A DNA stretch of 64,000 bases from Monocercomonoides exilis PA203 (lineage: Eukaryota > Protista > Preaxostyla), in NCBI GenBank assembly GCA_001643675.2, contig LSRY02000045.1:558001-622000 (forward strand), written 5' to 3'. The position numbers and the translations under genes are program-made. Positions 1-64,000 of the stretch are shown piece by piece. Each line of letters begins with the position of its first letter. The first letter of the stretch is position 1. The notes under the pieces were generated by a model that was not told where the DNA came from, searched no databases, and was given only the letters and a program-made list of their open reading frames with translations.

Positions 1-2193
1 TAAATGAAAAAATACAACTAAAAACAACGATTTAGTCATAAATTATGAATAAATTCAAATATCTGTTTTATAACAAATTATTCAAAAAATGATTGTTATT
101 TGAACATTCTGATAAAAAAGTTTCAAAATCTTTGAAAATAGAAACAAAAATCGAAAATGCTTTAATTATCAAAAATATTGTATTTATCAACAATCATGAT
201 TTAAAAGTCGCTTTAGATTGCGATGATAATAAAATTGTCATAGATTTTTAAATGAGCTGCTTTTGTTTTCTGATGATTGTGAATCATGAACATCACAGAT
301 AATCTTGTATCAATGAGTGTATTATTGTGAAGTGATTGAATATTATTCAAAGTCTGAAAATCAATTTATTTTCATTTATTTTTCAAATAAAAAAAATAAT
401 AATTTAAAAAGATTAGAGAAGAAATCGTGTCAAATTATTTATGGTGAACTGTATATTTTTTCAAAATATTGTTCGAATAGACATTTGTTCACAAATGGGT
501 GATTATTCTTGAAATCATAGAAAAGATCTGGGGGTGAATTATTCACTCATCTCCTTTTGAATGAAGTTATTTGTATTGAATTGAAATTGACACAAACAAT
601 GGTGTTGAATAACGAATGTGATGTTATCTCCTTTCAGAGAGTTGATAAATGTCATTTTCCAAAAATTATGAAAAATCTGAATTGATTGACATAACGTGTC
701 TGATTTCGAAAAAATAGAATAACCTTGAATTGAATAGTCCTCAACCTTTCAAATCATTGTTGGAATGGTATCAGCAATTTATTTTTTGAAAAAGACATTT
801 GATCTTGAAACACTCATCTCTTGCTCATTTCTCAATGATTGTTTGTTGTTGAGTCTTTTCATCTCAAACAAATGTTTTGAAATTTTTTTCTTCTTGATCC
901 TTATTTCTTATTTTCAGATATCTCAACTTTTGTTCAATAAGTGGTAAATTGGGAAAGAATTTGAATAACAAACTTATGAGGAAAAAGGAATGAGCATTAT
1001 CCTTTTTGAAAAGAAACAAAAACATGTCAAAAATTAAAAAGAATGTGAAATGAAATCATTCAATTTTCTTTGTTCCAAAATATTCAAATGTCTCTATTAA
1101 TCAGCAAAAACAAACAATTTTTCCATTAATGAAAATAATTTCATTTCACATTCTTTTTAATTTTTGACATGTTTTTGTTTCTTTTCAAAAAGGATAATGC
1201 TCATTCCTTTTTCCTCATAAGTTTGTTATTCAAATTCTTTCCCAATTTACCACTTATTGAACAAAAGTTGAGATATCTGAAAATAAGAAATAAGGATCAA
1301 GAAGAAAAAAATTTCAAAACATTTGTTTGAGATGAAAAGACTCAACAACAAACAATCATTGAGAAATGAGCAAGAGATGAGTGTTTCAAGATCAAATGTC
1401 TTTTTCAAAAAATAAATTGCTGATACCATTCCAACAATGATTTGAAAGGTTGAGGACTATTCAATTCAAGGTTATTCTATTTTTTCGAAATCAGACACGT
1501 TATGTCAATCAATTCAGATTTTTCATAATTTTTGGAAAATGACATTTATCAACTCTCTGAAAGGAGATAACATCACATTCGTTATTCAACACCATTGTTT
1601 GTGTCAATTTCAATTCAATACAAATAACTTCATTCAAAAGGAGATGAGTGAATAATTCACCCCCAGATCTTTTCTATGATTTCAAGAATAATCACCCATT
1701 TGTGAACAAATGTCTATTCGAACAATATTTTGAAAAAATATACAGTTCACCATAAATAATTTGACACGATTTCTTCTCTAATCTTTTTAAATTATTATTT
1801 TTTTTATTTGAAAAATAAATGAAAATAAATTGATTTTCAGACTTTGAATAATATTCAATCACTTCACAATAATACACTCATTGATACAAGATTATCTGTG
1901 ATGTTCATGATTCACAATCATCAGAAAACAAAAGCAGCTCATTTAAAAATCTATGACAATTTTATTATCATCGCAATCTAAAGCGACTTTTAAATCATGA
2001 TTGTTGATAAATACAATATTTTTGATAATTAAAGCATTTTCGATTTTTGTTTCTATTTTCAAAGATTTTGAAACTTTTTTATCAGAATGTTCAAATAACA
2101 ATCATTTTTTGAATAATTTGTTATAAAACAGATATTTGAATTTATTCATAATTTATGACTAAATCGTTGTTTTTAGTTGTATTTTTTCATTTA
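1..2193. repeat. Palindrome 1: arms 1-1056 and 1138-2193 with an 81-bp spacer (left arm truncated by the window start)
   Basis: Mirror positions sum to 2194; identical ORFs on opposite strands (317-502/1692-1877, 765-947/1247-1429). Confidence 0.97.
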
Positions 2194-2387
2194 TTCCGTT
2201 TACATGCATCCACAAAATTTTTATCAACAAATCATTTTCATAAAAAAAAATTCTTTTTCGTGAAGCATACGTATGCTCAATAAAAAAATAACACTTCATC
2301 ACCTGATACTTTAATAAAAAAGATAATAAAAAGAAAACTTCATAATTTCTATTTTTTTTTCCTCTCTTCAGTTTGCGTGTTGTGCAG

Positions 2388-4594
2388 TCAGAACAAAATA
2401 AACAACAAACAATTTTCTCCCAATGCAAATCCAATAAAATATGGATCGATAATCAGAAGTTGGGTCATTTTCATGTTTTCAATCTCCACATCAATCGTCT
2501 TCAGCTGCCTCAGCGCAACATCTAACACAGATATTGATATTACACTCCCTCCTGATGTCGAAGAGTTGAGCACCACATCCTCCAGCGAAAGAGTCCCGCT
2601 CCCCAGTGACACCACAAACACACTCGGCGATGAGCTTCTTGTCGCGTTGTGATCGATCCCCACATGCCCCACCTCCAGTTGGCCAGAAGATATGCTAAAC
2701 AGAGTAGTTGCAGACGAAGAAAGCGCACTTGTCCCAATCACACTCACTGCCTTCCCTTTCCCCAAAACAGAAATCTTCTTTTCCCCAACACTGATTGTTG
2801 TCCCTTCACTCACATGCCTCCCACTCAGCACTGTGATTGTCGAGCTCAGCTGCGCCATGCTCGAACTCACTGCATGCCCCACTGTCTTGCAAGGTGCTGC
2901 CTCACTCATCCCACACAGATTGCTCGCATCATCCCCACCCACCCCAACATACCGATCCTTCATCCCTTCCTTCAGCCATCCCTTCTTTTCTGTATGCTGA
3001 TATTTCCAACTGCTTGATTGCAAATAAGCATAGCACACTCTCTTCTCATCACTATTCGTTGTATACGATTCGTGGAATGGGTTGCTCGATGAGAAGAAAT
3101 TGTAACGATCTTCAAAATACACATCGTGGCCATATGGAGTGGAATTACTGCAACTGCAATCGTGGAAGAAGAAGAAATAGCAATAAGTGTTGTTGCTTGG
3201 AGCTGTTGATTGATATGGCCTGAAATCCAATCCTCCGCCAACTGACACTGCTGAGCACGAAATAAATTGGAGGCTCCTCATTTTGAATGCAGCTGGAACA
3301 CTTTGGCAATACATCCCTCCGCCACAATTACTTGTAAGCGAGCACGAAGTGAAAAACACTCAAACACACAAGCACTCTCCCCTTTGCCGCTTTCTGTTCC
3401 AATACAGGAAGATCCAGAAACATTAAAATTTTCGAGATAAAGCCCTCCTCCCACTCGATCTGCTTTGCAATTCTGAAATTCACAGCCGCTGATCCTGACA
3501 CATGACGAAATTGATAGAGCATATATCCCTCCTCCATAATAATTTTTTGCAGTACATGCATTGAATGAGTTGTTCTCAATATTGATTGAACTGATCGAAC
3601 GACACATAATTCCTCCACCATAAGCATATGCATAGCAATCATTGAATGAACAAAATTTCACTGAAAGCGTTCCCGATCCCAGATTATACATGTTAATCGC
3701 CCCTCCACTCGATATCCCATCTGAATAAGAACCACTTGTTCCAGTGGTTTTTGTGCCATTCCACACGCACCAAGTGAACGAATTTGCCCCATTGTCTGCT
3801 ATCTGCTGTCTCGCTGGTTTCGATGGATTCCCTTCACTCCCGCTGACTGCAACATTCTCAGACCGATAGCATCTGATAAATGAGGTGTTCGAGGCAGACA
3901 AGGATGATGAGGGGCTGTTCAGTGAGGGTACAATGCCTCCATCATACACATCCCACACTGATGAAAATGTGCACCCACTCATCAGAAACGAGGTTTGGCT
4001 CGGCCCTTCACCCAGATGTGGTGTTTTCGATGGATTTGTGGAGATGTTGAAGAAGGTTAGCTGGGTGAGTGTCATAAGGCGTGTCAGGGGAGGCGCCAGA
4101 AACGGGGCTGAAGACACACAAAAAGATGAGAAATCGGACTCACTCACCAATACACTCCCTTCTTCTTCACTTTCTTCTTCTTTTCCTTTTCCTCTTCCTT
4201 CTCCACCTCTTCTTCCTCCACCTCCTCGTTGTCCTCCTCTCTCTCCTCCTTCAGCTCTTCCACTTCCTCTTCCCCATCCGACTCTTCCTCTTCCCCCACC
4301 TTCTCTCTCACTCCTCGTCTGCCCCATCCTCCCCTCTCCTCCAAACAGTCTCCCACACACATTTCCTCCCCTTCCAACCCCTCTCAGCGTGATGTTCCAA
4401 AACACCCCTCTGCACCTGCCCAGCTCAAACACCCCTGCCTCCTTGCCTCTCCCCATCTCCACACCACATCCCCTCACCACAACCACACTCCCCCTCATTC
4501 CACACACTGAACAACAATTATCATAATTCTCCAATAAAATTTGATTTAACTCAACCGACGGGTTCAATAACTCCCTCACAAAAAAATATCTCAC
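2388..4594 (-). pseudogene. 3'-truncated Cys/Gly-rich beta-helix-like surface protein cassette, frameshifted near 3355
   Basis: ORFs 3278-4594 and 2388-3359 join into a ~730-aa homolog of the N-terminus of 13296-22100 (GGAINMY, GGGIMC, GGGMYC, GHDVYF); no TM anchor. Confidence 0.85.
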
Positions 4595-5790
4595 CTTCTT
4601 CCTTTTTCCAACTTTTCTTCAAATATCTCTAAAAAATCATATCTCTGATTTTCCAGTTCCCTTCTTTCTTCGCTTCCATCAGATTTTCATAAAGTTTTCT
4701 CTTTCAATCGAACTTCCAAAAAAAAATGTCTTATTCTTCTCAAACATTTGCCAAACTTCTTCTTCTGCTGCATCATCAATTCCTTGATCTCATTTTCGGC
4801 TTTTAACAAGATTCGTCGTATATGTCTTCCAAAACCTTCAAAAAAAGAAAGAAAAATATCTTCTTTTTATTTAATTTATATTTTGTGCCTGCTCACTCCT
4901 CCATGCATCCTTCCAATTGTTGTTTTCTGACTTCTTTAATGCATTTTGTATCCTCTCTTTCAATATTCTATAGGCATATATTCGCAGTAAATATACCTGC
5001 AAAACAATCTAATTTCATAAAAAAATAATACATGAAAAATCGTAATAAAAAAAGCAAACCTATATCTTTTATGATGATCATTCTTCTCAAACTTTCTTCT
5101 TTTTCTTCAATTATTTCTCCGTTTTGCCAACAAAATCCATCTGCCTCATCTTTGATTCCCTTCTGCTCCCAAAAATCGTTCATTTCCAATCCTCGGTACT
5201 GCTTCCACTCAAATAGCTCAACCAGCTCCATTCTATAAAAAAATGACAAGAAGATTCCATCTGAAGAGCCCCTTTCCATCCCTTCTCGCTGCATCACCTT
5301 CTTCTTCTCCACATCTCCCCCAAAGCAACATCAACACCCCTCCGCCACATATCCTCCATCTCTTCCATTTCATTCCTCATCATCCTTTTCCCAATCAAAA
5401 ATATAAATGCCTCCAATATTTTGCCTCTCTTTGGTGCAAAACACCCTTTCGTGGTCAGCCCCTCATCTTCCTCTGTCTCCACACCCCCAATGCAAAGTGC
5501 TGCGCCTGACGTTCCTTCTTCCCGTCTTCCTCCGCCTCCGCCTCCATCCCTTGTTCCGCAAATGCCTGGCGCGTCCAAACGGTTCACAAAATAAATTATA
5601 TAAGAATATGAAATATTTTCTTTCATTTTTCTTCTTCTCCAACCCCACTTCCCTCTCAAATAACACACGCATCCACAAAAACTCTCCCACTTGCTCCACC
5701 TCATATGAACCCCCCTTCTCTCGGTGCATTTGGAAAAAAACATACATCCCTTTTCCATCTCTTCCCCAGCCCTCCTTCTTTCTCCCACAT

Positions 5791-6554
5791 ATCTTCCACT
5801 CCAATAATAATATTCCATTCGCCACATCCATCTTCTTCCCCTCTGCTCCCCCTTCGCCTCGCCCCACCTCCTCTACATCAAAATCCTTTTCTCCAATAAT
5901 TAACACAACCCCCGCTCCTTCCCAATGACAAAAATCTCAAAAATAACCCCTCCCAACCTCATCCCAATCCATCTCCCACACATCCATTTTGCCTCTTAAA
6001 TCTCATAAAAACACCTCTTTCTCTCTCCTCAAAAAAAAATCTTCCTTTTATCGTTCCTTTCCCCTCCAAAACGTTGTTTCTCCACAAACACTCAAATCCT
6101 TCCTCAAGCACAATAAATCCATTCTTTTGTAATCACGTTGTCTTCATGTGCCCATTCAGCCACAGCGCATCGTGTTGTGCCCCTTTTCTGAATCCGCCCC
6201 AAATCTGTTATGGAGACGATCAAGCCAAGCCAAATTCAACAAAAGTGGCACAACCACCCGCAGAGCGGAAGTTCCATGCACTCAAAATATGGCAGCTGGA
6301 ATGGGCGAGTTTTATGCAGCGATGAGGCAGATAGGACTGCAACTGTGTTTTTCTGAGGGAAGTGAACGCTGAATATTCTGACTGCTGGAAGGCGTGTTGG
6401 AGCACGAGCTTCCGCAGCACCACCGAAAAGAGGGGCAGTTTGTGCTTTATTTTTTGTTTGTGCTTATCAAAGAATTTTATTTTTATTTTTATTTTCATAA
6501 TTGAAAAGGCGTGATGATATTGTTCGAAATTGACAAATGACAAATTCATTCGAT
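5791..6554 (+). repeat. ~764-bp direct repeat, copy 1 (copy 2 at 38276-39039)
   Basis: Near-identical sequence at offset 32485; identical ORFs 6074/38559 and 6148/38633. Confidence 0.95.
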
Positions 6555-7574
6555 GAGATGAGGAGCGAGAAGCAGATGAGAACACACTATTTCAGAAATT
6601 TGAGGGGAGTGGGGCAAAGGAAAGAAATGATGATTGCCAATTTTTTTAATGAAGATTGAACAAAAGAAAAGGAATTCATGTAAATTGGAAAGAAATTGAA
6701 AACGAAAAAGAAAAACAGGATCCAATGACTTGAAGATGATAAACGAGATTTTCTTGTTTTCAGGCGGACTGATTGAAAATCAGTTTCATTTGAAGGAAGA
6801 ATTTTTTCGATAGTTTCAAAAAATACATTTGTTTCGTTAGGTGGAGAAAGGGTTCCTAAAACGGAAGATTAGAATTCGGAAGATGAAGTGATTGAAGGGA
6901 AAAGGCGGATGAGAAGTTGAAGTGGAGGAGAAAGAGAGGAAAAAGAAGAAGAGGAGGATGAGGAGGAAGAAGAGGAAGAAACTGAAGAAAGAAAGGAAAA
7001 TAGAGATAGAAAAAGACTAAAAAAAAAAAAAAAAACAATGTATGTGCATATTAAATCAATGAAACAACAACATTTGTATACACAGAAAAATATTTTTATT
7101 TTCATTTTTCACAACATAATCATCAATATCTTCTCCTTCTCCTTCTCCTTCTCCTTCTCCTCCTTCTCCTTCTTCTTAGACTTCTTCCTTATCTCTCATT
7201 ATTCTTGTCCATTTCATTCACATATCTCCTCTGGCTTTTCTCGTTCTGTCTGATTTCTATTCAACATCAGAATTTGACTCTCCTTCTCTTTCACTCAATT
7301 TCTTTGCTTTTGAGATAAACCAGCTTCGTTTTTCACCTTCGGTTCTGATGATCTTTTCATCGCCTTTTTCCTGATTTGATCCAGGTTCTTCTTTTTCGTT
7401 GACTTTTTCATCATCTGCTTATTTTTTTTCCTTCCAACTTTCGATTCATTCATCATTTCTTCCTCTTCTTCTTCTGAATTTTGAATGTCAATGAAAACAG
7501 AATTATTGGAGAACGAATGGGAAAAGGCAAAAGAAGACTTTTCCATTGAACACATCGGCAAGATGCTACTTTAG

Positions 7575-8019
7575 GGGTACCTGATTTTTTCATTAAATCC
7601 ATGAATAAAAAGCTAAAAAATGCAATGTTAAGATATTATAAATACATTAGGTAAATAATAACCTATTGATCAAAACCAAAAATGATTGAATAGTTTTTTA
7701 TTTAAATCTTAAGTTTTTCTATGATTTTTCAAACTTCATAAAAATACTTGAATTGAGTTATTATCAACCCTGACATCAACAAATAGCCCTTGCATACAAA
7801 TTATGAAATCAAAAAATGTCTTTTTTTCAAAATTTTATTTATTTATAAAAAAAAAATATTTATAATTTCTATTAGGGGACAGTTATTTTTGAGAACGAAA
7901 ACCCTAAAAAAGAAAAATTATAAATAAAACAAATAGTCAACACCAAAGAGTGTTGATGAAAGTTCATTCGAAAACATTTAGGCTTTTCATAAAGCTTATT
8001 TTTAATTTTTTAGGTACCC
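7575..8019. mobile_element. Putative MITE with GGGTACCT termini and TTAA-type TSD (Kolobok-like)
   Basis: gctact-ttag-gggtacct at 7565-7582 mirrors aggtaccc-ttaa-agtagc at 8012-8029; AT-rich noncoding interior. Confidence 0.5.
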
Positions 8020-9200
8020 TTAAAGTAGCCTTTTGCCAACACATCAACTATTTGCATCAAAGCTGTGAATTTATTCGCTGCTTCTTTTCAATTCATTCTC
8101 AGCAAGCTAAAATGAAAAGTTTGATATTTTCATGAATGCATTGCATTTGTTTTGGAATTGAGAAAAAAGAGGGTTTGGAAGAATAGATTTTTGGAACATT
8201 TCATGAATTGAAGAAAAATGGAGAGGAAAAGAAGAGAGAAAGGAAAAGAATAAGTTTGAGTGGAGATTGAGGAATATCAGTCAAGGAAACAGAAAAAGGA
8301 TAGAAAATGATTGACGAATGAAGAAATATTTATATATGTGGAAACAAAGCAGCTGAAGGGGAAATGCAACTGGAGCAGAACTTTTGGATGATTTTGTGAG
8401 AAAAGAATGTGAATGATGCATCCTATTCGTCTCCATCAATTGGAAAAAGCAGATGAAAACAAAATGATGAAAGAAAAAGGAAGAGAAAGAGAAAGAAATG
8501 GAATCTGAGCGAAATTATGAAGAATTGCATTTTGAGACGAAATGAATGAAATGAGTGTCCTTATTCAAGAAGAAGAGATGAAAGGAATGGAGAGAAACGC
8601 GAAGGAAGACAATGGAGAAGAAAGAAAAAGGAAAAGGAGATTTGAAAAACTGAACAAAAAATTAGAAGAACATGAAGAGCAATTAATTCTGATTGACTTG
8701 TTCTGTCATTCACATTCTGAATTGGAACATTGGATCAGCTTCTTTTTCAGCCATGTTACATAAAGAACTCATAAAGTTGATTGCTTGATTATTCAACAAA
8801 CGTTTCTTCTTTGATGTTTTCGTATTATTCCCAAGAATTTTCATTTCATTTTTTCTTCTTCTTCTCGAATTCATTTAGAATACGATGAAAGAGAAAAATC
8901 AAAGATAACCAGAGGCTTCAAGAGGAAATAACTGAATAGAAAAAAATTTTTTTGAAAAAACGAATCTATTTGAAGAAGATGTGTTTTTCATCTTCGTTCA
9001 ATGGAGATTCTTGATGAAAATAATTGAAAAGATAAGAATGGAATTTTTGCTTTTTCTTTTCTTTTCTTTTTCTTTTTTTATAAAAAAGGAAACAAAAACA
9101 ATAATAAAAATTTTTCAATCTATTTTTTGTAATTTTGCGAAATGATGAAAATTGAAAAAGACAGTTTTTCGAGTGAAAAAATAAAATGAATTGAATTTGG

Positions 9201-10721
9201 CTAAACGTTTACAAAATAATCAGAAATATCCAACGATAATTCATCATAATATTTTCTGTTAAGAAAATCAAACATTTCATGAAAACTTGTGATGACATCT
9301 TCGTATCCTTCTTCTTCTATCTTTTCAAGCACCTTCCCTTTCAACTCTTTTCTTTTCGCTTCTTTTTCAGTTTCATCTTTGTTCACTCCATTCTTCTCCT
9401 CCTCTTCCTCTTCTTCCATTTCATCATCATCAACATCAGTCTTTTTTTTCATTTTCCTTGTAACAATCAAAAAATAATTCAATCCTCTAAATGACATTCC
9501 TTCATCCAATGATTGCAGCTGCAACCCTTCCAAAACAGCATCAAAAGCTCCTCCTTTCAACAAATCTTCAACTTTCACACTTCCATATTTTACTGCATCC
9601 CTCAAAGAATGAACGCAAAAGACGCTAATTTCTCTGTTATTTTCTCTTGCCGCTTGAAACACTTTCACAATGCTGTTGATGAGTACAACCAATTCCTCAG
9701 ACCACAATGTGCAATACTCAAAGAAAGAATCAAGAATAAAAAGCCATTTGAAGATTGTCTGCACTTCTTTCGCTTCTTTTCCTCTTCTTTCTCTTCCTCT
9801 TCTTTCCTCTTCTTTCTTTCTCGTCCAATCAACACATTTCATTAGATATTCAAGTTCACTTATCGCATCTCTCACAAAATGTAGTTCATTCACTATCACT
9901 TCTTTCAAGCTTTTATCAATGCCCAATCTGTCAATCAAAAAACCCCAAGCTGATTGATAGGCAAGTTGTGTGAGATTGTGATGCTCCTGATGATATTTGA
10001 TGATTTCTGTGATTTCCTTCATATACAGTTTTTGTTCGATAAACTTATTTAAAAAAAAAAAATCAATTATTTCAAAAAGGAAATAGAAAATTTCATACAG
10101 CTACACTTTCAATATTGTTCAAAGCCAGCAAAGCTATTTCCACTTCTTTTTGTATTTCCTCATTTTCCTCTTTCTTCAATGCAACTTTCAGAAGGCAAGG
10201 TACAATTTTTGAACTTAATTCCGAAGAAATTCCTTCGTTAAGCAAAAGATAGCATTCGCAAAGATCTTCCAGTAGCTTTTCGTTCTTTTCTTCATTTTTC
10301 TTATTTTCATCAACAAGCATTCTCTCAAATCTTCTGCACATTAAAGAACTTTTAAAGGCAATACTAAACAATTCAAAAAGAACTTTGCAATATCCAACGC
10401 GTTTCAACAACAATAAAGCATTTTCCATTGACATTTTCTTTTCTTCAATCATCTTGTATATTTCATTGAACATTCTTATTGTTAAAACAAAATCGAACAT
10501 TTCGAAATTCATTTCCTCCACAAGTCCGTTCATTTCCACGATTTTCTGTTTCTGTTCTTCCTCATTGCAATGCTCCAACTGATCAAGCAATTCTTCCTCA
10601 ATCATCAAAAATCAAAAATATGAGATCTTTGAAAATACACAATAAATGTTAACAAACTTGAAAACTTGTCTGCAAGAGACGGCTCTTGAGAATCATCATT
10701 AAATATATCTTCAAAGAACAT
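9201..10721 (-). CDS. Lineage-specific helical hypothetical protein; exons 10721-10658, 10592-10099, 10043-9201
   Basis: ATG at 10721; introns GTTTGT..AAG (10657-10593) and GTATGA..TAAG (10098-10044) join ORFs 10093-10608 and 9201-10022 in frame; motif VPCLLKVALKKEENEEIQKEVEIALLAL. Confidence 0.8.
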
Positions 10722-11269
10722 TTCAATTCTGTCTATTATTAGCAAAGATCAATTTACAGCAAAATTTCAAACAAAAAAACAGAAAAACAAAAAAAGCAAA
10801 TATTGTTCATAATTGACAAAACAAAGATTAATGCCAAACCCTATTCTTTTGTTTAGCAAAAATAAGTGCTAAAAAATAATTCACAAAGAAGCCAACTAGA
10901 AAGTCTTTATCAAGTCAAAAACGAAAGAACTAAATTTCTTTCTGATCGAACCAACAATAATTAATTTCACTGAAATGGATGGACTTTCGATTGAAAATTT
11001 GAACAATTGGAAATTATTCCACATATTTGGCATTTATTGTTTAAAAAAATAATTTCTATTTGTCTATTCTGAGCCTCATGAAGAAGAGGCAATAAATAGT
11101 TTTGAAGAACAGAACAAAGAAGAGAAAAAAAAGCCACAACTTGCACATTAATCATACATGTGCTTCAGTGATCCTTTAAATTAAAATACATTTGCATTTC
11201 AATTTTAACACTCTTATTTAAAGTTATCTGAAAGCTTTCCTTGTCAGAAATAATTTTTTCTGTTATTTC

Positions 11270-11830
11270 AGAGTGTTTGCTGGCTTCTGTGAACATCTCA
11301 AATTTAATGAGTTGATGAAAGTTATAAGATATAGGAATAACTTTATCAGTTGTTCGTTTCTTGAGTGGGTTATCAGGTTGAAGGAAGATTGATGGTAGGA
11401 ATCATAATATCGTTGTTACATATTTTTTGATGTTTGGGAGTGTGCAGTTGGATACATTTGAGACAGTTTCATGACAACAATGGGCAATATTTTCAATAGA
11501 GCATTGAAAGATATTCTATTCCAAAAGGCTTTGAAGCTGAGCGAAGATGAAAAAATTCGAGAAGGCGAAGGGAGGTTAATTCAATATGCGGAACCAAGCA
11601 CATGAGAAATTTAAAAGTTCATTTCAACATATTGATCGTTTAATGGTGTTGCCACTTGACGTGTATTTTTCTGTGAATACGCTTGTTACGTTTTCTGGAA
11701 AATCATCTTTTTGGGTTGTTTTTATAATTATTTTTGATTCACCGATTTCTGCGTGGATTTCGAGGCAAACCTTGAAGCAACATGAAAGAAGAAGAAACGA
11801 ATCAAAAAGACAGAACAGATAACGATAGAA
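11270..11830 (+). pseudogene. Decayed ABCC/MRP-type transmembrane-domain fragment
   Basis: Translates to RALKDILFQKALKLSEDEK..GRLIQ and then, after a frame change, IDRLMVLPLDV..VFIIIFDSPISAWISR, resembling an ABCC TMD; stops and frameshifts present. Confidence 0.45.
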
Positions 11831-11888
11831 ATGTTTGATCAAATTAATGTGTGTTATCCAATTTATTGTTGCATTTGCAATGTTTTTT

Positions 11889-11889
<1 letters not shown>

Positions 11890-11941
<52 letters not shown>
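11890..11941 (+). repeat. Poly(A) tract of ~52 nt
   Basis: Seen directly. Confidence 0.9.
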
Positions 11942-11943
<2 letters not shown>

Positions 11944-12177
11944 CACTCCCCCTTTCCTCTTCTTCTCCCATAAGAATAAAAAAATATTTCTCTCATTCTT
12001 TTTTTTTCCGACTTTTTTTTTCCCTTTCAACACACCTCTCGTTCTCCTGCTGAATACAATTAATTGATTATTTCATTCCAAATAGCATTTCTGCTGTTGC
12101 TTTGCTTCGTTTTTGGATTAATTCTTCATTTGTCATTATCATTCTTTTCATCATCATTTCTTTTTCTTTCTTTTTTT

Positions 12178-12254
12178 TCCTCTTCCTCTTCCTCTTCCTC
12201 TTCCTCTTCCTCTTCTTCTTCTTCTTCTTCTTCTTCTTCTTCTTCTTCTTCCTT
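12178..12254. repeat. (CTTCCT)n/(CTT)n microsatellite
   Basis: Seen directly. Confidence 0.9.
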
Positions 12255-13295
12255 TCAAATAACTTTTCCAAAAGATTCGTCAATCATTCCCCCTTTTTCC
12301 TCTCATCTCTCCTCAAAATGCCTCAAATTCAAACTTTTTCTGTGAATAATGAGATAAACATTTTCTTTTCACCTCCATTTCAATTTTGATCAATGTCAAA
12401 AAACATGAACGAATCCAACATTCGCCCTGTATCTCCATCATTTGTCTTTATAAATGGCATTCGCTGTCAGTCCGTAAGATTTAGCTTGAATAATCACATA
12501 TTCCTCATTTAATCCATTCTTGTTAATTTCATTCCTCTGAACTGATAGGAATTTAAAAAAACTGATCAACACTCAAAAAAATATAAATTTAAAAATGCAA
12601 GCAAACACCGGACTTTCCGCCCCTTCCGTTTTGCCAGCAGATGCTGCTTCGGTGTAGCTGGCTTTCAAATACTTTCTTCAAATCAGAAAAAGAACGTCCA
12701 GCTGATTTGCTTTTCCTGACCATTGTCTTTTAAATTAATAATAATGTATTTTCCTATAATTGACTGAACCTTGTCAATTTCTCGAAGCAATAAATTTCAT
12801 TTGGCACGCTTAATTCAATTATCCATAGGCCAAGGAAATGCCAATAATTGACGAGATAGAAATTGGTAAGCAAATGAAATTGCTATTCATCTGCGCTTTT
12901 AAACATTAATCATCCAAAATGAGATTCAAAAACGAAGAGATATCAAATCAAACAATTAAAATAAAGATGAATAAAATGAACAAGATTTCAAAAATTGAAA
13001 GCAAAATGAAATTATCAGAATATAGATTATTTAATAATATATAAAAAGTAAAGTCACACCTCACTCAATCAAATGAAAATACAAAGAATTAAATAATCAC
13101 AAAAATATATGAGGTAACAAATATGGTTAAAATATTCAAAATGCATTATTTATTGTATAATATGATTGTATGCATAATATACAATTGAAAGATTATGTCG
13201 TTTGAATAAAGTTCAGAAATTGATAGCAATGAAGGGAATATGATCCATCTTGATCAACAAGAAAATCAATTCTTTGTTATCTTGTTGTTAACAAG

Positions 13296-16200
13296 ATGAT
13301 GATTAAAATAACGCATATGGCGATATTTCTGAGTATTTATGGAATAAGTGTGTGCTTGGATAGAGAGTGGAAGGAGAGTGTGGTATGTGGATGTGTTTGT
13401 GCATGTAATTCATCCATTGAGTTGAGAGGGATGATATTGACGAGGCATGAGCATGGTAGTGTGATGCGTGGTTTGAGGGGAAGTATGATTGTGATGAGGG
13501 GATGTATTATAGGAACGGGAAAGGACGATGAGGCAGGGGCATTTGATCTGAGCAGGAGCATTGGGGTGTTGACAAACATCACGTTGAAGGGGTGGAGAAA
13601 GGGGGGAGAGATATACTCGGGAAGGCTGTTTGGAGGGAAGGGATATGGAAGGGAGAAGGGTGGAGGTGAAGAGAAAAGAGGAGAAGAAGGAGAAAGAGGA
13701 AGAGATAGAGGAAGAGAAGGAGATGGAGATGGAGAAGGCATCGAAGGGAGTATTTCGGTGAGTGAATCACGATTCTCTTCTTTTTGTGTCTCATCAGCCC
13801 CATTCCTCTCGTCGCCTTCAATACCCCTAATGTCCCTCTCCCATCTGACATTTTTCAACATCTCAACAGCAAATGATGCGTGTTTGCCTGCAACAGCTAC
13901 ATCATCCCAAACCTCATGTCTGATGAACAGTTGTTCCTTTTCATCAGTCTGCAATGCATATGATGGGGGGATTGTCCCTTCCCTCAATAACCCCTTGGCA
14001 TCCTTGATAGCCTCAAACACCTCGTTTATTGGGTGTTGCAGAACAAGAAACGTTGAATACACTGGAACTGAAAATAATAAGAAACATCCAGGGAGACATA
14101 ATGAAACAGAAAATGGAGCTAATTCATTCGCTTGGTGTGAATGGAATGGCTCAAAAACCACTGGGTCTGGAACTTCTTATTCAGATGGAACTTCAAATGG
14201 TGGAGCAATTTTCATGTATGGCTTGTCATCAGGAACACTTTCAGTGAAATTTTGTTCTTTTAATGATTGCTATGCGCATTATGGCGGTGGTGGTATTATG
14301 TGCCGTGAGATCAGTTCAATCAATATTGAGAACAACTCATTCAATGCATGTACTGCACAAAATTATCGTGGGGGAGGGATGTATGCCTATTCCATTTCAA
14401 CATGTGTCAGGATCAGCGGGTGCGAGTTCCAGAAATGCACTTCAAAATATAATGGAGGAGGATTATTTCTTCAATCTTTTCAGGTTTCTGGATCTTCCTG
14501 TATTGGAACAGAAAATGGCAAAGGGGAGAGCGCTTGTGTGTTTGAGTGTTTCTTCACTTCTTGTTTGGTTCGTGAATATAATGGAGGAGGGATGTATTGT
14601 CATGGCGTTCCAGCTTCATTCAAAATGAGGAGTGTCCAGTTTATTTCATGCAAAACAACAACAACTGGCGGAGGATTGTGTTTCAATCCAAACCAACAAA
14701 CAGCACCAAGTGACAACGCTTATTGTTATTTTTTCTTCTTTCATGATTGTAGATGCAGCGATTCCACTCCATATGGTCACGATGTATATTTTCGTGATGA
14801 TTTCCATCTTTTTTCTTCAAAAAATCCGTTTTACGAATCTTACACAACTAATGATGATGAGAATAGATTGACATATCATTATTTTGATGGAAAAGATTAC
14901 TATTATATGCACACAGAAAAGAAATGGTGGCTAAAAGACAAAACTGTTTATGCCTCAGTGAGCGGGAATGACTTGTATGAGCCGTGTGGGGCAAATGAGT
15001 CAAATCCGTGTCTGACAGTGAAGAAGGCGTTTGAGATGTGTGAGATACTGTTGAGCATATCAATCACTCTTAAGGAAGGGAATCACATAAGCGAGACAAC
15101 AACGATTGAGATTGGAGAAAAGAAGATTTCAGTTGTTGGAAAAGGAAGGGAAGCATGTTCGATTGGAACAGGAGCGCTTTCATCACCATCAGCAGCAGGA
15201 GCGCTGTTCAGTGTGACAACAGGTCATCTTGGTTTATTGCACATGAAAGTTGATTGCAATTTAAATTCAAGTCCTTTGCCAAGTGTAGCTGTGGTGTCTG
15301 ATGGGAGTGGGTCACTCTCATTGGAGGATGTTGTGATCACCACGAGCAAAACGGGAAACTATGTGATGTTGTCGTCAGTGTTTGTGGTGCCGCTGTCACA
15401 GCTGTCGATGGTTGGTGTGGAGATCAAAGATATGAATGTCTCAAAACCATTGTTCTCTGAGCCAGATCTATCTTCTTCTTCTTCATCATCATCATTGTCG
15501 TCATTGTCGTCATCTGCACTGTATCTGACTGCCACAGCATCAGGAGATAGTGTTCTGGCAAATATGAAGGTGATGAATGTGAAGTTGACTGAAGGAGATG
15601 GGGTGGTTGTTGCAAAGAGTGTGAAGGCAGGAGAGACGTTTGTGGTCAAGAATGTGACAATCGAAGATTGCGAGTGCAAGACTGGAAGTGGTGGTGGGAT
15701 TAAGGTTGAGTTGAAATCATCAAGCAAGTTGCAGGTTGAAACATTTACAAAATTCAACAGATGCAAGTGCAGCGGATATGGAGGAGGGATTATGCTGTAT
15801 CTGGAAGATGGCTCGCACGACTTCTCAATTGTGTCTGTAGACTTTTCAGGTTGCATTGCAATGTCTGGTGGAAATTATGTATTTGTGAATGGGAGCAATT
15901 CGGCAAGCTGGAAAAGAAGCTCCTCAACGCTGAATGTCCAACATGATAGTAAAAAATTCAACGAGTTGGTGGGATATGATCGGAGTGACACAACAATGGG
16001 GCTATTCCCGCTGAATATCTTTTTGGACACAATATCCGGTGCTGCGCATGTTGGGAAGGCAAAGAATAATCTGGGCGGATACAATTCATGGTTTTGCGGG
16101 TTCGCTTATTATCCTTGTGCAACAATCACTTACACTGGCCAGACACGATATTCGGGCAAGGACAAAAACATCGAATTGGATTCAGGATTCGAGCTTGCCG

Positions 16201-19200
16201 AAGAGGTGTCCATGACAGATTTTGACAAAGAATGGCTGATCTCTTGCGCCACAAAGGGGATGAATGTGAAAGTGATTCGCCCGAGTTCCATAAGTTCTGA
16301 TTGGCTGATCAACGCGCAGAGCACATGCAAAATAGAAAATATCACCTTTTCACTGCCAACAGAGCTTGCAGGCGTGAAATCGCTGATTTTGGCCAACTCC
16401 ACATCCATCACACTCACAGACTGCTCGTTAGTAAATTCACCAGACAATATCGTTGGCCAATCGATTGGATACAGCTTTGTAAATGCGTTGTCAGGAAAAC
16501 TTTGGATGGAGCAATTTGAAATCAGAGAAGGTCTGACATTTGATGGGCATTCGTTGGTTGAGTTTGTGGCAGGGGTGAGTGTTGTGTATTTCAAAGGTTG
16601 CATTATTAACTCGATTGACAAGAAAAGTGGAAATGGGGGATTCCTGAAAGGAGTAGTCGGAGAAGACTTTGGGGAAGGACCGATAGGAATTGTTGTGATT
16701 GAATCATGCGTTATAAAGAACTGCAAATGCCGGAGAAAAGAAGGAAAAGACGGAAAAGGAGGAGGAATATGCATGAGTGTGAAAGGAGAAGGAAGCGTTG
16801 TGGTGAATGGGACGAGCGAGTTCGATGGATGCGAGGCATACAAAGGGGAAGATGCTGAAGGGAGAGGCGGAGGAATAATGCTGGAGATGCTGAGCTCGAA
16901 AAGCAAGTTGGAGATTGCATCAGAAGTAAAATTTTCGGTCGATACGGCAAACAAAGCTAAATACGGGAAGGATGTGTTTGTCAGTTGCGGTTCGGGAATA
17001 TTGCTGGAAACAAAAATAAATCCAACTTCCTTTGCCTTCATCAAACCCTCTGATGAAATATCAAATGATTCACAGACAGTTTTGAATTTGTGTGGGAGCG
17101 AAAAGGGGAATGAAGATGAAGTGATTCCGCTGTTTGTGTATTTGTTCTCAATCGGATCGAAATTAACTGTTGATGGGAGCGGAAGCGTGGCATATGATCA
17201 CAGCTACTGTGGATTTGAGAAGTTTGGGTGTCAAACAATTAATTATTGCATGAGCACTCGAGTTCCAAAAGGCTTCCAAACAGTTGAGGTTTCTTCTGAA
17301 TCATCAATAAATGATGAAATCATCGGGCCTTCATTCAATGTGATAATTTCAGGCAGAATAGTGTCATCCGATGGAGAGAGGATGGGAGTGAATGTGAGTG
17401 ATGGAGGATCAGACACACAAAATTGTCTTGTTGGATGTTCGAGTTCACTGACAATGAGGAGACTTTCATTTGTTGTGAAAGGTCAGCTGAATTCCAGGAG
17501 AAGTGCATTCATTCACTCAACATCAACACTTAGTGTGACGAACTGTTCAATCTCATTTGAGAGTGGGGCATTGACCGATGGAAAGATAGGATACAGCATC
17601 ATTGACATGACAGGAGGAGAACTGATTATCGACGGATTGATGATGGAAATTGCAACGACACTGACAATGAATGGGAAATCACCAATATCAATGACAAGTG
17701 GAGCTCAATTGGAGATTTTGAATAGCAGAGTGAATGGAGTGGAGGTGGAAGGCGGGAGCGGAGAAGGAAGAGGTTGCATTGGTGCTGCGATAAATGAAGA
17801 TGGAAGCGCTATTGTGGATAACTGCAGCATTTCAACAACATGCACAGGTGGAAGTGGAATGAAAGGAGGAGGGATGATGATATCGGTCGGGGAGAGAGGA
17901 AGTTTGGAGATCAATGATGTGCGATTTTCAGGATGCCAGGTGCCAACAGAAGACAACTTGCAGAAAGGAAGAGGAATGGGAGGAGGAATGTTTGTCAGCT
18001 TGGCAGATACAATGGAATCATTTGTGCTTGAAGGAGTGACATTCAGCGAGTGCAATGCTTGGAAAGGGAAGAAAATGTTCATATCGGGAAATGACCTGAG
18101 CGAGGTTATGTCAAACGAAAAACTGAAAAAGGAGTTGAGTACAAGTGATGAGAATTCCTTGGATGAGCTGTGTGGATGGGAGAGAGCAAGCACAGGAGAA
18201 AATGGATATGTGATTCCACTGGTTGTGTATTTGTGGACGAACTGGAGCGGGAATGGGTTTGTATCGAAGGAGAAAGGAGGAGACTTCAGCGAGTGTGGGT
18301 ATTCAGAAGCACCATGCTCATCGATTGATCACTTAATTTCTCTGAGATATAGCTCACTCGGAGAAGGCGAAACACACATCAACATTGTGGGATCGGGGTT
18401 ATTGAGTCATTCCATATCATTCTTGTCTTCGTTGCCAGCTTCACAAGATTCAGAGTTGCCAAAAGTTGTGATAAAAGCTGCGGCGAAAGAGACTGGCGTG
18501 ACGATTACTGATGAAGATGAAGTTGATCTGAAAGATTCAATGATATCATCTAATGTGAGTTTGTCACTTGCAAACATGTCATTCACAAAGCCAGTCGCGA
18601 AAACTAATCATGCAGTATTCATTGAATCGTCAGGAACAAATGCACTCCTGACAGTAACGGATTGTTCATTTGGCTCATTGACAGGGCTGACAGAGACATT
18701 TGGATATTGCATGATGAGAGTGAATGGAGGGAGCGCTCTGATTGAGAAATGCACGATGAATTTGATTTCTGATTTGAAAGGATTCATCAGTTTCAGCCGA
18801 AGTGTCAATCAGGTGATTGTTCAGAAAGTGAACATTTCATTAACCACTGTGACAGAAGGAAGCCTGATTTCGATATTTGAGGATGAACTCGCATATGAAG
18901 TGTCAGTTTCATCGAGTTTGAATGCGGCAGAAAACAGTCATCCTAAAAACAGCATGCCATTGCTGAAAGTTAATGGCTGTTCATTTGCCAATATCACGAA
19001 TGAAGGAAATAGGGCAAGTGTTGTTGATGTGGGATCATTTGATTATGCAATAGAATGCATGATGGATGAGTGTTTAATGACGAGTTGCAAGAGTACCTTG
19101 AGCAATGAAGGTGGAGGAGTGAAAGTGGTGTTGAAGGATGATGAATCTGTTTTAAAAGTGAATGGCAGCTCATTTTCGTTATGCAAGTGCTCGATGGAAT

Positions 19201-22100
19201 CAGGGCGCGGAGGAGGGCTGTTTATTGATGAAGCAGATCCAAATGTTAACTGTGCTGATGCGACTCAGATGCCACGCCTGTGGATCAAAATTGTTAACAT
19301 CAAGTTTTCGCTGAATGAGGCATTTGTTGGGAAAGACATATTCATCAAATGTCATTCAATTGTACGCCAGATCAGCGAAACACTGTTCACTCTTGACTAC
19401 AACCAGGAATCATTGAACTCAGACAACTCCATCTGCGGATGCGATTCAGAAATCGAGGGAATTGATAATCTGATTCCACGAATCACATACTTTAAAGGTC
19501 TTCAAGTATTTGTGAATGCGGGAGGGGAGGATGGCAGATTATGTGGGACATGGAACTATCCATGCAAGAGCATCAATTGTGGGATTGATCACATTCAGGA
19601 AGGAGTGATGAATGCGATTCTGATTGATGGGGAAGGGGCTGTGACAATGGAATGTGTGATTGGAGACCTGGTTGTGAATTCATTCAAAAAGTCTCAGGCG
19701 ATTGTGAAGCTGAAATCCAAGATTGAGAAATCAGCAGAGAAGGATAGCATCATGGAGTTTATAAATGAAATCGCTGTGGAGAAGTGCTCATTCGAGTTTG
19801 AAGACACTTTACAGACAACTCATTGCTTCATTCTGAAGGTTAAGAACGGAATGACAAAAATTCAAGAATGTGAATTCTTCTCCTCTTCCGATGAACTAAA
19901 ATTGAACAGTTCAATTGTTAGTGTAGAAAGCGGAGAGCTGAGGATATCGGAAACAACATTCAGGGATTTGCACTCAACAACAGCAGTACTTTCCTTCAAT
20001 GAAAAATCGAATGTGACGCTGCTTGAAACAAGCATTTCAAATATCAAAAGTGAGGGAGATGTTGTGAGTGTTGGGGGTAAAGCGAAAGTGGTGATGAAGA
20101 TCATGACGATAGAGAATGTGAGTGTAGCATCAGAAAGATGTGTTGTTGCGATGGAAGATGCAGAACAGGAGGTGAGAGTGCTGAACTGCTCGTTTGGAAA
20201 ATGCAGGAATTCGGTGAACAAGGGAAGCATTATGCAAATAAGGCAATTTGAGGATATGATGGTTGAGGCATGTGTATTTGATGGGAAAAAAGAGGAGAAA
20301 GAAGCAGAGGCAGCGAACGAAGGAAACAAGGGAAAAGAAGGATTGTGCGAATGGAATGGGTCATTGGTTGACATTGAAAACAGCAATGTGGTGATGAAGG
20401 AGACAACAGTTATGAAGAGCAAGGAAGGAGGGATGTGGGTGAGCGGAGGAAGCGTGAAGATTGAAAACAGCAAGTTTGAGAATAACAATCCTGAGGTTGA
20501 GGGATATCCATCAGCGCGAAGGAATGTGATCTGCACAGGGAATAGTGAGCTGAATGTTGCGAGTGTGAAAGGGGGAGATGGAATCGAGAAAAACTCATCG
20601 CTTTGGATTTTGGATGAAGGATGTCAATTGGGAGGGATTGCATCAGAAAGAGGATCATCATTTTTCATCCCAGTTCTGGAAGAAGTGACAAATACAACCA
20701 GTCGAACAGGGGAAATGGAACTGATCATTCACGGGAAGTTGCTTCTTCCGTGCAATCTGTCAGTGAAGATAAGCATGAAGGATGGAAATGAAGAGGAAAT
20801 AGGGAGAAAGGAAATTAATGGAGAAGGCTCTATTTCGGAGAACGAAGTGCATTTTGTTGTCTCATCGGAGCAGCTGGAAGCAATCGAGAACAAAACAGAA
20901 GTGAGCCTGAACATTTTGTTTGGGAAAGGGATGTTGTCATCCACAAATACATTGGTTGTGATAAACAAGAGTGAGGGGGAAATGAAAGGGGATGAAAATA
21001 AAGGAGAGAGAGAAGGAGATGAAAGAATATCCGAAGGAGGGAATAAAATTGAATGGAGTTTGGTTGCCTTTATTGGGTGCATTGTTATTATTGTGATTCT
21101 GTTATTTGTGATTATTATGGTCGTTGTGTTAATGAGAAAGAAGCAGAATGGAGGAAGAATGAGAGTTGAAGACGGAGACATTGAAGAACCAAAGAATGCA
21201 AAAATTGATGAACTGAGAACAGAAGATATTGCGGAAAGAGTTGAGGAGGAAAAGAAAATGCAAACACCATTGGCTGACAAAACGGGGGCTGAGATGAAGG
21301 TGTCATCAAATAAAGGAGAGGAGATGGAGGAGTGCGAGAACAAAGAAATGGTTGAAAATTCATTTGATTGTGAAGAAGTGATGGAAGTGGCTGCAGTGAA
21401 TTTAGTTGAAATACATACTGTTCCTTCACTTATTTGTGGTGGAGCAGATGGAAGCATGGAGGGTGGTGCTTATGCAGGTGGAAAAGAAGATGAAAATATT
21501 TCAAAAAGAGATAGAAAAGCGAAAAATGGGAAAGGAAGGAAGGGGAAGAAACGGAAGCAAATAGAAGAGGTTGATGAAATTGGGGATGAGAGAGGAGGAT
21601 CCGAGATTGGATTGGAGGAGTTTGGAGGGGTTGCAGCTGCAGATGATGGAAGAAATGGAAAGCCGACAGAATATTATATTGGGATATGTTCTGCACCAAA
21701 TAGTCATTTTTCGATGATTGGAGAGGATTCAGAAGAGCAGGGGATGAAGAAGATGATGGAAGAAGAAAGGAAGGTGGTAAAAGAAGGGAGAGAAGAAGAA
21801 AGAGAGGAGGAGGAAAGCGTGATGAAGGAAATTGGAGGAGCACGAGAAAAAAGAAATGGAGAGACTGAAGAAGCCGAAGGAGAAGAAATGATGAAAGAAT
21901 GTGAAGGGTTTGAAGATGAGGCGAAACTGACGGATGTTGATGGATGCATGAATGGTGAGGAAAGTTCGAAAGGTGAAGAAGGAGAAGCGGAAGGGAAGCG
22001 GAAGAGGAGGAAGAAAAAGAAAAGGAGAAATCAGAAAAGAGAAGATAAATCGGAAATTGTCAGAGATATCGTTGAAATGGGATCGTTAGATTCAGGATAG
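13296..22100 (+). CDS. Large type-I membrane surface protein (2934 aa) with pectin-lyase/beta-helix-like Cys/GGG repeats
   Basis: Uninterrupted 8.8-kb ORF; hydrophobic N-terminus; repeated GGG[I/M/L] and CG..xxPC motifs; single TM (WSLVAFIGCIVIIVILLFVIIMVVVLM, ~21054-21134) followed by RKK and an acidic tail. Confidence 0.9.
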   Translation: MMIKITHMAIFLSIYGISVCLDREWKESVVCGCVCACNSSIELRGMILTRHEHGSVMRGLRGSMIVMRGCIIGTGKDDEAGAFDLSRSIGVLTNITLKGWRKGGEIYSGRLFGGKGYGREKGGGEEKRGEEGERGRDRGREGDGDGEGIEGSISVSESRFSSFCVSSAPFLSSPSIPLMSLSHLTFFNISTANDACLPATATSSQTSCLMNSCSFSSVCNAYDGGIVPSLNNPLASLIASNTSFIGCCRTRNVEYTGTENNKKHPGRHNETENGANSFAWCEWNGSKTTGSGTSYSDGTSNGGAIFMYGLSSGTLSVKFCSFNDCYAHYGGGGIMCREISSINIENNSFNACTAQNYRGGGMYAYSISTCVRISGCEFQKCTSKYNGGGLFLQSFQVSGSSCIGTENGKGESACVFECFFTSCLVREYNGGGMYCHGVPASFKMRSVQFISCKTTTTGGGLCFNPNQQTAPSDNAYCYFFFFHDCRCSDSTPYGHDVYFRDDFHLFSSKNPFYESYTTNDDENRLTYHYFDGKDYYYMHTEKKWWLKDKTVYASVSGNDLYEPCGANESNPCLTVKKAFEMCEILLSISITLKEGNHISETTTIEIGEKKISVVGKGREACSIGTGALSSPSAAGALFSVTTGHLGLLHMKVDCNLNSSPLPSVAVVSDGSGSLSLEDVVITTSKTGNYVMLSSVFVVPLSQLSMVGVEIKDMNVSKPLFSEPDLSSSSSSSSLSSLSSSALYLTATASGDSVLANMKVMNVKLTEGDGVVVAKSVKAGETFVVKNVTIEDCECKTGSGGGIKVELKSSSKLQVETFTKFNRCKCSGYGGGIMLYLEDGSHDFSIVSVDFSGCIAMSGGNYVFVNGSNSASWKRSSSTLNVQHDSKKFNELVGYDRSDTTMGLFPLNIFLDTISGAAHVGKAKNNLGGYNSWFCGFAYYPCATITYTGQTRYSGKDKNIELDSGFELAEEVSMTDFDKEWLISCATKGMNVKVIRPSSISSDWLINAQSTCKIENITFSLPTELAGVKSLILANSTSITLTDCSLVNSPDNIVGQSIGYSFVNALSGKLWMEQFEIREGLTFDGHSLVEFVAGVSVVYFKGCIINSIDKKSGNGGFLKGVVGEDFGEGPIGIVVIESCVIKNCKCRRKEGKDGKGGGICMSVKGEGSVVVNGTSEFDGCEAYKGEDAEGRGGGIMLEMLSSKSKLEIASEVKFSVDTANKAKYGKDVFVSCGSGILLETKINPTSFAFIKPSDEISNDSQTVLNLCGSEKGNEDEVIPLFVYLFSIGSKLTVDGSGSVAYDHSYCGFEKFGCQTINYCMSTRVPKGFQTVEVSSESSINDEIIGPSFNVIISGRIVSSDGERMGVNVSDGGSDTQNCLVGCSSSLTMRRLSFVVKGQLNSRRSAFIHSTSTLSVTNCSISFESGALTDGKIGYSIIDMTGGELIIDGLMMEIATTLTMNGKSPISMTSGAQLEILNSRVNGVEVEGGSGEGRGCIGAAINEDGSAIVDNCSISTTCTGGSGMKGGGMMISVGERGSLEINDVRFSGCQVPTEDNLQKGRGMGGGMFVSLADTMESFVLEGVTFSECNAWKGKKMFISGNDLSEVMSNEKLKKELSTSDENSLDELCGWERASTGENGYVIPLVVYLWTNWSGNGFVSKEKGGDFSECGYSEAPCSSIDHLISLRYSSLGEGETHINIVGSGLLSHSISFLSSLPASQDSELPKVVIKAAAKETGVTITDEDEVDLKDSMISSNVSLSLANMSFTKPVAKTNHAVFIESSGTNALLTVTDCSFGSLTGLTETFGYCMMRVNGGSALIEKCTMNLISDLKGFISFSRSVNQVIVQKVNISLTTVTEGSLISIFEDELAYEVSVSSSLNAAENSHPKNSMPLLKVNGCSFANITNEGNRASVVDVGSFDYAIECMMDECLMTSCKSTLSNEGGGVKVVLKDDESVLKVNGSSFSLCKCSMESGRGGGLFIDEADPNVNCADATQMPRLWIKIVNIKFSLNEAFVGKDIFIKCHSIVRQISETLFTLDYNQESLNSDNSICGCDSEIEGIDNLIPRITYFKGLQVFVNAGGEDGRLCGTWNYPCKSINCGIDHIQEGVMNAILIDGEGAVTMECVIGDLVVNSFKKSQAIVKLKSKIEKSAEKDSIMEFINEIAVEKCSFEFEDTLQTTHCFILKVKNGMTKIQECEFFSSSDELKLNSSIVSVESGELRISETTFRDLHSTTAVLSFNEKSNVTLLETSISNIKSEGDVVSVGGKAKVVMKIMTIENVSVASERCVVAMEDAEQEVRVLNCSFGKCRNSVNKGSIMQIRQFEDMMVEACVFDGKKEEKEAEAANEGNKGKEGLCEWNGSLVDIENSNVVMKETTVMKSKEGGMWVSGGSVKIENSKFENNNPEVEGYPSARRNVICTGNSELNVASVKGGDGIEKNSSLWILDEGCQLGGIASERGSSFFIPVLEEVTNTTSRTGEMELIIHGKLLLPCNLSVKISMKDGNEEEIGRKEINGEGSISENEVHFVVSSEQLEAIENKTEVSLNILFGKGMLSSTNTLVVINKSEGEMKGDENKGEREGDERISEGGNKIEWSLVAFIGCIVIIVILLFVIIMVVVLMRKKQNGGRMRVEDGDIEEPKNAKIDELRTEDIAERVEEEKKMQTPLADKTGAEMKVSSNKGEEMEECENKEMVENSFDCEEVMEVAAVNLVEIHTVPSLICGGADGSMEGGAYAGGKEDENISKRDRKAKNGKGRKGKKRKQIEEVDEIGDERGGSEIGLEEFGGVAAADDGRNGKPTEYYIGICSAPNSHFSMIGEDSEEQGMKKMMEEERKVVKEGREEEREEEESVMKEIGGAREKRNGETEEAEGEEMMKECEGFEDEAKLTDVDGCMNGEESSKGEEGEAEGKRKRRKKKKRRNQKREDKSEIVRDIVEMGSLDSG

Positions 22101-23668
22101 TGCAGCATTGAATATGGCAGATAATGTTGCCATCCTTGCTTCAAATAACGAAGTTGGATAAGAGGGAGGGGAGAATGAAGCTCAGAAATCAGAAAAAATA
22201 ATAATATGAAAGAACTTTCAATGCGCGTGTATCGAAAGGAAGAGCACTGATGGAACTGTTTTGCTCCCTGAAAATCAGTTCATTTGTGAAATGAAAGACG
22301 CTCCCAGTCAAACTTTTTGCTGCATGTTCTGAAAGAGAAGAGTTGAAATAACTTTGCCTATTTGATAACTTGCCTATTGTTGCCGTTGCAATTGTGTCTC
22401 ATCTTTTCTCAAAATCTTTTATATTCATTTTTCAATTCAATTCAATTCAATTTTTAATTTTTTATAAATTGTGTTTGTGTATTTTTCCAACCGGAAGTTT
22501 TAGAAGGAAGCATTTCACTTTATTCGTTTTTTTTCAGAAAAAGTTTTGTCCAGCTGTCATGTTTTTGTTCAATTTTCTTCTTGACTTTGACTATTTTGAC
22601 ATCTCAACTTTATTTCTTTTCTTTTTTTGAATATTTCTGTCACCTCATCACAACTTATTTGCTTGCTTTTCTTCTAGATTATATCGTTGGGCTGCATGGC
22701 GCAATGATATATTTGAAGTACTTTCAGTCAATCCTTGTCACATCACGAATTTTGAAAACGCCTTTTTATTCAACAAACACTCAACTCAAGAGCTTGATTC
22801 TGTTTTTTTCATTCATTTTTTGATGCAAAAGAATCGCAAAGAGAAGGAAGCATTTCTCAATAGGAGAATGTCTGAGATAATTAAACATCATTTATTCATG
22901 AAAAGTTCGTTTTATTTAATTATCTGGAGATAAATAAAATTTGAACATTTTCATCATAATATTATTCCAACTCATCAAAATTAACGTCCACAAAAAATAA
23001 TAACATTATAAAGCATTTATAACCATTCAAGTGAAATTTGGTAAGTTCTAATGAAATTTTGATAAAAATATTTAAATTTCAATTTCACCTAAAGATAAGG
23101 CAAATGAAACTTTTCTTGAACATATAATTAGTTATTTTTTTTTTAATTTTTGTGATTTATTCATCACTTGCTGAGTATCATAAAGTGTTATAAATATGAT
23201 ATTTTTCATTTCTTATAAAATGAATGAGAAATTGAACCTCGAATGTTATTCTTTATCAATAAACATGAAAATGTTCACTGTTACAGAAAAAAAATATCTT
23301 CGTTGAAATCTGATTATTTATGAATGAATTCGCATCATATTGTTAAATAATGCATTTTACAGTCAAGATAAGTCATAAGCATTGAAATTAATTCAAATAA
23401 ATTAAATAAAACCTTCAAAGGATTTTGAAAGTGAATTCATTGACTATTCTGCCGTGAAACATTATTGATTTCAGTTTACAAAATTAATGTGAATAATTTT
23501 TAATGTTGAATTATTAATAATCTTACAATAGGAAACGAATTCATTTGAAATTTTTGAGTTTTCATGAAAGGTGATTTTTTTCCGAATAATAAGAAATTTT
23601 CATGTTTTGAGACAATCAAGAAAAATCAGAGTTCAATTTGTCATCTGTTAAACGAATATTGATGATAT

Positions 23669-23925
23669 GGGCGATTATTTTTGAAATCATATTTTTTTCA
23701 TACAAAAATTTCGGTGCAAAAGTATTTCTTGAATATCAATAAACAAAAATTGAAAAGTGAAAAGGCTTGTTCAATGCCTTTTATTTTTTGATTCGGATCA
23801 ACCGTTTGTTTTTTAGACAATCATCATGCTTCTTTTCTTTTGAAATAAAATTTTCTTTAAAAAAACTTTCAATCTATGAAAAATCAACACCGCGAAAAAA
23901 TATCTGATTTCAAAAATAATCACCC
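23669..23925. mobile_element. MITE with GGG(T/C)GATTATTTTTGAAATCA TIRs and ATAT flanks (Sola2-like termini)
   Basis: ~30-bp imperfect TIR; atat on both sides. Confidence 0.65.
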
Positions 23926-24065
23926 ATATGTTATGCACTAATGACTTTCTGAAACACTGCCAGACCCTAATTTTTTCATGAAAAAAAATTTTTTTAAAAA
24001 AATACTGAATTTTGTAATTTTTGAAAAAGAAGTTCGACATATTTGAATAATAAATTAAGTATATG

Positions 24066-24469
24066 CAGTAAGTGTTAATAATGGTGGACACTTTCAATAT
24101 CTGCGGACAGTGGTATTATCTCAACAACAATTGATAGTTGCATTTTAGAAATAAAAACAATTATTACTAAAATAAACGCTAACTCACAAGTTATGCAGAT
24201 ATGAAACAACTTGCTCCAAATAATAAAAAACGAAACGTTTAAAAAATTTAGTGAAACTCGGAGAAATTAGATTCTCCGAGTTTCTCCTAAAAGAAAAAAC
24301 AATTAAAAAAGTTATATTGTGTTGGATGGGTTACAAAAACAATTCGAATAAGATCATATTCATTGAGAATGCAATTGGGTTTATTATCCAAGCACAACTA
24401 TCAATGGTTGTTGAGAGAAAGCCACTGTTCACAGTTATTTAAAGTGTCTACCATTATTAACACTTACTT
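24066..24469. mobile_element. Tc1/mariner-like palindromic MITE
   Basis: ~90-bp TIRs starting CAGTAAGTGTTAATAATGGT; degenerate TA flanks; central 13-bp perfect stem at 24253-24284. Confidence 0.75.
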
Positions 24470-25180
24470 TAATGTATTTTTAAAAAATGAAAAAAAAAAA
24501 ACCCAAATAAGAACAAAGTCAATGACTTTAACAAGTTTTGCTTAAATGCAATCAAAAAACGTAAATTTGTAAGGTTAAGAGAGAAGGACAGTTCAAATGC
24601 TGTTGAGAAAGAAGATTCATGCAAATATTCAGTTGTTTCTTTTTGTTTATTCAGGTTTTTGGGGTTTTTTAGTGAATTAAATATAATTTTTCAACACTTT
24701 TATTTTGGGTTTTATCAACCTGTTTGAATTGAATCGATCACTTCACATTTATTGTTTTTCATATTGAAGGAAAAAATTATATATACAGTTTTAAAGATCA
24801 AAGCGAAATCGATTTTCGCTGTTTTCACGTATTTGCAATTACAAAATTGCACCTTTTGTTGTAAGAACGTTGGTCATCAATTAAATTTACATAAAAGTGT
24901 TATCTTTGCATTTTTTAGATGTTATTACCATTTATTTTGCGCAAAATCCTTATCAATTTGAATACAAGCTGTTCAGAAAATAAACACTATCCTGCAACGA
25001 ATTGCGATTTTTATTTGTGAATGGAGCACATTCTTTGGAATGAAATAATGGCAGCTCGATTTTTATTCAAAAAATAATACATATTTTGTTTGGACAATTT
25101 TTTATAGATTTATTAAAAAAGGAATTGCGATCGTGAAGTTTCATTCAACATCGATTCCTTGATCCAAAAAACTAATAATA

Positions 25181-26897
25181 ATGATGGATTCCTGCATTTC
25201 CCACCAAAATTCTGCTTCTCCTTTTCATTTACAAAGTGGGTCAATCAACATAGCAAACATGAGTTTGATCCCCCAAGAGAGTCTTAACCCATCCAGCATC
25301 ATATTTGCATCTGATGATTCAAATGTTGCTGTTTTGAGCAATTCTGTCATCACGGACCTGGCTGTTTCAGCTTCAGACAATTTCCTGTTATCAGGAAAGA
25401 GCAAAAGCGAACAGATCATAAATTGTGCCTTCAGGAACATGTCTGTGAAATATGCCTCGAATAGCGATCATTTTGTGGAACATTCATGTTTTCTGAGTTC
25501 GATGGAGAACACACTCATTTGTTCATGTGTGAATGCGTTAAAAGGAGGAATTTCAAGTAGGTCCTATTCTTCTCAAGAATTTATCTGCAAAAACACAACA
25601 ATTAGCAATGGAAAAAGAGAAATGAATGCTCTTGAGAAAAAAGAACAAATGAATTTGACAGATAGCCAATCATTTTCATTGTGCGAATGGGAAGATTGCA
25701 CAGCACCACAAGGAGGCGCTCTTTATGTTCATAACAATGAAAAAGCAATTTTGACAGTTGAAAATTCTTCTTTTGTTAGATGCAATGCTTCATCCACAAG
25801 AGGGGGTGCAATATACACATTGAAAATCGCTGAATGCATTGTGCTTCATTCATCATTTGCTCAATGCACATCAGCAGGAACAACAAATTGTTGAGGAGGA
25901 GGGATTCAAGTTGAATATATTTATACGCAACCGATTATCGATGATTGCTCTTTTCAAAACTGTTTCTCCGGAAACGACGGAGGTGCAATTGACCTCCGTC
26001 AAACAAAAACCAATATCCAGAAGGAATGCATAAAGAATTCAATATTTGACTCTTGCGAAGCGAATCATTCAACCTCCTCAGGTGGAGGTGCAATTCTACA
26101 TTGGTATCCTACGGATAAAGTTGTCATTTCAAACTGCCTATTCCGCAATTGCTATTCAATGTGCGGAGGAGGCGCTGTTGCGCAGGCAATAAATGTGAAT
26201 AATAATGGAATTTTGTTTTTTTTCTGCTTTTTCCACAATAACACGTGTGGAAAATTGGGAAATGATTTATCTCTGCAAAACTCAGCGTCAAATAATATTG
26301 ATTCAACCTGTTATTCAACCAGTAAAGCAACAAACAGAGTTTGTACAAACTTTTATTCAAACGTTGATCACAGTGAATGGCTTAGCAATGATTTTGGAAA
26401 TGTGAGATTTGTCTCATCAGCTGATTCACAACCAAAAGGCAACGACACATATGCTTGTGGAATTTTTGAATCTTATCCATGCAGCACCATCAGTCGTTGC
26501 CTCACACAATTGATTCCAGACTTGGTTCCCATGTTGAAGTTTCTTGGGGAACAATAATCGAAACAAATAGTTTTGGTTGTGGATCTGACACTTTTACTGT
26601 TTATGAACAAAGCAATATGAGCACATCAATCCATACAGAATTTTAAGCATCTGGGCTGTCTCTATTTTCTGTGTCAGAAGGCTCATTGAATGCAAGTGAT
26701 TTTGTTCTTGCGCACAACTCAGCACATGTAAATAATCGAGTCTCAAAACTATTAGAGATAAGTGGAGCAGGATAGATGCATATAAGTGGGCTAAACATAT
26801 CTGCTGGAAGTATGCAATCAGCAAAAACAGCATTTACTACAGAATTGATGAATGTTTTGAACGAGAAGAAAAGATGGGAAATGTTCACTAAACAATG
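25181..26897 (+). pseudogene. Divergent beta-helix-like (GGAL/GGAI repeat) surface protein pseudogene
   Basis: ORFs 25181-25894 and 26159-26557 share a frame across one TGA at 25892 (continues GGGIQV..DGGAIDL..GGGAIL); further frameshifts and stops after ~26520. Confidence 0.7.
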
Positions 26898-27052
26898 ATT
26901 GTTTCCGGGTCATTATTGCTAATGTTATGTTTTACGAACGAAGCATTCCGAATTTTTTGAATTCTGCTTTGATGGAATGGAAAGAACAACTTGGAATGCG
27001 CATGTTGCTTGTAACAAAAGAAAGAGATAGATGCAAATGCATTGGAACAAGA

Positions 27053-28140
27053 TTATGTGGATGAAAATTGAATTGTTGTTCTTTGAACATCCATAACCTC
27101 AGGTTCTCGTGCTGCTGTCCGCGCTGCAAGCTCCTCCAACCGCTCGCACGCAACAAACCCCACAACCCCTGCGATGAGATGCCCGGCCAGCTGGAACAGA
27201 ACACCGCACTTCCCCTCAAAGTCAAACGTGATGTTGTACTCCCGGCAGTTCGAAAAGAACTGCCCGTGCGGCACACGCGACAGCTCCGGCTGGTGGAACA
27301 GCTGAACTATCACAACGCTGCCTGTCGTTGCTGGAGAGAGACAGGCACACGCATGTGCAGAGACGGCAGCGGAGCCTGATGCCGGAAGAGGAGACACTCT
27401 CTGCACACCTACCACCTGGCGCTGTGAGGCCGATCTGCGTGCGCCGCTCGAAGAGCACCGAGGCAGAGCACAGGCAGAATGCGCAAAATCAGAAGACAGA
27501 GCACGCCCATACAAAGCCGCAGTGCCGGCGCGGCGCGGAGGGATGTAGTTTCCAGACGCTATCTCGATGCCCCCCTGCAGAAGATACGATATCCACTGGG
27601 ACGCCGAAAACGCTGCCAGCGGACCCACTGAAAGATCCACCCTACACGTCCACAGCAACTCCCACTCGTCCACAAACACACAATACGAAACACTAAACAC
27701 CCCAATCATTTCTTTCCCGTGGCACACTTGCCCAATCGCATATTTCGCATCCTGCAGAGCGATCGACGGAACACTTTCCTGTTGCACAACCGCCCCTATC
27801 GCAATAAACTCGTCCATCATCTCTCTCTGCCTTTCAGAGTTCAAATGCTGCAATACCTCAACGACGCCAAACACCCACACCCAACCCCTTCTCTTCTCTT
27901 CTCTCTCCTCTTAAACAGCCTCTCCCCAATAAACGTGAAGCTCATTTTTCCATCCCGCTGAATCATTTCTTCTCAACCAACTTCACTACAATTATTACCT
28001 GAACGACACACAGCTCCGCCAGCACCTCTGTTTCCGTCATCGTCACCAGACAGTCCCGCCAACTCCCATTCACACATTATCCTTCAACAATCGCATGCTT
28101 CAGATTCACAGGAACACACAGCAGAAATTTTTCGTCCAGT
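27053..28140 (-). pseudogene. GC-rich gene fragment, possibly a CPSF160/CPSF-A-type beta-propeller C-terminal region
   Basis: 275-aa ORF with segments weakly recalling CPSF160 (GWVWVFGVVEV, AIGQ, ELLWTCRVD, GQFFSNCREYNI); upstream part disrupted. Confidence 0.3.
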
Positions 28141-28239
28141 AATTGGACATCATCATCATCATTTTCTTCGGCTGCATTGCCATAACGCTTTTTTATATTT
28201 CAATAAAACACAAAAAAAATAAAGAAATTAAAAAATAAT

Positions 28240-28360
28240 TTCTTCGCCTTCTTTGCCTTCTTCACCTTCTTCGTCTTCTTCTTCTCCTCCTCCAACTTTA
28301 TCTTTTCCTTCTTCATTTCCTTCTTCCTCCTTCTCTTCTTCCTCTTCTTCTTCTTCTTCC

Positions 28361-28428
<68 letters not shown>

Positions 28429-28520
28429 TTCTTCTTCCTCTTCCTCTTCTTCTTCTTCTTCCTCTTCCTCTTCCTCCTCCTCCTCCTCCTCTTCCTCTTC
28501 CTCTTCTTCCTCAAATTCTT
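28240..28520. repeat. Long (CTT/CCT)n trinucleotide tract
   Basis: Seen directly. Confidence 0.9.
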
Positions 28521-30868
28521 CTTTCAGATAGTTTTCTTCGGATTCGTCATCATCATGTTTTCGTTTTCACGGCTGAAATACGCAAAAAATTTTTTTGACC
28601 TTCTTGGCCATTATCTTTTTTGCCTTCATCGCCTTCAAGTTTGATTTCTTCCTCTTATTCGACTGCATATGATTATTAATCTTCTTCATTTTCATCATCT
28701 TCTTCTTCGGCTTCTGCATTAATGTTTGTTTCGTCCTCTTTCAACTTCATATAAACTCCTTTTTGTTCAGTCTTTTTTCACAAACAGGCGATTGTCCTGC
28801 CCTTCTCCTGCGCCATTGCCCTCGAAACTCTGATACATTGAGCTCTCTCGTCTCTTTCATTCTTCCTCCTCTCAGCAAACAAACACCTCTTTTGTCCACT
28901 TCAAACAACATCATCACACCCAGACAGGCAGCAAAAGGGAAAAATAACATTAATATTGAAATTCTTCAACGAACACACAAACAATAAAGCTCATTTCATT
29001 CCCCCCATTTCCTGTTATTTTGACAAAACCATTCATCATCATCATCATCATCATCATTTCCAACAATCAAAAATGAATGACTCTCTCTTCATTCAAAAAT
29101 AATATTGTTTTTGTCTTCATTCTGCTTCATAGCTGTATTCAACTCATCTGCTCCATCTGCCACATTTTTCGAATGCAAGCCTTTCATTCTTCGTGTGGCC
29201 AAGTCAAGTCTTCTGTCATAAGATTCTATTTGATCGTGTTCATGACAGATTTGGGATGATAAAAGAAAAGAAAGCCCAACTGGATTTATTGTGGCTGAAT
29301 GGGAATATGGACAAGTCAGAAGAGAGGGAGGATGGATTTATGGAGTTTGGACGGAAGATATGTATTTTGAGGAGAAAGCAGGATGTCTTGAAGGGGAAAG
29401 AAACGATAAAATGATATTTTTTTGGGGGAGAAAGAGGTATTTTTGGGAGGTTTTATTGGGAAGATGGATGTGCGGAGGATGGATAGGGATGATGTTTGGA
29501 GGGGTTATTTTTGAGATTTTTATCATTGGGAAGGTGTTTAGACCGTGTTTATTGTTGGAGAAAAGGATTTTGATGTGGAGGAGGTGGGGCGAGGCGAAGG
29601 GGGAGCAGAGGGGAAGAAGATGGGCAGAGTGAATGGAATATATTTATTGGAGGGGAAGATAAAAGATGGAGAGATATGGAAAAGGGATTATTTTTATATG
29701 TACCGAGAGAAGGAGGAGTTCATATGAGGCAGAGCAAAGGGAAAAGATTTTGCTGATGTATGTTTTATAAGAAAGAGAAGCGGGGTTGAAGGGGGAAAAA
29801 AAGTGAGAGAGTTTTTTTTAAATATTTTTATATAACTTATTCTGTGAACCGTTTGGGCGCGCCTCTCATTTGCAGGGCAAGGGATGGAGGCTGAGGTGGA
29901 GGAAGATGGGAAGAAGGAACATCGGGCGCAACACTTTGCATTGTGGGTGTGGGGAAGGATTCGCGACAGGGATGGAGGGAGATGAGGGGCTGACCATGAG
30001 GGGGTGTTTTGCTCAAGAGACATTCAAAGAAATGAAATATTTATTTTTTGATTAGGAGAAGGATGATGGGAAAAGAAGTAACAGGGAGTGAAGGATGTGG
30101 GTGGAGGGGCATTGCTGCTGTTTTGGGGGAAATGTGGAGAAGAAGAAGGTGATGCAGAAGAAAGGGATGGAAAGGGGCTCTTCGGATGGAATATTCTTCA
30201 TTGCTAGTTTTTTTAAAAGAATGGAGCTGGCTGAGTTATTTGAGTGGGAGCAGGACCAAGGATTGTAAATAAACGATTTTGGGGGGCAGAAAGGAAACGA
30301 AGATGGGGCAGATGGGTTTTGTTGGCAAAACGGAGAAAATTTTGGAGGAGGAGAAGAAAATCAGTGAAGAATGATCATCATTAAAAGAATAGGTTTGCCT
30401 TTTTTTATTACGATTTTTCATATATTTTATTTTTTTTTTTATGAAACTAGGATTTTTGCAAGAATGTTCAATGCCAATGAATGAACATGGAATATGGGGA
30501 AAAAGCATATTGGGCGCCTTTAAGAAATCTGGAGATAATAATTGGAGGGCGTTTGGTGGAAGGAGAAGGAGCAAAAATTGAAGCGAATAGAGGAGGAGGT
30601 CTTTGATGATTTTAGAAGACGAGTCGGGTGAATCTTGTTAAAAGCAAAAAGAGAGAGCAGAAAAATTGATGATGCAGCAGAAGAAGGAATTTGGCAAATG
30701 ATTGAAAAGAAAAATATGTTTATAAGAAATTTGAATGAAAGAGATGATTTGAATGAAAAGGAAGAAAAAATGAAAAGAGAATATTTAATGAAAATTTGAA
30801 GAAAAGTTGGAAGAAGGAAGAAGATGAGATATTTTTTTGTGAGGGAGTTATGAAACTCTTCAGTTGAG

Positions 30869-32769
30869 TTGAAAAGGATTGGGCTGATTGGAGATGAAAT
30901 TGGGAGGATTGTGTGTGGAACGAGGGGGAGTGTGGTTGTGGTGAGAGGATGTGGTGTGGGGATGGGGAGAGGCAAGGAGGCAGGGGTGTTTGAGCTGGGC
31001 GGGTGCAGAGGGGTGTTTTGGAACATCACGCTGAGAGGGATTGGAAGGGGAGGAAATGTGTGTGGGAGGCTGTTTGGAGGAGAGGGGAGGATGGGGCAGA
31101 CGAGGAGTGAGAGAGAAGGTGGGGGAGGAAGAGGAAGAGTCGGATGGGGAAGAGGAAGCGGAAGAGATGAAGGAGGAGAGAGAGGAGGACAACGAGGAGG
31201 AGGAGGAAGAAGAGGTGGAGAAGGAAGAGGAGAAGGAAGCGAAGAAGAAAGTGAAGGAGGAGGGAGTGTATTGGTGAGTGAATCAGATTTCTCATCTTTT
31301 TGTGTGTCTTCAGCCCCGTTTCTGGCACCTCCCTGACACCCCTTGTGACACTCACCCAGCTGACCTTCTTCAACATCTCCACAAATCCACTGAAAGCAAC
31401 ACATTTGGCTGAAGGGCCGAGCCAAAGAGTGTTTCTGATGAGTGGATGTGAATTTGTGTCAGTGTGGGATGTGTATGATGGGGGCATTATCCCTTCACTC
31501 AACAGCCCCTCATCGTCATTGGCTGCCTCGAACACCTCGTTTGTCGGGTGCTATCGGTCTCAGAATGTTGAAATCAGTGGGAGTGAGGGGAATCCATCGA
31601 AGCCAGCGAGACAGCAAATTTCTACAGATTTAACGAATTCGTTCACTTGGTGCGTGTGGAATGGGTCAAAAACCACTGGGACAAGTGGATCTTATACAGA
31701 TGGAGTTTCGAGTGGAGGGGCGATTAACATGTATAGCAAGACATCAGGAACACTTTCAGTGAAGTTTTGTTCGTTCAATGACTGCTATGCGCATTATGCT
31801 GGGGGAGGAATTATGTGTCATACAATAAATACAATCAAAATCGAAAACAACTCATTCAATGCATGTACCGCTCAAAAAGATTACGGAGGAGGAATGTATG
31901 CTTATTCGATTTCTTCGTGTGTCAAGGTCAGTGGCTGTGAATTTAAGAAATGCAAAGCAAGTTACGATGGAGGAGGATTATTTCTCCAATCTTTTAATGT
32001 TTCTGGATCTTCATGTGTTGGAACGGAAAATGGCAAAGGGGAAAGTGCTTGTGTATTTGAGTGCTCATTTACTTCGTGTTCTCTGACAAATTCTTATGGC
32101 GGAGGGATGTATTGCCAAAGTGTTCCAGCAGCATTCAAGATGAGGAGCCTCCAATTTATTTCGTGCTCGGCATATTCATATGGCGGAGGATTGGATTTCA
32201 GGCCATATCAATCAACAGCCCCAAGTTACAATCAATATTGCTATTTCTTCTTCTTCCACGATTGCCGTTGCAGTAATTCCACTCCATATGGCCACGATGT
32301 GTATTTTGAAGATTATTACAATCACTTTTCTTCGAATAACCCGTTCTATGAATCGTATACAACGAATAGCAATGATAAGAGAGTGTGTTATGCTTATTTG
32401 CAATCAAGCAGTTGGAAATATCAGGAAACACAAAAGAAGGGATGGTTGAAGGAAGGGATGAAAGATCGATATGTTGGGGTAGGTGGGAATGACGCAAACA
32501 ATCTGTGTGGAATGAGTGAGGCAGCACCGTGCAAGACAGTGGGGCATGCAGTGGGGTCGAGCATGGCGCAGCTGAGCTCGACAATCACGTTGCTGGGTGG
32601 AAGGCATGTGAGCGAAGGGACAACAATCAGTGTTGGGGAAAAGAAGATTTCAGTTGTTGGGAAAGGGAAAGCAGCGAATGTGATTGGGACAAGTGCGCTT
32701 TCTACCTCTTCGACAACGCTGTTCAGCATATCTTCTGGTCAACTGGAGGTGGGGCATGAGACAAGTTAG
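30869..32769 (+). pseudogene. Truncated surface-protein cassette, palindrome 2 left arm (1-nt deletion near 31331)
   Basis: ORFs 30869-31336 and 31300-32769 together correspond to the 633-aa right-arm ORF; CCC versus CCCC. Confidence 0.85.
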
Positions 32770-35166
32770 AAACGGGATGGCAAGCAAAAGAAGAAGAATG
32801 ATGAGAATGACGAAGAAATCTAGTTGAAGCATTTTTGCAGAAATGAAGGATTTAGTTGAGAAAAAGGAGATGAATATAAAAAATGTGGATTTGTAGATAG
32901 CTTTTATTGAGTATTTTGTTGAAACGGGAATAAAGAACAAATCAGCCAACTTTTCTCCTACCACAGAAACCAGCAGTTCAATTTATCAACGTCGCTTTGC
33001 CAGGAAAAATAAATAAATAAATAAAAATTTCCTCAACTTAAAAAAGAAAAATTTTTTGTATCACTTATTTTGCAATTCACGAGACATATAGGAAAAAGCA
33101 GTTTGACTTCTTGAGAGAAACGAATATTTTTGTTATTTTTTTCCAAAGAAAAAGAAAAGAGAGTGCTAACCTGTCGAAGTGTTGTTCATGTGCATCAATG
33201 ATGTTTGGGATAAAAAATTAATTCTTTTTTTAATTGGCTTGTTTGCTTGTCTTCAGCAATTTCATAAATGTGGAAATGTTTATTGTGCAAAAATTATTAG
33301 TTGAACAAATATATTGGAACAACAAACTTATTTAGAAAAAAAAAAAATAACCATTTGACATTGTTATTTTCACTTTTTCGGATAAACTCTCAGTGTTTCT
33401 TGAATACTTTCAAATCGAAATTTTTTTACAGAAAACAAATGATTTCAAAAAAAAAAAAAATTAACTGTCGATTGAAAAATATGAATTATTTTTTTGTTTT
33501 ATAACTGTTCTTTTCTTTTCAAGATATATTTCTCACACAATCATGCTGTGCTATGTTCAAGATGAGATTATTTATTCAGCATAGTTTTATTCTTTATTTT
33601 TCCAACATATTCGTGTTGTTGGATGAAGAAGCCATGGGGATATGATTGTGACTGATTTTTGAATACAACCAGGTTTATCATTTTATTCTGACCTTTATTT
33701 ACATGGGTAATTATTTATGAAAAATCACAAAATACTTGTCATTTTTTCTTTTTGAAATGTTTTTCATTCATTTCATTTCCTTATGTTACTCATGCTTCAT
33801 AAATGAGTTTGTCACAATTTATTTTGAATCAACAACAACGAAACTTGCTTGTCAATGATTTGGGTGATCATTTTTGAAGTCATAACTTTTTTGATGATGT
33901 TATTTATTAAGATATTTCAGTTGGAAACAAAGATTTTGTTATTCTCAAAGCACTTTATCAAAATTGTTTTTGAAATTTGTTGAATTTAATTTCATACTAA
34001 ATCCACCATTGATGAATATTTTATGATAAACGTTCGAAAGAAAATGTGATTTCAAAAATAATCACCCAAATCATTGATAAGCAGGTTTCGTTGTTGTTGA
34101 TTCAAAATAAATTGTGACAAACTCATTTGTGAAGCATGTGACAAAAGGAAATGAAATGAATGAAAAACATTTCAAAAAGAAAAAATGACAAGTATTTTGT
34201 GATTTTTCATAAATAATTACCCATGTAAATAAAGGTCAGAATAAAATGATAAACCTGGTTGTATTCAAAAATCAGTCACAATCATATCCCCATGGCTTCT
34301 TCATCCAACAACACGAATATGTTGGAAAAATAAAGAATAAAACTATGCTGAATAAATAATCTCATCTTGAACATAGCACAGCATGATTGTGTGAGAAATA
34401 TATCTTGAAAAGAAAAGAACAGTTATAAAACAAAAAAATAATTCATATTTTTCAATCGACAGTTAATTTTTTTTTTTTTTGAAATCATTTGTTTTCTGTA
34501 AAAAAATTTCGATTTGAAAGTATTCAAGAAACACTGAGAGTTTATCCGAAAAAGTGAAAATAACAATGTCAAATGGTTATTTTTTTTTTTTCTAAATAAG
34601 TTTGTTGTTCCAATATATTTGTTCAACTAATAATTTTTGCACAATAAACATTTCCACATTTATTAAATTGCTGAAGACAAGCAAACAAGCCAATTAAAAA
34701 AAAGAAATAATTTTTTATCCCGAACATCATTGATGCACATGAACAACACTTCGACAGGTTAGCACTCTCTTTTCTTTTTCTTTGAGAAAAAAATAAACAA
34801 AAATATTCGTTTCTCTCCAGAAGTCAAACTGCTTTTTCCCATATGTCTCGTGAATTGCAAAATAAGTGATACAAAATTTTTTTTCTTTTTTAAGTCGAGG
34901 AAATATTTATTTATTTATTTATTTTTTTTTTCCCGGCAAAGCTACGTTGACAAATCGAACTGTTTATTTCTGTAGCGGAGGAAAAGTTGGCTGATTTGCT
35001 CTTTATTCTCTTCTCAGCAAAATACTCAATAAAAGCTATTTGCAATTCCACACTTTTTATATTCATCTCCTTTTTCTCATCTGAATCCTTTATTTCTGCA
35101 AAAATACTTCAACTACATTTCTTCGTCATTCTCATCATTCTTCTTCTTTTGCTTGCCATCCCATCT

Positions 35167-37068
35167 CTAACCTGTCTCATGCCCCACCTCCAGTTGGCCA
35201 GATGATATGCTGAACAGCATTGTCGAAGAGGTCGAAAGAGAATTCGTCCCAATAACACTCACTGTCTTCCCTCTCCCTGTTATTATTATCTTCTTTTCCC
35301 CAACACTGATTGTTGTCCCTTCGCTCACATGCCTTCCACCCAGCAACGTGATTGTCGAGCTCAGCTGCGCCATGCTCGACCCCACTGCATGCCCCACTGT
35401 CTTGCACGGTGCTGCCTCACTCATTCCACACAGATTGTTTGCGTCATTCCCACCTACCCCAACATATCGATCTTTCATCCCTTCCTTCAACCATCCCTTC
35501 TTTTGTGTTTCCTGATATTTCCAACTGCTTGATTGCAAATAAGCATAACACACTCTCTTATCATTGCTATTCGTTGTATACGATTCATAGAACGGGTTAT
35601 TCGAAGAAAAGTGATTGTAATAATCTTCAAAATACACATCGTGGCCATATGGAGTGGAATTACTGCAACGGCAATCGTGGAAGAAGAAGAAATAGCAATA
35701 TTGATTGTAACTTGGGGCTGTTGATTGATATGGCCTGAAATCCAATCCTCCGCCATATGAATATGCCGAGCACGAAATAAATTGGAGGCTCCTCATCTTG
35801 AATGCTGCTGGAACACTTTGGCAATACATCCCTCCGCCATAAGAATTTGTCAGAGAACACGAAGTAAATGAGCACTCAAATACACAAGCACTTTCCCCTT
35901 TGCCATTTTCCGTTCCAACACATGAAGATCCAGAAACATTAAAAGATTGGAGAAATAATCCTCCTCCATCGTAACTTGCTTTGCATTTCTTAAATTCACA
36001 GCCACTGACCTTGACACACGAAGAAATCGAATAAGCATACATTCCTCCTCCGTAATCTTTTTGAGCGGTACATGCATTGAATGAGTTGTTTTCGATTTTG
36101 ATTGTATTTATTGTATGACACATAATTCCTCCCCCAGCATAATGCGCATAGCAGTCATTGAACGAACAAAACTTCACTGAAAGTGTTCCTGATGTCTTGC
36201 TATACATGTTAATCGCCCCTCCACTCGAAACTCCATCTGTATAAGATCCACTTGTCCCAGTGGTTTTTGACCCATTCCACACGCACCAAGTGAACGAATT
36301 CGTTAAATCTGTAGAAATTTGCTGTCTCGCTGGCTTCGATGGATTCCCCTCACTCCCACTGATTTCAACATTCTGAGACCGATAGCACCCGACAAACGAG
36401 GTGTTCGAGGCAGCCAATGACGATGAGGGGCTGTTGAGTGAAGGGATAATGCCCCCATCATACACATCCCACACTGACACAAATTCACATCCACTCATCA
36501 GAAACACTCTTTGGCTCGGCCCTTCAGCCAAATGTGTTGCTTTCAGTGGATTTGTGGAGATGTTGAAGAAGGTCAGCTGGGTGAGTGTCACAAGGGGTGT
36601 CAGGGGAGGTGCCAGAAACGGGGCTGAAGACACACAAAAAGATGAGAAATCTGATTCACTCACCAATACACTCCCTCCTCCTTCACTTTCTTCTTCGCTT
36701 CCTTCTCCTCTTCCTTCTCCACCTCTTCTTCCTCCTCCTCCTCGTTGTCCTCCTCTCTCTCCTCCTTCATCTCTTCCGCTTCCTCTTCCCCATCCGACTC
36801 TTCCTCTTCCTCCCCCACCTTCTCTCTCACTCCTCGTCTGCCCCATCCTCCCCTCTCCTCCAAACAGCCTCCCACACACATTTCCTCCCCTTCCAATCCC
36901 TCTCAGCGTGATGTTCCAAAACACCCCTCTGCACCCGCCCAGCTCAAACACCCCTGCCTCCTTGCCTCTCCCCATCCCCACACCACATCCTCTCACCACA
37001 ACCACACTCCCCCTCGTTCCACACACAATCCTCCCAATTTCATCTCCAATCAGCCCAATCCTTTTCAA
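35167..37068 (-). CDS. Truncated surface-protein cassette, palindrome 2 right arm (open 633 aa, no TM, start uncertain)
   Basis: Homolog of the N-terminus of 13296-22100; ends at GQLEVGHETG. Confidence 0.7.
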   Translation of the reverse strand: MKRIGLIGDEIGRIVCGTRGSVVVVRGCGVGMGRGKEAGVFELGGCRGVFWNITLRGIGRGGNVCGRLFGGEGRMGQTRSEREGGGGRGRVGWGRGSGRDEGGERGGQRGGGGRRGGEGRGEGSEEESEGGGSVLVSESDFSSFCVSSAPFLAPPLTPLVTLTQLTFFNISTNPLKATHLAEGPSQRVFLMSGCEFVSVWDVYDGGIIPSLNSPSSSLAASNTSFVGCYRSQNVEISGSEGNPSKPARQQISTDLTNSFTWCVWNGSKTTGTSGSYTDGVSSGGAINMYSKTSGTLSVKFCSFNDCYAHYAGGGIMCHTINTIKIENNSFNACTAQKDYGGGMYAYSISSCVKVSGCEFKKCKASYDGGGLFLQSFNVSGSSCVGTENGKGESACVFECSFTSCSLTNSYGGGMYCQSVPAAFKMRSLQFISCSAYSYGGGLDFRPYQSTAPSYNQYCYFFFFHDCRCSNSTPYGHDVYFEDYYNHFSSNNPFYESYTTNSNDKRVCYAYLQSSSWKYQETQKKGWLKEGMKDRYVGVGGNDANNLCGMSEAAPCKTVGHAVGSSMAQLSSTITLLGGRHVSEGTTISVGEKKIIITGRGKTVSVIGTNSLSTSSTMLFSISSGQLEVGHETG

Positions 37069-38275
37069 CTCAACTGAAGAGTTTCATAACTCCCTCACAA
37101 AAAAATATCTCATCTTCTTCCTTCTTCCAACTTTTCTTCAAATTTTCATTAAATATTCTCTTTTCATTTTTTCTTCCTTTTCATTCAAATCATCTCTTTC
37201 ATTCAAATTTCTTATAAACATATTTTTCTTTTCAATCATTTGCCAAATTCCTTCTTCTGCTGCATCATCAATTTTTCTGCTCTCTCTTTTTGCTTTTAAC
37301 AAGATTCACCCGACTCGTCTTCTAAAATCATCAAAGACCTCCTCCTCTATTCGCTTCAATTTTTGCTCCTTCTCCTTCCACCAAACGCCCTCCAATTATT
37401 ATCTCCAGATTTCTTAAAGGCGCCCAATATGCTTTTTCCCCATATTCCATGTTCATTCATTGGCATTGAACATTCTTGCAAAAATCCTAGTTTCATAAAA
37501 AAAAAATAAAATATATGAAAAATCGTAATAAAAAAAGGCAAACCTATTCTTTTAATGATGATCATTCTTCACTGATTTTCTTCTCCTCCTCCAAAATTTT
37601 CTCCGTTTTGCCAACAAAACCCATCTGCCCCATCTTCGTTTCCTTTCTGCCCCCAAAATCGTTTATTTACAATCCTTGGTCCTGCTCCCACTCAAATAAC
37701 TCAGCCAGCTCCATTCTTTTTAAAAAAACTAGCAATGAAGAATATTCCATCCGAAGAGCCCCTTTCCATCCCTTTCTTCTGCATCACCTTCTTCTTCTCC
37801 ACATTTCCCCCAAAACAGCAGCAATGCCCCTCCACCCACATCCTTCACTCCCTGTTACTTCTTTTCCCATCATCCTTCTCCTAATCAAAAAATAAATATT
37901 TCATTTCTTTGAATGTCTCTTGAGCAAAACACCCCCTCATGGTCAGCCCCTCATCTCCCTCCATCCCTGTCGCGAATCCTTCCCCACACCCACAATGCAA
38001 AGTGTTGCGCCCGATGTTCCTTCTTCCCATCTTCCTCCACCTCAGCCTCCATCCCTTGCCCTGCAAATGAGAGGCGCGCCCAAACGGTTCACAGAATAAG
38101 TTATATAAAAATATTTAAAAAAAACTCTCTCACTTTTTTTCCCCCTTCAACCCCGCTTCTCTTTCTTATAAAACATACATCAGCAAAATCTTTTCCCTTT
38201 GCTCTGCCTCATATGAACTCCTCCTTCTCTCGGTACATATAAAAATAATCCCTTTTCCATATCTCTCCATCTTTT

Positions 38276-39039
38276 ATCTTCCACTCCAATAATAATATTC
38301 CATTCGCCACATCCATCTTCTTCCCCTCTGCTCCCCCTTCGCCTCGCCCCACCTCCTCCACATCAAAATCCTTTTCTCCAATAATTAACACAACCCCCGC
38401 TCCTTCCCAATGACAAAAATCTCAAAAATAACCCCTCCCAACCTCATCCCAATCCATCTCCCACACATCCATTTTGCCTCTTAAATCTCATAAAAACACC
38501 TCTTTCTCTCTCCTCAAAAAAAAATCTTCCTTTTATCGTTCCTTTCCCCTCCAAAACGTTGTTTCTCCACAAACACTCAAATCCTTCCTCAAGCACAATA
38601 AATCCATTCTTTTGTAATCACGTTGTCTTCATGTGCCCATTCAGCCACAGCGCATCGTGTTGTGCCCCTTTTCTGAATCCGCCCCAAATCTGTTATGGAG
38701 ACGATCAAGCCAAGCCAAATTCAACAAAAGTGGCACAACCACCCGCAGAGCGGAAGTTCCATGCACTCAAAATATGGCAGCTGGAATGGGCGAGTTTTAT
38801 GCAGCGATGAGGCAGATAGGACTGCAACTGTGTTTTTCTGAGGGAAGTGAACGCTGAATATTCTGACTGCTGGAAGGCGTGTTGGAGCACGAGCTTCCGC
38901 AGCACCACCGAAAAGAGGGGCAGTTTGTGCTTTATTTTTTGTTTGTGCTTATCAAAGAATTTTATTTTTATTTTTATTTTCATAATTGAAAAGGCGTGAT
39001 GATATTGTTCGAAATTGACAAATGACAAATTCATTCGAT
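38276..39039 (+). repeat. ~764-bp direct repeat, copy 2
   Basis: Matches 5791-6554. Confidence 0.95.
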
Positions 39040-40441
39040 AAGAAAACGAACAGGTTCAAGAGACCTTGCAATTATTTGAGAAGATATTATATGGTAAAAT
39101 TTTATCGAAAACAGAGAACAATGAAGAATTGATTTTGATGAAATAGAAATTCCAGGTCGCATCAAGAATCGGAAAATGATGAAAGGAGGCATTTTCTGAG
39201 GGATATTTGGAATTGGGGAATTGGGCTGGAAAGAGGAAAACAAAGGGGATGGCAGACAGAAGGCTGAGAGAGGAGCAGGTATTTTGAGGATATGAGTGCG
39301 AAGAGCATTGTGAAGCCATTTGGAAGGAATTTGGCTGTGGCATTTTTGGCTGTGAATCGAATCGAGCATTTGGGGTCTTGGAAATCGGTTTCTGTTTGTT
39401 TTTGCTCGACTCGTGCTGCTCCAGTCAGACTTTTCACAAGGATGCCGTTTTTGTTGGACAGGATTCTGTTGGAGCGCCAGGTCTTTGCTTCTCTGGGTGC
39501 GCTTGCTATTGACAGAACAACTTTTCTTGATTCTTCTTCGGACATTTTGGTGCTCGGCTTGTCCTCAGAAAATCAGCCACTTAGACCAGTTGGACCAGTT
39601 TAACCGCTTCGCTTCGCTTCATTGGCATTTCAATCTAATCATCTTCATCGTCACCTTTTTCAACATCTTTGTCTTCTTCTTTCATCAAAAAATTATGATA
39701 GCCCTGTGCCGTGTGCCCTGTGCCCTGTGTCCTGTGCATGGGAATGGATGCTGCTGGAGCAAACCTCAGGCGCTCTTGCGATGGAATGGCAGTTGGATGC
39801 TCATTTGCGAGCGAGTGTTTCAGAGAGATTTTGTAAAATGAATTGCGCAGCCACAATTTCGTCAGTCAGCCCTACTTTTGCCGTCTCCTCCTTATCCACC
39901 TGATATGCCTTCCTTCCTTCCTTCCTTCATTCATTCATTCATTCATTCGTTGAATTGTTTGTTGAATCATTCACAAGCCACAGGGATGGATTCTGCATCG
40001 GCTGCGGTGCATCCATGAGCTGTGTCTTGGGCGCTGGCGATATCATTTTTCGCGTCTTGGCGAATGTGGTCATTTGCTGATGCTGCTGCCTTCGAATGGG
40101 GTTGTTATGCTGATTCGCTTGAACTGCTTTTGGTCTTTTTGTGGAAGGGGAGATGCAACCAGGCAATGGGCAGAGTGTTTGAGTTGCTCCCCAACTTGCT
40201 CGAATGAATGATGCTTTTGGCAGAACTTTGCTTTTCCAGCCTTTTCGGCCACGCTGCAGCACATCAGAGGAGGAAGATCCAGCCAGGCAAAAATCGTTCG
40301 CAATATATTTTTTGTTGTTTTTTATTCTATTTTCGAAACTGACAACAAACATGAGAAAGCAAAGATGAAGTGGAGAACGATGCTGATTGAGGAGCTGTCA
40401 GTTTTCTTGAGAGGCACAGAAATCTGTCAGAAATTATTGGT

Positions 40442-40472
<31 letters not shown>

Positions 40473-41398
40473 GAATATTTGTATATTTTTTGTTTGCATC
40501 CTTTTCTTGATTAGCTGTGAGAGAGCATTTTGAGGAGAGAGCAGACTTTTATTTGTTTGTTGAAGGAGAATGGGGAATGGGAGTTGGGAGAGAAAGGAGA
40601 GCGGATGAAGAAAGAAACTGGAGAAGGCAAAAGCAGAAGGGGAATAGGAGACAAAAGGAATGCCATTTGCAGCATTGCATGAGAAGTACGATCTTCTTCT
40701 TCTTCTTCTTCTTCACCTTTTTCAACTTTATTGACTTCTTCATCGATGTATTTTCCAAATTTATCATCGTCTTCATCGTCTTCATCTACTGCTTCTTCTT
40801 CTTCTTCTGCTGCTGCTGCTGTTTCTGTTCTGGAGCAGTGCGATCCTCAGATGCTGTCGAAAGCTGAGATAATAAATGAGATGAAGCTTCTAATGTGATT
40901 GGTGCGGTTGGTGCGATTGCTTGCATTTTAGCGAGGTGGGTGGAGACGAGGGAGGAGGAAAAGGAGTCGGAGTGCAATGAGGCAAGGAATGTGCTGCTGT
41001 CAGATGATGATGAGGCATGGAGGATGATTTTTTGTGGATTGGCTGGTTTTGGTGTGGATGGAATTTTGGTGGAGTATTTTGTTGTGGTGGTTGGTGGATG
41101 GAGTTTGGAGGGGTGGGCAAGAGCTGGATGAAGCATGAATGATGGGAGTGAGCGTTGTTAGCTGGCTGCGGGCGATAGAAGGAGAATGCTGGGAAAAGCA
41201 AGAGACTCAAAAGAGAAAGGAAAAGAAGAATATGGAGAGGGATTTTTCGGAGGGAGAGAAGAAAAAGGAGACTGAAGAATAAGGATGCAAAAATACAAAC
41301 GGTTTGCATTTATTTTATCAGATTGATTGATTTTTCCCTTCAAAAAATTAAATAATTATGTTGAAAAAAATAACATTATTCATTTCTATTTTAATGAT

Positions 41399-41534
41399 AT
41401 TTTCATATTTTCATATTTTCATATTTTCATATTTTCATATTTTCATATTTTCATATTTTCATATTTTCATATTTTCATATTTTCATATTTTCATATTTTC
41501 ATATTTTCATATTTTCATATTTTCATATTTTCAT
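41399..41534 (+). repeat. (ATTTTCAT)n octamer array, ~17 units
   Basis: Seen directly. Confidence 0.95.
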
Positions 41535-41813
41535 ATTTTTTATATCTTGCGATATTAGAATTTCAGCATGGGCGCTCTTTAGCAAGGGGGTAACAAGGAA
41601 CTTGGAAGCGCTGGCGTTCGAGCGAATTTGGAATTATGGCAGAAGATGGCGACTGAGGGGCAATGAGCTGAATCAGCTGGGAAAGAGCTTGATAGATTCA
41701 TAAATTATATAAGGCATTGGCAGAGAAAAGGAGCTTTTACATTTTTTTTTACAAGAATTCTTTTATGAGCAGCAGAAAGAGACAAGAAAAGGGTTGCAGA
41801 ATAATTTGAGATT

Positions 41814-43737
41814 TTGATGAAAATTGTATTGAGAGGGATGGGGCAGACGAGGAACGAGAGAGAATGTGGAGGAGGAAGAGGAAGGGGTGAAGGAGGAGAG
41901 AGAGGAGGACAACGAGGAGGTGGAGGAAGAAGAGGTGGAGAAGGAAGAGGAAGCGAAGGAAGAGAAGAAGAAAGTGAAGGAGGTGGGAGTGTATTGGTGA
42001 GTGAGTCGTACTTCTCATCTTTTTGTGTGTCTTCAGCCCCGTTTCTGGCGCCTCCCCTGACACCACTTGTGACACTCACCCGACTGGCCTTCTTCAACAT
42101 CTCCACAAATCCATCGAAAACAACACATCTGGGTGAAGGGCTGGGCCAAACATCATTTCTGATGAGTGGATGTGAATTTGTGTCAGTGTGGGATGTGTAT
42201 GATGGGGGCATTGTCCCCTCGCTGAACAGCCCCTCATCATCCTTGGCTGCCTCGAACACCTCGTTTGTCAGGTGCTATCGATCACAGAATGTTGCAGTCA
42301 GCGGGAGTGAGGGGAATCCATCGAAACCAGCGAGACAGCAGATAACAGACAATGGGGCAAATTCATTCACTTGGTGTGTGTGGAATGGGTCAAATACAAC
42401 TGGAAATCAAAATTCTGTTTCAGATGGAGTTTCGAGTGGAGGAGCTATAAACATGTATGGTTTGTCATCAGGAACACTTTCAGTGAAATTTTGTTCTTTC
42501 AACAACTGCTATGCAAACTATGCTGGGGGAGGTATTTTTGCTATTCAATCAATTCAGTCAAGATTGAGAACAACTCATTCAATGCTTGTACAGCAAAAAA
42601 TTGCTACGGAGGGGGATGTATGCTTATTCGATTTCAACATGTGTCAGGATCAGTGGGTGCGAGTTCCAGAACTGTAAGGCATATAGTAATGGAGGAGGAC
42701 TTTTTCTTAATTCTTTTAATGTTTCTGGATCTTCATGTATTGGAACAGAAAATGGGAAAGGCGAGAGCGCTTGTGTGTTTGAGTGCTTATTCACTTCGTG
42801 CTCACTGACAGATAGATTTGGCGGAGGGATGTATTGCGATAATGTCCCTTCTGCAATCAAAATGAGGAGCCTCCAGTTCATTTCGTGCTCAGCGGTGTCG
42901 TATGGCGGAGGATTGTATTTCAGGACATATCAATCAACAGCCCCAAGCAACAATCATTATTGCTATTTCTTCTTCTTCCACGATTGCAGTTGCAACGCTT
43001 CCACTCCATATGGCCACGATGTGTATTTTGAAGATCGATACAATCTTTTTTCATCGAACAATCCTTTTTATGAATCGTACACAACGAATAGCAATGATAC
43101 AAGAGTGTGCCTCCAATATTATAATGGAAGCAGTTGGGTGCCTCAACATACAGAAAAGAAGGGATGGTTGAAGGAGGGGATGAAAGATCGGTACGTTGGG
43201 GTGAGTGGAGATGACGCAAACAATCTGTGTGGGATGAGCGAGTCAGCACCGTGCAAGACAGTGGGGCATGCAGTGGGGTCGAGCATGGCGCAGCTGAGCT
43301 CGACAATCACGTTGCTGGGTGGGAAGCATGTGAGTGAAGAGAAGACGATCAGTGTTGGGGAAAAGAAGATAATAATAACAGGGAGAGGGAAGGCAGTGAG
43401 TGTGATTGGGACGAATTCTCTCTCTTCGTTTTCTCCAACGCTGTTTAGCATATCTTCTGGCCAACTGGAGGTGGGGCATGTGGGGATCGATCACAACTCG
43501 ATGAGAAGCTCATCGCCGAGTGTGTTTGTGGTGTCACTGGGGAGCGGGACACTTTCGCTGGAGGATGTGGTGATCAACTCTTCGACGCCAGGAGGGAGTG
43601 GAATGACGAAGTGTGTGTTTGAAGTGGCACTGAGGCAGTTGAAGACGATTGATGTGGAGATTGAAAACATGAAAATATCACAGCCTCTTTTCGCTGAACC
43701 ATCACAAACAGGATTGGCATTGGGAGAAAATTATTAA
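41814..43737 (+). pseudogene. Truncated surface-protein cassette, palindrome 3 left arm (two homopolymer frameshifts)
   Basis: Matches 46346-48271 except 1-nt losses in a T run (~42537) and a G run (~42612). Confidence 0.85.
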
Positions 43738-46345
43738 TTATTTATTTTATTTTGACTTCACAACACACAAACTGAAGAGAGAGAAAAAAATAGAAATTCT
43801 GAGATTAACTTTTTGTTATCTTTTTTATTGAAATGAAATATGATGAAGTGTTATTTTGCATTGAGCATACGTATGCTTTATGAAAAATATTTTTTTTTTT
43901 TTTTTATGAAATTGATTTGTTGATAAAAATTTTGTGGATGCATGAAAAGATGAAATAAATGATAAAAACCACCAAAAACAATAGCAAAATTGTTAATTAT
44001 GAATTATTTCAAATTTCATTTTTTTAACAAATTATTCCAAAAATGATTCTTTTATTGAGAGTTATGTTCCAAAAATTGTTCGATGCCAAACATTGCAACA
44101 AAAATCGAAAAAGTTATTATTAAGAAAACAGAATATATCAACAATAATGATTTTGAAAATGATTTCAGATTGTGAAAAGTGTAAAATTGTTAAAGATTTT
44201 TAAATGAGCTGCTTCTGTTTTCTGATGATTGTGAATCATGAACACCACAGATAATTTTGTTTCAATGAGTAAATTATTGTGAAGTTATTGAATATTATTC
44301 AAACTCTGAAAAACATATTATTTTCATTCACTTTTTGAAAAGAATAATTTTGAAGATAAAAGAAGGATTTGTGTCAAATTATTTATAGGGATCTGTATTT
44401 TTTTTCATAATATTGTTCAAATGAAAATTTGTTCACAAATGGGTGATTATTCTTGATATCAAACAATATTTCTTGGAGTGAATTATTTCCATTATTCACT
44501 TTTCAATGAAGTTATTTGTGTTGAATCGAAATTGACACAAAGAATGGTGATGAACAATAAATGTGATATTTTTTCCTTTCAGAGAGTCAATTGATGTTGT
44601 TTTCCAACAATCATTAAAAATCTGAATTGATTGACAGAACGTGTCTGATCTCAAAAAATAGAATAGCCTTGAATAGCATAATCCTCAAAACAATGAATTA
44701 TTATTGGAATAGTATCAACAATTAATCTCTAGAAAAAGACATTTGATTTTGAAACACACATCTCTTGCTCATTTCTCAATGATTATCAGTTGTTGAGTCT
44801 TTTCATCTCAAACAAATGTTTTGAAATATTTTTCTTCTTGATCCTTTTTATTTATCTTCAGATGTTTCAACTTTTGATCAGAAAGTGGCTAATTGGGAAA
44901 GAATTGGAATAACAAGGTGAAGAGGAAAAAGGGTTGGGCATTTTTAATTTTTAAAAGAAACAAAAACATGTCAAAAATTAAAAAGAATGTGAAATGAAAT
45001 CATTCAATTTTCTTTGTTCCAAAATATTCAAATGTCTCTATTAATCAGCAAAAACAAACAATTTTTCCATTAATGAAGATGATTTCATTTCATATTTTCA
45101 ATATACAAATGAATATATGTTTCTTTTCAAAAAGAATAATGCTTATCCATCTTTCCTCTTCACCTTGTTATTCCAATTCTTTCCCAATTAGCCACTTTCT
45201 GATCAAAAGTTGAAACATCTGAAGATAAATAAAAAGGATCAAGAAGAAAAATATTTCAAAACATTTGTTTGAGATGAAAAGACTCAACAACTGATAATCA
45301 TTGAGAAATGAGCAAGAGATGTGTGTTTCAAAATCAAATGTCTTTTTCTAGAGATTAATTGTTGATACTATTCCAATAATAATTCATTGTTTTGAGGATT
45401 ATGCTATTCAAGGCTATTCTATTTTTTGAGATCAGACACGTTCTGTCAATCAATTCAGATTTTTAATGATTGTTGGAAAACAACATCAATTGACTCTCTG
45501 AAAGGAAAAAATATCACATTTATTGTTCATCACCATTCTTTGTGTCAATTTCGATTCAACACAAATAACTTCATTGAAAAGTGAATAATGGAAATAATTC
45601 ACTCCAAGAAATATTGTTTGATATCAAGAATAATCACCCATTTGTGAACAAATTTTCATTTGAACAATATTATGAAAAAAAATACAGATCCCTATAAATA
45701 ATTTGACACAAATCCTTCTTTTATCTTCAAAATTATTCTTTTCAAAAAGTGAATGAAAATAATATGTTTTTCAGAGTTTGAATAATATTCAATAACTTCA
45801 CAATAATTTACTCATTGAAACAAAATTATCTGTGGTGTTCATGATTCACAATCATCAGAAAACAGAAGCAGCTCATTTAAAAATCTTTAACAATTTTACA
45901 CTTTTCACAATCTGAAATCATTTTCAAAATCATTATTGTTGATATATTCTGTTTTCTTAATAATAACTTTTTCGATTTTTGTTGCAATGTTTGGCATCGA
46001 ACAATTTTTGGAACATAACTCTCAATAAAAGAATCATTTTTGGAATAATTTGTTAAAAAAATGAAATTTGAAATAATTCATAATTAACAATTTTGCTATT
46101 GTTTTTGGTGGTTTTTATCATTTATTTCATCTTTTCATGCATCCACAAAATTTTTATCAACAAATCAATTTCATAAAAAAAAAAAAAAAAAAATATTTTT
46201 CATAAAGCATACGTATGCTCAATGCAAAATAACACTTCATCATATTTCATTTCAATAAAAAAGATAACAAAAAGTTAATCTCAGAATTTCTATTTTTTTC
46301 TCTCTCTTCAGTTTGTGTGTTGTGAAGTCAAAATAAAATAAATAA

Positions 46346-48271
46346 TTAATAATTTTCTCCCAATGCCAATCCTGTTTGTGATGGTTCAGCGAAAAGAGGC
46401 TGTGATATTTTCATGTTTTCAATCTCCACATCAATCGTCTTCAACTGCCTCAGTGCCACTTCAAACACACACTTCGTCATTCCACTCCCTCCTGGCGTCG
46501 AAGAGTTGATCACCACATCCTCCAGCGAAAGTGTCCCGCTCCCCAGTGACACCACAAACACACTCGGCGATGAGCTTCTCATCGAGTTGTGATCGATCCC
46601 CACATGCCCCACCTCCAGTTGGCCAGAAGATATGCTAAACAGCGTTGGAGAAAACGAAGAGAGAGAATTCGTCCCAATCACACTCACTGCCTTCCCTCTC
46701 CCTGTTATTATTATCTTCTTTTCCCCAACACTGATCGTCTTCTCTTCACTCACATGCTTCCCACCCAGCAACGTGATTGTCGAGCTCAGCTGCGCCATGC
46801 TCGACCCCACTGCATGCCCCACTGTCTTGCACGGTGCTGACTCGCTCATCCCACACAGATTGTTTGCGTCATCTCCACTCACCCCAACGTACCGATCTTT
46901 CATCCCCTCCTTCAACCATCCCTTCTTTTCTGTATGTTGAGGCACCCAACTGCTTCCATTATAATATTGGAGGCACACTCTTGTATCATTGCTATTCGTT
47001 GTGTACGATTCATAAAAAGGATTGTTCGATGAAAAAAGATTGTATCGATCTTCAAAATACACATCGTGGCCATATGGAGTGGAAGCGTTGCAACTGCAAT
47101 CGTGGAAGAAGAAGAAATAGCAATAATGATTGTTGCTTGGGGCTGTTGATTGATATGTCCTGAAATACAATCCTCCGCCATACGACACCGCTGAGCACGA
47201 AATGAACTGGAGGCTCCTCATTTTGATTGCAGAAGGGACATTATCGCAATACATCCCTCCGCCAAATCTATCTGTCAGTGAGCACGAAGTGAATAAGCAC
47301 TCAAACACACAAGCGCTCTCGCCTTTCCCATTTTCTGTTCCAATACATGAAGATCCAGAAACATTAAAAGAATTAAGAAAAAGTCCTCCTCCATTACTAT
47401 ATGCCTTACAGTTCTGGAACTCGCACCCACTGATCCTGACACATGTTGAAATCGAATAAGCATACATCCCCCCTCCGTAGCAATTTTTTGCTGTACAAGC
47501 ATTGAATGAGTTGTTCTCAATCTTGACTGAATTGATTGAATAGCAAAAAATACCTCCCCCAGCATAGTTTGCATAGCAGTTGTTGAAAGAACAAAATTTC
47601 ACTGAAAGTGTTCCTGATGACAAACCATACATGTTTATAGCTCCTCCACTCGAAACTCCATCTGAAACAGAATTTTGATTTCCAGTTGTATTTGACCCAT
47701 TCCACACACACCAAGTGAATGAATTTGCCCCATTGTCTGTTATCTGCTGTCTCGCTGGTTTCGATGGATTCCCCTCACTCCCGCTGACTGCAACATTCTG
47801 TGATCGATAGCACCTGACAAACGAGGTGTTCGAGGCAGCCAAGGATGATGAGGGGCTGTTCAGCGAGGGGACAATGCCCCCATCATACACATCCCACACT
47901 GACACAAATTCACATCCACTCATCAGAAATGATGTTTGGCCCAGCCCTTCACCCAGATGTGTTGTTTTCGATGGATTTGTGGAGATGTTGAAGAAGGCCA
48001 GTCGGGTGAGTGTCACAAGTGGTGTCAGGGGAGGCGCCAGAAACGGGGCTGAAGACACACAAAAAGATGAGAAGTACGACTCACTCACCAATACACTCCC
48101 ACCTCCTTCACTTTCTTCTTCTCTTCCTTCGCTTCCTCTTCCTTCTCCACCTCTTCTTCCTCCACCTCCTCGTTGTCCTCCTCTCTCTCCTCCTTCACCC
48201 CTTCCTCTTCCTCCTCCACATTCTCTCTCGTTCCTCGTCTGCCCCATCCCTCTCAATACAATTTTCATCAA
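46346..48271 (-). CDS. 5'- and 3'-truncated surface-protein cassette, palindrome 3 right arm (open 641 aa)
   Basis: Homolog of the N-terminal region of 13296-22100; no signal peptide or TM. Confidence 0.7.
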   Translation of the reverse strand: MMKIVLRGMGQTRNERECGGGRGRGEGGERGGQRGGGGRRGGEGRGSEGREEESEGGGSVLVSESYFSSFCVSSAPFLAPPLTPLVTLTRLAFFNISTNPSKTTHLGEGLGQTSFLMSGCEFVSVWDVYDGGIVPSLNSPSSSLAASNTSFVRCYRSQNVAVSGSEGNPSKPARQQITDNGANSFTWCVWNGSNTTGNQNSVSDGVSSGGAINMYGLSSGTLSVKFCSFNNCYANYAGGGIFCYSINSVKIENNSFNACTAKNCYGGGMYAYSISTCVRISGCEFQNCKAYSNGGGLFLNSFNVSGSSCIGTENGKGESACVFECLFTSCSLTDRFGGGMYCDNVPSAIKMRSLQFISCSAVSYGGGLYFRTYQSTAPSNNHYCYFFFFHDCSCNASTPYGHDVYFEDRYNLFSSNNPFYESYTTNSNDTRVCLQYYNGSSWVPQHTEKKGWLKEGMKDRYVGVSGDDANNLCGMSESAPCKTVGHAVGSSMAQLSSTITLLGGKHVSEEKTISVGEKKIIITGRGKAVSVIGTNSLSSFSPTLFSISSGQLEVGHVGIDHNSMRSSSPSVFVVSLGSGTLSLEDVVINSSTPGGSGMTKCVFEVALRQLKTIDVEIENMKISQPLFAEPSQTGLALGENY

Positions 48272-48550
48272 AATCTCAAATTATTCTGCAACCCTTTTCT
48301 TGTCTCTTTCTGCTGCTCATAAAAGAATTCTTGTAAAAAAAAATGTAAAAGCTCCTTTTCTCTGCCAATGCCTTATATAATTTATGAATCTATCAAGCTC
48401 TTTCCCAGCTGATTCAGCTCATTGCCCCTCAGTCGCCATCTTCTGCCATAATTCCAAATTCGCTCGAACGCCAGCGCTTCCAAGTTCCTTGTTACCCCCT
48501 TGCTAAAGAGCGCCCATGCTGAAATTCTAATATCGCAAGATATAAAAAAT

Positions 48551-48774
48551 ATGAAAATATGAAAATATGAAAATATGAAAATATGAAAATATGAAAATAT
48601 GAAAATATGAAAATATGAAAATATGAAAATATGAAAATATGAAAATATGAAAATATGAAAATATGAAAATATGAAAATATGAAAATATGAAAATATGAAA
48701 ATATGAAAATATGAAAATATGAAAATATGAAAATATGAAAATATGAAAATATGAAAATATGAAAATATGAAAAT
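48551..48774 (-). repeat. (ATGAAAAT)n octamer array, ~28 units (mirror of the 41399 array)
   Basis: Seen directly. Confidence 0.95.
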
Positions 48775-50074
48775 ATCATTAAAATAGAAATTATAAATGT
48801 TATTTTTTTCAACATAATTGTATCATTTTTTGAAGGGAAAAGTCAATCAATCTGATTAAATAAATGCAAACCATTTGCATTTTTGAATTCTTATTCTTTT
48901 TCTTTTTTTTGCATATTTCTGTAAATATCAGTTCCGCCTTTCTTCAGGCTTTCCCTCACCAATTCTATTCATCCGCTGCACTCATCATTTTCCATTCATC
49001 ATTTTGGCAATTATCTTTCGTTCTATTCCTCAAAAACAGCTCCTTGAAATGTCTCATCCCCTTCCTTCATTTCACTCCAGCTCTCTTTGAACAATTCAGT
49101 CACATCCAGAAAAGCTGTTCTGCCCATCATCAAAGAAAGGCCTTCTTCCATCTCAAACTTTTGTAGAACTGTCCTTAATTCTCTCATCCAACCTGTTCCG
49201 CTCTGAAACAAGCACTTTGTAAGAGAGAAGAAAGAGCCAAGGCACAAAGGAATAAAGAAATTCATGTTTCAGTGTTCCTGATAATGATTGAAATTGATGC
49301 AGAAATAAAAAAAACAGAGAAATTTGAAAAATAATAAAACAGAATTTCAATAAACCTTCAGTGCATTTATTCAGAAAAATAACCTTTGCTCCAAATCAAC
49401 CATTTCAACACAAAAGAATAAAAAAGCAGATCCGGTTTTGTACACTTTTGCTAGACAATTGAAACAAAATTCTATCATTAGAAATGATCAAAAACTTAAA
49501 ACGAAACTCCAACCGCATCAAATAATTTATTGCTCTGTTTTCTTTGCAATGACTTTTACATTAGTGTGCATGTGTAAGTTGTTCTAAACATTTATAATTT
49601 GAACTTCTTTCAAAGTGTATAAAAAACTTTCGGCACATGGGAACTGTCGGGTTTATTTCCATTAAATTATTATCATTTCCATTTCAAAATAATTTCTCTT
49701 TTGAACATTTTTAAAAATTGTGCTGTAAATCAACTTTTTCTGTTGATTCTGCAAGTTGGATGCTGCATTCAAAAATTTTGATAAATCATTCAGAGATAGA
49801 AAAATTCATAAAAGAAAAATATGAAAATTAAAATTCAAAAACAGTGAATCAGAAAGGAAAAATTTAAATAAATACGAACAATAAATAATGAGCGTTGTTG
49901 AATGAAATTCAACTTTTCTTTGAAAGCTGGAAGAATTTATTAAAATATGTTCAACAAAGCATTGAATTTGGGTCTTATATTTATAAAAAGTTTAAAATTA
50001 TTATAAATTCGCAGAATCCTCCAATGAAAATTTTAAATTTTCTTTAAAATTGTTTATTTGTGAAATATATAACT

Positions 50075-53000
50075 ATGATCAAAAAAGTTTTTAATTTAAT
50101 GGCTAAATCATCATCTTTGCGTGGTGATTTACAAAAAAGAAAGGTCAATCATGAGAATACAAAATCCAAGAAGAAAAATAGCGAATTAAAAAATCGTGAT
50201 TATCTTGCAGGAGAGACAAATAACATTCCTGATGATACAACAAAGAAAATGCATTTTTGGAGAAGATTTTTTCGAATTGTCGCTATTGCACATCCTAGTC
50301 CAAGATTTTTGAGCATCAAAGGAAGCTTATGGCTTCCGTTTTTCCTTGCAGCATCAATTGGAATTCATACGGTTGTTTCATCTGAGTATGGATTAATTCG
50401 AGGTAATTTTGCCAAAGCAATCGGAAACAAAGATAACGAAGCTTTAACTTATGCAATATGGCACGGCATAGGTTATTCCACATTGTTTGCGACAATTAAA
50501 ACGATTATGTTTCTTTTTCAATACTTGATAAAAGCTCTATCTCGGTATTTCCTTGTGAAACGATTACAAACTGATTATATGCTTAAATCAAATATTTTTT
50601 ATAAGCTTGCAAATTTCGATAAGCGTCCAATTAATCCTGATCAAAGGTTAACTCAAGATATAAATTTATTTACAGATGCTTGGGCAGAGGTTATATCAAA
50701 ATCTATCGATACTCCTGTTTCACTTGTCTACTATACAATTTATTGCTGGATGCAAATCGGATGGGTCGGACCTGTTTTTATTTTTGCTTTTTATTTTATT
50801 TTGATCTTTGCCGCACAATTCATTATAAGGCCTCTTATAAAACGATCGTTTTATCTTCAAACTTTAGAGGCGCGATTTCGAAAGGGTCATGTTCGTGTGG
50901 GGATTGAGTCTGAAGCTATTGCCCTTATGAATGCAGGAAAAGCAGAGAAAAGCGTTATGGATAGTCTGTTTAAACCGCTTGTCCATAATCAAGTGATTGT
51001 CGGAATATTGGATGGAGTGACAAAGTTATTTTTACTTGTGGGCTCATTCAATTCATATGTTCTTTCATACGCAATCATAGCGTGGTATGCATTCAACACA
51101 GACATATTTGAGATGACAGGATCTGGATCTGGGTCTATTTTATCTGGTCTTTTCCCTTCCTCTTCGGGACGAGCAGCCTCTTCTTCATGGCTGGCGCGAG
51201 GAATGCTGGGCAACAGCTGGCTGAGGAAGAAGCGGGACTCGTCACGTCTGCTGAGCATGATCTTCCCACCGATGAACATGAACTACAACATCCTCCCAGG
51301 CACTTCTGGTTCTTCTTCTTCATTCACTGGATTTCAGCCAACTCGTTCAGTGGGCGATGTGGCGAAGCAGATTTCGGACTTTATGTTTCTGCTGCAGACG
51401 CTGGCAGACAACTATGCGAACATTCTGAAGATGTTCAATCGATATGCCGAGCTGTCTGCATACACCAACCGCGTGGGAATGTTTCTGGAGGTCTGCGAAG
51501 AGGCAGAAGGGAAGTGGAATGGAGGTGTGAAGAGATGGATGAAGAGCGGAGGGAAGAAAGGCGTGGACGGGGAAATGAAAGGAGAAATGAAAGGGAAAGG
51601 GAAAGAGAAAGAGAAAGAGAAAGAGAAAGAGAAAGAGAAAGAGAAAAGGCAAGGAAAAGATGAGAAGAATGAGAAAGATGAAATAGATGAACAGAAAATG
51701 AGGAAAGAAGAGGGAAAGATGGAAGATGAAAAAGCTGTAAATGAAACCAACACCCACAATCTTCAATCAATTCCTTCATTGGACAACGAAAAAGAAGAGC
51801 CAACCGAAAAGAAGAGGGGGAAAGTGGAGGAGATGGTCAAAGAGGAAGAGCCTTCAGAGGAAAACTCGCCAATCCAGTCACCAGCAGCATCAACAGACCT
51901 TCTTTTGGATTCGCCTTCTGTCGATACAAGTTTATCCAAAGAAAGCGACTCTCTTCAGTTTGCTCGGCCACATCAGAGAGACATTTCAATCACTTCATTG
52001 TGCTTATCCCATGTCTCAGTCTATCTTCCGCAATGCGCTGTGCCAATGGTGAGAGACCTTTCACTGAACTTCTCGATGAACCCGGAGGAAAACGAGGATT
52101 CACTGAGAATTGTGCCATTTTCTGATTTTGATTCTATTTCTGCTTCTGCTTCTGCTTCTGCTTCATCATCTTGTTCCTCTTCAGCTTCTTCTTCATCTTC
52201 TTCATCTTCTTTTTCATCAACATCTTTTTCCTCTTCCTCTTCCTCTTCTGCTTTATCTTCACCACCCAATGTACAAACAGTTCATCGTCTTCTGATAGAA
52301 GGAGGAAATGGTGTTGGCAAAAGCACTTTGCTAAGGTGCGTCAAGGGAATATGGCCATTTTGCGAAGGAAATGTGTTTTTGGAGGCGATGGTGAACGAAA
52401 AGGAGAAGAAAACGAAAAACAGAAAAGAAGAATTTTCATTTTCTGATGATGAAGAAGAAATAAAAGATGAAGAAGAGGAGGAAGAGGAGGAGGAGGAAGA
52501 AGAAGAAGAAGAAGAAGAAGAAACAGATGAATATCACAAGATTGTATTTGTGTCAGAAAAAACCAAAAAATCAATAGAAAGCAAAAAAGAAGGAAAGAAA
52601 GGAAATAAAGAAAAGAAAGATAAGAAAACAAAGAAGCAGAGGAAAGATAAAGCTAAAAGAAAGAGAACGAAAGCATCGAAGGAAGAAGAAGGAGAAGCAG
52701 CGGAAGAATGGCAGAAGGAGGAGGAAGAAGGAGGTGTAGGAGTGAGGTATGGGACATTTGCATCACAACACCTGGATGAGGAGAAGAAAGAGAGAGAATC
52801 GATTGAAAGATCACTTGAGAATGATAATTTGTTTGTGTCTCAATCATCTGAAGCAGAAGCAAATGTGATGAATGAATATGTTAGTGATGGTGATAAAAGA
52901 AGTCAAAAAAGGAGCGAACAAAATGATTTCCGCCTTCTTTCTTCTCTTCCTCCGTCTGTTCTCCTCGTTCTGCCACAGACTCCTCATCTTCCAGACATTC

Positions 53001-53608
53001 CTCTGGCTGCTTTGGTGTCCTATCCCCTCCCTCCTCCTCCTTCTCTGATGCCCATTGGCAACTTGCCTTCGCCTGCTCTTTCAGACATTTTGAACGATGT
53101 ACATTTGGGCCATCTGCTGGAGAGAGAGATGGAGAAATACCAGTTTTCTTCTTCTTCATCTTCCTCTTCCTCTTCTTCCTCTTCTTCTTCGAGTGTCAAT
53201 TCACCTGACTCTGGATCAATTTCTTTACCAGCGCCTTCCTATGCATCATACGACCCTTCTTCTCTGAGCTCTCTTTCCTCCTCCTCGTCTGTGTGTTCGT
53301 CGCTTTCGCCAGGCGAAGTGCAGCTGTTGCAGTTTGCGCGTGTGTTTTTCCACCGTCCGCAGGTCTGTCTGTTGGACGAGGCAACGTCAGCTCTTTCGCC
53401 TGAGATGGAGGAGGAGATGTACGGGAAGATGGTGGAGAGGCACATTGTGTTCCACTCGATTGGGCACAGGGCAGGGATCAGAAGGTGGCACACGCACTGC
53501 TTGGCTCTGAAGGGAATGAAGATGAAAGGGGAGTGGGAGGTGAGCAGGATTGATGCTGGTGAGGAGGAGAGGAACAAACACAGGGTAGTGGAGAGAAATG
53601 ATGGTTGA
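50075..53608 (+). CDS. ABCD4: ABC transporter subfamily D, ABCD4-like, with low-complexity insertions
   Basis: NPDQRLTQDI motif; EAA-like EARFRKGHVRVGIESEAIA; Walker A GGNGVGKST; signature LSPGE; Walker B/D-loop CLLDEATSAL; H-loop SIGHR. First ATG at 50075. Confidence 0.85.
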   Translation: MIKKVFNLMAKSSSLRGDLQKRKVNHENTKSKKKNSELKNRDYLAGETNNIPDDTTKKMHFWRRFFRIVAIAHPSPRFLSIKGSLWLPFFLAASIGIHTVVSSEYGLIRGNFAKAIGNKDNEALTYAIWHGIGYSTLFATIKTIMFLFQYLIKALSRYFLVKRLQTDYMLKSNIFYKLANFDKRPINPDQRLTQDINLFTDAWAEVISKSIDTPVSLVYYTIYCWMQIGWVGPVFIFAFYFILIFAAQFIIRPLIKRSFYLQTLEARFRKGHVRVGIESEAIALMNAGKAEKSVMDSLFKPLVHNQVIVGILDGVTKLFLLVGSFNSYVLSYAIIAWYAFNTDIFEMTGSGSGSILSGLFPSSSGRAASSSWLARGMLGNSWLRKKRDSSRLLSMIFPPMNMNYNILPGTSGSSSSFTGFQPTRSVGDVAKQISDFMFLLQTLADNYANILKMFNRYAELSAYTNRVGMFLEVCEEAEGKWNGGVKRWMKSGGKKGVDGEMKGEMKGKGKEKEKEKEKEKEKEKRQGKDEKNEKDEIDEQKMRKEEGKMEDEKAVNETNTHNLQSIPSLDNEKEEPTEKKRGKVEEMVKEEEPSEENSPIQSPAASTDLLLDSPSVDTSLSKESDSLQFARPHQRDISITSLCLSHVSVYLPQCAVPMVRDLSLNFSMNPEENEDSLRIVPFSDFDSISASASASASSSCSSSASSSSSSSSFSSTSFSSSSSSSALSSPPNVQTVHRLLIEGGNGVGKSTLLRCVKGIWPFCEGNVFLEAMVNEKEKKTKNRKEEFSFSDDEEEIKDEEEEEEEEEEEEEEEEEETDEYHKIVFVSEKTKKSIESKKEGKKGNKEKKDKKTKKQRKDKAKRKRTKASKEEEGEAAEEWQKEEEEGGVGVRYGTFASQHLDEEKKERESIERSLENDNLFVSQSSEAEANVMNEYVSDGDKRSQKRSEQNDFRLLSSLPPSVLLVLPQTPHLPDIPLAALVSYPLPPPPSLMPIGNLPSPALSDILNDVHLGHLLEREMEKYQFSSSSSSSSSSSSSSSSVNSPDSGSISLPAPSYASYDPSSLSSLSSSSSVCSSLSPGEVQLLQFARVFFHRPQVCLLDEATSALSPEMEEEMYGKMVERHIVFHSIGHRAGIRRWHTHCLALKGMKMKGEWEVSRIDAGEEERNKHRVVERNDG

Positions 53609-54479
53609 AGGGGTTTATTTATTCTTCTTTTATTTTTTATTTTTTTATTTTCTGTTTCTATTTTTTTTTTTCCTTTGTGCGTGTTACAAACAATGGAGGA
53701 CATATTTATCAAGTTATGTATTTATTTTGGATATATCATGGTAATATTCATGCAATAAAAATAAATCGTTTGATGTGTATTTATTTTTTCTTTTTTTCAA
53801 ATATTTTTTTATCTTTTTTTTGAAGTTAGTTTAATCTGTATATTAACAAAGATTAATCGTTCAGAAGATTTTCTTTTTTTATGGTTAATTTCTTTGATTG
53901 ATTTTACACGATTCTAATAAGTGTTTATTTTATTTTTTTATCTTCTAAATGTATATTTTCAAAAATCACAAAAGATTAGAAACGTAATTGCAACAGTTTA
54001 TTTGCACTGATTTTCTTTCTTAGATAAGAAAAATTAATGTATTCTGAAACATTGAAATTTGTTTGAGAGAAAAAGAATATGTGATGAAACATTTGAGCAT
54101 TAAAGATTGTTTTTTTCAACATTTTTGAATTTTCTATTTTTTGATAATTCTTAAATACTTTCCTTTGGATGCAGAAGAAAAATTTCCTTAAATGTGAAAG
54201 AAGAAAAATTTTGAATATTTTGAGGTTTTTTGAAAAAAATATATTCATTGTGCAATATTCGACAAATTCTTGGAAATTGCACAATAAACAACCGACTTGG
54301 ATATTTCATGAAAATGTTTATTGAGACATTATTTAAACACATTCTTTTTTCAACGTTTAAATTAATGCGGAAACTCACAAAATACTAAAAATGAAATCAT
54401 CAATAATAAATATGTTTCGTGATGACGATAAATTTTTTTTATCAACACAATATCAAAATAATAATTGTTTTCAATAAAA

Positions 54480-55440
54480 ATGGAAGATCATGAAATGAAA
54501 ATACATCATCTGAACAAGATGTTCCACAGCACTGATGATACATGGGATTGGTTTCAAAGGGATGTTTTGGATGCAAGGTACAAAGAGTGCAGACAATGCG
54601 GAAGAGAAATGTGTTTATATAAAAGAAATCCTAACTCAAGACAATGGAGATGCTTCAGATGTGACAGAACAATAAGTTTGCTTTCAGGTTTATCCATTGA
54701 AAATCAAAAAGTGGGATTAAACAAAATCCTGAACATCTTGTTGTGTAAATGGATTAAACGATCATTAACACAAACCTCTCATCTTCTTGGAATTCATAGA
54801 AATACTGTAGGTTTTAATTTACTTTTGCTGCAGCTTCCATGTCCAAAATAGCAGTAAATTCATTTGAACCACAAGGAGGTCTGGATTCTATCGTGGAAAT
54901 TGACGAGGCTATTTTGGACAAAAGGAAATTTCACAAAGGACGTTTGAAAAAGCAAATTTGGTTATTTGGAGCAGTTCAAAGAAATCCTGAAGGAAAACAA
55001 GGAAATTTTTTCATTATTCATGTTCCAAATAGGAAAAAAAAACTCTTCTGCCAATCATCAAAGCCAATATTTTGCCTGGAACGACAGTTAATAGCGATGA
55101 ATGGAAAGCTTATGCATCTCTGGAAGAGATAGGGTATGCGCATAAAACTGTTTGTCACAAGAATTACTTTATTGATCCAGAAAGCAAAATTTGAACGAAT
55201 ATGATTGAAGGCATTTGGAGTTTGTTTCGTTGGGAAATGCAAAAAAATAATATTAGGGATAATTTTATTGACGATTTCACATCCTCATTTGTGAAAGCAG
55301 GACAAGAGAGCTATCATTTGTGGAAACTGTCAAAGCTATTTGCAGATACAAACCAGAAGAATTTATTGAAGAAGAGGAGGAAGACAATGAAGAAGATGAT
55401 GACGAATAAGACGTTCATATTATGTTGACTGAAGATAAAG
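54480..55440 (+). mobile_element. Decayed Merlin/IS1595 (ISXO2-like) DDE transposase
   Basis: Zn ribbon CRQC..CFRC; VEIDEA..KRKFHKGR..WLFGAVQR; ILPGTTVNSDEWKAY; TVCHK; TNMIEGIW; frameshifts at ~54820 and ~55040 and a stop at ~55192. Confidence 0.88.
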
Positions 55441-55681
55441 CAACTTCTGATGATTCTTTGAAATAAAATGACGTGACTGAACATTTCGAATATGAGCAAG
55501 AAGAATAGAAAAATAATTTCTTTTATTCATCACAATTTGTTTTCATCATTCGTGTGATGACATATCCTTGACAACAAAAAATTTTTGATTTTTGAACGGG
55601 CAGATGGGATATTGATCTTTTTTTTGTAATTAAAAATCTTCACGTTTCCGCAAGGAATCTGTTAAAAATATTGCACGATAA

Positions 55682-56817
55682 TAGATAAAATGTGAAATGA
55701 ATTGGTTATTTCAAATTATTTGTGTTATTTCAAGTTTCAGCCACGAATTTTGAATTAACCCAGTTATTTTGAAATAACCTTGAAAAACTTAAATCTACTG
55801 GACGTTTTTTAAAAACATTAAATAAAAATATTTTTGATATAAAAATGGTTTCAACTATATTTTGAATTTGAATATTTGACCTATCTTTATTATGAAAATT
55901 TGCATTAGATTAATTATTGGAAACTTTTTTTTTGTTTGTGATAATGAAAAAAGTTTTAAGATTGCAAAAAACGAAATATATATATGAAGATTGTTCCCAT
56001 TCGTTTCAAATATCATCAGTTTGCTTGAATGGTAATTGTTGATTCCTTACTTCTAAAGCTTTTGACAAATCACAAAAGATTTCCCTATAAACGTATCTAC
56101 ATATTCAATGATCTTCTTTTGTCAAAATAAACATGTGGAAAACAGAAATTATCGATTTTATTTTGTAATGACTCGAAGAAATCATTTCCAAATATTTTTT
56201 GTCAAACAGTTATGGTCTTCCAAAAAAAAGAAAGCGTGAAATTCTGTCAAAAGGATTTTATGTCAAATGATTTGCGCGAAATTCGACAAAAAGATAAGAT
56301 TATATTTATGAAAATTTGGGCATATGAAGATGAAATCCTAAATTTGAAGAGTGAATTTAGTTGAAAGAAGAAATGCTATAGAAACAATGAAAAACGACTT
56401 ATTCTCAAAATTTTTCAGAACTGAAAATCTGTCTTGGAATTGCGAACGGTAATGGAGAGAGTGCATGTGTGTTTGAGTGCTCATTCACTTCGTGTACACT
56501 CACAAATAATAATGGTGGAAGGATGTATTGTTATGGTGTTCCAGCTGCATTCAAAATGAGGAACATCCAGTTTATTTCGTGAAACACAACATCAACAGGT
56601 GGAGGATTGTATTTTAAACAAATCAACAAACAATCCCAAGCAACAACCTTTATTGCTACTTCTTCTTCTTCTTCCATGATAGCAGATGCACAACTACTTC
56701 CACTTCATATGGACACGATGTTTATAGTGAAGATGATTACAATCTCTTCTCGTCGGACAATCCGTTCTATGAATCGTCCACAACGAATAGCAACGATAAG
56801 AAAGTGTGCTATTGAGA
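55682..56817 (+). repeat. Direct segmental duplication, copy 1 (copy 2 at 62865-64000+)
   Basis: Identical sequence at offset 7183. Confidence 0.95.
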
Positions 56818-57115
56818 AAATGGAGCATATCAGCATACAGAAAAGAAGGATTGGCTGAAGGAAGGGATGAATGATCGGTATGTTGGGGTGAGTGGAGATG
56901 ATACAAACAATCTGTGTGGGATGAGTGAGGCAGCACCTTGCAAGACAGTGGGGCATGCAGTGGAGTCGAGCATGGTGCAGCTGAGCTTCTCGATAACGTT
57001 GCATAAGGGAAGCGTATAAGAGAAGAGAAGAAGAAAAGCATTGAGGAAAAGAAGATGATTAATACAGGGAGAGGGAAAGAGGTGAATGTGATTGGGACGA
57101 GTTCACTTTTCTTCT
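56430..57115 (+). pseudogene. Decayed internal fragment of the surface-protein family
   Basis: GNGESACVFECSFTSC..GHDVY..DRYVGVSGDDTNNLCGMSEAAPCKTVGHAV with stops and frameshifts. Confidence 0.85.
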
Positions 57116-59799
57116 TCTTCTTTCAAAAACAGAAGAAGTGTTCAGTTTATCGAGATACCATTTAAGAATGAATTTCAAAAAGATTTATTGCAAAACAACG
57201 ACTGGTTATTCATCTAATGTGGTGATGGAGCTTACAGAAACTGGGAACTTTCATTTCATGGAGCATTCCAAAAGAAGATAGAAAGTTTTATGATAGCAGT
57301 TGTGGGACAATTGTCAAGTCTACAGAAATGAAGGCAAGCTGCGAGCAGGAATCAAACGGCTGATCATGGAGGTGACAAAATTCAATTTACGCAAGTCAAT
57401 AAAGACGAAAGAATTCAGTTCAAAAATGCAAGAAAATGTTGCAGAAGCAATGAAGTCGCTATATTTTAACGATTTTCAAAATTCATAATTCTTTCGAATG
57501 TTTTTTAAAAAAAAGAAAATACTTTTCACTTGCGTTAATGATTTCTCAAAACATGATTTTGTAATCTTTTTCACTTGTGAAAGTTCAAAGTGAAAAGTTT
57601 CACATTTCATTTTTGAAAAATGTTGTTTTAATGAATTTTTGAAGATTGCAAATACTTTAAAAGACTCGTGATTTTTATGTTTAAGTTTTAAAATAGATAT
57701 TTTTCAAATAAAAATATTTCTTTGAAATTCAGGCAATTGAATGTTCTTCTCAAGTCAAATAAAAAGAAAAATTTCAAAAAACTAGTTACTCAAAAACAAA
57801 CAACTTCATATTTAGTAATTTGTTTGAAAAAACAATCCATTTTCAAATTTATCACCATTCACAACAATGCAATTATCGAACACTTCTTTTTCCATCTTTT
57901 TCAATAACAAAAGTTTCGTAACTTTTCGTTTTGCCAAGAGGCTTTCATTCTCCGTATTTTCGGTTTTGCATGAATATTTTAGAAAATCTTTGTATCATCC
58001 ACAAGTCCCTCATATGCTCATCTGATCGATCTTTTTCACCAAGACTGCATCGGCTTCTCAGATTTCTGACAAAACTTCAGCTTCACATATTGATTATCAA
58101 CTGCGCATTTAAGAAAATTCATGCATTGCTTGCTGATTTCTCCATCATCCCACTTAGCTTCCCTGAATTCCATACAACGATGCACGTGAGCACTTCAAAT
58201 TCTTCATTCTTCAACTGGTAAAAGCAAAGATAATGCTTTGATGCAATAATTATCAACATTTCACTTAGTCTTCTTTTCCCACTTTCATTTGTCCCTTCCT
58301 CTGCCAATCAAAACCCTTTTCAAACTCTGACAATTCTCTCTTGCATCTCTTCCAAAACTTAACTCTTTTGAAATTACATCTTTGTAATCTCGTTGAAAAC
58401 TTAAATGCTTATCAATAACTGTCAAACAAACTGATTGATAAGGCGTTTCGAGTTTCGATGTTCTCGATGATTTTGAATGACTTCTGCCATCTCCTTCAAA
58501 TGCAATTCTTGTTCAACATGCTTTCAAACAACGAGAAAGAAATTAATAAATGAACAAAAATAATTCGATTACAAACTTTCCACATATCAACGTTGCTCAC
58601 CATCAGCTTTGATAATTCCACTTCTTTTTGAGTTTAATTATTTTCTTCTTTCTTCATAGGAAACTTTCAAAAGACAAACCACGTAAATCAAAAGAAATAT
58701 TAATGAATATGCAGCTCAGATAAATGAAACACACACAAAAATCAATCAGTCCTTTCATTCTGAAAACTTTCTGTTTCTGCTGTTTCTTTTAACAAAGTCC
58801 AAATTCAAAAAGCTATTGTCTTCGAAAAAAAAGAAAGAATGATTTATAAGATTCAATAATTCATTTAATAACTGTTTCGCACCAGCTAAGAATTTTGTAT
58901 TTTTGAATATTTTTTATATTAGCAAAAGCGTTAAATACAGAAAGATTCAATATCTATTTTCAAAACCAAAATGAGAGAAATCTTGAAAGAAGAGAACGAC
59001 ATTAATAAAAAATATTAACTATAGATATAAGCAGTTGATGTCACTCAGTTTTTGAATGTATTATTGTTTTCATACAATATATGTCGGAAAATCATGAAAA
59101 TATATTGATCATTTGCATAACTTTATGTTAATCAATCAGAATAACTCAAAATATGACTAAGAAATATATAGTATTGTTTTATATTGTTTGTTGATTAAAA
59201 CAGAATCAATCGTTTTTGTTTATTTTACTGTCACAATTAAAAACTGAAATTTTTGAATTCAAAAAATGTGTATTTAAATATAAATAAGTTCAAACTCATT
59301 TTTAAATGGATTCAATTCTTTGTATAACATTTGTCTTCATGTTTGAATTAATTATTTTGTGAAAAAATGATATTTTTTCACTTTCATGTTAAAAGATCAA
59401 GCTTTTTTGGAAAACAAGCAAAAAATGCTTTATTTGCTTAAAATATAACGTAATATTTAATGTTGATGCGTTTTTGACTTCCACCCTCAAAACATTGTTT
59501 TTTGATAAATGCAAGACTGTCAGGTCACAATTGAAAAAAACTGGTTTTTCTTAAAAACACTGCCTTTAATTTAAAATTACTGGGGGATCTTGAAATAAAT
59601 AGTTTATTTTGAAATATATTTTTATTTCACAATTTATCTAATAATGTCATTAATCATGAATATGAAATATTTGACAAAATTTCAAACAGTCGTAAATTGT
59701 GCAATAACCAAATTCTTTTCTCACTGTATCCATTATAATGCTCAAAATCGAAAAAACAAAAACATGAAAGTCAATGAATAAATTTAAAAAAAAATATAT

Positions 59800-60039
59800 G
59801 GGTAATTTAATTTGAAAAGTCGCAAATGTTTAATTTTCAAGTGAACCAAAAATTTCATATTTTGCTCATATTTTTGTTTCCACTCTCGAATCTTTTTCAG
59901 AATGAATGAAATAGCATTATCCAGAAATAAATTCCATATTTGTGAAGTTTGGTATACGTCAACAAAAATTTGAGCCAAATATGAAATTTTTGATTTATTT
60001 GAAAATTAAACAATTGCGACTTTTCAAAAAGATTAACTC
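59800..60039. mobile_element. MITE with ~80-bp TIRs, GGG..CTC termini and ATAT flanks (Sola2-like)
   Basis: gggtaatttaatttgaaaagtcgc.. mirrors ..gcgacttttcaaaaagattaactc; atat on both sides. Confidence 0.7.
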
Positions 60040-60526
60040 ATATGAATAAAATACTCGGCAATTGAAATTCAAAATGTTTTAGGCTTTCTGTTATTTATTT
60101 ATTACCAAAAGTGCTCTTATGGCATATAATTAGTGGTTAAAATATTGAACAGGGAAAAATGAATGACTTCCAAATATAAATCTCTAAATTTTAGTATTTA
60201 TTGTATTTGTTTTATTGCAAAATAAAAAATGCAACAGAACCCCAAAAGAGTGAGATAATGGTTTAGTGGTTTGTAGAATTCCAACTATTGTGCAAAGGTT
60301 TGGATTTAATTTTCGCCAGACCCTAATAATTTTTTTGAACAAAAGTTTTCGACAATTTGTATCAGCTCTGATGAATATTGATAAAGTGAAACTTATAGTA
60401 TCCGAATATTTTCATAGAAATCATATTGAATTATTTTATGAAAAACACTTTATGGTTGATAATTCGATTAATAAACATGTGAAAAAGTTTTGACAATTTA
60501 CAAATGGGACAAAATATTTTGATTTC

Positions 60527-60972
60527 ACCTCTGTGACCTGACAAATAACTAGAAGTCTTGTCTGTCAAAAAAAAAATTTTTTTTTAAATTAATATAAAAT
60601 AAACAATTGCAAAAACTTCTGAAGACTTTTCAAAGCACTACGGAAAAGATTTGTTGATAGCATCTGTAATATCTTGTCGTTTTTTCTCTTTTGTCAGTGA
60701 CCGTCAGTGACAGTCAATGACAAATTGTGACAAAAATATTCCTCAACTGACATTTCGTGTCATATAAAATAAATATTGGGAACTTGATCACATTAGAAAA
60801 AAATTTGATTTTTTTCAAAATAATAAGAATTATTTCAGGAAGATTTTCAAATTAATTATTTAAGTTATTAAGAATTTTGAAATCGATATTAATAACACTT
60901 TTTGATAAAGAATAAATATCTTGTCAGTTATTTTATCATTTTTTCAATTTTCTCTTGTCACGTCACAGAGGT
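60527..60972. mobile_element. MITE with 18-bp TIR ACCTCTGTGAC(C/G)TGACAA
   Basis: TIR 17/18 match; internal clusters of TGACA/TGTCA. Confidence 0.65.
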
Positions 60973-61714
60973 ATAATTTTGATTTATGAATTTTGTTCAA
61001 TACAATATTATCAAACAGTTTTCTCAATTTCAGAATTTTGCTGAATAATTTTTCATAGAAAAGAAAAAATTGAATTGAAATAATTGCAAAAATTGTTTGA
61101 AACAAGTCTCAGTTTTTATCAAAAAGGCAAAAATTATGTTCAAATTAGTAATGAATTTCAGTTTCATTATCAAAAATAAAACTGGAGTTTTTGAAATTTG
61201 ATAAAAATTTAATGTTTTTTCTTAATTCTCTTTCATTTTTCCTCATTTGTTTAACAATAATCAAAAAATCCTCAAATAATATTTGTTATTAACTCAATCA
61301 AAAGAAATTTATTCGAATTTATTGTTTTCTTTTCAAAATTCACAAAAAAATAAAAATAAATTTATATTGACTTTTGAGTGAAAAAAAATAAATAATAATG
61401 TTCAGATAGGATTATTCAATGAAAATCATTATTTTCAAAACAAAAAACATCATTAAAAGAATGTTTTCATTCGAGTTTGTAAAAATTGGTGAAATATTCA
61501 TATTTCTTCTCAGTTAAACAAGACCAAATATGTCACATCAAACCTGAATATTTGAAAATATTTATAAATATTAAAAAATTTAGAAAATAAAAAACTAATA
61601 TAAAAAAAATATTGAAATAGTTATGATTCCAATCGTATCAAAGTTGTTTTGCATTCATTGACAATCCTTTGAAATAATATTCGTTGAAAATATTATTTTG
61701 GAAATATACACCAA

Positions 61715-62864
61715 AAATAATTCTATTTCGAAAAAAATAATTCAAAATCGAAAAAGAATAATTCGATTTCGGAATTAATAATTCAAAATCGAAAAAGAAT
61801 AATTCAAAATCGGAATTAATATTTCAATTTCGAAAAAAATAATTCAAATTCGGAATTAATAATTCGAATTCGGAAATTAATAATTCAATTTCGTAATTTA
61901 TTAATTCGATTTCGAAAAAGATTAATTCGATTTCGAAAATGAATACTTCAATTTCGAAATTCATTATAAACTGAAAATTTTAATTTTTCTCGAGAATAGA
62001 TTTCAGAAAAGTTCAAGTTATTTTTTTATTAATCAAATTTTATTACTCAAATAACTGTTTTTTTAACGGAAATATGAATCCAAACAATTTTTTGAATTTT
62101 TTTTCATTTTTGAAAATCATCACTGAAATAAAAGATTTTTCAAAAAAATTCATTCTATTGAATAAATAAATAAGAAAATATAAATTTCTATCACGTTTAT
62201 TGAAAAATAAAAAAAAAGAATTTTATTACCAATGGAAAGAAAAAATTTTTTTAGTAAAAATATCAAAATCATCAATTTTTTATATGAAAATGAATTCATT
62301 TTCTTTTCAAATAAACTTCAATCAGTAAATTTTCATTCAAATTAAAAGAAAATTTTTCAATGAAAATGCGTCATTTTTCAAATATTGATAAACAAAATTT
62401 GCTGATGAGATAAAAATAAAAAAAATTTAAAACCACAAACACAAGCTATTCATTCCACAAAACAAAAAAATATACGTTTCGAAATTGAATTATTCTTTTT
62501 CGAATTCGAATTATTAATTCCGAAATCGAATTATTTTTTTTCGAATTCGAATTATTAATTCCGAATTTGAATTATTTTTTTTCGAAATTGAATTATTAAT
62601 TTCCGAATTCGAATTATTAATTCCGAATTTGAATTATTTTTTTTCGAAATTGAATTATTCTTTTTCGAATTCGAATTATTAATTCCGAAATCGAATTATT
62701 TTTTTTCGAATTCGAATTATTAATTCCGAATTTGAATTATTTTTTTTCGAAATTGAATTATTAATTTCCGAATTCGAATTATTAATTCCGAAATCGAATT
62801 ATTTTTTTTCGAATTCGAATTATTAATTCCGAAATCGAATTATTTTTTTTCGAATTCGAATTAT
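61715..62864. repeat. Two inverted arrays of ~20-bp GAATT(C)-rich units flanking a ~500-bp spacer (Foldback-like)
   Basis: Units GGAATTAATAATTCGAATTC at ~61715-61965; reverse-complement units at ~62477-62864. Confidence 0.8.
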
Positions 62865-64000
62865 TAGATAAAATGTGAAATGAATTGGTTATTTCAAATT
62901 ATTTGTGTTATTTCAAGTTTCAGCCACGAATTTTGAATTAACCCAGTTATTTTGAAATAACCTTGAAAAACTTAAATCTACTGGACGTTTTTTAAAAACA
63001 TTAAATAAAAATATTTTTGATATAAAAATGGTTTCAACTATATTTTGAATTTGAATATTTGACCTATCTTTATTATGAAAATTTGCATTAGATTAATTAT
63101 TGGAAACTTTTTTTTTGTTTGTGATAATGAAAAAAGTTTTAAGATTGCAAAAAACGAAATATATATATGAAGATTGTTCCCATTCGTTTCAAATATCATC
63201 AGTTTGCTTGAATGGTAATTGTTGATTCCTTACTTCTAAAGCTTTTGACAAATCACAAAAGATTTCCCTATAAACGTATCTACATATTCAATGATCTTCT
63301 TTTGTCAAAATAAACATGTGGAAAACAGAAATTATCGATTTTATTTTGTAATGACTCGAAGAAATCATTTCCAAATATTTTTTGTCAAACAGTTATGGTC
63401 TTCCAAAAAAAAGAAAGCGTGAAATTCTGTCAAAAGGATTTTATGTCAAATGATTTGCGCGAAATTCGACAAAAAGATAAGATTATATTTATGAAAATTT
63501 GGGCATATGAAGATGAAATCCTAAATTTGAAGAGTGAATTTAGTTGAAAGAAGAAATGCTATAGAAACAATGAAAAACGACTTATTCTCAAAATTTTTCA
63601 GAACTGAAAATCTGTCTTGGAATTGCGAACGGTAATGGAGAGAGTGCATGTGTGTTTGAGTGCTCATTCACTTCGTGTACACTCACAAATAATAATGGTG
63701 GAAGGATGTATTGTTATGGTGTTCCAGCTGCATTCAAAATGAGGAACATCCAGTTTATTTCGTGAAACACAACATCAACAGGTGGAGGATTGTATTTTAA
63801 ACAAATCAACAAACAATCCCAAGCAACAACCTTTATTGCTACTTCTTCTTCTTCTTCCATGATAGCAGATGCACAACTACTTCCACTTCATATGGACACG
63901 ATGTTTATAGTGAAGATGATTACAATCTCTTCTCGTCGGACAATCCGTTCTATGAATCGTCCACAACGAATAGCAACGATAAGAAAGTGTGCTATTGAGA
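62865..64000 (+). repeat. Direct segmental duplication, copy 2, including a surface-protein pseudogene fragment
   Basis: Identical to 55682-56817; runs off the window. Confidence 0.95.

Follow-up and report, generated by a model that had tools for sequence, protein, structure and literature searches.

Truncated receptor-ectodomain cassettes in serial palindromes of Monocercomonoides exilis: a possible slow reservoir for gene conversion

The window (the whole stretch analysed, 64,000 nucleotides) covers positions 558001-622000 of contig LSRY02000045.1 of Monocercomonoides exilis, a mitochondrion-free gut flagellate. An earlier note, made from the letters of this DNA, reported three palindromes in 49 kb, and these are found at 1-2193 (P1), 29230-38708 (P2) and 41275/41397-48688/48898 (P3); a fourth, P0, lies upstream, its centre ~10.4 kb before the window start. 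P1, P2 and P3 each hold two convergent (tail-to-tail) cassettes of a surface-protein family: the note saw paired cassettes in two palindromes and one cassette in the third, where the left arm of P1 carries a second and intact copy, MONOS_15442 (Table 1). Other duplications lie near: a 3968-bp direct repeat and 16-kb tandem genes.

Table 1. Features of the window (window coordinates; strand given where assigned)
Feature	Position	Strand	Remarks
Palindrome P1, right part, alpha-type centre	1-6558		half outside window; left arm outside, to -4369
P1 unpaired spacer	1055-1140		spanned by exact 125-bp match to P3 centre (1009-1133 = 44953-45077)
P1 right cassette, subfamily A, alpha 3' end	2388-4554	-	1-bp homopolymer indel near 3357 vs intact left-arm MONOS_15442
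Non-coding GA-rich 5' element "Y"	4555-6558	-	stands in place of signal-peptide exon
Full-length 2934-aa beta-helix surface protein, subfamily B frame	13296-22100	+	TM helix aa 2595-2613; no Pfam kinase match
Subfamily-A (cassette-type) block in B-type gene	14190-14850	+	26/33 diagnostic sites A; approximate boundaries
Palindrome P2, 9.5 kb, beta-type centre	29230-38708		outer collar diverges gradually
P2 left cassette	30854-32769	+	1-bp indel near 31330 vs right arm
P2 asymmetric tract	32649-33263, mirror 34664-35287		arms ~88% there
P2 spacer	33884-34045		162/162 match to P0 spacer, reverse orientation
P2 right cassette	35167-37083	-	exact tracts shared with full-length MONOS_11638
Linker and 5' ends between P2 and P3	38974-41684		inverted homologue of P0-P1 linker, 88%
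Palindrome P3, 7.6 kb, alpha-type centre	41275-48898		8-bp microsatellite arrays near outer ends
P3 left cassette	41817-43737	+	1-bp homopolymer indels at 42534 and 42610 vs right arm
P3 spacer and asymmetric collar	44929-45151		left side matches P1
P3 right cassette	46346-48268	-	intact 640-aa ORF, X-type 5' end
Internal frameshifted family fragment (aa 402-595)	56430-57121	+	repeated at 63613-64302, inside 3968-bp direct duplication

The arms of each palindrome are 100% identical over multi-kb stretches, except for 1-bp homopolymer indels and discrete diverged tracts (the P2 tract and the outer collars), while identity between palindromes is 81-85% (about 82%), the contrast that the note had described. 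With flank added, P1 (-4369 to 6558) comes to 99.2% over 10.9 kb, most 250-bp bins being at 100%. Where the P2 arms disagree, the right arm agrees at 100% with both arms of P0 over ~500 bp. Spacers are common to different palindromes (95/96 and 162/162 bp identical); those of P0 and P2 lie in opposite orientation, which spacer inversion and inverted duplication would explain equally well. The outer ends of P3 lie near arrays of an 8-bp microsatellite (41397-41539 and 48546-48776).

Perfect mirrors are a known nanopore artefact. Fold-back chimeras, their arms homogenised in polishing, would nevertheless be a very improbable origin for these structures, even if ten Pilon rounds might inflate arm identity. 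The library was unamplified ligation gDNA (PMC8767320); the spacers are unique and asymmetric, and that they are shared by palindromes only 82% identical argues against fold-back; the arms differ in tracts that match other palindromes at 100%; and a homologous palindrome elsewhere, at locus L002, has 83% identical arms. On the shared spacers, the tract-like differences and L002 the artefact was rejected; judged from the assembly, the palindromes are real genomic inverted duplications. A foldback or giant-TIR (Pack type) transposon with a captured gene and a TSD was likewise set aside: instead of sharp termini the palindromes have outer ends that fade out by degrees and are not alike, and no TSD-like direct repeat was seen by eye at the ends of P1, P2 and P3. 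Matches of palindrome centres to the other loci fetched measure just 24-60 bp.

What do the cassettes contain? The note described them as the N-terminal ~600-700 aa of their family, devoid of TM anchor and of a clear signal peptide. Hydropathy bears out the second statement (a hydrophobic stretch at the N-terminus occurs in 2 of 110 short proteins and in 64 of 125 long ones); the first needs amending, the cassettes being cut at both ends: missing are the signal-peptide exon with at least 100 aa, and also ~2,900 C-terminal aa. All cover one variable domain rather than random portions of a 9-11 kb gene, and their stop positions and C-terminal tails vary, running into AT-rich DNA. Truncation is not an intron artefact: tblastn finds no further full-length exons in the AT-rich centres, and homology ends at fixed shared points. 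Neither is element "Y" a hidden signal-peptide exon, being indel-rich and matched by no long-homolog N-terminus among the matches listed. The same element stands upstream of cassettes at P2, L002, L008 and L009 and of subfamily-B cassettes (about 71%), one 5' element thus being common to A and B cassettes on different contigs.

The gene at 13296-22100, which the note took for the full-length form of the cassettes, belongs to a different subfamily (66% nt and 54-69% aa identity to the cassettes) and was rejected as their cognate parent. Their closest full-length relative is MONOS_11638 (84-88% nt), which begins 3 kb beyond the window, at 67201 in its numbering, and has a signal peptide, a large ectodomain, one TM helix and a PF07714 kinase. 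The full-length relatives carry PF07714 and are members of the tyrosine-kinase-like (TKL) family of M. exilis. This is its largest gene family (TKL makes up 320 of 332 tyrosine kinases; PMC6759080) and overlaps unclassified repeats (PMC8767320); a beta-helix ectodomain, arrays of truncated cassettes, palindromes and conversion are described in neither paper, and a literature search on palindromes in Monocercomonoides returned no relevant paper.

Pfam matches nothing on the cassettes. The AF2 model has a right-handed parallel beta-helix (pectin lyase-like) core at residues 102-400, with pLDDT mostly above 85; VIA-align superposes it on 5mqp_A (Z 19.5, rmsd 4.2, 262 aligned), and parallel beta-helix proteins dominate its best 50 matches, while Foldseek against the PDB with the predicted structure gave nothing at E<=0.001. 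As modelled, the cassettes encode only one domain of the receptor tyrosine-kinase-like family, its outermost right-handed beta-helix, which is probably the ligand-binding tip. Tyr-rich variable positions adjoin each GGG turn, hypervariable sites are 20% Tyr (vs 3%), and pN/pS is 0.10 in the framework vs 1.19 at hypervariable codons, as defined on other subfamilies. Viewed coarsely, the domain represented by the cassettes does not stand out as the single most variable part of full-length genes (81-86%, other parts 77-98%).

The reading frames are open. In-frame stops are absent from nine A-cassette cores and from nine B copies examined (ORFs 428-746 aa), although the flanking non-coding DNA, at ~0.2 substitutions per site, implies a neutral expectation of 4-8 stops per cassette; the 1-bp homopolymer frameshifts in one arm per palindrome are probably nanopore errors, not decay. 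Among cassettes dN/dS is 0.29, equal to that of full-length genes. The sequences support the view that the cassettes are non-expressible as receptors yet keep open, selected ORFs. Might they then be expressed as something else: short cytosolic or unconventionally secreted beta-helix decoys, or convergent read-through hairpin RNA silencing the receptor family? That the ORFs are intact, contain in-frame ATGs and evolve under purifying selection would suit the former, and the perfect tail-to-tail inverted layout is what the latter leads one to expect. Against this, a Cys-rich extracellular fold here lacks a signal peptide, stops vary and tails run into AT-rich DNA; hairpin RNA has no need of open ORFs, and other palindromes are arranged head-to-head (L003). 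We regard expression in either form as improbable.

Recombination among these copies is evident. Arms at ~100%, against 82% between palindromes sharing a centre, support the arm-to-arm gene conversion that the note had proposed, and the signal among paralogs for which it suggested looking is present, with significant conversion tracts and a PHI of 0.563 (null 0.672, SD 0.005; p<0.0005). Globally significant tracts occur in 10 of 66 pairs (cassette-cassette 6/36, cassette-full-length 4/27). Exact tracts reach 251 bp between cassettes; the P2 right cassette shares 283 bp (36708-36990) and 119 bp (35924-36042) with MONOS_11638, the P3 right cassette shares 100 and 110 bp with the same gene and 241 bp with P0, and one cassette/full-length pair (MONOS_16438/MONOS_16280) shares 431 bp. 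Exact matches of at least 50 bp to ten cassettes make up 39% of the MONOS_11638 variable core, vs 5% with shuffled pools. Patches of 70-600 bp have moved between palindromes, among cassettes, and between cassettes and full-length genes; non-coding centres and spacers were also converted, and centres and 5' ends reassorted between palindromes. MONOS_8047 is a chimera, cassette in its 5' part and full-length in its 3' part.

The neighbouring B-type gene is a case in point. Its cassette-type block is flanked by B sequence (55/60 and 27/28 diagnostic sites) and is the top outlier among 42 B-framed genes; read from these sites, its central variable rungs are shown to have been overwritten by A sequence. 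Some patches of the block match not cassettes alone but full-length A genes too. The reverse transfer, a B-type centre, was seen in none of 19 A cassettes, a polarity that weight of numbers might explain, there being many A copies to one B gene.

Palindromes of the Y and X chromosomes (PMC3723533) likewise have arms that are nearly identical and conversion tracts that run from hundreds of bp to kb; with their unique spacers, which turn up in either orientation in related palindromes, the spacers of P0 and P2 may be compared. Those of M. exilis are far smaller (7-16 kb, spacers 90-220 bp), belong to a unicellular eukaryote and not to the non-recombining DNA of a sex chromosome, hold truncated cassettes in place of intact genes, and often convert between one another, spacers included. 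Nor does the wider genome support a need for palindromes to maintain the archive, as the note had it: about half of the sampled cassettes lie outside near-perfect palindromes, and copies that stand alone, lie head-to-head or are 75-89% diverged are just as intact. Short copies are clustered, 75 of 104 placed matches falling on 4 contigs (4.3% of the genome) that hold 5 of 107 long genes, as counted by hand; the four A-type full-length genes checked all lie outside long palindromes.

The note's further analogy was to silent archives such as Borrelia vls and trypanosome VSG. Trypanosome VSG and Anaplasma msp2 likewise combine an archive of partial genes with segmental conversion and mosaics, but most trypanosome VSG pseudogenes are broken and the M. 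exilis cassette ORFs are intact; the system is known here from sequence alone, not from monoallelic expression or immune evasion. With Borrelia vls (vlsE and silent vlsS; PMC11499132) the likeness is closer: partial variable-region copies that are ~85-90% identical to a full-length gene nearby and mostly keep their ORFs, variation gathered at set positions, conversion in segments, and inverted repeats at the locus. The differences are that M. exilis has more than 100 dispersed full-length genes and no single expression site, that its cassettes stand apart in inverted pairs, not in a contiguous array, that the sequence acted upon is the ectodomain of a eukaryotic receptor kinase with no sequence homology, and that exchange is known from static sequence. 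Fast, programmed, one-way switching, with the expression site at MONOS_11638 or in a few genes, would have in its favour cassettes truncated at both ends beside a closely similar gene, positions that vary within a conserved frame, the inverted repeats and one polar transfer. We nevertheless think it quite unlikely: exact donor matches of at least 50 bp cover just the 39% of the MONOS_11638 variable core given above and, among sampled donors, 0% of that of MONOS_8047; cassettes recombine among themselves as often or more; and what is targeted is a receptor for signalling rather than any known coat antigen. At the protein level genome-wide, significant tracts per pair come to 1.5% short-short, 0.34% short-long and 0.35% long-long (40 permutations; "short" includes some broken gene models, and the rates are approximate). 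That short-long and long-long rates agree means that cassettes are not privileged donors, and the one-way flow of an archive is unsupported: exchange between cassettes dominates.

Those equal rates also favour a plainer account, in which unstable inverted segmental duplications of a huge family (at least 120 long homologs among the matches listed, at least 7 of them on this contig) undergo ectopic conversion, a concerted evolution that homogenises arms and mixes neighbours; the cassettes would be pseudogenes of no selected benefit, kept intact-looking by functional paralogs. Conversion of non-coding centres and spacers, reassortment of centres and 5' ends, the direct repeat and tandem genes nearby, and several full-length A genes on the palindromes' own contig all accord with it, and back-conversion from functional genes could maintain the open ORFs, which counts against the cassettes as a reservoir. 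If they are by-products, why is there no stop in any of the eighteen copies, when cassettes outnumber local full-length genes and exchange mainly with one another, and why is every cassette one variable domain, under a 5' element common to A and B on different contigs? A by-product origin seems to us possible, though rather doubtful.

The reading to which we would give an even chance is that the palindromic cassettes are a slow conversion-donor reservoir for diversity of the receptor binding tip, a diffuse donor network and not a single-site switch. Breaks at hairpin- or cruciform-prone palindrome centres would likely start homologous repair, which would copy the mirror arm mostly and a paralog sometimes; the arrays would act as a shuffling reservoir, supplying many expressed receptors with new binding-surface variants over evolutionary time, through a network that would be mostly unprogrammed. 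On sequence evidence from one strain, cassette exchange probably renews receptor diversity slowly rather than as a fast programmed switch. Conversion of immunoglobulin V genes from pseudogene donors in chicken and rabbit and the assembly of lamprey VLR from cassettes take place in somatic cells, are driven by deaminases and act on one locus, and the M. exilis mosaics are germline-like, of evolutionary time and built on a beta-helix. The resemblance (PMC6008532, PMC13183705) lies in leaderless donors that patch a receptor's binding surface, with Tyr-rich hypervariable sites in a conserved frame. That breaks at fragile palindrome tips actively shuffle the cassette library into expressed receptor kinases, at a speed sufficient for clone-to-clone variation and an antibody-like repertoire for gut bacteria or host ligands, is a bolder proposal that we hold to be a long shot.

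Coat antigens of pathogens and immune receptors of vertebrates are known to draw on donor cassettes by conversion; we found no account of this for signalling receptor kinases in a protist, or of donors housed in a series of small palindromes. The beta-helix with a Tyr-rich, paratope-like variable face would be a first structural reading, from a model, of the largest gene family of M. exilis. Even if the cassettes are by-products, many short "uncharacterized proteins" of its annotation are receptor fragments, and the organism, being single-celled and culturable, lends itself to measuring how palindromes convert, how spacers are exchanged and which way donors act.

The contig (LSRY02000045.1, 810,774 bp; window at 558001-622000) belongs to GCA_001643675.2, a Canu assembly of unamplified ligation-kit nanopore genomic DNA that was then treated with Nanopolish and ten rounds of Pilon (PMC8767320). 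Overlapping loci add 12 kb of upstream and 24 kb of downstream sequence to the window; coordinates below 0 or above 64000 lie in this extension. Self-comparison bears out the three palindromes that an earlier note had placed within 49 kb, and the added flank brings a fourth, P0, into reach. P1, previously credited with a single visible cassette, also has an intact left cassette once its flank is added. Arms are 100% identical in most 250-bp bins (polishing may slightly raise such values); where they differ, it is by homopolymer indels of 1 bp or in separate tracts of divergence. P1 and P3 match each other at only ~82%, so the description of arms as nearly identical within palindromes and diverged between them also holds.

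Might the palindromes be "merely" fold-back chimeras? That is very improbable indeed: they are taken as real genomic structures, because a chimera would not generate 1) an exact 125-bp match spanning the unpaired spacer, common to P1 and P3 despite their overall divergence; 2) P0 and P2 spacers that match at 162/162 positions in reverse orientation; 3) a right-arm version of the asymmetric P2 tract that is 100% identical to both P0 arms, 44 kb distant; and 4) a homologous palindrome at another locus, L002, with arms only 83% identical. Centres fall into two classes, alpha (P1, P3 and L002) and beta (P0 and P2).

Features of the array, its neighbourhood and comparison loci (window coordinates unless a locus is named)
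Feature	Position	Strand	Remarks
P0, fourth palindrome	centre near -10400		
P1	-4369..6558		left cassette MONOS_15442 intact
P2 diverged tract	32649-33263 vs 34664-35287		arm alignment
Other diverged arm parts			P2 outer collar; two small patches in P1 (arm alignment)
L002 palindrome	L002 12700-13030		alpha-type, central part deleted; arm identity 99% in inner 300 bp only, 77-96% farther out
MONOS_11638, cognate A gene	67201-78260		signal-peptide exon, intron, TM, kinase
Distant beta-helix family member	25163-26554	+	interrupted by stops; ~25% aa to 13296-22100 gene
Tandem 16-kb receptor units	L007 1-21844; L011		MONOS_16438, MONOS_8047; 3' parts 99.4% identical over 5.6 kb, variable 5' domain ~90%; kinase annotated as separate gene downstream in both
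ABCD-type half transporter	50060-53608	+	ABC_membrane_2 + ABC_tran; long low-complexity inserts
3968-bp direct duplication	55679-59645 / 62862-66827		99.87%; carries family fragment; flanked by 41-bp repeat arrays; either recent duplication or assembly error
MITE-like element	61713-62866; 66821-67115; L007 24796-25717; L011 6229-6953		both inverted ends carry 41-bp tandem repeats; a half copy stops 86 bp 5' of MONOS_11638 ATG; another copy ~3 kb upstream of MONOS_16438
~260-bp hairpin MITE	59785-60043		relatives in L004, L005, L007, L009, L011 and at 84847-87660
ORF	27053-27910	-	weak IQCH-like ATP-grasp match below Pfam cut-off
Two adjoining helical Glu/Lys-rich ORFs	9201-10608	-	273 and 171 aa; probably a single gene, spliced or frameshifted; the 273-aa ORF has no Pfam match above cut-off
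Poly-A run	11890-11941		52 bp

Every named protein among the at least 120 listed homologues of the P3 cassette is from Monocercomonoides exilis. Long homologues, of which at least 120 are listed from many contigs, measure 1600-4300 aa, and most have PF07714. They belong to the tyrosine-kinase-like expansion that is reported to be this organism's largest family (PMC6759080); distant relatives are found in Streblomastix strix. Structure prediction makes the cassette a right-handed parallel beta-helix (Z of 19.5 for the best VIA-align match; pLDDT mostly >85 in the core). Family members come in two frames, A and B, with ~66% DNA identity. The window's cassettes are A; the gene at 13296-22100, formerly regarded as their full-length form, has the B frame and a TM helix, and a search for a kinase domain found no match in it. 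The cognate gene is MONOS_11638, 84-88% identical to the cassettes. The stretch homologous to it has an abrupt start, either directly behind the signal-peptide exon (5' end of Y type) or ~60 codons farther in (X type), and stops at a few shared points: the cassettes are thus truncated at both ends. They cover the outer 550-700 aa only, close to the ~600-700 aa first proposed, and lack the N-terminus itself. An N-terminal hydrophobic stretch occurs in 64/125 long proteins versus 2/110 short ones. As to the neighbours, ABCD-type transporters are usually peroxisomal, and the presence of one here is curious in an organism that is not known to have peroxisomes.

The reading frame is unbroken over 428-746 codons in nine A-cassette copies and over 484-650 in nine B copies. 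Beyond the stop that the copies share, non-coding DNA has accumulated ~0.2 substitutions per site and 4-28 indels per kb; neutrality at that divergence predicts 4-8 stops per cassette, so the ORFs are being kept open, either by direct selection or through conversion from copies under selection. Cassette-cassette and cassette-full pairs both have a pairwise dN/dS of 0.29, and full-full pairs one of 0.28. When codons are classed by their variability in other subfamilies, pN/pS among cassettes is 0.10 for the framework but reaches 1.19 for the 30 most variable codons, where Tyr makes up 20% of residues versus 3% elsewhere. Variable positions lie at fixed offsets either side of each GGG turn, a pattern consistent with one variable binding face. 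Expression of the cassettes themselves, as short products or hairpin RNA, is a rather unlikely alternative.

The recombination among paralogues that the earlier note looked for is present: PHI among 12 A copies falls far below all 2000 permutations, and globally significant identical tracts link 10/66 pairs (cassette-cassette 6/36, cassette-full 4/27). Exact tracts reach 251 bp for P0/P1, 241 bp for P0/P3 and 431 bp for MONOS_16438/MONOS_16280; MONOS_11638 shares 283 and 119 bp with P2, and 110 and 100 bp with P3. In the variable core of MONOS_11638, 39% of the sequence lies in exact matches of at least 50 bp to a set of ten cassettes (null 5%), as does 31% of the MONOS_16438 core and 0% of the MONOS_8047 core. 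MONOS_8047 joins a 5' flank of cassette type, which lacks a signal peptide, to a 3' part that MONOS_16438 matches at 99.4%, and looks like a crossover product. In many long members, P0130 (MONOS_4582), P0148 and P0191 among them, the outer domain is an A/B frame chimera, so block exchange extends across the family.

The 13296-22100 gene is itself mosaic: its diagnostic sites run B (55/60), A (26/33, ~14190-14850), B (27/28), and it stands clearly apart from the other long genes in a set of 42 with the B frame (+0.15 vs -0.06 to +0.06). No B block was found in the ten A cassettes tested, and the centres of 19/19 A cassettes are uniformly A. To judge by these sites, sequence went from A copies into the B-framed gene, at hypervariable rungs. 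Its nearest A copies are cassettes; its exact patches (35-53 bp) match cassettes and full-length A genes alike. Majority rule alone could explain the polarity, and selectively neutral concerted evolution of the copies is possible, if on the unlikely side.

Among the matches listed, with placements counted by hand, 75/104 placed short copies lie on four contigs amounting to 4.3% of the genome, against only 5/107 long ones: fragments are clustered and full-length genes dispersed. The association of the family with palindromes is partial: near-perfect palindromes hold about half of ~24 sampled short copies, and the rest stand alone, lie head-to-head or form diverged convergent pairs. An L003 palindrome of at least 15.8 kb is head-to-head. 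Long palindromes were found around none of four full-length A-type genes checked. Significant protein-level tracts per pair (approximate) stand at 1.5% for short-short, 0.34% for short-long and 0.35% for long-long. Exchange with full-length genes is thus present at this locus but shows no genome-wide enrichment, and cassettes belong to a conversion network that spans the family, in which they are not favoured as donors.

How might such an array work? Short-spacer palindromes would extrude hairpins and break near the tips, and repair would copy from the opposite arm or from a sister palindrome. Such repair would account for the loss of the L002 centre and for spacers that, from one palindrome to the next, are more conserved than the adjoining arms. 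Programmed switching of the kind served by the silent vls cassettes of Borrelia is improbable: the vls-type single expression site (PMC11499132) is not a feature of this array, and one-way transfer and silent cassettes are only candidate features of it. No description of palindromic cassette conversion in oxymonads was found in the literature. The array works, rather, like pseudogene-donor conversion combined with the arm-to-arm conversion of Y-chromosome palindromes (PMC3723533). The best reading, to which we give an even chance, is that palindromic cassettes are a conversion reservoir passing patches to nearby receptors; its basis is the homogenised arms, the inter-palindrome and cassette-gene tracts, the maintained ORFs and the one polar transfer. 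Shuffled cassettes would hand patches to these receptors, and selection acting on the receptors would keep the cassette library readable.
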